Shown: piece by piece, positions 1 through 64,000 of the stretch
Layout of the letters: every line of letters starts with the position of its first letter
Numbering within the stretch: the first letter of the stretch is position 1
Assembly (NCBI GenBank): GCA_965655095.1
Contig: OZ296657.1
Coordinates: 15,996,001 to 16,060,000 of the forward strand
Reading direction: 5' to 3'
Source: Haplodiscus bocki
Lineage: Eukaryota
Length of the DNA stretch: 64,000 bases
Position numbers and translations under genes: made by a program
Notes under the pieces: model-generated
Told to the model about the DNA's origin: nothing
Database searches by the model: none
What the model saw: only the letters and a program-made list of their open reading frames with translations

Positions 1-127
1 CATTGTCCACATGACTCCAACAAGAACATGTCCCAAGTTCACATGAGGCGAAGTACTCGACGAAACTCACAATCAAGATGAATGCAAAATCAACTGCTAA
101 CAATATTAGACCACGTAGAACAATATT

Positions 128-3100
128 GTCCTGTTAGTGTAACTTGCAGGTAGCAGAGCCCCTTCACCCCCCTCTAATAATATTCTTTTGGCGTTGAGAT
201 GACACGAAGACTTAAACGATACCCGCTTTTGAGGTGATTGCAAAATCAGCTGTCACCAATTTCGGTACATGCAGAACAAGGGTATACTGTTACCGTAACG
301 AACAGATTGCACAGCCCCTACTATCTAGTTACGAAAATTCGTTGGTCGTTCATATGACACGAAGCATTCAAAAAACTAGCTCTTACGAGGAAAGCGAAAG
401 AAACTGTTGAATCTCTCAGAACATGCAGAACAATGGTGTCCTGTTATGGTAACTTACAAGTAGCAGAGCCTTTGACAGCTCCAGAACAGTATTCCGTTCC
501 GTTCATACGACACGAAATATTCAACAATACCAGCACTTAAGGTGAACGCAAAACCAACTGTCAGAGTTTTCAGTACCAGCAGAAAAAATGGTGTCCTGTT
601 AGTTTATCTTACCGGTAGCACAGCTCCTGCAACCGAGCAAACATTATTAATTTACCGTTCAAATAACGCGAAGTATTCAAAGAAAATCCCTTTTCAGATG
701 AAACCAGAAAATCCTCTTTACAAATTTAGACCAATAATGTCCTGTTAGAGTAACCTACAGGTAGCAGAGCCCCTGCCCGCTCCCTAACAGTATTCCTTCG
801 GCGCTCAAACTACACGAAGCATTCAAAGATGCCCGCTCTTCAGGTGAAGACAAAACCAACTGTCAACATTTTGAATACATGTAGAACAATTGTGTCCTGT
901 TAGTTGAAAGTACAGAAAGGACAGCTCACGCCAGCTATTTACCAATATTCGTCTGTCGTTCATATGATACGAAGCATTCAACAAACTAGATCTTACGAGC
1001 GAGGCGGAAGAGATTGTTTAATCCCTCAAAACATGCAGAGCAATGGTGTCCTGTTAGTGTAACTTGCAGGTAGCAGAGCCCCTTCACACCCCTCTAATAA
1101 TATTCTTTTGGCGTTGAGATGACACGAAGACTTAAACGATACCCGCTTTTGAGGTGATTGCAAAATCAGCTTTCACCAATTTCGGTACATGCAGAACAAG
1201 GGTATACTGTTACCGTAACGAACAGATTGCACAGCCCCTACTATCTAGTTACGAAAATTCGTTGGTCGTTCATATGACACGAAGCATTCAAAAAACTAGC
1301 TCTTACGAGGAAAGCGAAAGAAACTGTTGAATCTCTCAGAACATGCAGAACAATGGTGTCCTGTTATGGTAACTTACAAGTAGCAGAGCCTTTGACAGCT
1401 CCAGAACAGTATTCCGTTCCGTTCATACGACACGAAAAATTCAACAATACCAGCACTTAAGGTGAACGCAAAACCAACTGTCAGAGTTTTCAGTACCAGC
1501 AGAAAAAATGGTGTCCTGTTAGTTTATCTTACCGGTAGCACAGCTCCTGCAACCGAGCAAACATTATTAATTTACCGTTCAAATAACGCGAAGTATTCAA
1601 AGAAAATCCCTTTTCAGATGAAACCAGAAAATCCTCTTTACAAATTTAGACCAATAATGTCCTGTTAGAGTAACCTACAGGTAGCAGAGCCCCTGCCCGC
1701 TCCCTAACAGTATTCCTTCGGCGCTCAAACTACACGAAGCATTCAAAGATGCCCGCTCTTCAGGTGAAGACAAAACCAACTGTCAACATTTTGAATACAT
1801 GTAGAACAATTGTGTCCTGTTAGTTGAAAGTACAGAAAGGACAGCTCACGCCAGCTATTTACCAATATTCGTCTGTCGCTCATATGATACGAAGCATTCA
1901 ACAAACTAGATCTTACGAGCGAGGCGGAAGAGATTGTTTAATCCCTCAAAACATGCAGAGCAATGGTGTCCTGTTAGTGTAACTTGCAGGTAGCAGAGCC
2001 CCTTCACCCCCTCTAATAATATTCTTTTGGCGTTGAGATGACACGAAGATTTAAACGATACCCGCTTTTGAGGTGATTGCAAAATCAGCTGTCACCAATT
2101 TCGGTACATGCAAAACAAGGGTATACTGTTACCGTAACGATCAGATTGCACAGCCCCTACTATCTAGTTACGAAAATTCGTTGGTCGTTCATGACACGAA
2201 GCATTCAAAAAACTAGCTCTTACGAAGAAAGCGAAAAAAACTGTTGAATCTCTCAGAACATGCAGAACAATGGTGTCCTGTTATGGTAACTTACAAGTAG
2301 CAGAGCCTTTGACAGCTCCAGAACAGTATTCCGTTCCGTTCATACGACACGAAAAATTCAACAATACCAGCACTTAAGGTGAACGCAAAACCAACTGTCA
2401 GAGTTTTCAGTACCAGCAGAAAAAATGGTGTCCTGTTAGTTTATCTTACCGGTAGCACAGCTCCTGCAACCGAGCAAACATTATTAATTTACCGTTCAAA
2501 TAACGCGAAGTATTCAAAGAAAATCCCTTTTCAGATGAAACCAGAAAATCCTCTTTACAAATTTAGACTAATAATGTCCTGTTAGAGTAACCTACAGGTA
2601 GCAGAGCCCCTGCCCGCTCCCTAACAGTATTCCTTCGGCGCTCAAACTACACGAAGCATTCAAAGATGCCCGCTCTTCAGGTGAAGACAAAACCAACTGT
2701 CAACATTTTGAATACATGTAGAACAATTGTGTCCTGTTAGTTGAAAGTACAGAAAGGACAGCTCACGCCAGCTATTTACCAATATTCGTCTGTCGCTCAT
2801 ATGATACGAAGCATTCAACAAACTAGATCTTACGAGCGAGGCGGAAGAGATTGTTTAATCCCTCAAAACATGCAGAGCAATGGTGTCCTGTTAGTGTAAC
2901 TTGCAGGTAGCAGAGCCCCTTCACCCCCTCTAATAATATTCTTTTGGCGTTGAGATGACACGAAGATTTAAACGATACCCGCTTTTGAGGTGATTGCAAA
3001 ATCAGCTGTCACCAATTTCGGTACATGCAAAACAAGGGTATACTGTTACCGTAACGATCAGATTGCACAGCCCCTACTATCTAGTTACGAAAATTCGTTG

Positions 3101-4718
3101 GTCGTTCATGACACGAAGCATTCAAAAAACTAGCTCTTACGAAGAAAGCGAAAAAAACTGTTGAATCTCTCAGAACATGCAGAACAATGGTGTCCTGTTA
3201 TGGTAACTTACAAGTAGCAGAGCCTTTGACAGCTCCAGAACAGTATTCCGTTCCGTTCATACGACACGAAATATTCAACAATACCAGCACTTAAGGTGAA
3301 CGCAAAACCAACTGTCAGAGTTTTCAGTACAAGCAGGAAAAATGGTGTCCTGTTAGTTTATCTTACCGGTAGCACAGCTCCTGCAACCGAGCAAACATTA
3401 TTAATTTACCGTTCAAATAACGCGAAGTATTCAAAGAAAATCCCTTTTCAGATGAAACCAGAAAATCCTCTTTACAAATTTAGACCAATAATGTCCTGTT
3501 AGAGTAACCTACAGGTAGCAGAGCCCCTGCCCGCTCCCTAACAGTATTCCTTCGGCGCTCAAACTACACGAAGCATTCAAAAATGCCCGCTCTTTAGGTG
3601 AAGACAAAACCAACTGTCAACATTTTGAATACATGTAGAACAATTGTGTCCTGTTAGTTGAAAGTACAGAAAGGACAGCTCACGCCAGCTATTTACCAAT
3701 ATTCGTCTGTCGTTCATATGACACGAAGCATTCAACAAACTAGATCTTACGAGCGAGGCGGAAGAGATTGTTTAATCCCTCAAAACATGCAGAGCAATGG
3801 AGTCCTGTTAGTGTAACTTGCAGGTAGCAGAGCCCCTTCACACCCCTCTAATAATATTCTTTTGGCGTTGAGATGACACGAAGATTTAAACGATACCCGC
3901 TTTTGAGGTGATTGCAAAATCAGCTGTCACCAATTTCGGTACAGGCAGAACAAGGGTATACTGTTACCGTAACGATCAGATTGCACAGCCCCTACTATCT
4001 AGTTACGAAAATTCGTTGGTCGTTCATGACACGAAGCATTCAAAAAACTAGCTCTTACGAAGAAAGCGAAAAAAACTGTTGAATCTCTCAGACCATGCAG
4101 AAAATGGTGTCCTGTTATGGTAACTTACAAGTAGCAGAGCCTTTGACAGCTCCAGAACAGTATTCCGTTCCGTTCATACGACACGAAATATTCAACAATA
4201 CCAGCACTTAAGGTGAGCGCAAAACCAACTGTCAGAGTTTTCAGTACAAGCAGAAAAAATGGTGTCCTGTTAGTTTATCTTACCGGTAGCACAGCTCCTG
4301 CAACCGAGCAAACATTATTAATTTACCGTTCAAATAACGCGAAGTATTCAAAGAAAATCCCTTTTCAGATGAAACCAGAAAATCCTCTTTACAAATTTAG
4401 ACCAATAATGTCCTGTTAGAGTAACCTACAGTTAGCAGAGCCCCTGCCCGCTCCCTAACAGTATTCCTTCGGCGCTCAAACTACACGAAGCATTCAAAGA
4501 TGCCCGCTCTTCAGGTGAAGACAAAACCAACTGTCAACATTTTGAATACATGTAGAACAATTGTGTCCTGTTAGTTGAAAGTACAGAAAGGACAGCTCAC
4601 GCCAGCTATTTACCAATATTCGTCTGTCGTTCATATGACACGAAGCATTCAACAAACTAGATCTCACGAGCGAGGCGGAAGAAATTGTTTAATCCCTCAA
4701 AACATGCAGAACAATGGT
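128..4718. repeat. Five tandem copies of a 6-monomer HOR (920, 920, 917, 917, 917 bp)
   Basis: Unit starts at 128, 1048, 1968, 2885 and 3802. The same spurious 68-aa ORF recurs at 542, 1462, 2379, 3296 and 4213 with only 0-1 aa differences. Confidence 0.95.
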
Positions 4719-5627
4719 GTCCTGTTATGGTAACTTACAAGTAGCAGAGCCTTTGACAGCTCCAGAACAGTATTCCTTTGGCATTCATATGACAGGAAGT
4801 ATTCACGATACCCGTTCAAAAGGTAAACGCAAAATCAACTGTCAACTTTTTCAGTACAAGTCAAACAATTGTGTCCTGTTCGTTTATATTACTGAAAGCA
4901 CAGCTCATGCCAACTAGCTAACAACATTCGTTTGCCGTTCATATGACACAATGTATTCAGAGGAAGTATCCCTTAAAAAGATAATCAATTCCTAAAGATT
5001 TCAGATCACATAGAACAAGGGAGTCCAGTTAGTGTAACATACAGGTAGGACGGCCCCTGACTGCTACCTAACAAAAGTCCTTTGCGTTCATATGGCACGA
5101 AGTATTCAGAAACACTCGCCCATAAGAAGCACAAGAAAGCAATTGTTAGCAATATAAGTACATGCAGAATAAGTGTATACTGTTACAGGTACAGCGCATA
5201 CCAGGTAGTGAAGAGTATTCTGTTGGCGTTCACAGGACACGAATAATTGAAAGATACCCACTCTTAAAAAGAACGCGATATCAAATGTCAAAATTTCGAG
5301 ACCACGTATAAAAATGGTGTCCTGTTAGTGTAACTTACAGGTAGCAGAGACTCTGCCAGCTCCCGAACCGTATTTTCTCTGCGTTCAGTTGACACGAAGT
5401 ATTCAAGAAAACCCGCTCCTAAGGTGAACGCAAAATCATTTGTCAACTTTTTCATGACATGTGGAACAATTGTGTCCTGCTAGTTTCAATTACATGTAGC
5501 AGAGCTCCTGCCAGCTAGTTATCAAAGTTCGTTTGCCGTTCATATGGCACGATATAATCAAAGATACCCGCTCCTAAGGTGAACACAAAACCAACTGTCA
5601 ACATTTTCAGTATATGTAGAAAACATT

Positions 5628-7425
5628 GTCCACATGACTCCAACAAGAACATGTCCAAAGTTCACATGAGGCGAAGTACTCGACGAAACTCACAATCAAG
5701 ATGAATGCAAAATCAACTGCTAACAATATTAGACCACGTAGAACAATATTGTCCTGTTAGTGTAACTTGCAGGTAGCAGAGCCCCTTCACACCCCTCTAA
5801 TAATAATCTTTTGGCGTTGAGATGACACGAAGACTTAAACGATACCCGCTTTTGAGGTGATTGCAAAATCAGCTGTCACCAATTTCGGTACATGCAGAAC
5901 AAGGGTATACTGTTAGCGTAACGAACAGATTGCACAGCCCCTACTATCTAGTTACGAAAATTCGTTGGTCGTTCATATGACACGAAGCATTCAAAAAACT
6001 AGCTCTTACGAGGCAAGCGAAAGAAACTGTTGAATCTCTCAGAACATGCAGAACAATGGTGTCCTGTTATGGTAACTTACAAGTAGCAGAGCCTTTGACA
6101 GCTCCAGAACAGTATTCCGTTCCGTTCATACGACACGAAATATTCAACAATACCAGCACTTAAGGTGAACGCAAAACCAACTGTCAGAGTTTTCAGTACA
6201 AGCAGAAAAAATGGTGTCCTGTTAGTTTATCTTACCGGTAGCACAGCTCCTGCAACCGAGCAAACATTATTTAATTTACCGTTCAAATAACGCGAAGTAT
6301 TCAAAGAAAATCCCTTCTCAGATGAAACCAGAAAATCCTCTTTACAAATTTAGACCAATAATGTCTTGTTAGAGTAACCTACTGGTAGCAGAGCCCCTGC
6401 CCGCTCGGTAACAGTATTCCTTCGGCGCTCAAACTACACGAAGTATTCAAAGATGCCCGCTCTTCAGGTGAAGACAAAACCAACTGTCAACATTTTGAAT
6501 ACATGTAGAACAATTGTGTCCTGTTAGTTGAAAGTACAGATAGGACAGCTCACGCCAGCTATTTACCAATATTCGTCTGTCGTTCATATGACACGAAGCA
6601 TTCAACAAACTAGATCTCACGAGCGAGGCGGAAGAAATTGTTTAATCCCTCAAAACATGCAGAGCAATGGTGTCCTGTTAGTGTAACTTACAAGTAGCAG
6701 AGCCTTTGACAGCTCCAGAACAGTATTCCTTTGGCATTCATATGACAGGAAGTATTCACGATACCCGTTCATAAGATGAAAGCAAAATCAACTGTCAACT
6801 TTTTCAGTACAAGTCAAACAATTGTGTCCTGTTCGTTTATATTACTGAAAGCACAGCTCATGCCAACTAGCTAAAAACATTCGTTTGCCGTTCATATGAC
6901 ACAATGTATTCAGAGGAAGTATCCCTTAAAAAGATAATCAATTCTTAAAGATTTCAGATCACATAGAACAAGGGAGTCCAGTTAGTGTAACATACAGGTA
7001 GGACGGCCCCTGACTGCTACCTAACAAAAGTCCTTTGCGTTCATATGGCACGAAGTATTCAGAAACACTCGCCCATAAGAAGCACATGAAAGCAATTGTT
7101 AGCAATATAAGTACATGCAGAATAAGTGTATACTGTTACAGGTACAGCGCATACCAGGTAGTGAAGAGTATTCTGTTGGCGTTCACAGCACACGAATAAT
7201 TGAAAGATACCCACTCTTGAAAAGAACGCGATATCAAATGTTAAAATTTCGAGACCACGTATATAAATGGTGTCCTGTTAGTGTAACTTACAGGTAGCAG
7301 AGACTCTGCCAGCTCCCGAACCGTATTCTCTCTGCGTTCATATGACACGAAGTATTCAAAGATACCCGCTCCTAAGGTGAACACAAAACCAACTGTCATC
7401 ATTTCCAGTATATGTAGAAAACATT
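5628..7425. repeat. One complete 1798-bp 12-monomer HOR that contains the 6-mer as a sub-block
   Basis: The short monomer GTCCACATGACTCCAACAAGAACATGTCC occurs at 5, 5628 and 7426. Between 5628 and 7426 lie one 6-mer block plus further monomer types also seen at 4719-5470 and 7857-8600. Confidence 0.9.
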
Positions 7426-8882
7426 GTCCACATGACTCCAACAAGAACATGTCCAAAGTTCACATGAGGTGAAGTACTCGACGAAACTCACAATCAAGAT
7501 GAATGCAAAATCAACTGCTAAGAATATTAGACCTCGTAGAACAATATTGTCCTGTTAGTGTAACTTGCAGGTAGCAGAGCCCCTTCACCCCCCTCTAATA
7601 ATATTCTTTTGGCGTTGAGATGACACGAAGATTTAAACGATACCCGCTTTTGAGGTGATTGCAAAATCAGCTGTCACCAATTTCGGTACATGCAGAACAA
7701 GGGTATACTGTTACCGTAACGATCAGATTGCACAGCCCTTACTATCTAGTTACGAAAATTCGTTGGTCGTTCATGACACGAAGCATTCAAAAAACTAGCT
7801 CTTACGAAGAAAGCGAAAGAAACTGTTGAATCTCTCAGAACATGCAGAACAAGGGTGTCCTGTTATGGTAACTTACAAGTAGCAGAGCCTTTGACAGCTC
7901 CAGAACAGTATTCCTTTGGTATTCGTATGACAGGAAGTGTTCACGATACCCGTTCATAAGGTGAACGCAAAATCAACTGTCAACTTTTTCAGTACAAGTC
8001 AAACAATTGTGTCCTGTTCGTTTATATTACTGAAAGCACAGCTCATGCCAACTAGCTAACAACATTCGTTTGCCGTTCGTATGACACAATGTATTCAGAG
8101 GAAGTGTCCCTTAAAATGATAATCAATTCTTAAAGATTTCAGATCACATAGAACAAGGGAGTCCAGTTAGTGTAACATACAGGTAGGACGGCCCCTGACT
8201 GCTACCTAACAAAAGTCCTTTGCGTTCATATGGCACGAAGTATTCAGAAACACTCGCCCATAAGAAGCACATGAAAGCAATTGTTAGCAATATAAGTACA
8301 TGCAGAATAAGTGTATACTGTTACAGGTACAGCGCATACCAGGTAGTGAAGAGTATTCTGTTGGCGTTCACAGGACACGAAACATTGAAAGATACCCACT
8401 CTCAAAAAAAACGCGAAATCAACTGTTAAAATATCGAGACCACGTATATGAATGGTGTCCTGCTAGTGTAACCTACAGGTAGCAGAGACTCTGTCAGCTC
8501 TCGAACCGTATTCTCTCTGCGTTCATATGACACGAAGTATTCAACGATACCTGCTCTAAAGGTGAACGCAAGATCAACTGTCACCATTCTCAGTACATGT
8601 AAAACAATTGTTTCCTGTTAGTTTAAATAACAGGTAGCATAGGTCCTGCCAGCGAGCTAATTTTATTCTTTTAGCGTTCATATGACGCGAAGTATTCAAA
8701 GAAACTCGCTCTCAAGACGAACGCAAAATCAAATATTAACAATTCAAGACCACGTAGAACAATGGTGTCCTGTTAGTGTAACTTACAGGTAGCAGAGACC
8801 CTGTCAGCTCCCTAACAGCATTTTCTGGCGTTCATAAGACACAAAAAATTCAACGATACCCGCTCTTAAGATGAACGCAAAA

Positions 8883-9158
8883 TCAACTGTCATTATTTTC
8901 AGTACGTCCAATGTTGCAACTGTAATCAAATTCTTTGCCGGTATAAAAGCATACTGCTCCAGCAGCATCATGTATTATTGCATGTAGTTTGAAAACAATG
9001 GAGCTGCAAAACACATCATCCAAGTTCGAGTCTCCATAACCAATGATTTCAACAAATGGAAACTTTTGGTCCATGTTACGTGAAGAGATTCTATCGTTCC
9101 AACAGTAACTTGCACTGACAAATATGTTTCTGCGAGCACTGATTTGTTCATGAGACAA
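8883..9158 (-). pseudogene. Small ORF with LHAIIHDAAG motif (possible phospholipase-A2-like His-Asp domain), 3' end truncated by the satellite
   Basis: ORF track 91 aa ...IIGYGDSNLDDVFCSSIVFKLHAIIHDAAGAV... The last codons and the stop lie inside the terminal satellite monomer. The PLA2 assignment rests only on the HD dyad and on PLA2-like genes being known in Polinton-type viruses. Confidence 0.4.
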
Positions 9159-9649
9159 TCTTTGACTATTGTTTCAATTATGAACCATTTTCATCAATAA
9201 CAATGCACTGCTTGAAAAGCTTATAAATGTAATTCAATAGATAAACTCGCTTTGCAACGAGCTCGTGGTATAGTCAAATTTCTGACCGATTTTATCATCT
9301 TTGAGGTACGATAATTTCCGTAACGGTACACGACAATGTTCAACTTGTCTATCAGTCTTGAATATTACACATACCTTTCTCCTACCATTATATACTGCTC
9401 AATTTAGGCAAAAAATTCCTCTTTGGGATCAGTCTTTTCAATGTCTGGTGATCATTGCATTTCGACTGGCGTCAATATTACTTTTTCGAGAGTTTTTGGA
9501 GTTGTTAGTACAATATGATTAAGTGCCAAATATGAATTTAGCTGGAGAAAGAATTTTCTATCTCCAAAGTTGCAACTCATCCTGACAGTAAAAGAAAAGA
9601 AATTGATAAAGTAAAAAGTTGCAACTACTTTTTTCAGGACCAAACAACT

Positions 9650-10225
9650 GAATTGCTTAGCAATACCTTGATCATATACAAAATCCATATACAGAACAAC
9701 TAGATATCTAAAAAAGCTTAAATGAATACGATTTCTATGTGAATTAAAAACAAGTTTATATTTCACATAAAGTATGTCGAAAATTCTAACTCATTCTCTC
9801 TTGTAGAAAATTGGACTTCAGAATATGAAATCTCCGGCGAGTCCACGCTGTTTCGCAGCTGAGTCGCACAAATTTTTCGGTTTGGACGATCCACAACGTC
9901 AACCACTTTGGGAGCCAGTTTCTTTTGATATAATTGTCATCTGAACGGGAGACAAGTTTTCCTCCCGGCTAAAGTTTTCTGTTGCAACAACTAGCTGATT
10001 TTGTAGTCTCATAAATTGTTTGAAGCCTGCTTCTCCCATTTAAGGAGTTTTTACCAGTCAAAAATCCTAGTCAACATCTTTCGTGAAGACTTAGAGTTTG
10101 ATATCCAACGAACCAAAGTCACCTTTGGAACAAGAAAAGCGTTCAAAAATGTCTGTGAATTTTCCAAAGCTAGCCGGTTCAAGTTAGCTTGTCCAAGGAA
10201 GGAGTAGTTTTGTAAGCCAATGGTT
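9650..10225 (-). pseudogene. Frameshifted gene of the Polinton-like element, possibly PC4-like ssDNA-binding protein
   Basis: Stitched translation ...SLDIKLxVFTKDVDxDFxLVKTPxMGEAGFKQFMRLQNQLVVATENFSREENLSPV...KVVDVVDRPNRKICATQLR... A beta-strands-then-helix pattern appears twice. Homologous copy at ~48980-49510. Confidence 0.45.
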
Positions 10226-11699
10226 TTGATCATTGAGACAGCACGCTAGTAGCTGAGAAAGTCATCTGTTATAACAGAAGGGAAGTTAAGGAATGATCAT
10301 GGAGCTGCAAGTTGTTGCTGATATACGCTTCCGCATACCTTATTTGGTCAAGCTTACGTGTTATTTCAATTGAAGGAGACTTTTTTCTTTCAGGTCATTG
10401 GATCGACTTTCTCTAAAAATGAAAACCTCCTGCCTTTTTCAGTACGCTTGTAGGAAAAAAACGAAAAACTCTGCTTTTCAGGTTCATTTGTTCAGAAAAC
10501 CTCTTCAACAATCAAAAGGTTAGTGATAAGATGCAAGTAATTACCAGTTTTTACAATGGGAGAAGTTGAGAAAACAGCCTTTTCCATTAACTAAATATAT
10601 ACAAAAAACACATGGTATGTAAAGGAAACTGCATTGCCGACCACGACAAGACGTGCTTTCTACACAATTGCAGATATCACACTACAATAGAAGGATACAT
10701 TGAAGAGTTGCTAGAGAAACTGAATGGAATCTGCATCAAGTACCAGCACAAGAGCTATCTAAACAAACTCTTTGAGCATCGGTTCAGTAACAAAATGATT
10801 GACAAGAGGGGATAAATGTTTGATAGCAGACAGCAATCTACTTTAATCAAAGGGAGAGGAATGGACAGAATGCCCAGCAGTGCAATAGAGACTCTTAAGG
10901 AAAAGTTAAAACAGCACTTATTGAGCTCATTCGGAAGACAAAGTCAACGCAAACATAACAAATAGTGTCAGCAGAAAGATCTCAAAAGTCAAGAAGAAAA
11001 ACTTGAATTCGAGCTGATCAATATTGCAGATTCTTTCCTAGATGGTTACGGTAATTAAGATAAATAACTTTTTTACCCTAAAGAATAAACTCCATATAAA
11101 ATAATCATTCTTTGAATCCCAAAGAGACCTGTAAATATCAAGTGGTACTGCCCGTGAAAAGCCACCACACCCAGCAACAGTCCCACAACACTAAAGAATC
11201 TACCAAACAAACACTCTCTCGATCATTAAGAAGAAAAAAAAGAAGGAACATTCATCGCTGTTTCCTTCTATAATTGGCACTTTTATTTCTGTTCCGTACC
11301 AAGACTCCGCCAGATATCTTCCCACATCAAATCTGACTGACGGATAGATTCTGTGTACCTGTAAATGGCTGTTGCTCAAGTTTTCTTATCGCTCCGAGAC
11401 AACAATGAAGACAATGGATGGAAACTTACTTCAAAAGCCCACTATGTCATTTTGGGAGTGTTGCATTTTGGTAAACAATGTTGTTACAATTTATGCTCCA
11501 CAGGGATTTGTCTAGAGTTTCGGAAAAATTTCTCATGATTCAAAAAGAAACTTGTTCCGCACTGCTAAGGGGATATTTGGCAACACAAGATTATGATACT
11601 TTACTTCAGCGCAAACAGCGTCTTTTATGTCTGCTCTGTAGAGCAAGCAGTTTTTGAAACTGGCAAAAGCAATGATTGTTCACCCACAACCTGAGAAAC

Positions 11700-11840
11700 G
11701 AAATAACAATCAGATTCCGAATCAAAAATTTCACAACATGTCGGAGTTTGAATCAAAGTGTCACAATTTGAATCAAAAATTTTACGTGTGAGATTTCGGA
11801 AAAAGAATTTTTTTCTGAGTTCAAGTGTTAAATTCCAAAC
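11700..11840. repeat. Degenerate ~20-30-bp minisatellite ((T)GAATCAAAAATTT...CAGATT)
   Basis: GAATCAAA repeats at ~11719, 11750 and 11770. Related units occur at ~50930-51170. Confidence 0.45.
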
Positions 11841-14499
11841 TAATTCCACCACAGTACTTATGCCAAAGTTTTCCTACGTACCACCATGAGCAATTGCAAT
11901 CATCAATGTATTCAACTAGATAATAGCATCCGCTTTTCAAGAAAAAAGTTCCAGTACTCTTTTTCACAGGGACCCTTGCTTTCGATTTCGATGAGGTGTC
12001 CCACTTTTATCTGCGTTTGACCTTGACATATGCTGAAAGTAGCTGTTAATTGTAAGATTAGGGATAGCTAAAACAGAACTCACTGTGTTTTGGTATCACA
12101 TATGTCTGTTTTCGAAAAGTTAGATTTTATATTAAATTACATACACAGTAATACCCTCTTTCTCAAAACAAATTTCTTGAAACATAAACAGCAACATTTT
12201 CAATTCTGGTTCCAAATGGACAACTTCTCAGCAACCTGTGAGGTTCAGTAGAACGCTCCGACATGGGAGTTGTGGGTGGTGACTTCCCATTGTCCTCCTG
12301 GTCGATTACAAAGGGTTTTCCTGTTGATTCTCTAAGTCGTCAAACCTTTTGGGGATAAGGGGTTACCTATCTCTGGTCTAAAAGCAACTTCCAGCTCCAT
12401 CAGATGATTTTCCCAGACGAAATCATAATCATCCAAGTCAGATAGCTCATTGCCATTGGTATCCATATCCTGCGCACCAGCACCAGAGAGAACTTACTTC
12501 CTGAATTTATGTGTTCCTTGCTGGCTTGGAGTGATTAGGATTGGAGCCAACTGGTTGTCTGATAATTCTTGCTTTGCGACAACAACATGTACCAATCTGC
12601 CAGAGGAACTCCTTGGGAGCTTAAAGTCAATTCTTGGTCAAGATCTACAGTCAATAAGAGAATCTAATGCAAAGTCGAGAATCCACTGGATACGGTCGTT
12701 GGAAACTGCGAAAACGATGTTGTTTTACTGTACACTGGATGTGTATAAAAGGAGTATGGGAAGGAATTTTTGGTTATCTGTATCAACCAATGGGGAGTCG
12801 AAACGATTATGCCATAAATGGATTGACTTTTGTCGTTGGAAACTGGGAAAACCATGCTGCTTCAAGGTAGATAAAAGTTGGATAAAATGAAAGTTGACAT
12901 TTTTGCTAATTCCATGAGCCAATGGGAGCTCGACACGATTATGTCATGATTGAAGGATCTTAGCCCTTTTTTGGCACAAGTTTGGGTGTTGCTGTTTCTG
13001 ACTGTGAATATTTTGGTAGCGAGGGGGACGATTTTTCTGTTTCGTACTCACGAGTCGTATCTTTCGCAAAACAAAAAGTAGCTTCACCACCAAAAAATTG
13101 AATTGTCTGTCTTTAATCTTCGAAAAGAACTTTCAAAACGTGACAGCACGCTTTGCATCGCGGACATTCGTCACAGCTTTCACCACTTTCTTTCCATGCT
13201 TGGACATCCACAAATTTGCCTGGCACCAAACCTGCCAGAACAAAACACACCTTCAAGAACGTCTTTAAATGTCTTCTGCAACTCTTCAAAGACGTATATC
13301 GCCCGGTCACATACTAAATCAAATGAGTTTGCTTGACATTTGAAGGAAAAAATGCGCACCTGGCAGGTCGACCCGCATTGCGCACATTCAGAATCGCTTT
13401 TGTCGTGACATTTCAAAGTCTTCTGTGAACGTAAAGTTTACCGAAACACATTTTATTCGGACAATAAACGTTCCCATCAAGTTTAATAGGGCTATTGTCA
13501 GATCGGTAATCAGGATCGAACATGCTGCATATCGTATTTCATCTCAGCTCTCACCTATTTCACACTTGTATGCTACGTAATACCGCTGCTTGTAGAGGTA
13601 GCAAATTTCGCGAGGAAAAAACGTTAACAATTTCTGTAAGCATACTATCATTACCGTATAGTTCAAACTTTTTGATGGAAAAGATACAACATCTGTTGTT
13701 TTCAAAACGGAACGACAAGCAACTTTTTCTGTTCCAATGTTCAATGATATTTTGAGAGCAATGACTAGGGAGAGTATATTTTGATCTAGTAGATCCAAAA
13801 TCCATTTTGGCTTTCGACAAAAGAATCGATTGACATTCGTTAGCTTAATCAAAAGCTTTGAGAAATTCGCGCAAACTGTGAGTAAACAAACGAGTTCTTT
13901 TCTGGAAATATTATCTTCTCGGAGGATCTACCGCTGCTATGTCTTCGAATCGCAAAATCGGAATAATTTGATTGCAGAAGGCTTTTTGTTGGAGCCTTTG
14001 CTAACTCGGGCATATCCAAGCTGGGACTGGCAATAGTCAAAAATGTTGTGCTGAAAACAACTCAACGAACGTTTCGTCCAAAAACTTCTGGTACTGCTTC
14101 GTAAAATGAAAAAAGTTTGCAAACTGGGAAGTTGCTTTTCCACAGACATCAACTGCTTTGAGTCAGTTAACTCTGATAATTGATTTTATCGGTGGCTTAG
14201 TGGTAAAAGCGATGCAGTTGGTTGAGAATTTCGGTTTCCAGCGACAGTCATGCTATCATTCCGACCACTCAGATTTAAATATTTCACTTTTGACAATAGA
14301 TTGTGAAGCTGTGGGGTACTGGTTAAAAACTTTCTGTGTTCACCACGTTAAGGAGTACTCAAAGAACTTACGACCATAAATTCATGAATCTGTGATCGGA
14401 AGCTCATAACCTCTAGACACTGTGCAAAATTGAACTTTTGCTTCTTCTATGGCGTTCTTTTTGATTGACAGCTGAGACGAAATTACAAAAGATAAAAAG

Positions 14500-14780
14500 T
14501 TAATTTTCTCAGAGCGGCTTTCTCCCAATCAGGGGAACTCGTTGCAATTGAGTGATTTTCTGCGACAACCTCTTCACTTATCAGGTTGATAAGATCGACT
14601 TGGAATTTTTCCCAAGACAACGCGTCCCCTTATCAGAGGAAATTGTTCCACTTGATTTTCTCAGACAGCATGCCATCTTAACAGGGAACTTGATCCACTT
14701 CACCATTTTTCTCAGACAATAGGTCCCCATTCGAGATGAAGAAAAGCTTAGGCAATTAAATTTTTCTGATGACCATATGT
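14500..14780. repeat. Degenerate ~50-60-bp tandem repeat
   Basis: Recurrent GG(G)AAxTxxTxCACTT...TTTTCTCAGAC units at ~14532, 14638 and 14684. Confidence 0.4.
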
Positions 14781-15329
14781 CCATCTTGAAAAATATATGA
14801 CTGTTCGAGAGCTCCTTTTATGGTCAACTGAATAAGTCTCACAAACATGGTCTTTGCAGATATGGTAGAAAAGAAGAAAAACACTGGCTACAATTAAATC
14901 GCCATCATTTCTATTGCTACAATCGTTACGCTTTCAGAACATTGTGTTAGACTATTATTACTGCAATACCCTCACTTATTCAAAAAAAACTGCTTGTTGA
15001 ATTGTGGAACACAACCAAAAAAAAATTGTACGATACAAGAAAAGATGTTCAAATGGAATACTGTAATGTACCTAATGTCCAAAATTGACATCCACCTCTC
15101 AGGATAACTTGAACTTTAATATAGCAAAGAAGCATAGCTCAACCAGGTCCAAAAAGATTCACAAGTGTTGACCACGCGGTATAGACTTTCCCAGTTTCTA
15201 TTGCTTGCGATTACACAGACAATAGATTTATGGAGCAAAAAGTGAATTAGAAGCAAAAAAAAAACAAACAAATTTAAAAAATACTCGGAGAAGCAGACGA
15301 CGATATTTGCATCACAACCCCAATAAAAA

Positions 15330-16005
15330 TGTTTTTTTTTAAGAAACTTCGTCTGGTATGCACAAAAAAATTACCAATTGTTATGTAAACTCTTGTGAAA
15401 GGCTCCAATGATTTTGCGCAATCTGCTGTTAATGCTCGACAAGAAGACTAAAACCCTAGCTTGTGTTGTAGCAGGAACAAAAAAACTGCTTACCAACAGT
15501 TCCTATGGTTATCAAAATATAGATCGTAGTCGTCATTCTGTTACCAAATACCTGAATGATGATATGATGCATGCAGCAATAGACAACAAACTGTCCAAAA
15601 GACCACCCCATATCAATGATTAACTCTATGAAGTGGAACTGGTGAAGTGAGAGTTTGAACATTAAGAGCCAACCATTGTAAGTTTTTTCTCTTGCAGTAA
15701 GCTAAATTGGGAAATTTGAAGCTCTATTACAACTTCTTCACACAAAAACTTTGCGATACAGACAAATACGAAGAGATGGAAATGGATAGACTCTCTCTAT
15801 TTAGCACTCACAGGGAAAGATTTGTATAGTTGTATCCGAGAAGAGAAAAGGCAGGAGCGGGAGTCGTTGTGATGCTACCTTCACCGCAGACGCTTGCTGT
15901 AACTTTCCCCGTACATGTTGCGCAAAACACAGAAAAAAAACACAAGAGAGAGCCTGGACTGTTCAAGGAAACGTTTCGTTGCACTGAACTGTTGTTTGCA
16001 TATAT
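15330..16005 (+). pseudogene. Protein-primed family-B DNA polymerase remnant (C-terminal palm region)
   Basis: KKLLTNSSYGYQNIDRSRHSVTKYLND (PolB motif KxxxNSxYG, 15481-15560). A damaged EMD(T)DSLYLA motif lies at ~15775-15808, and KHKREPGLFKETFRCTELL at ~15935-15995. Multiple stops and frameshifts. Confidence 0.85.
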
Positions 16006-17046
16006 CCCGAACACCTCCACCTCCGCAGCCCCATGTTAAAACATTGATTCTCTAGACTCCGCCGAATACTTACTATAGCCCTATCTTTATACATTGATCC
16101 CACGTAATCCCACCCGAGAAGGGACTTCCACACTCGAATGAATTTGCCCACCACTCGTATCTCGGAGCTAATAGCACATCTTAAAACATGGAGGGACCTC
16201 AACCACCCCCCCCCTCCCCTCAATCTCGCCTGCTCAATCTCTCACTATTTAACAAACAGCTGGAAAAAAATTTCAATTAATTATGTTAACATTTAGTTAT
16301 TAACAGATTTACAAGCTTTTTGGGCAAATCGACAACTTTTTCGCAAATGTTTCGAAATCATTGGGAAACAGAACGATTTTCTTTTCGTTACGTCGGAAAA
16401 CAGATAAATTTTGAGAAAAAAGAGCCCACAATTTAAACAACCCTTAATTATGTAAAACAACTGTATTTTTTCCTCTAAAGAAATGAAAGGTGTTAGCGAG
16501 TATCTACTATAAAAAAGGTAAACAGTCATGGCCCATTGCAGGATTCTAACCCACTTCATGTGGATTACCTAACCCCGGTGCCAATCCATATTTGTATATT
16601 ACAAGCCATCAACGATTCTGCAGGCATGTAGTCTGCGTGTCATGGACAAAACCAGGGAAAGAAAAACTCCGGCTACTGAATGGAAGGTTTTCCTTTCCAC
16701 AAAAAGATTGTGATGGAATAAAACGAACACATAGGTATCAAGGATGTTGGTTATCAAGCGCTAACAACTTGGAATAGTAAAACAAATGAAAATGAGCGAA
16801 TTTAGTAAAAAATGACTGATTATTTCAAGTGGGAAACTACGATGCGACTTATGTTTACAAACTTGAGAGAATTTGAATTAATTACATGGACTTGAAATCG
16901 CAGAGCAAAAGTGACGCTCACTCTAGCCTGCCGAAGCGAAAAACAGCGAAAAGAACGAAAGTAAATTTAAAAAAAACAACAACATTTTGGCTGAACAAGT
17001 CGTTTTATAATTCCTATAAACAGACGAAGCCAAACAATATCTGCTT

Positions 17047-17505
17047 TTAATTTCGATTTTCAAAGTCACTTTCATTCAAAGCCACAAGCAGCGTTCTTTC
17101 TAACAAGGCGTCAATCGACAATGATTGACTTGTGAACAGCTTTTTAAATAATAGTGTTTGTTTCCTTCCTGAAGATGCCTTAAGATGCATATCGACTGAT
17201 TCATCTGGGTTTTCATAGTCAACTTTCTCCGAAACTACCTGCTGGATTTCTTCCATCAAGGCTTCAATCGAAAGCTTTCCACTCCTAGAAGATGAGTCAA
17301 TGACAAAATTCCTAGCATCAGAACATTGAAGGACCAAAAATGTCAAAAGACTATTCCTGCTACTCAAACTTGCATTTTCTTCAACGCAGCTGTCATTTCT
17401 TCCATACATGTGTCCATCGGAAATTTTGCAATCGTATTCAGTTATCATAAGATTGAATACTGCCTTTTCTGACTCCAACGGAAACCTGAGAAGCCTAAGT
17501 TGCAA
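17047..17505 (-). pseudogene. Probable virus-like element ORF remnant (possibly N-terminal region of a primase/helicase-type gene)
   Basis: 152-codon open stretch with protein-like composition next to the pPolB relic. No catalytic motif is visible, so the assignment is weak. Confidence 0.25.
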
Positions 17506-18329
17506 AAATTTGAAAACTGGTATGATTGGTCTCGAAATTCAACTAGATTGTCATCAAAACAACCGGCGGGATTTTTTTATGAAGATCTCCATCGACAGTT
17601 TTCTACATAAACATTTATTCAATTGTTCGTCTAGATCTTTGTACTGAAACCAGACAGGCCAAAAACGGAAAAAGTTGCATATACCTGTAATTAATCTTCA
17701 TATTTAAATTCATAATAAATTGTTCCAGAACCACTGGCTTAGTTTTTCTCCATCAACAATTTTCTACTTTTGAGTTACTAAAAAAACAACTGAGTTTAGT
17801 TAGTTGCGTTGGAAAGCAGATGTATCGAAACTGCCACTAGCGCAAAGAGCTATGATTTTTCTGGGGATTCAAACTTACATTTCTTCAAAACTACCAGATG
17901 GATCTCTTTTAAGATCTCAACCAACAACTTTCTATGTGTGGAAGGTTATTCGATACATATATCGCGACAAATGTTTCGCATATGAAAGCATCATAAGCCG
18001 GAAATGGGAAAATGCCATTTGTAGTTTTTCTCCATACTCAACCTAATTTTTTTCATAAAGACCGGTTGGATTTCTACTATCAAGGTCTAAAGATATTTTC
18101 ATGCTTTGAGAAGATTGTTCATGAAAAAATCGCGGTCTTTGTACTTTACTTTGGAGCCCTGCTAGATTAATAATGCCAAGAAATGCATAAAGTAATGGAG
18201 AACATATTTCAGGAAAATCTGTGAAATTTGGATCCAAAACGCTTGTCGTTAAGTTTTTTTCTAAACATTCGCAAAACCTGACCATAAAACATTGTGGTCG
18301 GCCGAAGAACATGGCGCTAGATGGTTGTT

Positions 18330-18700
18330 TTGGTTTCAATGCTGCAACCTGTGAAAAAATCAACAACACATTTGGCTACCACCTGTATATTTTCCGCCCT
18401 CTAACTTTGTTCAAAATGCGTTTTAGATGGGAAAAGGCATTCTAGAGCAAAATTGCATTTTCGTGTAAGTTCAAAAAAGTTCTTTCTAAAAACCCTTAAC
18501 TTTGGTCAAAAGACATTTTTAGAATTAATACCCTTCTATACGCATTCTACAACAAGTTTGCTATTTTTTCCTGACTCGAATGTTTTGCCTGATAATTCAA
18601 TTAAAAAAGCCTATATTTTAGTTGAAAAAAAAGGCGTTTTAAGAAAAATTACAATTTTGGACGCATTCTTGCGGCAATCTGATGCGGTTAAAAGTCGTGC
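18330..18700 (+). repeat. Non-autonomous interspersed repeat (MITE-like), related to 40430-41420
   Basis: TTACAATTTTGGACGCATTCTTGCGGCAATC (~18649-18679) matches the reverse complement of AATTGCCGCAGAATGCGACTAAAATAGTAA (~41131-41160). Internal CGCATTCT..AGCAAATTTGC sub-repeats. Confidence 0.6.
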
Positions 18701-18896
18701 AGATTAGTGAAATATGCCAGAATCGTGCAATTGGCAAGTAAAACAGAAAAAACCCAGGCGGCGAGAGATTTTCCCCCACATTATAAATAAGGCAGAAAAT
18801 AACCAAGTGGTAGATCCGAGAAAAACGGGCAGAAGTCATAGTTTCTACTACTAACTGAAATCTCGAAAATCCGAGGAAGAATGAGCATTTTAAGAA

Positions 18897-21881
18897 TTAA
18901 ATTGTGTACCAACGTTGTTGCTTTTCGGCCTGCTGTTCCACTGCGCGCTTCTGTCCAACAGCCAGCGCCGCATGTATCTTCTTATTGGCCAACTCTAATT
19001 CTTTATTTTTCACGTTTTCTCGATCCAGTTCTTTCTTCTGCCAATCTTCGCTCAACCCAGTCGCTTGGAAGAATTGGTTCCTAAAATTCATCAAAACAGG
19101 CTTCATCGCGGCTTAGATATTGGATAGTCATATAATTGATAGTCATAATCTAAGTTGATCGAAAGTGAACTATTTAGCATGCACCCGAAAGTGAAAATAG
19201 ACGTTCACACGCTATCCGATATTAGAGGGAAAGAACAAATTTCACATCCGGCAAGTCTCAACAGGCCAAGAATAGCCAAAGTCGGCGCCGCCCACATGCA
19301 TCACAAAATACTCATCGGACCGAGTTGATTTTGGTGGTGTTTGAAAAAATGTATTTTGGTATAACTTTTGGTATGAAATGTAAGAAAACATAGCTTATGC
19401 TGGGATTCGAAACCGCTACTTGTCGATTTGGTAGATGTATGGTATATTTTCCCGTATAAAATGTTTAAAAAAGTAGCCTAAGCAGGGGTTTTGGACTCCT
19501 TTTGTCCTGCCCACTAGGCCACGGAGATATATCATGAGCTCCAGGCAAACTCTGTAAAGGTGAATTGATTCGAAAGGAGGTCCGTTGTCTCACGAAAGAA
19601 AAACAGTAATAGTCGGCATCTTTATTTCATAAAGCGCGACTAAAACTAGGCTTAAATACTTTTGTTAATCGAACCGAAACGCATTGTCACCTTAAACTGT
19701 TTTTATTACTCCCCTGTAATCCAGACTTGCAAAAAAGAGCATTAAAAATTTCGCGCTTGAATCTTCCAAAAATCGCCCTCAAGAAGTGTGTTCTGGCATT
19801 TATAAACCATTTTCTCAAATTTCAAAGAGATCATTTCGAAAAAATAAATAGCTCCCCAACCTTTGGTCGATCTGATCGAATCTATTGAGGCTGGGCATTG
19901 GCTGCGCAACCACCTTCACAGGGGTCAAACTAGCTGAAGCCACGTTGAAAGGCGCTACTACAGATGCGAACTGTGGAGGTACTTTTAGCTGCTGTGGTTG
20001 ACCAACTGAAGCTCCTGGCACCACTGCTCCAGCCGGAGAATGGAATTTATTTACTCCGTTCAGGTGGTCAAATTTCGGAAGAACAGAGGGCGGAATCAGT
20101 GGCAACATGTTATCTAAATAAAGTTTCATGAGCGAACACTTGCAATCAGTTTTTGTAGATACAGAAGTTGAAAAAACTTGACTTGAGGACAGGGATTAGT
20201 TCTGTAAATATTTTGAAGGAATCTATTGCCCAATTCAAATTTTATACCAAATATCTATCATAAAGTTTTGCTTTGCACCGTATATAAGCATTTTCTATAA
20301 TTATTCGTCCGGTTTTTCAGACGATGTATACTTTTATAATATAAAGTAAAGTAGTATACTTTTATATTAGCTCGGATTTAAAAATTATATGATTCAAAAC
20401 TCATTGAAGTTGACCGTTCCTGAAATCAACAAGGCCGAGAGCTTGAAAATCGTCGTCAGAAGTTCGATAGGTTAGACGAAAAAGTCAATAAAACAGAAAT
20501 CATTTCCAGAAGACTTCCTGTTGTAGGATGAAACCAAAGGAAGCAAGAAAGTAAAACTTACTCGGACTTGGGGTGATAAATGAAGGTATGATAGGCAATC
20601 TGTGAGGTGCTCCAGGAGGAAAAGCGGGAAGTGCTTGCGATGGAAACGGTGGAACAGGAAATCTCTGCTGCTGTTGTTTGGGCAATTCATGAAATTTAGA
20701 CCTTAGTTGATTCTCATTTGCAGGCGTTATCCACGAGTTTGACATTTCGTTTCCATTAACTGGCCCCAAAAAACTTTCCAAACCAAACCGGGGTGGCAGC
20801 TGATTACCATAACTCCGTTTAATTTCAGAGTTTCCATTTGGTTGAAATGGGATAGAAACTGCGCCATTCAGCTGGTTACCAAATCCAGAACTCCGCAATT
20901 CAGCTGCAACACATACTTGAATACTTGGCAAATGAAAAGTATTTTGCTTGTGAATGACAGATTTTAATTCAACAATCTCACCCACAGAAAAGCTAACACA
21001 CAAATAAATCAGGGAAGTTTCTCAAAAAAAATAACTGTTCGCGTGAGAATATCTGACCACTTCCAATTGGGTTTTGGCCAATTATTAGAGATTGGTGAGC
21101 ATAAGAAAACGCTACAGCAGCAATTTATCCACGTTGTTTTACTAACGTGAATAGAAACGGTGAAGATCGTAGTTTCATTACTGAAGAATGCTTCAGAGGT
21201 GACGAACCTAGCATTCACTAACCAAACTTTCGATTTTTTTAAAAACAAACCTGGAGGAGCTCTCTCCATGAATGATGAAGGGTTAGCACCTGCTTCATGA
21301 ACTGGGCTGCCAGGTATAATAGGAGTTGGCTTGGCTGGTTCGTCAGTTTTATCAAACAATATGGGAACCCCTTCATCGTCCGACAGTACCTCTTCAGGCG
21401 ATAAGGGTTGTTTCAATTCATTATTATCCAAATTTTGTGTGTTTGAATCGACTATTTCAGCGTCGGACTTGACTTCCTCACCATCGTTATTATTACTCAA
21501 GCAATGCTTCTTGTAGTAGTTCTTGATAAACTTAGTACTGCCGTCAGTGTAGTAGTGGCCGTTATTCTTGTAATAAATTTTCTGAAACTCGTAGTACAAG
21601 TTCTCCCATTTTTTCTTAGCTTCCTTGTCGTCATACTCTGTGCCTGAATCTTCACTGGATGACACAGATTTCCGCCGATATTTATATTTCTTCTTGGACT
21701 TTCGCTTCTTCTTTTTTGCCTTCTTAATACGCAATTTCTCATCTTCATCGGGTGAATCATCAACGGTCGCAATTTCTGCCTGAATGGCTGTATCCGATGT
21801 TGTCTCTTCTTTTGTATCTAGAGGCAAGCTGTTCTCCGTGATAAATACGGATTCATCATCATTCAGAACAGCGGCACTCAT
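18897..21881 (-). CDS. Spliced host gene, uncharacterised low-complexity protein (~469 aa). Exons 21881-21251, 20903-20562, 20113-19861, 19080-18897
   Basis: Donors CAG|GTTTGT, CGA|GTAAGT, AAG|GTTGGG and acceptors TTGCAG, ATTTAG, TTTTAG have matching phases (1,1,2). The exon total is 1410 nt, or 470 codons. The protein has an acidic N-terminus, a basic NLS-like run (KKAKKKKRKSKKKYKYRRK), a Pro/Gln-rich middle and a predicted coiled-coil C-terminus. Extra micro-exons between 21250 and 20904 cannot be excluded. Confidence 0.75.
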
Positions 21882-22893
21882 AGGACTGAAAAACCGAAGA
21901 TTTGCATCGAGTCTAGCGGTTACTCTAAAAGAAACAAAACTTTGGAGCCCGTGAATATTTGACAGGATGTGAAGTAACAGACAGTGTCAAAAAAATTTTA
22001 GATTTGACCTTTCGAAAATACCCGATTTAATGTCCGAAACGAAAAAAAAACAGGGTCCTTCGGGGCTTGACTAGCGAATTATTAAAAAAGGAAATGAAAC
22101 CTAATAGGTCGTATTAAGGACTCCTAGTTTTACTTCTGCACAAACTTCAGGTGATAAAGAGGCCTAAGTGCCAAAAATATAAAACAAAAAAGATTGAGGG
22201 TTGACAAAATAGCCATAATGATCTTTCTAATTTGCTTATTTAAAAACATGTCGATTAATTTAACGGGTTTTCTATCGGAGCCTACTTGTTTTTTTCTATG
22301 CAGCAATTAGGTGACGCGGAGACCTACAAACCAAAAAATAGTAGTTCGAATCAGGCATACTACAAAATCACGCTAAGCTTCGTCGAAATTGACGCAGAGA
22401 AATACGCAAAATCATGAAACTTCAAGCTTTCACAGAATTTGTTGCAAAATGCTGACTTTCTAACGAAGTTTATGAAGATCAGATACCAAATTCTCATTGC
22501 ATAATTTTTTTACGAGCAGCCAAAAGCTAAAACATGTTTCTTAGCAGCCTGCTTTCGCCTGCAGCCCCCAAAAGTTGTGTGTTGTCCAATAACTCATCGA
22601 ATTAGGCAAGTGATCATGAAACAAGAGTTCGAAATTAATTAAAACAAAACCTTGACTGTTTTTCGTTGTTCTCACGCTAAATCTCGTTATTGTCACACCG
22701 TGAAACGCTCGGCCTCCTTGTACGCCAATTCATGTTCGAATATGAAAAAGTTCCATTGAAAACAAATCATCAATTTTTTTCCGTCATATTATTACGAAAG
22801 GAAAATCATTGACTCAGTTTTATCCGCGCGTTAGGCAACCCTGAGTCAGTTTCGCAAGTGAATTCTCTCTTACTCTTAGAGTCTTCATTGCAT

Positions 22894-22979
22894 GCCTCTA
22901 TGGCTCGGTGATCGATGACAACAGTCAATCAGCACCATTCAGTCACAAGAACACCTGAGTTCGAACACCAACCCCACCA
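22894..22979 (+). other. tRNA-derived (SINE-like) head with Pol III A and B boxes
   Basis: A-box-like TGGCTCGGTG (22901-22910), B-box-like GAGTTCGAAC (22957-22966), ending in ...CACCA. It does not fold as a clean cloverleaf. Confidence 0.4.
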
Positions 22980-23189
22980 AATTAATTTCAACTCATTTTG
23001 CTATTTCACCAACTAATTAGAAACAAAGTTATAAAAACAAGATAAGCTTTTCTGTTCTTGATTTCTTACGGTTTCGTATGCATAAAACCTCAGAATTGAT
23101 ATTTTGACCCAATTTGGAAAGTCAAACTTGAGTTTGACGAAAACCTGAAAATGACAATTTTAATTTCTCTGATGAGAAACAATTGGAAA

Positions 23190-25850
23190 GAATACAATTA
23201 CAAATTAATACAAATATGGAAATAAATACATGTAGGTATAAATATAGAGTACCACCATCAGGGAGGACCATTCATAAAAAAAAGGATTCCAAGAGAGTGA
23301 TAGAGCATGATGAGAAATCCCATTGAATAACAAAACTTGCAATTTGATCTTTTACTATTAAATGTTGCACGTTGTTCAATGTTTTACACTTGAGTCTTTC
23401 CGAAGAAAATCAACTGTACCCAAAACTGTTTCTATCATGCACCTGATTTGCTTTGCACCTCTGTAACGCAAACAAATACGACTACCAGGCAGGATTCATC
23501 TAGTTCAGAAAAAAAGATAATCCGTTAAAATTTTCTGGTTTGAACGTATTATACTTATCGCTCACATAACGAGTTCAGATATTCAATTGGTAAAAAACTA
23601 CGAACTGAATTTTAAAAATGTAGGAAGCTCAACAGTATAATAGTTAAATACATCCAACACAAAAATTTCATTAGAAAGTTCTGCAGATGGACAGAAACGA
23701 GCTTTGCAGCAAAAACGTTTTGGGGTCTTTTCCTGTAAATTAAAATTAGCTTTCAACCTTTTTCCCGATTTACAGCTAAATACTTGAAGACCATATCCAA
23801 CAAATTGTTTATTATAAGTAAAATAGTACCGGAGAAGCACAGATTTTCTTAAAAATTGTCTTACCCGTTAATTTAGTCGGAAAATTTCTGCCAGTTTTTT
23901 AACTCTCTCGGCGAAAAGGAATTTGAAAAATAAATGTCTATCAATGAAAATGCCAAAAGTGTTTAGACATTTACTTAGATCAATGGTGGAGTCTGATGAA
24001 TGAATCTCTTTTCACTGAGTTCTAATACCTTTTGGCTTGTGTATTATCGATAATAAGAGCAACTTTATTGACAGATAACCATTTCGAGGAAATATTCTCA
24101 GAAACAATTCAGCGAATACAATTCATCCTGATTCTTTCCATGAACAATAATCGTGTGTTCAGCGGACAACTTTGAAATAAGGGACTCACAAGCACAAGAT
24201 AGATCACTGAATCTAATCAAAAACACTGGAGGCCCAAGAATTAGGCCTTGCGGTTTTCTTAACAGCAGGTTCAAAAAATCCGAATGAACTTTTTTCACCT
24301 GAACACTGAAGTCGTTTTTCTAAAAAAGAACCAAAGATCTTTAAAAAATTCCTCCGACCTTACTTTTCCCATTTCAGCCGATAAAATACATGAGGGATGG
24401 AAGCAAACGCTTTACGGAAATCAAGCAAAGCGCACGTAGATGTATCAGTGCTTCCGTTCCTGATTTGTTCTGTAATTTCAATGAGAGTGTCAATAGTACT
24501 TCGTTTACTACAACAAACCAAACAGCTTCCAATACAAAGTATTTTCCTTATCGAAAAATGAATACAATCGTCCATACAAAATGTTCTCAAACAATTCACT
24601 CAGAGATAGTAAAATAGAACTCGACCTATAGTTATTGATATTCAATTACCATCCGTCACGTTAAGAGGATACACTTTCGCAATCGTTAGACACTTCGGGA
24701 AACAACAACGTGACAGATATAGAATGACGAATTCAGATAAAGTAAAAAAATACCACCGGAAGCGATTTTTTAAGCACTTACGTAGAGACACCTTTAATTC
24801 CATAACCTCTATTGCTCTTCAAAGTAGCTACCATGAAAAATATTCAGTCAAATTAGTTAGACAAGAAAACATAATATCATCAAAATTATAAGTTTTTTTA
24901 CTCCATTTTTTAAACTCCTGTGTGGGTGGACTTTCAACAGTAGTTGAAAAAATTGAAAAAACCATTGTTGAAATTATCCTCAATAACAGAAATGGAATTT
25001 ATGGTGTCATTAGTTCTTTTATAGCTAAGATCTTTTTCACGCTTCTTTTACCTGCCATTTTGTTAATTGCCTCACAGATTGTTTTAGGCTTATCCATACA
25101 ATTTGCAAAAAATACCTTTGAGAAATGACTAAATTGGTTTGCTCAACAGTATATTTTGTCTTCTGGCTGAGTTTCAGGGTCCTTGTTTTGTTCAAAGAAG
25201 TTGGGTTCTCTCGAGATCGCATCAAAGCTTGTCTTTTCTTGCTGACATCAGTTTCAACTTTTATATCAAATCAAGCTGGTTCACAAATTTTTCATCTTGC
25301 AATAATTTACAGAACTGCGTAATTCAATACGATTTTGTATGAATTCCAAAAAAAATTCAAATTGCTTGTCATGGTCCTCATAGCGATCGGGCCTTTTGAA
25401 AAAATTGAAAGTTTTTCCAAATAAACTTGTCTAGCATTTTCACTATAAAATAAAGAAAAATTTTCTTTCGTTCCGTTTCAAAATATAAACATTCATATCG
25501 CCTGCAAAAGAACTGGGGAGTTCATTTAGTTGGAAATGTCATTTAGTCACAATTCAAAGCTCCTTCAATAACAAAGAATTTTTAGCGGACGCAGAGATGT
25601 ACGTGCAAGCCGAAACAAATCAAAGGTTTTTCTTACCCGTTGCTTTTTGACTTTATGACATAGTTTCGTTTCAGTGCATACCTTATCATATTGGATAGAT
25701 TCGTGTTCATAAACAACTACAACGTCAGTTCTATTGAATCCAGGATGAAATGTTGGAGGCAAATAACTATTTTAGTGTAAAATTTGAATTTGTTTTACAT
25801 TTCATATGCATGCTACTGAAAAGCATTCAACAGATGGTTTTTTATGGCAA
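23190..25850 (-). mobile_element. Degenerate CR1/L2-type LINE ORF2 (APE endonuclease + RT), copy 1
   Basis: KPQGLILGPPVFLIRFSDL (consensus GVPQGSVLGPLLFLIYINDL) at ~24200-24260. STIDTLIEITEQIR...CALLDFRKAFASIPH at ~24390-24500. An APE-like VVVYEHESI lies at ~25700. Many stops. Confidence 0.85.
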
Positions 25851-27549
25851 AAAAGTTCTGAATAAAGGTTTATAATATCGAATTTTTGACTAAGCGAACG
25901 AATATTGACATGAAAAATCCGTTTTTGCCCTCTCGACTGCTTTCAATGTCTGTGCCAAAAATTTTGGTTCGTTTAATTGTATTTTTAAGTGGTTTCGTTT
26001 TATTTGAAGAATCACTCATCGAAAATGCCCAAAAACTTCACAAACAGAAGCAACAAAATCCATGTCCCCTTAATGTAGATCAAACAAATTATTACAAACC
26101 TGAACCCAAACCAATCCTCCAGCAACTATGTTCTGGACTTTCCGAGTCTCAAAAAAAGACACCAACAGCCGGAGCATCTTTCTGCTTTTTTCATATGACC
26201 AAACAAACTGGAAAAAATTCAAGGACTTTCATCTCTGCTTTTCCAGCTACTGCACATCCAAAGTGTTGTCAACCTCAGAGCTCACCAGCTGCTTCACTAA
26301 CTCGCCGGCGCCGAAAAATCGCAAATATCAGCAGCTGTGTTTCTTTACCCCCGGGACACAATCTCGTTTTTATTGATTCCTTCTGATAATGGAGCCTTTT
26401 GCCTAATGCGCTCTGTCATCAAAGCAACGACATTATTCCGGACTACAAACATTCTTGATTTAGGGACATAATTTTTCTCCAACAGGGACAAAATATGTCA
26501 AAAGTTGGCAACCGCAATTTTTCATAATTATCACGTGTACACCCTGCATTCGGTAGACACAATCTTGAAGCGGACACTTCACAATAAAGACTTCAAGAAG
26601 TAAAAAGTGACTTCTGCAACCATGGAATGCAAGCCTGAATACAAGTAGCATGTCAAGCATAACAAATCAGACAAAAATCCCACTATAGTTCGTTTTTTGT
26701 TTCGATTTTGAAATATTTAGGAAAGTGAAGCCCGACTAGTTTTTCTAAAAGTATATCGATTTCCAATAGCTCTCTCAAACTCAAAAGTGACAAAAAATTC
26801 CTCAAGTGATGTCACTCATTTTTAAGTCAACCTTTTGAAAGTGGAGGCCAACGTTTTATTCTCTTAGAAGTGATCATGCATGGCTTAGTTTTTGAATCAG
26901 GCCATTGTCAACTGAAAACACCTGCCTAGAAGTAATCTGAGGACAATCTCAGCTACTCATTCCAGTCGACTTTTCCTGAACGACCTGTCGTCTGTTTTCT
27001 CTAGAGTAATCCTCGGGTACCTGTCTTTGACACTTAAATCGCTTCAGATCAAATCGGCGCTGCAGGTGGTTTTGGAGGGCCTTTCGCAACAACCTACATC
27101 TTATAGAGTCAGAAGACAAAAATCCGTGCAAAGTCCTCCAGAGGACACCACGTCGTCCTTCTCGACACGAATCAGTGTTTCATAAAAATTGAAAAGTCAT
27201 CGTGAGACGTCAAAACTTTCTGCTTTGAGTCTCGAATCAGTTTTTTGGTAGTGTAGCAGATTCATTCATTCCCCACTCAGACGAACCGCTTCCCGTTGTC
27301 CTCGATCGAGTATTCTAAATTATTCCGTTGTTTGATTTTATTGTTGGAGACAATTTGATCATAAAGAGTAGAAGAATACCTAGCATGGTCAGAGTCAAAC
27401 GCTTTAATGCAATCACCTGGGCCGTCCACCAGACCGAAAGCTGTTAATTTCACCGTCGCAAAAAGTTTGCATACTGGCAAGCTGAAAACCACTGTCAACG
27501 TCCGAAAAGCATGTGCAATATTTAGTCACGGGGTTCATTTTCCGGCCAA

Positions 27550-28050
27550 CCATGGTAACTTTCGTGTCTTGTATTTGACTTTCAGTTTTTCTATTGCCAT
27601 CGCTCGACTAATCCCACAGATACATTCATTCGCTCTCAAAGCACTTTTTCTACTACGCGAATGAACTCTTATATCTAGTCCCCATCAACTTTGACAAGGC
27701 ACCTATTCAAACTGACTATATCTTTTTACCATCCCTAATCCATATCCCGTGCATTTGTCTCGTCAAATTTAAAGAGAGTGGCTGACCCCCAATGGAGGCA
27801 TAGTTGGCGTAAAAGAGTTAAGGAACTGATTTAGTCTCTGTTCAAAGCGCATGCTCGTTCTCTCCCCAGCGAACAGGTACTTCTTCCACCGAAATATCAA
27901 GTTCCACTCTTCTAATTTCCATCAACGCGCACCAATGAATTTTGACTACAATGCGTGCGTTTTTCTGGTCAATAGTTTATGCTTCTTATCAAAGAAGTGC
28001 TTCCTGCAGGTAAAGATGAGTGAGAGATCGAACTGCGTTCGCAGCTGATC
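27550..28050 (-). pseudogene. Possible superfamily-3 helicase/ATPase remnant
   Basis: Walker-B-like ATLFKFDETNARDMD at ~27735-27785, preceded by FYANYASIG in a shifted frame. Walker A is not cleanly readable. Confidence 0.25.
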
Positions 28051-29299
28051 TTTATGACGTTTATGGAAACCCACATCTCTGCAAACGTCTTCTATATCCT
28101 GTAAATAAACAAACAAGATTCACCAGAGCTTGGGTAGTACTTCAGTATTGAATTGTATTGATTTTCCGTCAGATGCAACCAGTAACAAAAATTTAACGTA
28201 CACTCTCAGAACGGTATTTGGAAATAAAAAAAATCCTTTAGAACAAATCTTGGACGCTCTGTCGACCTCGCCAACCAAAGGTCTTCGTTGATTTGAAATA
28301 ACTAAACACTTAGAAAGCAAGTTCGCATTTCATAAAATTTTAATTTTGGTTTTTTCAACAGTTTTGGACCTGATACGAGACACACTGTGTACTAATACTG
28401 TCCAAATTGCCATCAAAATCGTTCTCACGTTTCATGAGATCCTTACTAGAACGTTCATCCCATAACGAATACTCATTCATAAAGAAAACTCCTGTGTACA
28501 TCTTTTTTCGCTGTGGACAAATAACAAATGATCATACAAGAAGCGTCAGTAGTCCCTCCCACAAGTTGCGTCTATCCCACAATGTGGGTGAAGTTAACTC
28601 CACTACTTTTCCTTTTTATTCACATTGCTAAGCCATAGAATACCTCAACTGTTTCGGACTTAGCTTGCTTAGCTTCGTTTATGTCCGTCAATATCAACTG
28701 AAACTCTTGCTTGCTGTTGCCATCTACACTGTTTGCCTCCTTAGTCCGTACAAACCGAGAAAATTCATATGGCAGCTTGCAAAACGTTTGTGGCAGTTTA
28801 AAGTGTTGGTTCAAATTAAGTCCGACTTTATACATATTGGCCTTTAAAACCGTTGCGACCGTATAGGATATAGGAGTAGCATAATCTTGATTTGACTTTC
28901 GAAAGGAAGAAAAAAAAGTCCATTTTTCATTAGTCCTGGTTCTCCGCCCTCGAGAGAACTGCTGTTGCTCTTTAAATGAGAGGACCGAGGTGGTTACAGT
29001 CCAACCCTTCCGTTTTGATTTCCTCACTCATTCCGAACGAACACTCGAGAAAAAGATTTTTTTTTGGAATTTTTGGGTAGAACTGTTTACTTTGATCGTT
29101 TCTTAACCTCCTTTGTCCTTGCTATATCTTATTTGCTTCGCGAAACAAAACTTCTATCGTTATCAACGCGATCATAGTTTTTAATCCAGGCAACGTATTC
29201 AGCAAACCTCCGAGATTTATTGGATACTTGTAACTTTCTTCTCATAAATGTACTTCCTTTTGATTTTTTTATCTCGGCTTTTTGCACTCTGATGCTGGA

Positions 29300-30550
29300 T
29301 TTAAGTATTTTTTGGAAATTTAATCGCCACTAGATGCCTCGTTAGTCGTTTGCTGTTCTCCATTTGTTGCTGGGATCAGTCGAGCATTTTAACACTTCTG
29401 TTGATGTGGAAAATCTATCATACCCTCATTTGCTACGCCACTTGTGGATGTCGGACAAGGATGTGCTGTTTTCTCCGCTTCAATTTGAAAAAACTGCCTT
29501 TAATTTTCTCAAACAATGAGCTGGGCTCCACCAGCCTCTGTTTGTTTTTGCTACTCCGCATAGAAACTTGTTCCTTCTTTTCGCGTTCGTCATTTCTACC
29601 GTTGTGTATCTACAAAACTTTTTCCATCTTTCCGGGACAAACACGACAGTGAAAAACAGGGTCAAATAGGATTTTAAAAAACGTGTCGGCTCCAGTTTGA
29701 AAAAAAGTTAAGTTCTTCAGGTATCGTGTTTTCTCGAACGGAAAAAAACTGAGCACTTGCTCCATTCCCGTTTAAGCAGGCCAATAGATGAAGTAAACAG
29801 AAAAGTTTCTGTCAACTTTGACCCACCTCTATTGGTGTCCACATCAGTCGATCTGTTTGTGCATTTCACTTTTTGTACAGAAGTTGAAACTGATCGGTGC
29901 CGTTTGATGTTTTGGATTAGGTTTGTCGAAAAGAATATCAATTGACAGTTTCAAGGGTGTACACGACACGGTAAAAATAGGACGGTATTTTAATACTGCA
30001 TGAAATGAGGAGCAAATTGCCATCATCACTAGTTGGACACAGCTTTCCAACTCATGTGGATCCTCCTTCACAAACTTGAGAAATTTTTTCCGGCAGGTAC
30101 TGCTCTTCATTTTGATAGTTGCATTTTCTTCAAGATGGGACGATGTCATTGGAATCCTCTCATTCGCGACAGTCCGACAATTTCCGCGAAATACCTCAAA
30201 CATTGGGCGTTTGCCTTTATTGCTGTGTTGTTTTACAGCACACCCAAATCTTGTGTTCTTATGCCGCTCTCTTCAGGCTGCACTGTTGACAGTCCAAAGG
30301 AATGCGGATTATATTTGCCTGCCTTTTACTTGTGTTCGAAGACAAAATGAATAAAAATTCTATCCATCCCACAATGATGTCTCAGGGGTTTGTGAATCTT
30401 TTTTGCCACACAAGAGCACTGTCGTCAAAAAACCTCGACTTTCCGGACAAACACGTAGGTTCTGAAAAAAATTTTGAAAACCACCACAACCAAAAGCGTT
30501 AGTTTTGATGCAGACTGCTTCTTTGAACTTTGGCAAGAATGTGCTGACAT
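29300..30550 (-). mobile_element. Third, partial copy of the Polinton-like element's accessory-gene block
   Basis: The 119-aa ORF 29844-30203 and flanking Cys-containing fragments resemble the minus-strand blocks at 12300-13420, by eye and at low identity. Confidence 0.4.
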
Positions 30551-30599
30551 AAGCGACCATAACAGACGTGCCTTTTTAATTTTGCGTCAATCATGCGCC

Positions 30600-30990
30600 A
30601 AGGCCAGCCAAAGATGTAACTGTGGTAAATGAACATTCATCTCGTTTGTTATGGCACCTCAAAGTCAAAATTGTCAAGAAGTCCTTTTGAATTGTTGCAG
30701 TGACACTCCAGATCATTTAGTCCGGGAAAAAATCCTCTTTTTCTTAAGCAGCTGGGGGGGGGCAGGCAGATGTGAACTGATTTTCAAACCCGGAAGAATA
30801 TTCTTATGAACGCTGACAAAAATTAACATAGCTCATTCTTCAGTCCAGTTGGTTTGATTTTTTTCTTTCTACTCTCACCACATTTTCCTTACCTCCAATT
30901 AGTCTTTTGCTGGAGATGACAAGACCCAAAAATGTATTCGCTGCCAGAAAAAGTGACACATTGACCGTTTAATTTTTGAACCGTTTTCCT
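30600..30990 (+). mobile_element. Gypsy-type integrase zinc-binding/core fragment
   Basis: LVMAPQSQNCQEVLLNCCSDTPDHLVREKILFFL...QADV resembles LVVP..R.EVL..CHD...GHLG..KTL......W.GM..DV. Very decayed. Confidence 0.4.
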
Positions 30991-31049
30991 CAAACCTTCC
31001 AGAAGCTTGTTTCTAAGTTGTAAAAGCTCATTGGAAGACTTCACGAAAA

Positions 31050-32250
31050 AAAGATAGTTCGTAGAAACAATCGAGTGCTTTTTTTTGTTACAGACAACTC
31101 ATCACAGACTCTATCAGGTACTGGCCTGGTAGGCGCTGGTACTGAATACTGTCCTTTTGATCGCCATTCCCACTTCTGGAGCCCCATTAGAATTTTCAAA
31201 GTTTTCAGATTGAAACCATGTTTTATCAGAGCCATAATGGAGTACCCTAGCACCAATTTGATGTTTGAGAAACACAAATTAACCCCTGAAAAGTCAATGT
31301 ATCAATGAGGGCAGGAGAACGCCTTTAAGTTCACTCAGTCCGTAAGTTCAGTCGGTGAAATTGTACGACCAAAAGTTATGTGCCATAGTTTCTGAAGGTA
31401 GGTTGCAAGGAGGTCACCCGTTAGAATGCGTAGGTGTTTTTATATATCGGCCTTAGTCGTTTTACATCCCTTTTCATTGCCTGTCGTTTATAGAAACACA
31501 TATTGCAAAAAACCTGCGTGAATGCTTACCATCCGGACTCGAAGTAAATTGAAGTTTTATTCGAATATCGAAGCCCGTGTCGCTTGCGTACTTCCAGTGA
31601 AATTTTTGATCGCTTTGAAAAGTTGCTTTTTTCGTTGAAGCTGTTCCTTGGACAAATGTCTACCATCAAAGGGGAAGTATGTCCTCAGAATCAAAGTGTT
31701 TTGTTCTGTTGTTGACGTAAGTGCTGCTTAAACAAAAAAAGCTTGATGTTCAAACTCATCATCTGTTGCATCCCGACTCGGGAGATCGTGCTTTTGGGCA
31801 TCTTTTATCAGTGACTTTTCAGCAGTTGTACTCAAGAAAGTCGAATAAATTCATGGTTTCGAGTTTGTGCTTTCCATGACCCAATTGCCACGTGGGAAAA
31901 ATCAACTGGGGAACCAAGATTTTTGCAGCTCTAAATTTTTGATCACTGCGGATTTCGCACTTCCATTTGTAGTAATTGCTGATCAGTAGCTGGAACCGTT
32001 TGTTCAAGTTAATGATCGGGAACATAATCTTTTGGTTTGTGAGCTTTGATTAGGTTCCTGTGTCTGGCTGGTTCTTCTGGGGAAGAATTTCTGCTCCATC
32101 GGATGAAAAATGCCAAGACTTCTCGGTCAAAAAAACTCGTTTCACATGTCAGTTGTCTGCTGTCAAATCTTAAACTCGCGGTAATTTTTTCGACCTGAAC
32201 AATCAATAGGAGTTTTCATGAGATGGTATTGGTATGCTGTTAGCTAAAAT
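31050..32250 (-). mobile_element. Ty3/Gypsy RT-RNase H remnant
   Basis: VEKITASLRFDSRQLTCETSF (cf. VKKKDGSLRFCVDYRRLN) at ~32140-32195. KFRAAKIL...LGH at ~31880-31940. ATFQSDQK / RPIY RNase-H-like segments at ~31430-31630. The order RT then RH is on the minus strand. Confidence 0.6.
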
Positions 32251-33829
32251 AACTTCTTCCTAAAATTTTCAGTTGCAACACTGCTTCACAGTAAATCGAA
32301 TAATGTCCAACTAACTGAATAAACGCAACTACTACTATACCTTAACACGTTGGGATGTTCAGCTTGTACCACCAGTTTCAAGCATGGCAATGTTTTTGTT
32401 GTCTTTGCCTATTTCTTATTTGTCATTCCCACAGGAGCAACGTAACAGTTAGTAAATTTTACTTTTTTGTGGTACGTGCCACAGCAGCTTTTTTGTTGAA
32501 AAAGCGCGACGCGTGAAATAAATGCACTACCACCCTTAAAAATTATGCACTCCATGGCCAAGGATTACGATGACTGAAATTACGAAACACAGCAGTTACC
32601 TTTGTGAAAACCCGCTTCCCGATGACAAAAGCAAAACTCCTCTCGTGGCTCAGATTTTTGCTCTCTCGGAGACTTTCTTGGGGTTGGGTCCTGGTATCTG
32701 AAAACATTATAGTAATGACGTCCTCAGATTCTACTACCATGGTCTTCAAAGAATCTGCAACGCTAACCCCTTTTGGAGCTCATCCTTTCTCAGTTGTTTC
32801 TCTTTCTACTGGTTTCAATGTCGTGAAACTCGCGAGAGGGAAGAATTTATCAAATTGATTAACAGAAAATTTCTCTTCATCCGTGTTGTCCGATTGAAAT
32901 GCTGCATTTTTGCGTTCCTTAACTCCTTCAATTCTGATAAGGGATAAAACATCTAGTGGTTTCTCCCAAACTCGTTCACTTTTCAGTTCTGCGTCCACAA
33001 AGTTTCTTTCCATAATCACTTCCACTTTTTCTGTTTTGAAATTCTCTATGCATCCACGCACTGTCAGTTAATCAGGAATTACAAGTCATTTTCCGGCTAG
33101 ATTTTCTTTGACAGACGCCTCTAACTCGGTGAAACATCTGTTTTTTCCCGGGTGCTGCATCCTTTTTGCAAACAGTCCGGAGAGCGCCACAGTTTTCACA
33201 TTATCGTGGGTACTAAATGAGTTGAGTGTTTTGTCAGGACTGGTTTTTCAAAAAAGGTTTTAGAAATCACGCAAGGATGTGTTGCAGAATAGTGCGCGGT
33301 CATCTGTTTTACTTTCGTTTCAAACGCGTGTAACAACTGTATTACTACTACGAGTTCTACATTTTCTCATACGCTGTTTTTTGTTTTCCCGATCAAATGG
33401 GTGAATACAAACTCTCAACGCTGATTATCCTGTAATAAGATGTCGGATAAACCTAATGTTTCTCGATCATTTTCAAATTGATGTATTATTCCCTGCCTGT
33501 GTTCAACCATTGTTTTTGCTGCTAGGTAATTTTTATCACGTTTGAGATTTTGAATTTGGTAACAAGAAATTAGTGCTGAGTCGGTTAGTTTCAATGACCG
33601 GAGAATTTACGTTTTTTCTTGTGGTAACTCTACTGAGTTTGGATAGAAATTCGAAGCTGGCGGTGTTGATTTTTTTCAAAACAGTCTTCATGAGGAGAGA
33701 AACTTTGCTTTGGATCTGCAAAAAGATTTCACTACTTAGAGTAAATTTTTTTCTCAAGTACAGATACGTCTTAGTTTCATATTAATTCAAAACTTTCTTG
33801 TTTCCTTACCCGGGTTGACCTCCATAAAA

Positions 33830-34470
33830 AAACATTGAGCTCAGAAACTGTCATTTATGGTGGTGTATGAATACAAGAATGTCATATACTGTACCATACA
33901 TAGAAGTGGATGTCATGACATTCATAAAAAGTCCATAAAATGGTGCAGTTTATGACTTTCATGGCTTCATACAACCAACTTCTGACTCAACTAATGGCAA
34001 AAATTCATCCAGAATATTTTATTTTGGAGCTGGCTTTCAATTTTAATTGCTCAGTTGGGGCCAAATTTGCAGCCACTCGTTGGTGGCCCTGCGACTGTCA
34101 AGACCTTGCACATGGCCAGTTGAGTTTAAACAGAAGTTGAACAAGCTGAATTCCTTGGTGTGGAAAAATCCGGATTCGTTCCTACAATCTTTTTTCATTA
34201 GTTTTTCTGCATTGTAGGGATTCAATGGTCATTATATGATGTCATGCAGTTCAGTAATTGTTCATTAAGGTTGTCATTGAAGTCATTCAATGGTCATTTT
34301 GTGATTTCATGCGATTCAGTAACTGATCAGTAAGGTTTATGGTAGTCAGGCAAGTTATAAAATGGTTGTCATGAATGTCATTGCATGATCATTACCTGAT
34401 TTTTTGTAGGGAAGTGTATGGTCCATAAACTGGACAGTGTATGACTTTCATGTATCATTTATCATCGTTG
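33830..34470. repeat. AT-rich non-coding repeat rich in GTCAT/ATGAC motifs (MITE-like), related to 39440-39690
   Basis: GTCATATACTGTACCATA (~33881), inverted TGGACAGTGTATGAC (~34431) and GTCATACACTGTACCATA (~39664). AAAAGT(T)CCATAAAA occurs in both regions. Confidence 0.45.
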
Positions 34471-35989
34471 CTATTAGGTACTGTGAAAATGGTTGTGATT
34501 GGTTAATAGTATATACGCACTGGTCAACAAAACTACTCATCGGTCCATTTTCAAAAATTAAAATCAAAAGTAAAGTTTCTCGAGAGTTCTTTCTCGCTCA
34601 AGCAAAAACTTGTGGATACAAAATATTTCGAGAATTTGAAATAGTTTTTATTGGTGCTTTTTGTTCAAAAATCAAGGGTTTTTTTTAGAAGTTATGGACC
34701 CTAATTTTCACATGCATCTGACCATTGTTTTATAGTTTTAGTCAAAAAATGCATCATAAATTAAAAAGATTGAAAACTTCCTGTTGCTTTTTTTGTAGCT
34801 ATGAGTTTTCTCAAAAAAATTTGACTTCATGTTGATAAAAAAAATTTTAACAGGTTTTCAATTGCCGTTAGCGATTATTCAGTCCGAGGTAAATACTTTT
34901 TGTGACAAATGACCTGTTTCCCAGTCTATTCAGTTTTGCTTGTCTGTCTTGAGCCACCAGCGATTTTTCATGCAGACTGAGAGAACGTTTTCGGGAGAAC
35001 AATTTGCTTAAAATTGTGAGCTGGTTTTACACAGAGATCAACAATTTGGTGAATTTACAAATGTTCTCGATCCGAGAGAAGGGAAGCTGGAAACTAGGTC
35101 ATTCCTCCGAGGACTCATCTAAATCTACTAAATGTTTGTGTCTCGAAAAGTTTGCATTACTGCTTTCTTCACCTCCAAGGAAAAAATTCTTGCCTCCCTC
35201 GCAACTCAGTTGTTTTCAATTTATCTTTATTGTTCTAATTAGGAGTCGTTAACTCTGGTCCTATGCCATTGAGGAAGTTCTTTCAGCCCTGCTCTACCAT
35301 CAATTTGTGGAGTGAGCCCTCTCCACTACTGCCGTGAGACTGCAGATAGTCCTGGACAGTGGTTTGTCCGATGCTCTATACAATACAGGTCAAATTTTTG
35401 ACTCTAAATTCTATCAGTCTCAAATGAAACTCAGCCAAAATAGTTTTGTTGAAAATCAAGTCTCCAACCGAACTATCTCCAGTGTCAACCGGCGAAGAGC
35501 AGGCCTTATCAAAGTATGAGCCCAGCATTGTAGTCAGTTGACCCATTTTATATTTTGTTATATATTTTAAATAATTGATTGCCGTTGTCTTTTTTGGAAA
35601 ATCCTACTTGTGGAGCTATCTTTTTGACTTTTAAATTCCCGTACATTTCGTTTTTGCCGTATGCAATTGTTTACAACCTATTATCTCTAATTTTCGTTTT
35701 GCAGTTCATCCTCGTGGTCGTCCATTTTTCTTGTTTTGAATTTTGTTTCAGTTACATCGCCCTAACTGATTCGTGGTTTCTGCGCAGTTTAATAGGTTTT
35801 GTTCATTCTTTGCATCATCACCGGACCTCAGGGACCAAAAAGGACCTCATTGTTGAGGAGAGGATTGATAGGTTATATTTCACGCAAAAACTGCTGAATC
35901 TGGCTAATGGTATTGTTGCAGGGCCAGCAGACAAGAAACTTGAGGTTTGGGCTGTTTGAAAGCAGTGTCTTGACCACTGCATCTTCATG

Positions 35990-36500
35990 ATGTTAAAAAA
36001 TATCTGCCAAAGCGAGAGCGTCAAGTCATGGGGACTGAAAGACCAATTCAACATCATCTGGAGGCCAGGGTTGATGAACATTCTAGGGAAGTTCACGACT
36101 GTGCGATTGGAGCTGACGGGCAATTTGCTCAAATAACTGACTCAGGTGGACTCACCATTTCGAACTCAAGGGGGAGAAAACTTCTGAAAACGTGTTTAGT
36201 TCCATAATGTTTAAATGATTGCCTCCTAAATACGATTGTATCGCAACTGGTGAAAATTGTCGTAAGGATAATGCTTGTTTTGCTGAATAAAAAAACAATT
36301 TTAAAAAATCAACTGACCAAGAAATTTGCGAGCAACAGTCACTAAAAGCAGCCATATAGTTGCTTTGTTGACTGAACGATTTAATAATAACTGTTTTTTG
36401 TGTCAAGACAAGAAGCTCCCTGAAGAATGGAGACATTGTGGTGAAACTTGATATAAGCAACAAAAATGTAGAATTGCCCAGAGTATTTCATGTGAGCGCT
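35990..36500 (+). mobile_element. CRE-type non-LTR retrotransposon RT fragment
   Basis: GLKDQ/RP-like segment at ~36020-36050. IATGENCRK (cf. RPIAVGETLRR) at ~36239-36266. DIVVKLDISN (cf. VVKLDFSNAFN) at ~36432-36461. Confidence 0.5.
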
Positions 36501-36979
36501 TCCGTCATGAGTGGAGTGAAAAAAATTCAAAAAACTCCCAATCTTAAAACCTAGGTAAAGAGTTAAGACAGCAGAATAGAACTTGACTTTGTATCTACTG
36601 TTTGTGAAGCTCTAGTTTAACAGTTCCATCTAATAAAAGTTGAGGGTTGAAGGAAAACAAATTGAAAGTTGGTGCCGGTGCTTCTTTGCATATGTTTCGC
36701 CGTCGTTCTTTTTTTTCTGTGATTTTTCCGAAGAAATTGCATTCATAGTTATGAAGACTAACGTTTGATGGTATTTTTTTTGCTAAACAAACAGGAGAAA
36801 TGGCAACGTTTGCCTCCTAAGTATGGATGAAGACTCGGTTGGATCGAAGTTTAACTTTGTCTGATGATCGTGAGTGTGAGCAAACCCAAGTAGAGAAGAG
36901 TTCACGTGAATTTTCAAACTGTCTTCTGGAAGAAAAGTAATCGTTCCATTCGCTGAGCAAAACAATCCTTGCATTTTAA

Positions 36980-38520
36980 AAGAAAGGTCTAAAGAGATTC
37001 TGTTCGTTTGCGGGCGCCGAGAAAGAAAAGACTATGTTGTGGCATCAGCAACTCGCTGACAAACAATTTACATTTGTTAGAGTTCTGGGGTACACGTTGG
37101 TTGATATTTCTGACAACCAATCTTTTTGACAAATTATGCTGCCCGACGTTTTGAGAATTGATAATTCCTTCATGCTTTCACGTGATTTTCAAAGCGTCAA
37201 CTTGTTTTCACGTATAACTTGGAGCCGATGCCTGCCATTTCAACAGTCTTTACTATTTCAGCTAGAGTTTTTGTTCTGCTGTTGATTTCCTTTAGTCAAA
37301 AGAGTCAAAAGCGGAGTGCCTTGAAAAATTGCAAGCTTTTGCAAACAATTATTGAAACAAAAAGCCGTGCCGTTCTGATAATGAGAAATTTACCTTCTGT
37401 AAATTTTTTGCAGTTTTTCGTTCCCGAACCGAATCAAGCAACCTCCCGCCGTTCCTTTTTGATCTCATCAACGTTTGAAGGTTCTTGTTGCATGCTGTAG
37501 AGGACCAAAATTGGTAAAGAATTTTGTGTCCAAGCGCTGAGAGCTCCCTTCTACATTTCAGTCCGTTGTTTTACTGCAAGCTTCTTGAGAAACAGGACTG
37601 TTTCAGAATTGATTTCAGGCTCAAAACTTGAAGTTTATTGGATTTGAACATATCTGCTGCAAAGTTCTCAGACATAATGAACGTCTGAAAACAAAGTGGC
37701 CAAAAAGGTGCGAATGACTCAGATACCTGCGCTTTTGTGTCTCATAATCCGATCTAAAATTCAACCTCTTTTCCCTCATTGCGACTTTGACGAACAGTTT
37801 TTTTTCACAATTATGGACATCCGAACATCAATCATTACTGATAGAAACCAATAGAGACATGGAGAATCTTGAAATCAAATTTGATCTTGTTTTCCAAACC
37901 CAAGGTTTCTGGTGATGATTTTCGACTGAAGAATGTTTTTCTACATTTTGTATTAAACCAACGCCTTGCCGATTTGGAAAGGTTATTGTCGAAAAAACAG
38001 AGGAGCTAGAACAGAAGACGGTTTAATCTTGCTAGCAATCAGGAAAGTTCATCAAAACACCAGTATACTTTGACGACTTTGTACTCATTTAATGTTGCTA
38101 CGGATGACTCCCTAACTTATGGAGAAGCTTTGCATTTTTCGATGAGAATCAAATGGTCAACAATCACACTGATAAAAAACGAATCATACTGTAAAACAAG
38201 AGCTGAGAGCTTTCGTTCCTCCACAGGGTAACCGAATGCTTTAAAAAACATAACAACCGGGGAACAATTGAGAAGTTTGAAGTCCGCTATGATGTGACTG
38301 TAGGTTTTTCACAAGATTTTTGAGGATAAGAGAGTTTCGCTTGCAAGAGAATTTCATCTTTAAGAAAACCGTTTTGCGTTCGCAAATTCTTGGCTTGTTT
38401 TGAAATTTTGGATAGATGTCTGGCCAGTTTTTCTTACTGTTGATCGGAAAGATGAATTAAATGTTAATGAAACTAAAGGGTTGAATCAAGCAAGGGCCTA
38501 TCATTTCACGCTCTCAACAA
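36980..38520 (+). mobile_element. Ty1/Copia LTR retrotransposon fragments
   Basis: MLWHQQLA (GAG-pre-integrase LWHxRLGH) at ~37034. LTYGEAL...W, then NRGTIEKFEVRY...GFSQ (cf. GxIEKYKARLVAKGFSQ) at ~38110-38320. IDVWPVFLTVDRKDELNVNETKGL (cf. MDVxxAFLNGxLxEEIYVxQPxGF) at ~38410-38485. Confidence 0.7.
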
Positions 38521-40429
38521 CTCTTTACCTCTCAGCCAAATCTCAACCACAGACAGTGTTCAAGAAAATAATCTTTGCTTCCCTAACAACTCGGCTGTAT
38601 TCACATTACATCGTTTCTTTTGCATGTCTGTCCTTAACTCTGGTTTTAGGCCATTGAAGGTCTTTCAACTATCTTCTACCTTCCACTTGTGGAAGCAACC
38701 TTCTGAACCACTGCCGTGACACGAAATATCATCTTCCTCAGTGGTTCGTTGGGTGCAGTAACCCTAATACACTTCCTGGTCCCTCACCCAGCTGTGGTGT
38801 TAAGGATCGATGCAGATAAATGGAGGTCGAGCAATTACGAACTCCAAAACTTACTGCTAAATTCCAAAGGATTTGTTTGTGAGCAATTATCAGCCAATGA
38901 CAAAAAAGAGGCGCAGTGGCACTGAGGCAATGTCCGTCGGGGAGGCTGAGAAACAAGTGAGTGAAAGTACATCAGAGAATTCTCAGACAGACCCAGTAGT
39001 TGGGACGGAAGGCGGCTCGAAGGGGGGGGGTGGGGGGGATATAACTGGGCCAAATGAAGTATTAATCAGGATCTTTGTCATGTCATCATCAGAAGGATCT
39101 CCACGATAAATGCAAAGAAAATCAGGCCTTAACAAAATGAAAAGGATTATAAACAAAATCAACAAAATCAGGTAGCATCTGTTTCGTTCCCAAAAAACAT
39201 GCCAGAAAATTTGACCGCGTCTCAGTTATGTCGGAGTTTTTTGGCTGCTCCCAAGAAAACTCGGTTGGGGAAGAGAGCTTTGAAACACTTTTCGTTTAGG
39301 GGGATTTCCAATGAATTTTTATCCTGGTGGCATTGAGCGAAACGAGACAGTAACAATGTACACTTGCTGTAATGAAGTGTGTTTTTCTGCACTACACGGC
39401 TACAGGTAATCTTAAAATCAAAAATTAATTGATCTGTCAGTGTTCGAACGTATGCAGTTGGACATGGATGGAATATTTGCCAGACATGCTAGTCACTAGC
39501 CAATCCGGGTTGACGACCATACAAAAAAACATGGAAATCATGGAAAGTGGTGATCTATTAGAATGGTGATCTATTAGAACATGAAAGCCATAAAAAGTTC
39601 CATAAAAGTGTATGGTAGCATGCAAATTATAAAAAGACCATAACTAACTATGAATCCATACAAGTCATACACTGTACCATAGTGTGGGAAAGCATGCGCG
39701 AATTCTATAAGAATTTAACGTATTCTAGTGAACAAAAATTTGACTTCAAATACTGATGCAAAACTTACAATAAAGTGTGAAGTTCAAAACGTCTGGCAAA
39801 AACATGACTGCGGAACATAATAAATGCTACCTACGTTCATTTTTGGTTGCCTAGAATTAAACAGGAGATCTTGTGAAATCACATTCCCGAAAGGTATAGA
39901 CTACTGTGACGTATTGTTGGACAAACAAGGACAAAGCTATTAGGTCTTTCTTTCCGGACAAAAGTTGGAAAGTTGATCTCCGAAAGTCAATGACGGGCGT
40001 TCTCATAGGCAAGTCTTGAAATTTTCAAGTCCCTTGAATTACTCCAAACGATGTAAATGAGAAATTGAATGCTGTTTGTCGAAAGAAAATTTTTCAAGGA
40101 AAACATGAAAACCATAGTCTGTCGTAAAATGATTCCGGTTGATCCATACTCTGCCAAAGAAAAAAAACAGTAAAATAATGGCATTACCATTAACACTTTT
40201 TTTTGAATGACTGTTTATGATGCATAACATGATTTGCATGTCAGGTTAATCAAGGTATATTAGTTTGAATTATTGTGGATACCATTTAACCATAATGGAT
40301 CGGTTAATATTGTTTAGATGAACACTTCCAACATATTTGTTTCCTAATGTTATTGATTAAACCGTTACAATCATTAATATTGTAGCGAGAAGGAGGGAAG
40401 CGAGAATGCATTATTGGTCTTCTTTTGGC

Positions 40430-41420
40430 TTATCGAATTTTCGCAGAAAACGTGACATCTTTTAAATTCTTTTTTGAAACGTGCCTATTTCCGAGACTAA
40501 TTGTAGTACCCGAATCATTTTCTCATAGAAAATGGCGCATGATTATGAGCTACTTTTGGCCAAAAAACTTTTGAAATCATTTCAGCCAACATGGGTTTTT
40601 TATGGGAAACATTTTCAAAAATCGTAATTCTGCTTGTGGCATACAATCGATTTTGTTTGAAGCGTCTATATTTCTGAGCATATTAAACTTTAGCAGCATG
40701 TAAGGCGAAAATTTTTCCGAAAGCTGGAACTCTGATAAAATGCAATTTTTTTCGGAGAATAATTACTTTTTACCTAAATGAGAAGTTTTCTGTGTTTTCC
40801 TGGAGGAATTGGTAAACTCCTGGAGTTATGATCGAATGTAGTATGCTTCATCTTTTGAAGATTTGAAATTTTTGCAGCTTGCATTGAATTGCTGTAGGAA
40901 CCAGCCTTATTTTGTACATGTACAGCGCATGGAACACTCGAATATTCCAGGCGCTTTTACTCAAAGCCCGAGCACAACGCTCGTCGCGCGTATGTTTTTC
41001 ATTTTTCACTATATTTATAGTATGGGAGGAAAATCATTCACTCAATGCCATCATTTTTTAAATGCTGTTTGACAATTAATAATATCTGGCTGCTATGTTA
41101 TTGAATTTTTTTGTCACCAAATTATAGCAAAATTGCCGCAGAATGCGACTAAAATAGTAAGACTTTTCAAAACGCACGAAGTTTGTTTTTTGAAAAAAAT
41201 ACATGGGTTTTTTGAAAATTGTTAGAGCTGGCAGATTTGCTGTGGAATTCGTATAAAATGATAATATTTCATCAAAATGTCTTTATTCCACCTAAATTGA
41301 GGTTTTTTTGCAGAAAGCAGAAAAATTTTAAACTTGGAAAAATTGTCAAAGTTTGCTGAATGAGTATTTTTCTCAATAGACATTTTCATCCTTACAGAAG
41401 GTTTCTTTAGCAAAACTAGA
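40430..41420 (-). repeat. Non-autonomous interspersed repeat, same family as 18330-18700
   Basis: Reverse-complement matches to 18540-18690 at ~41130-41160 and ~41225-41260. No coding capacity. Confidence 0.55.
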
Positions 41421-43189
41421 GAGCGGAAAGATGCCGGTGTTGGCCGGTAGTCTTGTTTTATTTGGAGTTGAAACCGTTCTTTGTTTCTACCGAGTCATTT
41501 TCGCCTTCATCAGCACAAATTTCTTTCTTCTCATCAGCACAACTGTTTCATACCGTTGACCAGTGCGAAAGAAACAAAACAAACTTTACGTCGTTCACTT
41601 GTTCCTTCGAGACTATTTCCGAACTGGGGTAGGCTTCTTCTCTTCTTGCTTTGAATTCATCAATATGAAAAAATAATTAGCACTACTTGTCCCAGCCGCA
41701 GACAAACGGAGAACGTGATCGACGAAAGATTGTGAGCTGCTTTTCCATTCCATTAATTGGAGCCTGATAGCCATTTCCGCTTGCAAGAAACAGACTGCAA
41801 GGAAATTAACCTACGTTCATTTAACCACTTTTTCAATCGAGCCTTGGTTTATTTTGTCAAAGTTTTCACAGTCTGTAAACTAAATTGTGCCGAAATTGTG
41901 AAAATCATCACTCTTGTGAGGAAATGGAATTGGGGCAAGATATGATTTTTATTTCCTATGGCTGCAAGAACTAAACTTGATTCGATAGGGTTCGCAGAAA
42001 AGATTTGCAATACGGAAGCTCAAGATAACCAGTTGTCAGCATCAGGTGCTCTAAAGAATACCTTCAAATTGATAACTGCCACAAAACAACTGACAGTCAC
42101 ACCTGGTACTTGCGGAAGTCCTCTCGTTCAACTAGTTTTAATTTGGGCTAGAACTAAAACCTTTTTCCACGAAGGGTCACAGATTTCATTTCAGATGTGT
42201 ATGAGTTGTGGTTACAATGACAACCAAGCTCAAGGAAAGGTTTCCAATCGATCTTTCTTCTGTTTCCTCATTTAGTTAGGTTCACTGAAATTTGAAAAGT
42301 AGGTTTTCTCAAAAAAGCACCAGTGTTGGGGGCGTTTTCGGAAAAGTGTTGTGTTGAAGCAGTTCGTTATCCCATTTCATCGTAGCGTGTTCTCAATTCC
42401 ATCATTTTCTGCAATTTAGTTGAATAGGATTCTTTCGCCCAATTTTCTTGAAAAAATGATTCGCATATCTTGTTGCTCTGGGCCTTGGATTTACACTTGG
42501 TCTCTCCTGGTCGCTGTTGATAATAATTTTATTACTTCAGATGCACCTGCAGATTTATTTCCTTTGTCTATATTCGGCTAAGGTTGGTATTTGATAGGCA
42601 TAAGACCTTTGAATAAGTTGATGAAACCGAATAAAATGCAACAATTTTTTTGAAAATTTGCTCAATTTTATCTTTTGTAGGCATTTTTTTGTAGGCATAT
42701 ACAAAGCAACGATTAGTATACATTTCCTATCATAAGCGTTCATATTTTGAAAACTTGATTTTTTTTACTTAATTTAAGCATGCATAAAGCAGTTCCCGAT
42801 CAGTTTAGTCTATCAAAGACAATCGCAATTTTAAAAACTGATGCATTTCTCCTTGTATAAACAATCCATGAAGCAACTGCCGGAAAAATAAAGGTTATAA
42901 GAGGCATTTAATTTACGGAAGTTTGAAACGATTAATTGTATTAGCATGCATAAAACAACTCATGGATTAAATTAGCCTCCGATAGGCATTTTTATTGTGA
43001 AAGATTTATGCATTCGACTCAGTATAAGGATTCACAAGTCCACCCTCGACACAGTTTACCATTACACTAGGATTTATAATATGAAAGATAGATGCATTTT
43101 TGGTATGCGCGTGCATATGCAAGCTCATGTATTGCAATAGATTAATGTATGCAGTCATGTTTAAGGAAAACTAAGGCCTTTTACATAGA

Positions 43190-44620
43190 ATAGGTAGACG
43201 TAACTCACCTCTTGGAAAAATTTGGCCGACTATAGGCACCCATGATTGTTTTGGTTTCCCATAGACATTGGAAGATTGATGGAATATTATCATAGGTGTC
43301 GTCTGTGCCAAAGTCTTGTGTAGACTGGCTCTGAGAGACGCTCGCTTCAGGATGAGGATCATTCTGGGAGCGGTCCTCATTCGTTCCCTGGCTCTCTCCA
43401 TAAGCATTCCGAGACGTCTCCGGAAAGACTCTCAATTAGTTGGTTCAGAAAAAACTCGTCAAGGCAATATAGAGCGCCTAAAATGCAACTCTCAGTCCTA
43501 CTGAACTCCTGGGACAACTTTTTCGTTACTCTACTCTCGATTTCCTCTGAGACTTGCGTGATAGAATCCTATGGTGATCTGGGAACATTTGGAACCGGCC
43601 CCTGGTTGCTTCTGGGATGTTCCTCGTGATTCTCGTTGTTGAGGGCTGCTAGTTTTCGCTGATTTCTCATAGTTCCAACTTTCTACGGGAAAACGGAAAA
43701 CTAACAGCGGCGATGACTGAATTACTTTTTTTAAAGAAATCGACGTGCTAACGGTTACAATGATTGTCGTAAGAGAAAGAGAAAATGAAAGAGTCACTGG
43801 TTAGTATCGTCAGTACAAACATTTCTCTTTTGGTACATCCATTTCTCCTAATAATACTTTTCCCTTGGCGGGAAACATGACTGTTTACTTGCCAAATCAA
43901 GGTGCAAACGCAAAAAAAGTACTCTTTAAAAAAACATGAAAGACTGAAAAGCCGACACTGACGGGAAATAAACACCTTTCCCATCGATTTCCTCCCTCAT
44001 AGGACGCCTCTTTTCCGTCTCTTGACAGAAAATGGTCGGAACTATTCGGTCAGAAATAGACATCAAAGTGCTTATTCCCGCGCTGACATCTTATTCTACA
44101 AGTACAACTCCTTTCCATAATTGGGATAAAGGCAGATAAAAGGCAAATTTAGGGAAATTGATGAGATATGAGCAGCTATCGTGGAAATAGAAAAATGACA
44201 CTGAAACAAAATAATCATCACATTTCGTGCACATTTCATCATGTACTAAGTCATTATTCTTATTCTTTAGAAATGAAGAGAAACAAGTAGCACTACTAGT
44301 TCACTCCTCATTCAAACGAGTAACTACTAGTGGTTCCCGGAATATTTCCGTAGCCAGCAGTAGTAGCAGTAGAATCAGGAGGGCTGTGCTCAACTGAGGA
44401 GTGAATAAGGAGTCACTCCCTATTCAGCACAGTACTGCAGCACGGCATAGTTGGTGGAATGGAAATGACGTCACCAGACTTGTAGCGACGGATCACGTAT
44501 GGAACATATATTCACTCCGAGCGTCAAAAAACACTGCAATTCAATCAAGTTACTTGTGGCTCAGTTTTGATTATTAGCCCTGTTCTAAACTGCGCTTATT
44601 GCAATCAATCAAATTAGTTA
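43190..44620 (-). mobile_element. Probable LTR-retrotransposon 5' region/LTR-like segment
   Basis: Hydrophilic Ser/Gln/Asn-rich broken ORF (…NEDRSQNDPHPEASVSQSQSTQDFG…) typical of pre-gag sequence, with an adjacent higher-GC non-coding block at 44220-44600. No paired LTR or PBS verified. Confidence 0.35.
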
Positions 44621-47149
44621 CACTGAAAAGGTGGATTTATTATTAATGATTTAGTATGTAGATTAAAATAAAAATAGCATTTTTCAAGTTAAAATCCCAT
44701 GTGAATATTTGTTCGCTCTCTAAGTGTTCCGTCCTAGTCTGGGTTGGTCTAGTTCGGCGATCCGTTTTTAATACGGATCGGTATCCATGTATAGTACATG
44801 AAGTTACGTATGGAAACTTATTGTATCAGACATGAGATTTTAGGTTGCATTCTGATTTTTGGGTAGTCTTTTCTCTAAATAGGGGTTGACTGAAAGTTTC
44901 GCAGGTGTGCTGCGACAAATATATTTAGTATTGGCTAACATAACCGCACTAGTCGATGCAGTTGGACTCCACTACCTAACCACACACTATAAGATTATAG
45001 AAATGCATTTGGTATAGACTGTAAAAGTTGAAATCTTCGATTGTTTTGGTATGGAGTAGGCATCTATATTTTGCATGATTGATGAAAAATACTCAGTACA
45101 TGCTTAGATATTCGAACTCTTAATTTGCTTCGATTTGCAGCGAGGCATCATTATTCTGACTAATGGTGGAATGAATTGAGCTAAAACCTTGATTTCCGAT
45201 CTCTTAGATGGTTTTGACTTCTTGTAGGCATCCAATTTTTGAGACACTGATAAAAAAAAACGTAGCACGTGCGTTCATTTTGGGAATTCCTGGTTTGCTT
45301 TGATTTGCGATGGGAATCTTTACATCGGATGATTGCTGAAGTTAACATAACAGAAGGCCAAAAATTAAGATCATGACTTGTTTCCTTGTATAACAAAAAG
45401 AATGAAAGTTATGCAAAGGGAAATCTACTTTCTTTTCACGCACTAGTTAGTATGTGTTTCCAAGCCATGGGCAACCCTATACCAAATGATTTCACCGCAA
45501 AACGTTTTCTCAAATTTTTTGTGCGCTTGAACCAAGTCAATACAAATATCAGCAAGCACCTGAACGCTTTTAAAGTTCCATTTGACAAAAATCTGAAAGA
45601 AAGGCACTTCAATCACTGTTCTCGCTGAACAATTTCGCTCATGTTTTTAGTCTTTGTGTTCCTTCGTCCATATCCTAATCCTCAAATTCGGTATTTTTTT
45701 CCAGATTATATAGCAGAATTCATTCTCTTTTTTCATTTTTTTCATAACGACATGAAAATCACTGCTGTTTGTTTTGATGATCTTGTTCCTGTGTCTGTAT
45801 ATCATCGACTTCGATTCCAATGGTTGCATTTTTGGATATTGACACTTCTTCTCGCTCAGATTCGGCAACGTTGTTTGATGCATCAAGATTGTTGAGTGAG
45901 TGAGGACGTTGGGATCTCCGCAGTTCGCTTTTAGACACTGCGGAATAGTTGCTTTATTTGTCTGATTGAAGTAATTGCAGATCAAATTTCGAGGTACTCA
46001 GCCACTTTTTACACCGGATTGAGCACTTTCATTCAGAATCCGAATTGGAAAAAAACCCAGAAGCGTCGAAAAAAGCAAATGACTGGAAAGTTTGCGTTCT
46101 TTGACGGTGTTGTTGGGAAAAGTACCCGGACAAACCTTCCATTGAGACACGGTCTAATTTCAATGACACAGGTAATGAAAACTTCAAGGCCTAAAAGGCG
46201 GCAACATTAAGTTTTTTTAAAAAAGAATCAACTTAGGCAAAATCATCTTCTTAACGTTTTTTGATAGCCATTCAATATGATACGTTAAAAAACGTGTGAA
46301 ATTGATGCTCCGGAAGTTCTTGTGCTACTAAATGTTGCCAAATGCAACTCTTAGTTTCTCTACAAAAGCGTGGACGACAGCCTTTCTTTCCATAGCATGA
46401 CAAACGCCAATTGATGAAATAACTTTTAAAATGTTTTTGAGGCCTAATCAAAGGACAGAATTTCTTGTGTTTCTGCTGCGTTCTAGTTTTTTTCCGAATT
46501 TTGTGAAATGTAATTCCAAATTGTTTGATAGGTTTCCCTGTTGCAGAATTGTTTTTAACCCAATGAAACCGGATAAACGTCTTTCGACACAAATGAAGGG
46601 GATTAATGTGTGTTGGCGGTAATCGGGTTAGAATACTGGGACGGTAAAAAGACTGTCTGTATATAGGTGAAATTGTTTAGGTGATTTCTCGAATTGGTGT
46701 TACAGAACAATTAGGAGAAAGACCACATTTAGCACAATAACGTTTTCGATTATCTCATGATTGAATCAATAAAGAACCGGAGAGATTGTATGTTTTGTCT
46801 CGGTGCCAGTCCTTGAATTTCGTTCCCGGACCCAACTATGAACATCGGGCGTTGACCTGCTTTACCTCGCAGTATATTTTAGGAAAACAATGTGTGTGTA
46901 GCGGAGCTCAACATGTCAACCTAGTTTGCATTGAGAGGAAGAGTCGTTTTTCATGCTGAAAGTACTCAAACCGCGATCTCGTCTAACAGCAACAAACTAT
47001 TCTGAGATGCAAATCACTGCACACAAACTGTCAAAGATCAGCAAAGAAAATTTACACCTGTTATTTATCAACGAATCAATGAACTCAAAGTCTACACCCT
47101 GAGCAAAAAATGAAAAAATCACAAAATCGCTTGATATAATTATGTCGCT

Positions 47150-47950
47150 GCGACTGCTGATCAAAAAAAGAAATTTTTCACAATTTTGATAGAATCGTTA
47201 CATTTTTACGACAAATGTACTTTAGTTCCAATTTTGCGTTCTCGGGAAGTCCACCGATGGATTTTAGGACGAAGTTTTTAAAAGTTATCAACAACTTCGT
47301 AGTCCGGTAGATCCCTATGAAATTTTTCCTGATACAAAAGAGAAAACATTCACTGTCCCAGGTGTTTGGCCATGCGATTTTGACCGATGAAAATTCCAAT
47401 TGGAAACAATCTTTTCTATTCAACAGATTGAGAAGAAATTGAGACTTAGCAACAATCAATGATCTGGTATATGTTTTTCCAATCAAAACCACGGTTTTTG
47501 CTTAATTGTCGTCGTTGAAAAAATGTTTCTTCAGCTTTTTGCTATCATCTCAATCAGGTTTCAAACTGATGAACTCAATCTTTCAGGAATCATTTTTTGC
47601 AAAATAGGTCAGTCCTTTTTAACACACTAGAAGGTACACACGGACAAAATAAAAGACAACAAAGTAGTTTCTTCGTATGTTGCATATTCCAATAGCCGAT
47701 AATTTGTGATTCAAGCTAAGTATAAAGTGGAAAATTTGAGCATTTATAAATTTTTTCATCGGTTTTGCGCCCTTTGATTTTTCGATTTCTGGGGCAACGA
47801 TAACTGTCCATTTTTTCAAAAACCTATCAAACTGCCAAAATTTGCTCCTTTTTTTACATTTCTGCAAAAAGGTTAGTCCATACATCATCGGAAAGAACTT
47901 TTGGGAGCTCAATCTGGTCGACATGACCACTGCTTTACACAATTCATTGC
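47150..47950 (-). pseudogene. Virus-like element ORF remnant adjacent to copy 2 (possible helicase N-terminal region)
   Basis: Two consecutive >100-codon minus-strand fragments (47178-47492, 47619-47942), including LLNLLNRKDCFQL...ECFLFCIRKNF. No diagnostic catalytic motif. Confidence 0.25.
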
Positions 47951-48449
47951 AGTTTTTTTCTACATCAAAAAACTCTCGTAGAGTTGTTTTATTCAGAAGA
48001 CAAAATGAGTAATTTAAGGCTTCGCAGCTGTAAAAATCCTAACTCTACAAAACTTTCGCTTCTGGAAGCTCAATAATAAGTAAACTGCAAAATATGGTGC
48101 ATCAGATATTGTTGAAGAAAAGAGTGGAACGTAGGAAATGCTTTAGGTGAACAAAAAGTAGTCCCCTCACGAGACCCAGCAAGCTTGAATTTGGATTTAT
48201 TTCAAATTAATAACACTAACGGAATCCTTTGACACCGTGCAATTGAGTCCAGCAGCATTGAGTAGGTTGACAATTAGGCTAAATGTTTTGGGGCAATAGA
48301 GTACAAAGTCCAAAATCGACTATCAAAATTTAAATCAGTCCAGCTGCAGTTGTAGTGTAGCGTTAGCAAAACACCAGCAACTTTGACGGTAATGGGGTTC
48401 AACTCAAATTGACAGAGAACAATTCATTGGCATAATTTTGGATCGTTGC

Positions 48450-51400
48450 GTTGTCATTGTATACGACGACGCAAAAGTTGATAAATGAGTCAAGTTTCAT
48501 CAACAAAGGAAGTTTTGTTTCTTGCGACCTTCCCTTGAAACCATTCACCACTAGAAATTTCCCTCAGGCACAAAATCGTCCATTACAATTTGTTTCCAAA
48601 AACATGTTACTTTTCGACCCATAAATGTTTGTTAAGTGAGCTGGAGTAAAAGTTTCTATTTAGAGGAACCATTAGGATCGTAGTTTGCATATTTTTGTTT
48701 GTTATTGTATACAGCCCAATGTGGACAATAAGTTTCAATTGTGGGACCAGAGGTTTCGATATTCTAGAGTTTGTTGAATTTCCAGTGGATTCAGCGACTT
48801 TTTTCATGAGAGATTATCGGGAGTTGTTCGTAAAACAGGACAAAAAAACCCAATTTTTGTTTCGGCTGTAGAAAAAAGCGTCTGTTTCCTCCAATGTAAC
48901 AACCCGTTCTGGTTGGAAAAAAAACACAGAAAAAACTTGCATAAATTTTGAATGAGACTTGGCATTTAGGCTCATGAGCAATATTAAAAAAATAAACGGA
49001 ATTCAATGCTTCTACAAGATACAAACCTTTTAAAAATTATGCTTCATCTACACAATTTGTTGAAACTTCTCTTCCTCTTATTTCTAGCGAACAAGAGAAC
49101 TCAAGCATAGAAACGTTTTGATTCGTCCACAGTGCAAAAAAGTCGAAAAACTAACTGTGATTGAACGACTCACGGCATTAACCACTCCATGATCCAGCTG
49201 GAGTTGTTCGTCTTTATCCCTCGAAAATATTGGCATGTCAGGACACAAACTTTTAAACTTTTCCACTGCCAATTATTCTACGCTGCATCAACTAGCTGCT
49301 TTCGTAGTCTCAGAAAGTTGTTAACATCCGACCCTCTCTTCGATTGATTTTTCGGCAAAAGTTTGATGTAAAGTTTCCTGAAAACTTTCAGTTGAACAAT
49401 ATGGACGGAACGAACGGTTCAAATATGTTTTGACATTTTTCAATGTCCATGAAGTTTGTCCACTGGGCTTATCTACGGTAGCAGTAGTAATTTATGCCAT
49501 TACTGGCAATGGTTCGAACAAACTGACAGCTAGCTATTGTTGAAAAAGATTGAGGAGGAATGACTTTCGGTAGCGCGTTGCTAACAGCATTTTTTGGCAT
49601 CGTCCTTCGTAATTTTAGTAACCTTCATTGATCCATTTTCTTTAGTCAGCAACGCTACAAGTTTCAAAATGATTAAGTTCCTTCGTTTTTTGTTTTTTTT
49701 GGAAGCAACAAAAATTGAACTTTCATTTCATTATCTCAGGAAATCACAAATTTAAACAGATGACAGCTGAAGTTAAACATCCAATACACAGTTTTTCCGC
49801 GAAAACATCAGCAAGGAAATTTTTTCTGATCCACAAATATAAACAAAAAGGACATTTTCTGTGAAGAAACCTGCATGGCGCACTACGACCAGGTTAACCA
49901 CTTTTTACGAAGTTGCAAACATTACCTTTCACTCCTTGACGATAATGGAAAATTACTATAAAAAGGTGCGGTTTTACTCACTCATCAAAACATGGACGGC
50001 TTCTTCCTCGTACTAGAGTACCGACTAAAGAATATGGCGAAAAACATTGCCAGTGGTTGACATAAATTTGACAACAGGTTGTTTTTGTTAAGGTTGAAGA
50101 TTGCAATAAAAAAATTTCCGGTGAAGAAAACGAAAAAATTTCTTTGTGTTCCCGATAAAAAATTGAAGGAAATCAGTAGATCAGTGTCTGCCTAAAAACT
50201 TAGCCTAAATGACAAAAAAAATCGAAATGGAACTGATGAAATATATTGACAGATTTTCAAGATGCTATATTTACTTTCTAGGTAATTCAGTACATTTGAA
50301 CACACAATTTGTTCGAATTAACAAAATTTTGTAGACCTGGAAATATGAACAAATTGGAAGTAGTTTGAAAACGATTGCAAGTGCTAAGAATTCCCAACAG
50401 AAGAGAGAACCCGGTAAGCGAGAAAATGCCAACAATTAATGAGAAAACACCTCTTTGACGCTTCCTTTGGATCAGTCGTTGATGTTGATCATTGGTACTT
50501 TCACAGCATTATATATCGTCTCACAATCAATCAATTTTATGCATGGTTTCTTTCTGGCCCATAAAAAGTACTTTCCAGTCATTGGTTTTTGGTTGCTAAA
50601 TAAAATCGCTTAAAACAATAGCTGGAATTACAAAAAAATGTTCTTTCTCTGTTTGAAAGCGTTAAAACTGGCAACACAATCTAAGTTTTTCTATCGGGAT
50701 GAAACGCAGTTTTTCCCAGAGGCAGTGTGAAAGATTGTCTTTCAATTGCAAGGAAATACTTCTCACAGGATGCGCAAATTGACGCCTGTTGAACATTCAA
50801 GTAGTATATGTGGTGGCTATACTAAAGAAATTTTTCTCCTCGGTCACCTATGAAGAAAGTCGCCTTCCGTGTTGGCACCGAAAATTAACATGCAAAGGGA
50901 ACCTGAGATCTGACTGAGAAATTTCAGTTTCGAATCATAAGTCTGACAATATATTAGATTGTGATTGAAGTCTCTTGCAGTTTGTTAGACTTCGAAACGA
51001 CTTCATTCAAAAATCCAGAATTCGAATTAAACTGAGGAGCCATAAGGCTCGCATTTGTTTGATTTAACTGTGCGGAACAGTCACATGTTAGCTTTTAAGT
51101 GTTTTGTGAAAATGTAGGCTTCTAACAAGAAATCTCTGGCAAACATTAGATTTTGAATCAAAGAACTTTGAGAATTATCAACTTTTGAAAAAAACCGTAA
51201 ACGTGTCCAATCTTGCAAAAACGTGCACTGAAACGTTATTGAGTCAATTCTTATACCGGGTGTTAGAATATCAACCTGAGCAATCGTCTTTCTGATTTTT
51301 GCTTTCATCATGTGATCCAGAAAAAATCTTTACAAAACGTTTCCTTCCATCGAAGCAGAAAAAACGCAGCCGATATTATCTTGAATCAGTTAAAAATTCC

Positions 51401-54400
51401 GTTCACCGTTCAACCAATAGTGTTGACTCTTTGTTACACGTGTTTTGTCCTGTGATTTTGCCATGCTGTCTCCTTGTTCTTGCTTGTAGTTAAATGATAT
51501 GTGCAGACACTATTGGCTATACGAAGGGATAACAAACAAAAAAGGATCTAAACTTGGCTCATACATATTTCATTTGCTTTTGAGGCAATTTTAATTGAAT
51601 AGAAAACTGTAAATCAAGTGTTTGAGTAATATCCCATTTGAGTAAAAACGTTTAATGAAACAAAGATCTTTAAGCATAATCTGGCATACTTCTTTTTCGA
51701 CTTCATGAGGGACCACTCCTCAGCCATGTGAGAGATAGATCTGATCCTGCTGACAGTAGAGACGTTGGCGGTGGATTATCCATGTCTAACTTGTGCAATA
51801 CAAATTGCTTTCTCGGCTGAAGCTATATGCAAATCGCTAAAAGCTGTTGTTGAACACCACTATCTTTCGTCAGTGTAAAGGTAGGGTTCTTATCCAATTG
51901 AGGGTTTTCCTACAGGGTTTATTTTTCATCCAATTTGCCAGTACTTCCTGTATATATTCTCTATATCATTCTACACCTCATTTTTTACCTCATACTGCCA
52001 ATATCCATGTCCTGCGCTCCAATTGTTCAGATTTCTTCCCTACCCACCTTCATAACTCCTTGCTGTTTGTGAATTTTTGAAACATGCGCTCGACGATCAT
52101 CCAAAAAGTTCTGTTTTGGGACTGCGACACGTGCCAAATGGCACGAGCTGACACTTGGGTGTTGATTTTAATGTTTTTCACAAAGAATTCTTCCTATCGG
52201 TAACTGAATGCGGTTCAAAACGCAATGTCCACCAGACTCCTTCTTTTAAAACTGACATGCTTTTGCTGTTTAACTTTAAATCAAAGTTGTCTGGAAAGCC
52301 AATGAAATCGGTGTCTCAGTTTCTCCATGAGTCAATGACGCTCTGAATAATTATGCAATATTTTGAAAGTTTTCGGTTTTTCTCGCTCAGTTTCAGTTGT
52401 GGTAGACTCTCAGTGGTGGAGAAAAACGGTAAAAAGAGCGCCAGGCCATTCGCTTTTGCTCTATACGCACCAATTAAAAAAACTTGTTCTTCGTTCCTCG
52501 AAGGCAACATTGAGCAGTTGGAATTTGGTTTTGAAATTTTTGAGGTCATCATTTTTATGAACCTTTTTGCATAATGAAACTTGCAAACTCTCCGTGTTTT
52601 CACATTCTATGCAGGGTGCAAACAACACTTCTCCAATAAATTTTTTCCTTTCTTGATTGGAATATTTTTTTGGGACGTTTGTTAAAACCTGTTCTGCAAC
52701 CTTCAGCAAGGAAGAAACGTTCTTTCTCTCTGTCTGCAATTTTTATCTAGTTGTGCTTCTGTCTGTCAAACGGTAATTATTGAAAATGTGGAGCGTGGAA
52801 CAAGTGCTTACGTTTTCAAACTTCTCCGTACAAAATTTGATCGCCAACTAATCACACGACAACCCCAACTTCTGATTTTTCTACAAGTTTGTTGGATCAC
52901 AAACTTCTGTTTCATAAGTGGTAGTTGCTTCAGAAAATTTTTGGAGCATTGTTGTAGCCACATTTCTAGAGATAGTGCTTTTGGAAGACTTTTAGTATAC
53001 AAAACTCTGGAATCAAAATATACACATCTCTACTTTAAAATTCCATGATAGAAAAATGCAAATCTTGTCTTGTTGTTTCGTTCAAACCAAAGAACTCTAG
53101 TAACTAGTCTGTTGGTGTGTATCCATATTATTGAGTCAACGGGTTTTCGTTTGATAACATTGAGTCAGGAATATTGGGTTCCGGTGGAGATACTGGTAGA
53201 GAATTTCATGTTTATTCGTAATCTTGTCTCAGCTTAAGCAAATTGTCCAGTGGAGAACCAATTCTTAGAAAAAACTTGTGGGAGGTTTTTGTGACGTTTC
53301 TTTGTTTCATTTTCGCTCAGTTGCAACGAGTGGTGAACCTGATCACATCTAAATCAAGTTCAATTTATAATGCGGAGCGTGACATTGGAAGGGCAGTAAG
53401 GACGGTTAATAAAAACTAAACTAAATGGTTCAGCTAAAATTTGCTGATCTTCTTCTCTAAATTTCTATGATTTTTGTTGTTGTTGTTGCAAAAAATCTTC
53501 GAAGCTTCTTTGAAGCATCAAAACTTCTGAAACTAAGATGTTTTTTCTCTCCAAACGGTTCGGTCGACCGATTAAAAAGCAATTATCTGGAATTACCGCG
53601 CATGGCGCTGTTCACGGTAAACTCCATAGCTGTATTCTTCTCGGAGCAAAATGCAAAACTTATTCGATCCTAACGGAAAATGGAGCAACTACAAATTTGG
53701 CCACATCCAAACTGAAATCATCAAGCCTTCCACTCCCAATAAATGAGAACTGTAAGTTTTTACCACAATTATTGGAGCAGGTTCAGTTGTGTTCCTTCAA
53801 TGATATTTGGCTGAAGTACGACCGTAGACAAGTTGGTAAAATTTGACAACAAGAAAAGATGGCTGTCGTTTACCCAAAACAGATACAGGTCTGTTAAAGC
53901 TGTTTACACTTGGTTATGTGTGCATCATCAGATCTGATCAACAACTTTGGACATATCTGCAAAAACTAATCTCAATCTCTTCACGGAAGGGGAAAAAATC
54001 CTATGCGACAAACTGTGAGAAAATTTTTTCGGGGTTAATATGTCGTTTTCCATTCGAAAGTTGAAGAACTTAAAAATAACCGCTGTTTGAATCGAGACTG
54101 ATCAAAAGTGCTTTTTAATCGAAGTTTCAACCTGTGCGCACCAAACATTCCAAGTGTTGGGATTTTGTTTCAACGACCAGTACATTAACACCGGAAAAAG
54201 ACGCGACCAGGTTTTTTGAATGAACGTCCTTTCCATATTTTCAACTAACAAGACCGGAAAGTGAAATCTATAAGTTCTAGATAAAGAGCCGACAAGAATT
54301 GTTTTTTTTTCAGCGTTCATGGGTTCGAATCACAATGCAGCGCTGCAATTGAAACAATAGGATGCTTTTGGTTTTTTTCTTTTTGTCAATAAGTATGCCC

Positions 54401-55750
54401 TTCTCTCACTGAAGATGAAATGTTAGGCGGCATTGAGGAGGCAGAGAGGTCAATGAGGTGAGATCAAGCAAAGGACGGAAAAACAACTTCAGCCGTCTTG
54501 CAATGCAGGAAAGTGAACGGTGGAGGTATGACTGGAAAGACAAACAAGAATCAACAGCAGGAACTCAAAGACGTTCACTTTCATTTTTCCGAATGCTTCA
54601 ACACATCAGTAACTGTGAGTTGTGTGGTTACTTTCAATGCGAAATTGTTATGCCTGAAAACATGAGAGCCAACTATTCTAACTCGCGTCTTTTTTCTAAA
54701 AAGCTCTTCAGTTAGTCAGATAGATATGGAAAACCTAAAAAAAACATAAGCAATGGAACGATGGAAATTGTCTCAACTACGGAAGAGGTTGAAGCCGTGC
54801 TTCACGTTACAAAAGAAAACACTGTCTCTCTTTTCTCTATGATGTCTGAAATTAAGTCTTCTTTGCAGTTCTCGAGAGTTTTTTGCAGTAGACATTGAAC
54901 CCAAGAAACATTGATGAAAATCACCATTCAAATGTCGATGCGGAGAGGGCGAAACTGCAAGCCAGTAGTTTCTCTATCTGTCAAATTTTGGACTGCATGA
55001 GGCATATTGTGCCAGAGTACGTTAACGATGAATAAACACACGCCGCTATTTTTAGGAAGCTAATGAAGGATCTTCCTTACCTGAACAAAGCATTTTCTAC
55101 AATTAAAACCAATTGTGGACAGCTCCAAAAGGGGGAGTCAATTTTTCTCGTGTTTTTCGTTCTTTCATTAACCCACACTGCAAAAACTGGAACCTAATCA
55201 CAAGCATGTATCAACTTTTGAGATGTTAACAAGTTCGAGGATAAGCAAATGAATCTCGATATTCTTTATCCTGATCTCGATGAGGCGGAACTGGAAGGTT
55301 GAATCCGACCTGTGATAAAGGCAGTGTGAGACGAATTCCAAACAATTGACTGCAGAGAAGTTTTTTCGGCGACGCAGATGGATCTTCCCCGAACATGTTT
55401 TTTAAACCACAAAAAACATGTCCTGCTTGATCAGGGTCTTTTCAAACGAAAGATGCAGATTTTTTTTCTGTAGTAAGTCTAAATTTGCAACGATGTTACA
55501 TGGAGCAACCTCATATTCAGTAGTATTGATCTCAAAAAAAGCATTCTGGTGAACATTGATGAGGGAGGAACAACCGGAAAAATGTCGAAAGGACTTTGCT
55601 GAAAAAATTGAAAAGACGTCAAGAAACGGAGACTTCTGAGCAAGCAATAACACTTTTGTTACTTATCAGCAAATAAAAAAAGTTCCTTGCGGTTTGACCC
55701 GAAACAGTTCTCAGAGAGTGATGGATTTTAAGCTTAGCCTCTCAATTCTC
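48450..55750. mobile_element. Degenerate Polinton/adintovirus-like endogenous element, copy 2
   Basis: Same order and orientation of gene relics as 8906-16005, ending in a longer pPolB relic. Confidence 0.72.
53050..55720 (+). pseudogene. Protein-primed family-B DNA polymerase remnant (exonuclease to palm region)
   Basis: SFFEASKTSETKxFFS (cf. KGxFPYEW of pPolB) at ~53500-53560. ESERWR (cf. WECEW) at ~54510. LCGYFQCEIVMPENMRANY at ~54620-54675. The region homologous to KLLxNSSYG...KYLNDE..HAAI lies at ~54950-55050, and PRTC...GLFK at ~55388-55450. It aligns with 15400-16000. Confidence 0.8.
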
Positions 55751-56849
55751 AAATTTTTCAAAAATTTCAAGTTATTATCTTCTCGTTTTTTCACTTTTTT
55801 ACAATCTAAACAAAGATATTATATCAATCTTTAGCGTAACATTAAGTCACATCAATAAGCATGCAAAACAAACGCGGACGATGTTCCGCAGCTTGATTTT
55901 TATCTTCCAGGCAACAGGTGCCCTAAAAAATTGTTCATTTTTTTGCGGAAAAAATCTCAAAGAGGCGAATATACGTCATTGAAAAGTTCCGTGTCTCTAT
56001 ACCTTGCCAGTCTCCAAAACCTTCGCTTTTGAAGTACCGCACGCCTTTTCTGTATCTGAGTACCTTGCCTACAACGCTCGGATTTGGACCCCAAACAAAA
56101 AGTTGTTGGCCGGCAGCAAATGAAGTATGAGTGCACAGAAACATCAACCTCCGGCAGCCAGTCAGTTATGTATATCAGTCATTCAGTCATTCACAATACC
56201 TTCAGGAGCTGTTTACGGTTTAGAGGACCCTCTTCGGATCTCAGAGCGAGCTGGATCAGAATGACATTTCTCAAGAGACAGTTTCTTCAGGGCGCCAACT
56301 ACCATGCATGACAAAAATGCGAGAAAATATCTTTGTTACTGAAGGTGGCATTTTTGTTTCACCTTGGCACTCCAATGTACAGTTCATTCTTGAGACGGAC
56401 TGTTTTTTACTTGAACATAATATTTCTGATGAACTAAATCGTATTGGTGATGAACGTTTGTTTGAACAATCAAAGTAAAATAACCAAACAGTGCCATCGA
56501 GTTTGGACGGAATAATCAATGGAAAGAGTTTTGAAAAGAGCAATTCGAATCAGCGAGATAACAAAGGGCTGATTAGAATATGCGACTCGCTGGAAATTTT
56601 TTGTCCGCGAAATATGTTAGTCCGGCGAAGTTGAAGGAAGTTCTCGCAAACAGTTACCAACACCTACGGAATTCGCATATTCCCAGACGACCAACTCAAA
56701 CATTTTGTTTGTTGACACAATATTGAGAAGAGTAGAGAAGACTTTAAGGTGAACCTACAATTTGACCTATCATTACTGGAACTGCTAAATACGAAGAAGA
56801 ATAGGAGTTTAATTCCTCTGATAAGGACCAATCATAAAATATTACGAAT

Positions 56850-59000
56850 ATAGAGTATTACAAATATATGAATAACAGTAAATACATGTGGATACAAAGT
56901 ATGATTAGCATCAACAGAGGGGACCTTGCAAAGTTTGAAAAGAGGACCTGATGAAAGTAATGGCACATGATGAGCAACCTTATTGAAAAATTGTACTTGC
57001 ACTTTGATCTTTTACTATTACATGTTGCACGTTGTTTACTTTTTTAAATTGGATTCTTTCCGAGAAATCGACTGTACCTAAACTTGTTTATATCAGGCAA
57101 TTGATTTGCTTTGCACCTCCGTAACGCAAAGAATTTCCTCTAACAGTGCAGGAACCATTTGGCAAAGACAAGAGGTTAAGTTGACTTCTTTTTATTTAAA
57201 CATTAGATACTTTGCACTCATACAATGAATTAAGATATTCAGTTGGTAGAACACTATGGACTGAGTTAGGAAAGAAAGGGAGCTCAACAGTATAATAGTC
57301 ATATACACGTGACACATTTAATTCATTAGGAAGTTCTGCAGGTGGATACTAACGAGCTCTAAAGCTAGTTTGTGTTAGTATCTAGTCTGTAAAATAGGAA
57401 CAGGTTTTAATCTGTTTTTTGAAGTAAAGCCATTTACTAAAAGACCATATGCATTACCATCATATAGTACTGGAGAAGCAAGGGCTTTTTAGCATAGCGT
57501 AATAATCGTGATATTACGGAAAAATTTTTTGACAGTTTCTCTAACTACATCAGCAATATGAGAATTAAAGTTTAAATGTTTATCGATTAAAATGCCAAGA
57601 CATTTTACACAAGGAAGTCGTTCAGTGGTGAAGTTTGGTTAGCGAATATTTCCGCCTTGTTTTTGTAAAATGGTTATGGCTTGAGCTTTAGCTATAATTA
57701 AAGCAAGCGGTTTGACAGATAACCAATTTGGAACATTTTTAAAAACCTTTTTAGACAAAAGCAACTCATCCTGATTTTTACGACAGAATAAGGTTCGTGT
57801 CTTCAGCTGTTAAAATTGATTTGAGAAAATAACAATCAATTGGTAGATCATTGATTTATAATAAAAGCAGAGGAGGTTCATGAATTGAGCCTTGCGGTAC
57901 TCTTCTAGCAGGTACAAGAAATACGAAAGTAGACCTTTTTCCCGAACGCATTACCGTCGTTTTTTTAAGGTTGAATCAAAGCACTTCAAACAAAAGCCTC
58001 TGAGATCATAACTCAGCAGTATGGCTAATAAAATTTCATGGTGAGAGGAATCAAATGCTTCAGGCAAATCAAGCAAAACAAACGTTAATGTATCATTACT
58101 CCGTCGTAGCCTAATTCGTTCTGTAACTTCAGCAGGGGCGTCGCTAGCACTTCGTTCACTACGAGAAGGAACTGCTTCAAGTAAAACATATTGCGCTTAT
58201 CCAAAAATGAATATAATCGCTCATACTTGATTTTCTTGAACTTTTGGCTAGCAGCTGGTAGTATCGAAATCGAGCTACAGTTGTTGATTTTCGTTATCAC
58301 CCGACATGTGTAAAGGTTATTTCTTTGCATCTTTTCGACTCTTCGGGAACCAACAACGTGACAAAGTTAGATTGGGAAATTCAATTCAAAAAAGCAATCA
58401 GCGGAAACAAAGTTTTAGGCACTTCAGCTGAGACACCAACAATTCCAAAGACTTTATTGTTTTTCAAACTACCTAACATAATAAAAACCTCTGTCAAATT
58501 AGTTGAGAACGCAAACATTCTGTCATCAGGAGTATCAGTGTTTTTAAGAAATTCTTTAACCTCCTGTGTGGTTGGACCTTCAACAGTAGTTGCAAAAATA
58601 ACAATTTCTTTGTTGAACATATCCGCAGAAACTCTTGGGGTTACCATGGTGCCTCTATTTTCATTGTATTCTTTCAGATTTGTTTTCACATTCCTCTTAC
58701 CTGTCATTTCATTATGCGTCTTTTTGCTCTTCTTGGTTTATTCTTACAATTTGAAAAGGCATATCAAAATTGATTGCATTTGGCTTTTTAAACAGTAAAT
58801 CGTGTTTTCTTGACTGAATTTTAGGAGACATGTTTTTTTTCAAAGCAATTAGTTTTTCTCTAGAAGCACTTTAATTGCTTTCTTCTCCTACTTACAGAAT
58901 TTCCTAATTTTATTTGAAATCAAGGTGGTTTACAATTTTTTCTTCTTGCAACGTTTGACAGAACAGAAGTGGTTGTTTAAAAACGAACTGTTAATAAACC
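56850..59000 (-). mobile_element. Degenerate CR1/L2-type LINE ORF2, copy 2
   Basis: GTACCGCAAGGCTCA = VPQGS at ~57886-57900. LLDLPEAFDSSHH (cf. LDLxKAFDxxxH) at ~58040-58075. SISILPAASQKFKKI and GVSAEVPK segments. The 3' region is shared with copy 1 (GATCTTTTACTATTA(A/C)ATGTTGCACGTTGTT at ~23346 and ~57006). Confidence 0.85.
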
Positions 59001-60527
59001 TAAGGAAATCAGAAATCAATTTGGTCCCTAAACTGAGAAGTTGTAACAGGTCATGAAGTTTTGACAATCATAAAAATTTGAATCTCAGATAAGAACTTAG
59101 ATGAAAAAGTCAGTTCGTGGTTGAATGTAAGGAGTAGCTGGACTGACCAGTTCGGTAGCATTGAAAACTGCCTAGAGCATTGACCATCAACCACTATCCT
59201 TCTACTTGGGGAGGCTGTTTGTAGAGTTTGTCTGGACCCGTACCCGGACAAGAGTGATTTTTACTTTATCAGACGTGCGGTTAGCTTGCCCTCAAACGTG
59301 GTGCAGTTGTAACAAGGGAACAGCAGTTAAGGAAGAAGATGGGCTATTTGGTAGAATGCTGCAAAAATAGGTCAATATTGCCTCTAACTGCTGGTCACAT
59401 CCTAAACAAAAATTTGGAACCGTCTTCCTCTGTTTTGAGCAACTGTCTGAAAGTAGCAAATGTGGTCAGTGGCACTGACGCGCAGAACTGTAGTAGGAAG
59501 AGCGGTGTCTTCATTTTCCAGAACCCTAAATAGGAAACACGGTGGTGAACAACTAGTTCATACCAAGGTTTTGAATATTCTAACACGTTGTGGGTTCTCA
59601 TATGGTCTTAATTTGAAACTTTTGTCCTATTTGAGCCAGTTTGTTAGAAAATATTGAAAAAATTCCAAGCTTGTTTTCGCACTGATGAGATCAAAAATGT
59701 TCGTGAGTAGACTACTTCATTTCAATCTTCTTTATATAGAACCTGTAACTCGTTGTTTCATTTGTTTATGGATGTACATATAGATCCACGATCTTACCCG
59801 CCCAGAAATTACAGAAAAAGTTGCAAAGAATCATCCCTTTCAAAAAACTGGAGAAATTGAGATTGAACTTTTCTCAAGAAAAAAATTTGAGTGGTTTTGA
59901 TATAATTGTGTGAAGTGACGAATTCCGTTTTTATCCTGAAACGGAGCTTTACGGACACACTATTTAAGCAATATATGTAAGTGATACACGACAATGCGAA
60001 GTAACGGAAAGTGTTACCTCTAAACTCTTCAGAAAACCAACGGTAATTAAAATTGAATTGGAGTTTTTAAATTGGGCAATGATCGGCTCTGATAAATTAG
60101 CTTATTAACAATGGAAGTCTGTAATATAAAAAGTAAGAAGCAAACTGGAGTCATGATTTTTCTAGATGATCAGAGAGACATACTGGTTGGCAAAAATCTT
60201 GACATACTGTTTAACCAAGTAAGAGGTTTCATGTCGTCACCTCTCTGCCTTCTGTTTTTATGTACGTGCCCTGTTGTGGTTTTCAAACCTAAAAGAAGAA
60301 TGCCTAGATGAGGGACCCTGTCTGATGCTCGGCATTACTGTTTCTGATTTAAATTTATAAATTATGCCATAATAAATTCAAATCTTACTTACGTTTTGCC
60401 CGTTACATTATTCTCAAAGTTATTTATTACGAATAAAAAAAAGTGATCAATAATGATTTCAAATAAAACTTATTTTTATTCGAGATGATAGCTTGAACAC
60501 CCTTTCACCTTGACTTTTCCAGTGCAA

Positions 60528-61035
60528 ATGGCTAAAGCACCTCCAATAACGAAGGAAGAGAAGAAACTTTTCGATTTGGCGAGCAAAGGATTGTGTCAAG
60601 AGTTTGTTGATTCTCTGAATAGATTTCTTACTCGACCGAGAAGGTGAGAACTTTTCAGCGTATGGCATTTGCCCTTCAAGAAACGACAGAGATAACGTTT
60701 ATACATTAGAATGTCTCCACTTCAGAGCTTCCATATCCAACATCAATGTTCAAAACGAGAGTGAACGAGGAAGAACACTTCTTCATTTTGCCGCTAAAAA
60801 TGGTGATAGGTTGTGGCTTCCACCATTAACATTCATGACTTCATTTTTACCTCTCGAATTTTTTGTTTTTACTTTCTTTCTTAGGTTGATGGTCCAACAT
60901 TTGCTAAACAACGGAGCCAGTGGTGAGATCTGTGATAAAGACAATTTTCTGCCTTTGCATGTGGCAGTATGGGGCGGGCATCGGGATGTTGCAAGAATTC
61001 TTCTAGAAAAGTTTCCCGAAGTTATTAATGCACGA
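60528..61035 (+). CDS. Ankyrin-repeat protein, first three coding exons (60528-60643, 60726-60809, 60885-61035); continues downstream
   Basis: Spliced translation MAKAPPITKEEKKLFDLASKG...INVQNESERGRTLLHFAAKNGDRLMVQHLLNNGASGEICDKDNFLPLHVAVWGGHRDVARILLEKFPEVINAR contains two canonical ankyrin repeats. The 82- and 75-nt GT-AG introns are in matching phase 2, and a donor GTATGT follows at 61036. Confidence 0.9.
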
Positions 61036-62514
61036 GTATGTATCGAAATTATTCCCGCGTTGGGAAATTATTCCCAACTATCCAAGCGCTCGTGCTGGCT
61101 CATAAATCTTCATAATTCCCTTCTGTTCTCAGATCCATTTGGAGAAAAGCGAACCTCGATTTCTCCCAAATTTATTTTTGAGTCATTTGCATTTAGTAAA
61201 AGATTTCATTTTTTAAAGTAAATGTATAAATTTCATCGATTTTTGAAACGAAAGTGTCAGTTAAGGAGCAAGTTACGAAATTGATTTGCGCGATGAATTC
61301 ACTTCGAATTGCGCTGAAAATCACAGTGCCAAAAGTTCAAAATATTAAAAGGTCAAAACCTTCATTTTTGTATGTTAATTTGTTTCGTTTCGGCGCTCTG
61401 CAAAGTCGATTATTTATCAGCGAGCGAACCTGAAAGACTAAAAGACGTCTAGACAAGTTTAATCAAATACATTTTCTGATACTAGTAGGGTAGAATGACA
61501 TTCAAACTGCTATTTTCATCAATTCTGTTTAGACTGCAGATGGATCCGGTATATTGCATTACTGTTTGAGTGGAAAAAACTTTGAAGAGGAGGACGTCCT
61601 GTTTTTCATCAATGTGAGTAATCTCAAACTGTGATCTCGGAGGATTCCTTTCCATTAGAGGTGTAGATTTTAAGATGATAATCAAATGCTAAAAGCCTAC
61701 GTACTTTGGACCTATTGCACCCAATGAGGGGTATAAAGACTGAAGTGCAAGCATTGAACACAAAAAATGCAGCAGGAAAATGTGAATCAAGACAATTGAC
61801 GGATAGGATTGAATACTTATCAGATCGACTCCTGATTATCTCGCTGTGCTAGAGATCGATTAACCAACAACTTTTTACAATACACTAAAACATTCGAGCA
61901 GTGCGAGCTGGATATAATGGAACAGACGCTTAGAATATACATTTCGCGTGAAGAATATTCCATCCAAGATCTGAGCGGCGTTTGGTGGACTAACAGTGAG
62001 CATTTTTGAAGTGAAAAAATGAATTAGGAATCTACGAATAAGGATATAAAACACGGATCAGACAAAAATATGTTTTAAAATTCATCGTCTGAAAGAAGAC
62101 GTAAATTAAATAGACATCACCACACTGAAAAAAAATATTAAACTAAGGGGGACCGTGCATATCGGTATGTCAAGCAACTTATATATGATGACTAGCATAG
62201 ACCTGAGGTAGGCTCAAAAAGTATATGATCTATGAGAAGAGGGCATATTTCTGGGAAATGTGAAAAAGAATCTACAATGTCATAGAGAAGAGTTCCAAGG
62301 TGGGGGTCGTTGATATGCAGCATGCTGTAGCTCTCCTGTACAGTGTCATTGCACAACCCCCTTGTTTATATAAAATAAGTTTAGGGAAATAGTTTAGTGC
62401 ATCGTATGAGAATTTTGAAGCCTTCAAATTTCATGAATTTGCGCTTGGAATTACGGCATTCCCTCTTCTATGACAGCTTTAATCAAGATTTCTACTGGTT
62501 CGCTCTTCTTCTTT

Positions 62515-64000
62515 GATATACAGCCTCTCAAATGAGTTAGCGAGCTACAGAGGAAAACAAAGCTGTTAGTTTGGATTTAATTCATGGCGTCGGCTTGTGA
62601 TTCTTTTTTCCCTACCTTCGCAAGGCGTTGCATTACTTTTGCTGCACCTGATACAGCAGCACCTGTGCATAAGAAGAATAATCGAACGAAGTTGCTTTGT
62701 TTGACATCCAAAGTGCGTTGTCTTTATTTCAGTCAGTTAAGTTTTCGTGATTTTTGTAAGGATATAAGTGTTTTTGCGAACGAATTAAAGATTATCACAT
62801 CAAAGAAGCATCGTGTGAAACGGTAGCCCCTTAGACGATGTGAGCAAGTTGTATGTAGCTTTCTAGGCTCAATTCGATATGGTAGGTATAATCTTCAAAT
62901 TTCTGACTTGCCCAGGCTGAAGCCTTGTTTGATCAGCGAAGAGTCGGTCAGCCAGTTTGATGGATGCGTTTTTTCTGAAGTGAATTTGACAATTTCCCGT
63001 TTCTTTTCGACCAAACTTTCCACGAGTTTGTCTTTTCCAACTTTACGTTTTTGGGCTTTTCCGCCTAATTGCGACTGAAGTTTCTGCTTGCTTTTGTATG
63101 GCTTCCGATATTAGGTGTTTTGCGATGTTTTTAGAAAAAAAGTGATGGTCGGAATGATCTGTTGGTTTCCGGATGCTTAGCCCGCACACGTTAAGTGGTA
63201 ATGAAAACAAATCCCGATTCTCGTCCGACAATGTTCTGTCAATGAACGCTGTAGTGATTTTTTTCAGGTGATTAGGCCGAACGGTTGGGCCAACTTTAGT
63301 TTTGTTCGGTACGTGACAGACAGCTTTTCCTTGACACTCCTGGTCAGTCAAGAGTCTAAGTTTTGTGGCGATGTTTTTGATACTTCACACAATTTCGTAC
63401 AGACTCTGTTGTATTTGTTTGTCTATTCTGTTTATTGTGTACAGGCGTTTTCGCTTTCAGTTACAGATCCTCGGCCGATTGATCCCTCTTTGAAGTTGGT
63501 GGCTGTCCCATGGAGCTTGTTCTGGCATTCGAGAGCGAAGCTTCTTGCCAATAAAGTGGCATTTTGAGGGTTTTTTTTAAAACGGACGTGTTTTTTATGT
63601 TTGTTGAGGTCAAGGACGTGGCGTAAGTTCTGTATCTTCCCAGCCACTGATCCATCATAAGCGTATTGTCTGCTCGATCTGGTCGTTGTCGTTTCTTTCA
63701 AGTAGTAGAAGTCCGTTGCATTTCCTTGCTCTAGCAAGGGGTCACCTTGCGTTGTGTTTTCCGTTGACAGCAGTTTATTATCGACGAACAAAGTACATGG
63801 TTATTAGCAGGAGTTACATATTGCGTGATAAAATGAGAGTAGTGAATTTTGCAGAGCTTCATCGCCAGTTTGCGCTTTAGCGAGTGTCAATAGAAATGAT
63901 TCAGTGTCGTTCTCTCCAAAATGTCCGCGGAGTGAATGGATGGCGAAATCAATTCCTTACTTTTGTCTTCTGCATAGTTGCTAATTCGATCCCAGTTCGA
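62515..64000 (-). mobile_element. Degenerate CRE-clade (restriction-like endonuclease) non-LTR retrotransposon, antisense in the ankyrin-gene intron
   Basis: LSTENTTQGDPL (cf. SxEGTTQGDPL), YAYDGSVAG (cf. WYADDxSAAG), LFSLPLNVCGLSI (cf. LFSLPxRxGGLGI), SNWLT...GFSLGKSE and C-terminal QRTLDVKQ...CTG...VMQRLA segments in the expected order. Confidence 0.8.

What the first reader, a model, noticed from the sequence alone, without database searches (positions are those of the whole stretch)
1..8905. Nested higher-order satellite whose expansion and deletion history can be read directly
Seen: labelling monomer types by their starts gives M (ABCDEF)x5 GHIJKL M ABCDEF GHIJK M AB GHIJK N O. A 12/13-mer HOR therefore contains a 6-mer that has been amplified five times, a variant lacking L (K/L fusion at ~7272-7425) and a variant lacking CDEF (B joined to G at ~7857). 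Unique, more consensus-like monomers N and O sit at the outer edge. Established: ~155-170-bp monomers, homogeneous HORs inside and monomeric repeats at the border are the architecture of primate alpha satellite and other centromeric satellites. Inference: this may be the edge of an uncharacterised centromeric or pericentromeric HOR array in a non-model animal.
Basis: partly seen in the sequence, partly recalled or inferred. Interest (0 to 1): 0.7.

Follow-up and report, generated by a model that had tools for sequence, protein, structure and literature searches.

The report
Edge of a single-locus nested satellite
The first 8.9 kb of the window is the right-hand end of one 223-kb block of non-coding ~155-bp tandem repeats whose copying and deletion history can be read from hybrid repeat units. 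This is a well-known kind of DNA, and nothing here shows that it acts as a centromere.

Summary
Observation confirmed.

- **Five-fold 6-mer:** four identical hybrid monomers show that one unequal exchange founded it.
- **Variant lacking L:** an exact 155-bp in-register deletion.
- **Variant lacking CDEF:** a crossover between two paralogous monomers that are 89% alike. The same block was lost a second time upstream, at a different breakpoint.

The window holds only the edge. The main array is C10:15,781,598-16,004,906, 223 kb on a 92-Mb contig, and the 99 kb read is a mosaic of repeat units of up to 33 monomers.

Two conserved monomer motifs occur 396 and 731 times in the 1.5-Gb assembly. None is on the reverse strand, and all but one fit this array, so the family is single-locus.

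The array is non-coding and gave no tRNA, Rfam or conserved-fold signal. It ends mid-monomer against a truncated old dispersed repeat, with no decayed monomers beyond.

The other is unique and the most consensus-like.

A centromere role is neither shown nor excluded. I found no CENP-B box, no AT-richness and no sharing between chromosomes. The scan has already reported similar nested satellites of other monomer families in this genome.

The parts
1..35 (+). Tail of an M monomer cut by the window start. The array continues upstream for 214 kb.
   Evidence: The string of monomer types across the window start reads ...HIJKLM|ABCDEF. Every 5-kb bin of the 90 kb upstream is full of monomers.
36..956 (+). 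6-mer copy 1 (A B C D E F), the parental copy.
   Evidence: Its BCDEF block differs by 4-5 of 766 positions from the nearest three upstream 13-mer copies and by 2 from copy 2.
957..4627 (+). 6-mer copies 2-5 (G B C D E F, four times). Each starts with hybrid monomer G, at 957-1111, 1877-2030, 2794-2947 and 3711-3865.
   Evidence: G is N-type over its first ~105 bp and A-type after. The switch lies inside the shared conserved core and is the same in all four. The BCDEF blocks of all five 6-mer copies differ by 2-14 of 766 positions.
4628..5658 (+). N H I J K L M, the second half of the 13-mer HOR. The N monomer carries a short C-type patch.
   Evidence: The diagnostic sites of N at 4628 read nnnnnnnnnnncccnnn, which suggests gene conversion.
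5659..7456 (+). 12-mer variant A BCDEF N HIJK M. It lacks L, and the joint lies at 7335-7360.
   Evidence: Alignment with K-L-M copies shows an exact 155-bp in-register gap. The first ~22 bp of the remaining monomer mix L- and M-type letters. The matching 1798-bp period appears.
7457..8519 (+). Last unit A B C' H I J K. It lacks CDEF, and hybrid monomer C' lies at 7768-7919.
   Evidence: C' is C-type at 14 diagnostic sites and N-type at the last 3. It also carries the 2-bp deletion typical of 6-mer copies 3-4. Its HIJK block is the most diverged, with 19-25 of 600 positions differing.
8520..8674 (+). It belongs to an upstream HOR variant and is not unique.
   Evidence: It is 97-98% identical to the O monomers at C10:15979508, 15983422 and 15987336, which sit in HIJK-O-~-^-!-LM units.
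8675..8828 (+). It is unique and the most consensus-like monomer of the 99 kb analysed.
   Evidence: Its best match to any other monomer is 86%. It is 89% identical to the consensus, against a mean of 78%.
8829..8905 (+). Partial monomer Q (about the first 77 positions). The array ends here.
   Evidence: No monomer-like sequence is found in 8907-64000, even with filters off and E up to 10.
8905..11177 (.). Truncated copy of an old dispersed repeat that abuts the array.
   Evidence: The genome search returned 5449 candidates, and the copies on other contigs are about 68% identical. Three copies align from exactly window 8905 and stay homologous to each other beyond that point, so the window's copy is cut internally. 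Pfam gave no match for its reading frames.

Best explanation
Window 1-8905 is the right-hand end of a single-locus, one-orientation, non-coding satellite array. The main block is C10:15,781,598-16,004,906, about 223 kb or roughly 1,450 monomers of ~155 bp. The array grows and shrinks by in-register unequal homologous exchange between different monomers, probably between sister chromatids or homologues, with some gene conversion.

Shown here:
- Monomer types are 60-85% alike, while copies of a multi-monomer unit are 97-100% alike.
- One exchange between monomer N (after F) and monomer A (before B) created hybrid monomer G and a duplicated 6-mer. Further exchanges between 6-mer copies raised the count to five.
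- An exchange between L and M removed exactly one monomer.
- Exchanges between the paralogous monomers C and N removed CDEF at least twice, with different breakpoints.
- The G and L/M breakpoints fall in the best-conserved blocks of the monomer.
- Copies near the edge are more diverged than interior ones.

Inferred: the array is ordinary satellite DNA, probably heterochromatic, with no sequence-specific function. Its pattern is the neutral outcome of recombination outrunning mutation, with the array edge taking less part in that exchange.
For: - **Decomposition and string of types:**
- **Hybrid monomers and breakpoints:**
- **Identity gradient:** interior HIJK blocks of the same unit type differ by 0-2 of 600 positions, and the last three by 11-25. 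Nearest-neighbour identity is 0.995-1.000 in interior bins of the right-hand domain and 0.966 in the last bin.
- **Extent:**
- **Single locus:** a 31-mer core with up to 3 mismatches occurs 396 times forward, 0 reverse and 0 in the control. A 25-mer 5' block occurs 731 times forward and 0 reverse, with one hit on C2. The counts are fully accounted for by the density in this array. The best 150 profile matches in the genome all lie in the array.
- **Non-coding, not an RNA gene:** no reading frame above 71 aa, no tRNA, no Rfam match at E up to 1, and no consensus fold over 70 monomer types.
- **Copy number roughly right:** contig k-mer depth is 7.6-8.2 times that of the unique flank in two of the three runs of sample S1 (X1, X4). 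The mean 31-mer multiplicity in the assembled array is 7.6-7.9.
- **Matches the published definition:** HOR satellites and unequal-crossover models, PMC8122249.
Against: - No long reads were available, so the exact number of 6-mer copies and the three perfectly identical 26-mer copies upstream rest on the assembly alone.
- I saw only 99 kb plus samples of the 223 kb.
- 'No function' is an inference from absence of signals. Chromatin, transcription and CenH3 were not testable, and no RNA run was on record.
- Run X3 gave a lower depth ratio (about 5) and sample S2 a higher one (5-20). The tool warns that contig depth is not a copy number.
Confidence: 0.8

Rival explanations
1. The array is the centromere, or part of the pericentromere, of the chromosome represented by contig C10. 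It would be a chromosome-private HOR satellite that carries CenH3 nucleosomes.
For: - The monomer is near nucleosome length and has HOR architecture.
- The array size of 223 kb is compatible with a regional centromere.
- A second large satellite (51-bp family) lies about 308 kb further right on the same contig, according to an unchecked scan note.
- The best-conserved part of the monomer is an imperfect 9-bp dyad. Dyad symmetry is reported for some centromeric satellites (own knowledge).
Against: - The family is not shared with any other contig.
- GC is 40.6% against 37.7% in the flank, so the array is not AT-rich, and there is no CENP-B-box core.
- The boundary is abrupt, with no layers of decayed monomers.
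- The dyad shows no compensatory changes beyond shuffles.
- The genome holds many other HOR satellites, so any one array has a low prior.
- No chromatin data were available.
Confidence: 0.13
2. The array is the overgrown internal tandem repeat of a transposable element, as earlier scan notes report for other satellites of this genome.
For: - The right edge abuts a dispersed repeat with thousands of candidate copies.
- A foreign insertion of about 1.85 kb sits inside the array at C10:15,800,280.
- Scan notes describe transposon-derived 158-bp and 177-bp arrays elsewhere in this genome.
Against: - Other copies of the flanking repeat carry no monomers. They continue with their own sequence past the point where the window's copy is cut.
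- The left flank of the array is unrelated to the right flank.
- No dispersed or reverse-strand monomer copies exist at up to 3 mismatches in a 25-mer and a 31-mer.
- Very diverged short copies would escape these patterns.
Confidence: 0.05
3. The fine structure (five 6-mer copies, identical 26-mer copies) is partly an assembly artefact.
For: - The three 26-mer copies show 0 differences over the blocks compared.
- No long reads could be laid, and the short contigs are fragmented with holes over some joints.
Against: - The 6-mer copies differ from one another by 2-14 positions in a nested pattern, which is not what a collapse or a duplication error gives.
- Contig depth ratios in two runs of the likely source sample match the assembled k-mer multiplicity.
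- The C' hybrid region is covered by contigs in all four runs.
Confidence: 0.07
4. The array is a tandem array of small-RNA genes, like the tRNA-Ile, U14 and 7SL arrays noted elsewhere in this genome.
For: The period is similar to that of the ~164-bp tRNA-Ile array in a scan note. The monomer has conserved blocks.
Against: - ARAGORN found no tRNA gene in the 108 kb scanned.
- No Rfam match in 59.5 kb at permissive thresholds.
- RNAalifold predicts no pairs over 70 monomer types.
Confidence: 0.01

Closest known systems
Primate alpha satellite higher-order repeats
   Same: - Head-to-tail monomers of near-nucleosome length.
- Monomers within a unit about 60-85% alike, and units 97-100% alike.
- Variant units made by in-register unequal exchange that leaves hybrid monomers.
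- Less homogenised copies at the array edge.
- An underlying alternation of two monomer classes: in the 16-type order, monomers two apart are 71% alike and neighbours 66% alike, and only 2 of 20,000 permutations reach this.
   Different: - The monomer is 155 bp, not 171 bp, and has no CENP-B-box core.
- One locus of 223 kb in the whole genome, instead of megabase arrays on every chromosome.
- Only two to three divergent monomers at the edge, rather than long monomeric layers.
- The youngest amplification sits 4-9 kb from the edge.
- No centromere evidence.
- Sequence homology to alpha satellite was deliberately not tested, so no human sequence was used.
Interstitial or chromosome-specific HOR satellites of non-primate animals (beetles, nematodes, rodents, cattle; own knowledge and PMC8122249)
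   Same: A species- or chromosome-specific satellite with multimeric units, evolving by unequal crossover and conversion, with no demonstrated function.
   Different: Here the array is strictly single-locus, and the part read is a mosaic of several unit lengths, up to 33 monomers. The host is a little-studied marine invertebrate. Scan notes disagree between coral and acoel, and I did not determine it.
Other HOR satellites noted by this scan in the same genome (175, 172, 177, 167, 158 and 51-bp families)
   Same: The same architecture, and the same verdict that nothing shows centromere function.
   Different: A different monomer family. This one has young, sharply readable events with hybrid monomers at 97-100% identity, whereas several of the others are described as old and eroded. 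I did not compare the sequences.

Membership tests
Higher-order-repeat (HOR) satellite DNA | Long head-to-tail array of monomers of nearly constant length in one orientation | tested here: met
   59 monomers in the window and 651 in 99 kb, modal length 155 bp, all on the + strand. There are 0 reverse-strand motif matches genome-wide.
Higher-order-repeat (HOR) satellite DNA | Monomers within a unit are much more diverged than successive units are from each other | tested here: met
   Monomer types are 51-89% alike. Units differ by 0-4%. This matches the definition in PMC8122249.
Higher-order-repeat (HOR) satellite DNA | Variant units explained by in-register unequal exchange (hybrid monomers at the joints) | tested here: met
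   G is an N/A hybrid, C' is a C/N hybrid, and there is an L/M joint with an exact 155-bp loss.
Primate alpha satellite (as a sequence family) | ~171-bp monomer with a CENP-B box in a subset of monomers | tested here: not met
   The monomer is 155 bp. The CENP-B core pattern occurs 0 times on either strand in 99 kb. Direct sequence comparison was not run.
Centromeric satellite | Occupied by CenH3/CENP-A and located at the primary constriction | not testable with these tools
   No chromatin or cytogenetic data. The four runs found are of unrecorded kind, served only as Logan contigs, and come from one study.
Centromeric satellite | Usual but not universal: the same family forms the main array on most or all chromosomes | tested here: not met
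   All 396 and 730 of 731 motif matches, and the best 150 profile matches, lie in one array on C10.
Tandem array of small-RNA genes | The monomer contains a recognisable tRNA, snRNA, snoRNA or 7SL gene, or a conserved fold | tested here: not met
Transposon-derived satellite (expanded internal repeat) | Short clusters of the same monomer inside dispersed copies of an element, and the array flanked by the two arms of that element | tested here: inconclusive
   No dispersed monomers at the tested stringency. Copies of the right-flank repeat lack monomers, and the left and right flanks are unrelated. Very diverged copies were not searched exhaustively, because only the best 150 of about 625,000 rough candidates were scored.

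The most novel reading that the evidence does not exclude
The array is the functional, chromosome-private centromere of C10. This would be an animal in which each chromosome carries its own unrelated HOR satellite, which would explain the many different HOR families that the scan has noted in this genome. The young 6-mer and 26-mer amplifications would then mark ongoing centromere turnover.
Probability: 0.12. Interest if true: 0.6.

Novelty: new member of a known kind. Interest (0 to 1): 0.3.

Why it matters
The locus is a clean, small, fully readable example of how nested higher-order repeats arise:
- one founding exchange followed by step-wise amplification;
- recurrent loss of the same block through a pair of paralogous monomers;
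- breakpoints in the conserved blocks;
- weaker homogenisation at the array edge.

It could serve as a teaching case or as a test case for HOR-decomposition software outside primates. It does not open a new question. HOR satellites and their unequal-crossover dynamics are well established, and the scan has already met several in this genome. It would matter more only if CenH3 mapping showed that it is a chromosome-private centromere.

Tried and rejected
1. **TRF with its 500-bp period limit** saw only the last 3.5 monomers. I replaced it with a profile-based decomposition.
2. **Small-RNA gene origin**, prompted by scan notes on tRNA, U14 and 7SL arrays: ARAGORN, Rfam and RNAalifold were all negative.
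3. **Functional hairpin in the conserved core:** the imperfect dyad is real, with 70% of cells paired against 27-53% when slid. Pairing equals the shuffled expectation, so there is no covariation.
4. **Transposon-derived origin:** no dispersed monomers were found. The flank repeat is merely truncated by the array, and the left and right flanks are unrelated.
5. **Edge as an old copy of the upstream order:** I asked whether K-O-P-Q is an old copy of K-O-~-^. P is only second-closest to '~' (82%) and Q is not close to '^' (75%, rank 32), so this stays unresolved.
6. **Two-class clustering** of monomer types by average linkage gave no clean split. The dimer signal shows only in the lag and permutation tests.
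7. **Fetching the remaining 124 kb of the array:** I located the left end through pattern-search loci instead.
8. **Long-read check of the five copies:** only Logan contigs exist for the four runs.
9. **Pfam on flank and insertion reading frames:** nothing except an ankyrin repeat at 60811-61221.
10. **Literature searches** for cnidarian or coral HOR or centromere satellites returned nothing specific.
11. **Organism identity** was not determined. Scan notes disagree between coral and acoel.

Full report

Yes. A profile built from seven monomers finds 59 consecutive matches in window 36-8914. All lie on the + strand, with E-values from 1e-16 to 1e-42. The remaining 55 kb has none, even with filters off and E up to 10. 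Shared 12-mers pile up at distances of 917/920, 1953, 1798 and 1185 bp.

Clustering the monomers at 90% identity gives this string:

[M tail] A BCDEF (G BCDEF)x4 N HIJKL M | A BCDEF N HIJK M | A B C' HIJK | O P Q

**2. What the joints show**

- **The 6-mer.** Copies 2-5 each begin with monomer G. G is N-type over about 105 bp and A-type after. The switch lies inside the shared conserved core and is the same in all four. One N-by-A unequal exchange therefore founded the duplication, and later in-register exchanges between 6-mer copies raised the number to five. The BCDEF blocks of the five copies differ by 2-14 of 766 positions in a nested pattern. Copy 1 is closest to the nearest upstream 13-mers.
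- **The variant lacking L.** It has an exact 155-bp in-register gap. The first ~22 bp of the remaining monomer mix L- and M-type letters at 7335-7360.
- **The variant lacking CDEF.** It carries C' (7768-7919). C' is C-type at 14 diagnostic sites and N-type at the last three, and it has the 2-bp deletion typical of 6-mer copies 3-4.
- **C and N.** These are the only closely paralogous pair of monomer types, at 89% identity.
- **A second, independent loss.** Upstream 'A B N H' units are also C/N hybrids, but their breakpoint lies at alignment columns 68-73 rather than 102-151. CDEF was therefore lost at least twice independently.
- **Conversion.** The N monomer at 4628 carries a C-type patch, which suggests gene conversion.

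**3. The window holds only the edge**

The window is G000:C10:15,996,001-16,060,000, on a 92.28-Mb contig of a 1.5-Gb assembly.

- All 90 kb upstream is packed with monomers, about 33 per 5 kb.
- Samples show the array at 15.85 Mb and none at 15.70 Mb or further left.
- The main array starts at 15,781,598.
- A detached block of six monomers lies at 15,770,943-15,771,850.
- A foreign insertion of about 1.85 kb sits at 15,800,280.

The main block is thus 223.3 kb, roughly 1,450 monomers.

In the 99 kb I could read there are 650 monomers of 76 types at 10% divergence. They are arranged as a mosaic of HOR domains:
- 11- to 16-mer variants on the left;
- a 33-mer repeated about three times;
- short units of about six and nine monomer types between the 33-mer and the right-hand domain;
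- a 26-mer repeated three times, reading N HIJK O ~ ^ ! L M A B + C D E F N HIJK L M A B;
- four 13-mers;
- then the window.

Motif spacings further left, of 770 and 3074 bp, suggest more HORs there.

**4. The edge**

It is part of a HOR variant.
- P (8675-8828) is unique, with a best match of 86%. It is the most consensus-like monomer of all, at 89% against a mean of 78%.
- Q is a 77-bp stump.
- Interior HIJK blocks of the same unit type differ by 0-2 of 600 positions. The last three copies differ by 11-25, and the terminal one differs most. The edge is therefore less homogenised, as unequal-crossover models predict.
- The young 6-mer amplification nevertheless sits only 4-9 kb from the edge.
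- At 8905/8906 the array meets an old dispersed repeat. The genome search returned 5449 candidates, and the copies are about 68% alike. Three other copies align from exactly that base and continue past it, homologous to each other. The window's copy is therefore cut internally.
- The left flank of the array is unrelated to the right flank.

**5. How widespread is the family?**

It is single-locus.

| Test | Forward | Reverse | Control | Where |
|---|---|---|---|---|
| Conserved 31-mer, up to 3 mismatches | 396 | 0 | 0 | All fit the C10 array |
| 5' 25-mer, up to 3 mismatches | 731 | 0 | 0 | One on C2, the rest fit the C10 array |
| Sequence-only covariance model of 70 types, best 150 matches | 150 | 0 | n/a | All in the C10 array |

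- **31-mer.** The first 100 places lie in C10:15.77-15.83 Mb and 185 lie in my 99 kb. The remaining 111 match the expected density of the unseen 71 kb.
- **25-mer.** The 290 matches left over for the unseen 85 kb give 3.40 per kb, against 3.44 per kb in the part I read.

**6. Independent data**

Four runs hold the sequence. They come from two samples of one study, the organism is coded, and they are available only as Logan contigs. No RNA run is on record.

| Source | Figure for the HOR segments |
|---|---|
| X1 and X4 (sample S1), contig depth relative to the unique flank | 7.6-8.2 |
| X3 (sample S1) | about 5 |
| X2 (sample S2) | about 5-20 |
| Mean 31-mer multiplicity in the assembled array | 7.6-7.9 |

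The tool warns that contig depth is not a copy number, so I take this only as rough support. It suggests that the assembly neither collapsed nor inflated this HOR, and it hints at copy-number variation between individuals. The five-copy count itself needs spanning long reads, which were not available.

**7. What it is not**

- It does not code for protein. No reading frame exceeds 71 aa.
- It gave no tRNA or Rfam match, and 70 monomer types share no consensus fold. I ran this test because scan notes report tRNA-Ile, U14 and 7SL arrays posing as satellites in this genome.
- The best-conserved stretch is an imperfect 9-bp dyad with a 3-nt spacer. Its pairing equals the shuffled expectation, so nothing indicates that it is maintained as a structure.

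**8. An extra layer**

In the 16-type order A B C D E F N H I J K O ~ ^ ! L, monomers an even number of steps apart are 71.3% alike. Those an odd number apart are 65.7% alike. Only 2 of 20,000 permutations reach this difference. An old two-class (dimeric) alternation therefore underlies the right-hand HOR. The signal is weak in the left-hand domain.

**9. Centromere?**

*In favour:*
- near-nucleosome monomer length and HOR architecture;
- a 223-kb array, a size compatible with a regional centromere;
- another large satellite about 308 kb away, according to an unchecked scan note.

*Giving no support:*
- a private, single-locus family;
- GC of 40.6% against 37.7% in the flank, CpG observed/expected of 0.87 against 0.84, and no CENP-B-box core;
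- an abrupt edge with no layers of decayed monomers;
- an ankyrin-type exon about 52 kb away;
- many other HOR satellites in the same genome.

Chromosome-private centromeric satellites exist in other organisms (own knowledge), so the idea is not excluded. I put it at about 0.13.

**10. Verdict**

The HOR interpretation is correct, and the centromere inference remains untested. This is a new member of a well-known kind, and the scan has already reported similar nested satellites of other monomer families in this genome. Interest is modest. The locus is a very clean worked example of HOR evolution, with a recurrent deletion through one paralogous monomer pair.

Noticed in passing
L019:280-2000 (C10:15,800,280-15,802,158): A foreign insertion of about 1.85 kb interrupts the satellite. 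It carries two minus-strand reading frames of 259 and 206 aa with no Pfam match. Its left joint reads ...GGGTGACCACTCAAAGC..., which recalls the GACCACC joint that other scan notes give for Helitron-like chains in this genome.
   Followed up: partly
L043:1177-1437 minus strand (C10:~15,781,300-15,781,570), just left of the array: An 86-aa reading frame starts about 30 bp from the first monomer. It has a Gly/Arg-rich N-terminal part and no Pfam match. It may be an exon or a transposon remnant.
   Followed up: partly
L038:1115-2023 (C10:15,770,943-15,771,850): A detached block of six monomers lies about 10 kb left of the main array. The sequence just after it begins TGTCCACATG, the same 10-mer that starts the odd non-monomer tail of monomer M (window 4-13 and 5625-5634). 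M may have captured a piece of old flank.
   Followed up: no
window 8953-8988: Contigs of all four runs break here with several different continuations. This stretch of the flanking dispersed repeat is therefore shared with many other loci.
   Followed up: no
window 60811-61221 (+): A reading frame with an ankyrin-repeat match (Ank_5, E = 1.6e-6). It is probably an exon of a host gene, about 52 kb from the array edge.
   Followed up: partly
window 21009-21881 (-): A 290-aa reading frame rich in Lys, Ser, Asp and Glu with no Pfam match. It may be a real exon of a low-complexity nuclear protein.
   Followed up: partly
C10:15,978,900-15,990,000 (L009, L012): The three copies of the 26-monomer (3.9-kb) unit are letter-identical over the BCDEF blocks compared. 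Their HIJK and AB blocks differ by at most one position. This points to a very recent triplication or to a place where the assembly should be checked.
   Followed up: partly
Runs X1/X3/X4 (sample S1) versus X2 (sample S2), window 4137-7306: Satellite-to-flank contig depth is about 8 in runs X1 and X4 of S1, about 5 in X3, and about 5-20 in S2. This may reflect copy-number polymorphism of this HOR between individuals.
   Followed up: partly
Scan notes for this genome: Earlier notes disagree on the organism. Several say probable coral, and one says clearly an acoel worm. I did not resolve this.
   Followed up: no

What the first reader, a model, noticed from the sequence alone, without database searches (positions are those of the whole stretch)
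8906..55750. Two collinear fossils of an unusual pPolB-encoding virus-like element with mostly unannotated genes
Seen: copy 1 (~8.9-16.0 kb) and copy 2 (~48.5-55.7 kb) share order and strand. The sequence is a minus-strand PC4-like gene (9988-10020 ~ 49289-49320), a plus-strand Cys/His ORF (10612-10815 ~ 49850-50050), a GAATCAAA minisatellite (~11750 ~ 50930-51170), an acidic/Pro-rich minus ORF (12459-12478 ~ 52001-52020), further minus ORFs, then plus-strand pPolB. A third partial block lies at ~29.3-30.5 kb. Established: pPolB marks Polintons/Mavericks, adintoviruses and relatives. I could not recognise a capsid, protease, packaging ATPase or integrase inside these blocks. Inference: this is a lineage-specific endogenous virus family with a conserved cassette of orphan genes. 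It is the best candidate here for an undescribed system and could be reconstructed by consensus.
Basis: partly seen in the sequence, partly recalled or inferred. Interest (0 to 1): 0.75.

Follow-up and report, generated by a model that had tools for sequence, protein, structure and literature searches.

The report
Two decayed Polinton (Maverick) copies
The two matching blocks are broken leftovers of a Polinton/Maverick, a well-known virus-like jumping element of animal genomes, so this is mostly ordinary, although several of its side genes could not be named.

Summary
The collinearity is real. 9387-12822 aligns with 48704-52366 (z=49; nhmmer E down to 3e-27), and 13.6-14.2 kb and the polymerase remnants lie on the same diagonal. 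Both polymerase remnants match unnamed database proteins with family-B motifs, long spacers and a nuclease-like insert.

The claim of no ATPase or integrase does not hold for the family. An A32-type packaging ATPase lies at 46.6-47.3 kb, 1.4 kb left of copy 2's shared block: 56 of 57 search hits map there and 9 carry Pox_A32. In relatives the gene order runs on into an rve integrase (9 of 34). In the window the match stops at 46.07 kb and no integrase is detectable.

No capsid, protease or terminal repeats were found. The third block is weak, the minisatellite is not a true array, and the PC4-like label is unverified.

Verdict: two independently inserted, truncated fossils of a Polinton/adintovirus-type family, a new member of a known kind. 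The residual interest is about 5 kb of accessory genes I could not annotate.

The parts
8906..9173 (-). Left end of copy 1: gene fragment cut off by the satellite; its His-Asp motif suggests a PLA2-like gene (recalled lead, not confirmed)
   Evidence: Open stretch; no Pfam, PHROG or PDB support; weak collinear tile 8907-9505~48201-48827, 115 vs 74-94 shuffled, not significant in the restricted test (5 of 25)
9387..12822 (.). Copy 1 accessory-gene cassette, collinear with 48704-52366
   Evidence: z=49; nhmmer E 3e-27 to 0.025
9703..10060 (-).
   Evidence: DNA match 9757-10261~49038-49548 E 2e-18; no family hit
10591..10812 (+). Cys/His-rich orphan ORF fragment
   Evidence: Matches 49836-50033, score 65 vs null max 43; no Pfam hit, PHROG only E>=0.028 to unknown-function families
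11710..11785 (.). Short degenerate repeat with three GAATCAAA octamers; not a true minisatellite, not shown in copy 2
12166..12637 (-). Acidic/Pro-rich part of a broken orphan gene
   Evidence: Pieces match 51658-51810 (55 vs null max 39) and 52048-52158 (50 vs 38); tblastx
13547..14265 (-). Broken orphan gene with traces in three places in the window
   Evidence: 13590-14189~52964-53544 z=5.8; 13802-14265~27148-27617 z=4.7; no usable Atlas hit
15311..15994 (+). Copy 1 polymerase remnant (motifs B and C only); 5-6 stops and 5 frameshifts in about 225 codons
   Evidence: 59-61% identity to P0004/P0002; profile E 1e-42; P0004 residues 1-336 not found upstream
27148..27617 (-). Third fragment, similar to copy 1 13802-14265
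   Evidence: nhmmer E 0.01; z=4.7, 0 of 200; not significant against copy 2 (19 of 200)
29148..29882 (.).
   Evidence: z=3.3 against copy 2 only, none against copy 1; no nhmmer hit
46072..46337 (-). Small gene that directly precedes the integrase in relatives; left limit of detectable copy 2
   Evidence: Score 51 and 49, 0 of 100 local shuffles each; relatives P0079/P0085 read through from it into rve
46659..47251 (-). A32/FtsK-type packaging ATPase pseudogene
   Evidence: 56 of 57 phmmer hits map here; 9 of 57 carry Pox_A32, 2 above cut-off; profile E 2e-22
47418..48130 (-). Bridge between the ATPase and the cassette: two stretches matching database relatives (47418-47496, 47781-48130)
   Evidence: P0026 N-part 48 vs null max 41; P0061 103 vs null max 50
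48704..53544 (.). Copy 2 accessory-gene cassette
54119..55714 (+). Copy 2 polymerase remnant (motif A region, nuclease-like insert, motifs B and C, C-terminal part); 11 stops and 8 frameshifts
   Evidence: 38% identity over 527 codons to P0004; profile E 4e-34

Best explanation
Both blocks are dead, separately inserted copies of one Polinton/Maverick (adintovirus-type) family in a repeat-rich animal genome region. SHOWN: a shared gene order over about 6.5 kb; polymerase remnants; an A32-type ATPase contiguous with copy 2; and the order ATPase - short stretch - small gene - rve integrase in relatives. INFERRED from what is known of Polintons: the active ancestor integrated with its rve integrase, copied itself as linear DNA by protein-primed synthesis, and packaged DNA into jelly-roll capsids with the ATPase. 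The roughly 5 kb cassette between ATPase and polymerase would be its accessory region, like the Adintoc/Oncoid region of adintoviruses, probably serving replication or host control. After insertion each copy decayed in its own way. Copy 1 was cut by the satellite at 8905 and keeps about 225 polymerase codons. Copy 2 lost everything left of 46.07 kb (integrase and presumably capsid genes) and apparently most of the polymerase N-terminal half. Neither copy can work today.
For: Collinearity. Polymerase relatives 62-73% identical to the query. They show motifs B, C (DTDS) and KxY in order, B-to-C spacing 98 against 71-92 in phi29/PRD1/Bam35 and 59 in T4, and a motif-A-like DxxxLYP in P0002. ATPase; Walker-A-like and Walker-B-like motifs visible in relatives. 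Integrase in relatives: 4 of 35 with precomputed PF00665, 9 of 34 at E<=0.01 and 3 above cut-off, profile hits retroviral integrases in the PDB at E 2.5e-5. About 95 distinct database relatives, most of them pieces or read-throughs, point to a multicopy decayed family. For separate insertion: copy 1's polymerase is 59-61% identical to database relatives but only 33-43% to copy 2, and the right flanks do not align (5 of 50 shuffles as good).
Against: No integrase in the window itself. No capsid or protease hit among 292 stop-free fragments and 33 read-through frames scanned with Pfam. That scan also missed the proven ATPase and polymerase, so it has little power. No terminal inverted repeats. 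The polymerase call rests on motifs: no PF03175 hit, no PDB hit, profile comparison with three phage pPolBs only 0.5% probability on motif B, and the fold failed (pLDDT 30). The ATPase is linked to the cassette in one copy only.
Confidence: 0.85

Rival explanations
1. A distinct, undescribed lineage of integrating pPolB elements that has ATPase and integrase but no recognisable capsid or protease, with some cassette genes doing those jobs (the strong form of the first reader's view).
For: No capsid or protease found in the window. The polymerase is invisible to Pfam and PDB sequence searches. No cassette gene could be named. Family motifs were not found in the text of two survey supplements, although the alignments there may be images.
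Against: Copy 2 is cut where the integrase should start, so any genes beyond it are simply not in the window. A packaging ATPase implies a capsid (established knowledge). Pfam-invisible PolB is described for Beta adintoviruses (PMC8502044). P0027 joins an 84-residue non-ATPase piece to the ATPase; its Atlas neighbours are unnamed viral and eukaryotic clusters at 0.95-0.97. That piece resembles a minor capsid protein by my recall only.
Confidence: 0.08
2. The two blocks come from one old local segmental duplication of a single insertion rather than two insertions.
For: Same strand, 39 kb apart. Another repeat pair, 23.1-25.3 kb and 56.8-59.0 kb, is also direct.
Against: The two pairs have different offsets (39.4 vs 33.65 kb). 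Flanks do not align. Copy 1 is much closer to database relatives than to copy 2. The polymerase remnants have different ends.
Confidence: 0.05
3. The ATPase module (46.0-48.2 kb) and the cassette plus polymerase (48.7-55.7 kb) are two unrelated elements that happen to abut.
For: Copy 1 ends at the satellite, so the junction is seen once. The 48.2-48.7 kb link is weak (above shuffles, not).
Against: Matches to relatives run almost without a break from 46072 to 48130. The ATPase is on the same strand as the neighbouring cassette genes, and its decay is similar: 31-42% identity for the ATPase module, 32-38% for the polymerase.
Confidence: 0.06

Closest known systems
Polintons/Mavericks (core genes per PMC3671162 and PMC10748475)
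   Same: Family-B polymerase with pPolB-like spacing, A32/FtsK packaging ATPase, rve integrase downstream of the ATPase in relatives, many decayed copies.
   Different: The window copies are truncated (about 7 kb and 9.6 kb against 13-25 kb). They show no integrase, capsid, protease, TIR or TSD. Accessory genes could not be matched to named Polinton genes.
Adintoviruses, Beta PolB class (Starrett et al., PMC8502044)
   Same: PolB too divergent for pfam03175; rve plus FtsK-type ATPase; conserved genes of unknown function (Adintoc) and Cys-rich genes upstream of PolB (Oncoid); degraded germline copies.
   Different: OTU domain, hexon, penton, adenain, GasderminX and Cupiennin were not found or could not be tested. 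A PLA2-like gene is only a recalled lead, and PLA2X is described there as typical of Alpha-class virion modules.
VSR-nuclease-bearing pPolB2 Polintons of marine nematodes and molluscs (Jeong et al., PMC10748475)
   Same: Relatives have about 170 extra residues between motifs A and B, with weak restriction-endonuclease-fold hits (Pfam MTES_1575 E 0.014; PHROG endonuclease E 0.026).
   Different: No labelled sequences were available for a tree, so pPolB1 versus pPolB2 is undecided. The insert is called VSR-like from weak hits and recall.
Polinton-like viruses, virophages, bidnaviruses, linear plasmids
   Same: pPolB and/or packaging ATPase.
   Different: pPolB, A32 ATPase and rve together, in an animal-type genome, fit Polintons best. 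The capsid phylogeny that defines these groups could not be run.

Membership tests
Polinton/Maverick | Family-B DNA polymerase gene | tested here: met
   Window remnants match P0002-P0005, which show motifs B, C (DTDS) and KxY in order and a motif-A-like stretch. Motif-level only.
Polinton/Maverick | Polymerase is protein-primed (TPR1/TPR2) | tested here: inconclusive
   B-to-C spacing 98 vs 71-92 in three phage pPolBs and 59 in T4; C-to-KxY 82 vs 39-44 in phi29/PRD1 and 87 in T4. hhalign 0.5% vs pPolBs, 0.2% vs T4. Fold failed.
Polinton/Maverick | A32/FtsK packaging ATPase | tested here: met
   46659-47251
Polinton/Maverick | rve integrase in the element family | tested here: met
   Relatives read from the ATPase-linked small gene into rve: 9 of 34 at E<=0.01, 3 above cut-off. 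The window copies lack it: copy 2's match stops at 46072 and 44.9-46.1 kb scores no better than shuffles (9-14 of 40).
Polinton/Maverick | Major and minor jelly-roll capsid genes | tested here: inconclusive
   No Pfam hit in the window, but the scan misses known genes here too. No genomic context for relatives. P0027 N-part unresolved.
Polinton/Maverick | C5 (adenain-like) protease | tested here: inconclusive
   No Pfam hit; low power; both copies truncated.
Polinton/Maverick | Terminal inverted repeats and 5-8 bp target-site duplication | tested here: inconclusive
   No inverted pair longer than 39 nt; end-versus-end alignments at noise level. The true ends are not preserved.
Adintovirus, Beta PolB class | PolB divergent from pfam03175 | tested here: met
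   0 of 4 relatives hit PF03175 at E<=0.1; they are partial proteins.
Adintovirus, Beta PolB class | N-terminal OTU domain; hexon/penton clustering; GasderminX/Cupiennin | not testable with these tools
   No full-length relative or labelled reference set was reachable.
PC4-like ssDNA-binding proteins (gene at 9.7-10.06 kb) | PC4 profile or fold | tested here: inconclusive
   No Pfam hit at E<=0.02 for the stop-free pieces or E<=1 for read-through frames; no PHROG hit. The gene is broken, and no language-model or fold result was obtained for it.

The most novel reading that the evidence does not exclude
The family is a separate lineage of animal integrating DNA viruses with a Pfam-invisible, nuclease-bearing pPolB, A32 ATPase and rve integrase. 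Its virion genes are absent or unrecognisably divergent, and its conserved 5 kb cassette of at least five orphan genes (perhaps including PC4-like single-strand DNA binders) is a new replication or host-control module. A milder form, an ordinary Polinton with a lineage-specific and so far undescribed accessory cassette, is much likelier (about 0.5) but would deserve only about 0.3.
Probability: 0.08. Interest if true: 0.55.

Novelty: new member of a known kind. Interest (0 to 1): 0.2.

Why it matters
As it stands it adds one more decayed Polinton family to many thousands already catalogued (20,702 integrase-linked pPolB1 and 1,331 pPolB2 in 7,897 assemblies, PMC10748475). The open point is the accessory cassette. 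Its order is kept between two copies whose polymerases are only about 33-43% identical, which suggests the genes mattered to the active element. What Polinton accessory genes do is largely unknown. Annotating them from naturally intact copies could add replication or host-control functions.

Tried and rejected
blastn misses the homology. Pfam on window fragments gave no Polinton gene: 150 stop-free pieces, 24 read-through frames, 142 pieces (ankyrin only), 9 frames. The 52.9-56.8 kb part was scanned only as read-through frames. PHROGs on 24 window pieces gave no named family. The word-index search with the ATPase fossil found nothing, whereas the exhaustive search did.

An integrase at 45.0-46.0 kb, which I first thought I saw by eye, was rejected. 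tblastn, a frameshift-tolerant alignment and a profile all gave noise, while the neighbouring ATPase module and polymerase score 256 and 557 by the same kind of alignment.

Two scans of prokaryotic genomes found no relatives. PDB sequence searches gave nothing for polymerase, ATPase and the PLA2-like piece. tblastn of P0002 against phages gave E>=0.6. Two folds were unusable (pLDDT 30 and 48), so no fold search was run. Atlas: unnamed clusters for P0027 1-84, no usable hit for 13563-13844. One nhmmer run timed out.

Also rejected: percent DNA identity as a divergence measure; a true minisatellite; TIRs; copy 1 13.7-14.9 kb matching 46.1-47.6 kb (noise).

Names and accessions of the relatives could not be obtained, and viral and metagenome contig collections stayed unchecked, so no intact element or gene neighbourhood was seen.

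Literature: Polinton + PC4 gave 1 paper (listing only); Symsagittifera + Polinton gave 0; family motifs were found in neither of two supplements. bioRxiv supplements were not visible and may list this family.


Full report
SETTING. The window looks like repeat-rich eukaryotic DNA. Bases 1-8905 are a satellite (155-bp unit, about 917-bp higher-order period), GC is 32-43%, and an ankyrin gene fragment lies at 60.6-61.2 kb. The host was not determined. By recall the proteins resemble Polinton proteins of acoel worms; this is an untested lead. Mavericks make up 4.5% of one acoel assembly (PMC6451197, passages), and a survey table lists 28 pPolB1 copies in 2 of 2 Xenacoelomorpha genomes (PMC10748475 supplement rows).

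OBSERVATION. blastn does not see the two blocks, but more sensitive methods do. tblastx gives a chain of weak same-strand hits at an offset of 39.3-39.5 kb. In 8 of 12 informative tiles of copy 1, the best hit in the rest of the window lies on that diagonal. nhmmer gives E 3e-27 for 9384-10098~48701-49393, 6e-20 for 12160-12823~51652-52367 and 2e-14 for the polymerase. The block 9387-12822~48704-52366 scores z=49, and 13590-14189~52964-53544 scores z=5.8 (pair picked after looking). Copy 1's 12.8-13.6 kb and 14.3-15.3 kb do not align above shuffles. Percent DNA identity is uninformative here, since shuffled DNA reaches 64% in aligned columns. At protein level 3 of 14 copy-1 fragments give significant collinear hits in copy 2, and none gives a same-strand collinear hit in 25.3-31 kb. 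The minisatellite is three octamers in copy 1 and no array. The third block at 29.3-30.5 kb is weak and matches copy 2 only; a better third fragment is 27148-27617.

POLYMERASE. A search with 15399-15701 returned 4 unnamed proteins, 62-73% identical. They carry motif B, DTDS and KxY in order, with B-to-C spacing of 98 residues against 71-92 in phi29, PRD1 and Bam35 and 59 in T4. P0002 shows a motif-A-like DxxxLYP about 300 residues before motif B, against 120-149 in the references. The extra 170 residues have weak endonuclease hits. Nuclease insertions in Polinton pPolBs are described: HNH and VSR in PMC10748475 (passages, Introduction and part 3 of 7 read), and a remark in PMC11161782 (passages). 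Against this: no PF03175 hit, no PDB hit, a non-significant profile comparison and a failed fold. The call is therefore motif-based. Copy 1 keeps 15311-15994 (59-61% identity, 5-6 stops, 5 frameshifts); copy 2 keeps 54119-55714 (32-38%, 9-11 stops, 7-8 frameshifts). Only about 570 bases separate the last cassette match from the motif A region in copy 2, too little for the long N-terminal part of eukaryotic pPolBs, so that part was probably deleted (inference).

THE MISSED HALLMARK GENES. An exhaustive search with one minus-strand frame of 45011-48610 gave 57 proteins; 56 map to 46.5-47.3 kb. Nine of the 57 hit Pox_A32, two above the curated cut-off, and their profile hits the window at E 2e-22. 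Some relatives run beyond the ATPase. Searching with the downstream part of P0024 gave 35 proteins including itself; 9 of the other 34 hit rve, 3 above cut-off, and their profile hits retroviral integrases in the PDB. The small gene that precedes the integrase in these relatives maps to 46072-46337 (0 of 100 shuffles), and matches to relatives continue rightwards to 48130. The integrase itself is not in the window: four tests at 44.9-46.1 kb gave noise, although neighbouring genes at the same level of decay score far above it. Copy 2 therefore spans at least 46072-55714 and is cut at the integrase start. PolB, integrase, protease and ATPase are the Polinton core (PMC3671162, passages); three of the four are shown for this family.

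ACCESSORY CASSETTE. No cassette gene could be named. PC4-like and PLA2-like remain labels from memory. Adintoviruses are described as carrying conserved unknown genes (Adintoc), Cys-rich Oncoid genes upstream of PolB and PLA2X, with a Beta PolB too divergent for pfam03175 (PMC8502044, part 2 of 6 and passages). An unannotated block beside PolB is therefore expected, not exceptional. I found no paper describing this cassette. The searches were limited to (listings), passages of bioRxiv 10.64898/2026.10.13.758929 (supplements not visible) and two supplements held as text.

MECHANISM. Shown: gene order, decay, ATPase, and integrase in relatives. Inferred from Polinton biology: integration by rve, protein-primed replication of a linear form, packaging by the ATPase into a jelly-roll capsid, and accessory genes for replication or host control. 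The copies are probably separate insertions. Copy 1's polymerase is far closer to database relatives than to copy 2, and the flanks differ. Capsid, protease and termini are not shown, and no intact copy could be reached, which leaves a small chance of a capsid-less or highly divergent lineage.

VERDICT. These are two truncated fossils of a Polinton/Maverick (adintovirus-type) family: a new member of a known kind, interest 0.2.

Noticed in passing
window 1-8905: Satellite array, 155-bp unit with an approximately 917-bp higher-order repeat; it abuts and truncates copy 1.
   Followed up: partly
window 23159-25315 and 56808-58964: Direct repeat pair, 68% identical. Reverse-transcriptase-like text of a LINE by eye; Pfam gave no support.
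   Followed up: partly
window 44990-46070: About 1 kb where the integrase would be expected but is not detectable; contains a 116-aa open stretch (45650-45997, minus) with no convincing family and no match elsewhere in the tested regions. Unexplained.
   Followed up: partly
window 14480-14790: Faint repeat with about 52-bp period between the cassette and the polymerase remnant of copy 1; not seen in copy 2.
   Followed up: partly
window 35176-35377 and 38561-38759; 33790-33938 and 39482-39643: Two short direct repeat pairs, with a 32-33 bp minisatellite at 34220-34329; possibly ends of other mobile elements.
   Followed up: no
window 19818-21986 (minus): Long open, Pro-rich and acidic/Lys-rich frames (126, 173, 325 aa) that look like exons of a host gene; no Pfam hit.
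   Followed up: no
window 60619-61218 (plus): Ankyrin-repeat gene fragment (Pfam Ank_5 E 1e-10), apparently with a short in-frame intron.
   Followed up: no
protein P0027 residues 1-84: Non-ATPase piece joined to the ATPase in one relative; minor-capsid-like by recall, unnamed viral and eukaryotic clusters in the Atlas, no match in the window.
   Followed up: partly
window 44280-44420: AGT/ACT-rich short repeats that recall Polinton termini (recalled); no inverted partner found.
   Followed up: partly
window 62581-62754 (plus): Very weak match to the polymerase C-terminal part (E 0.14-0.5); probably chance.
   Followed up: no
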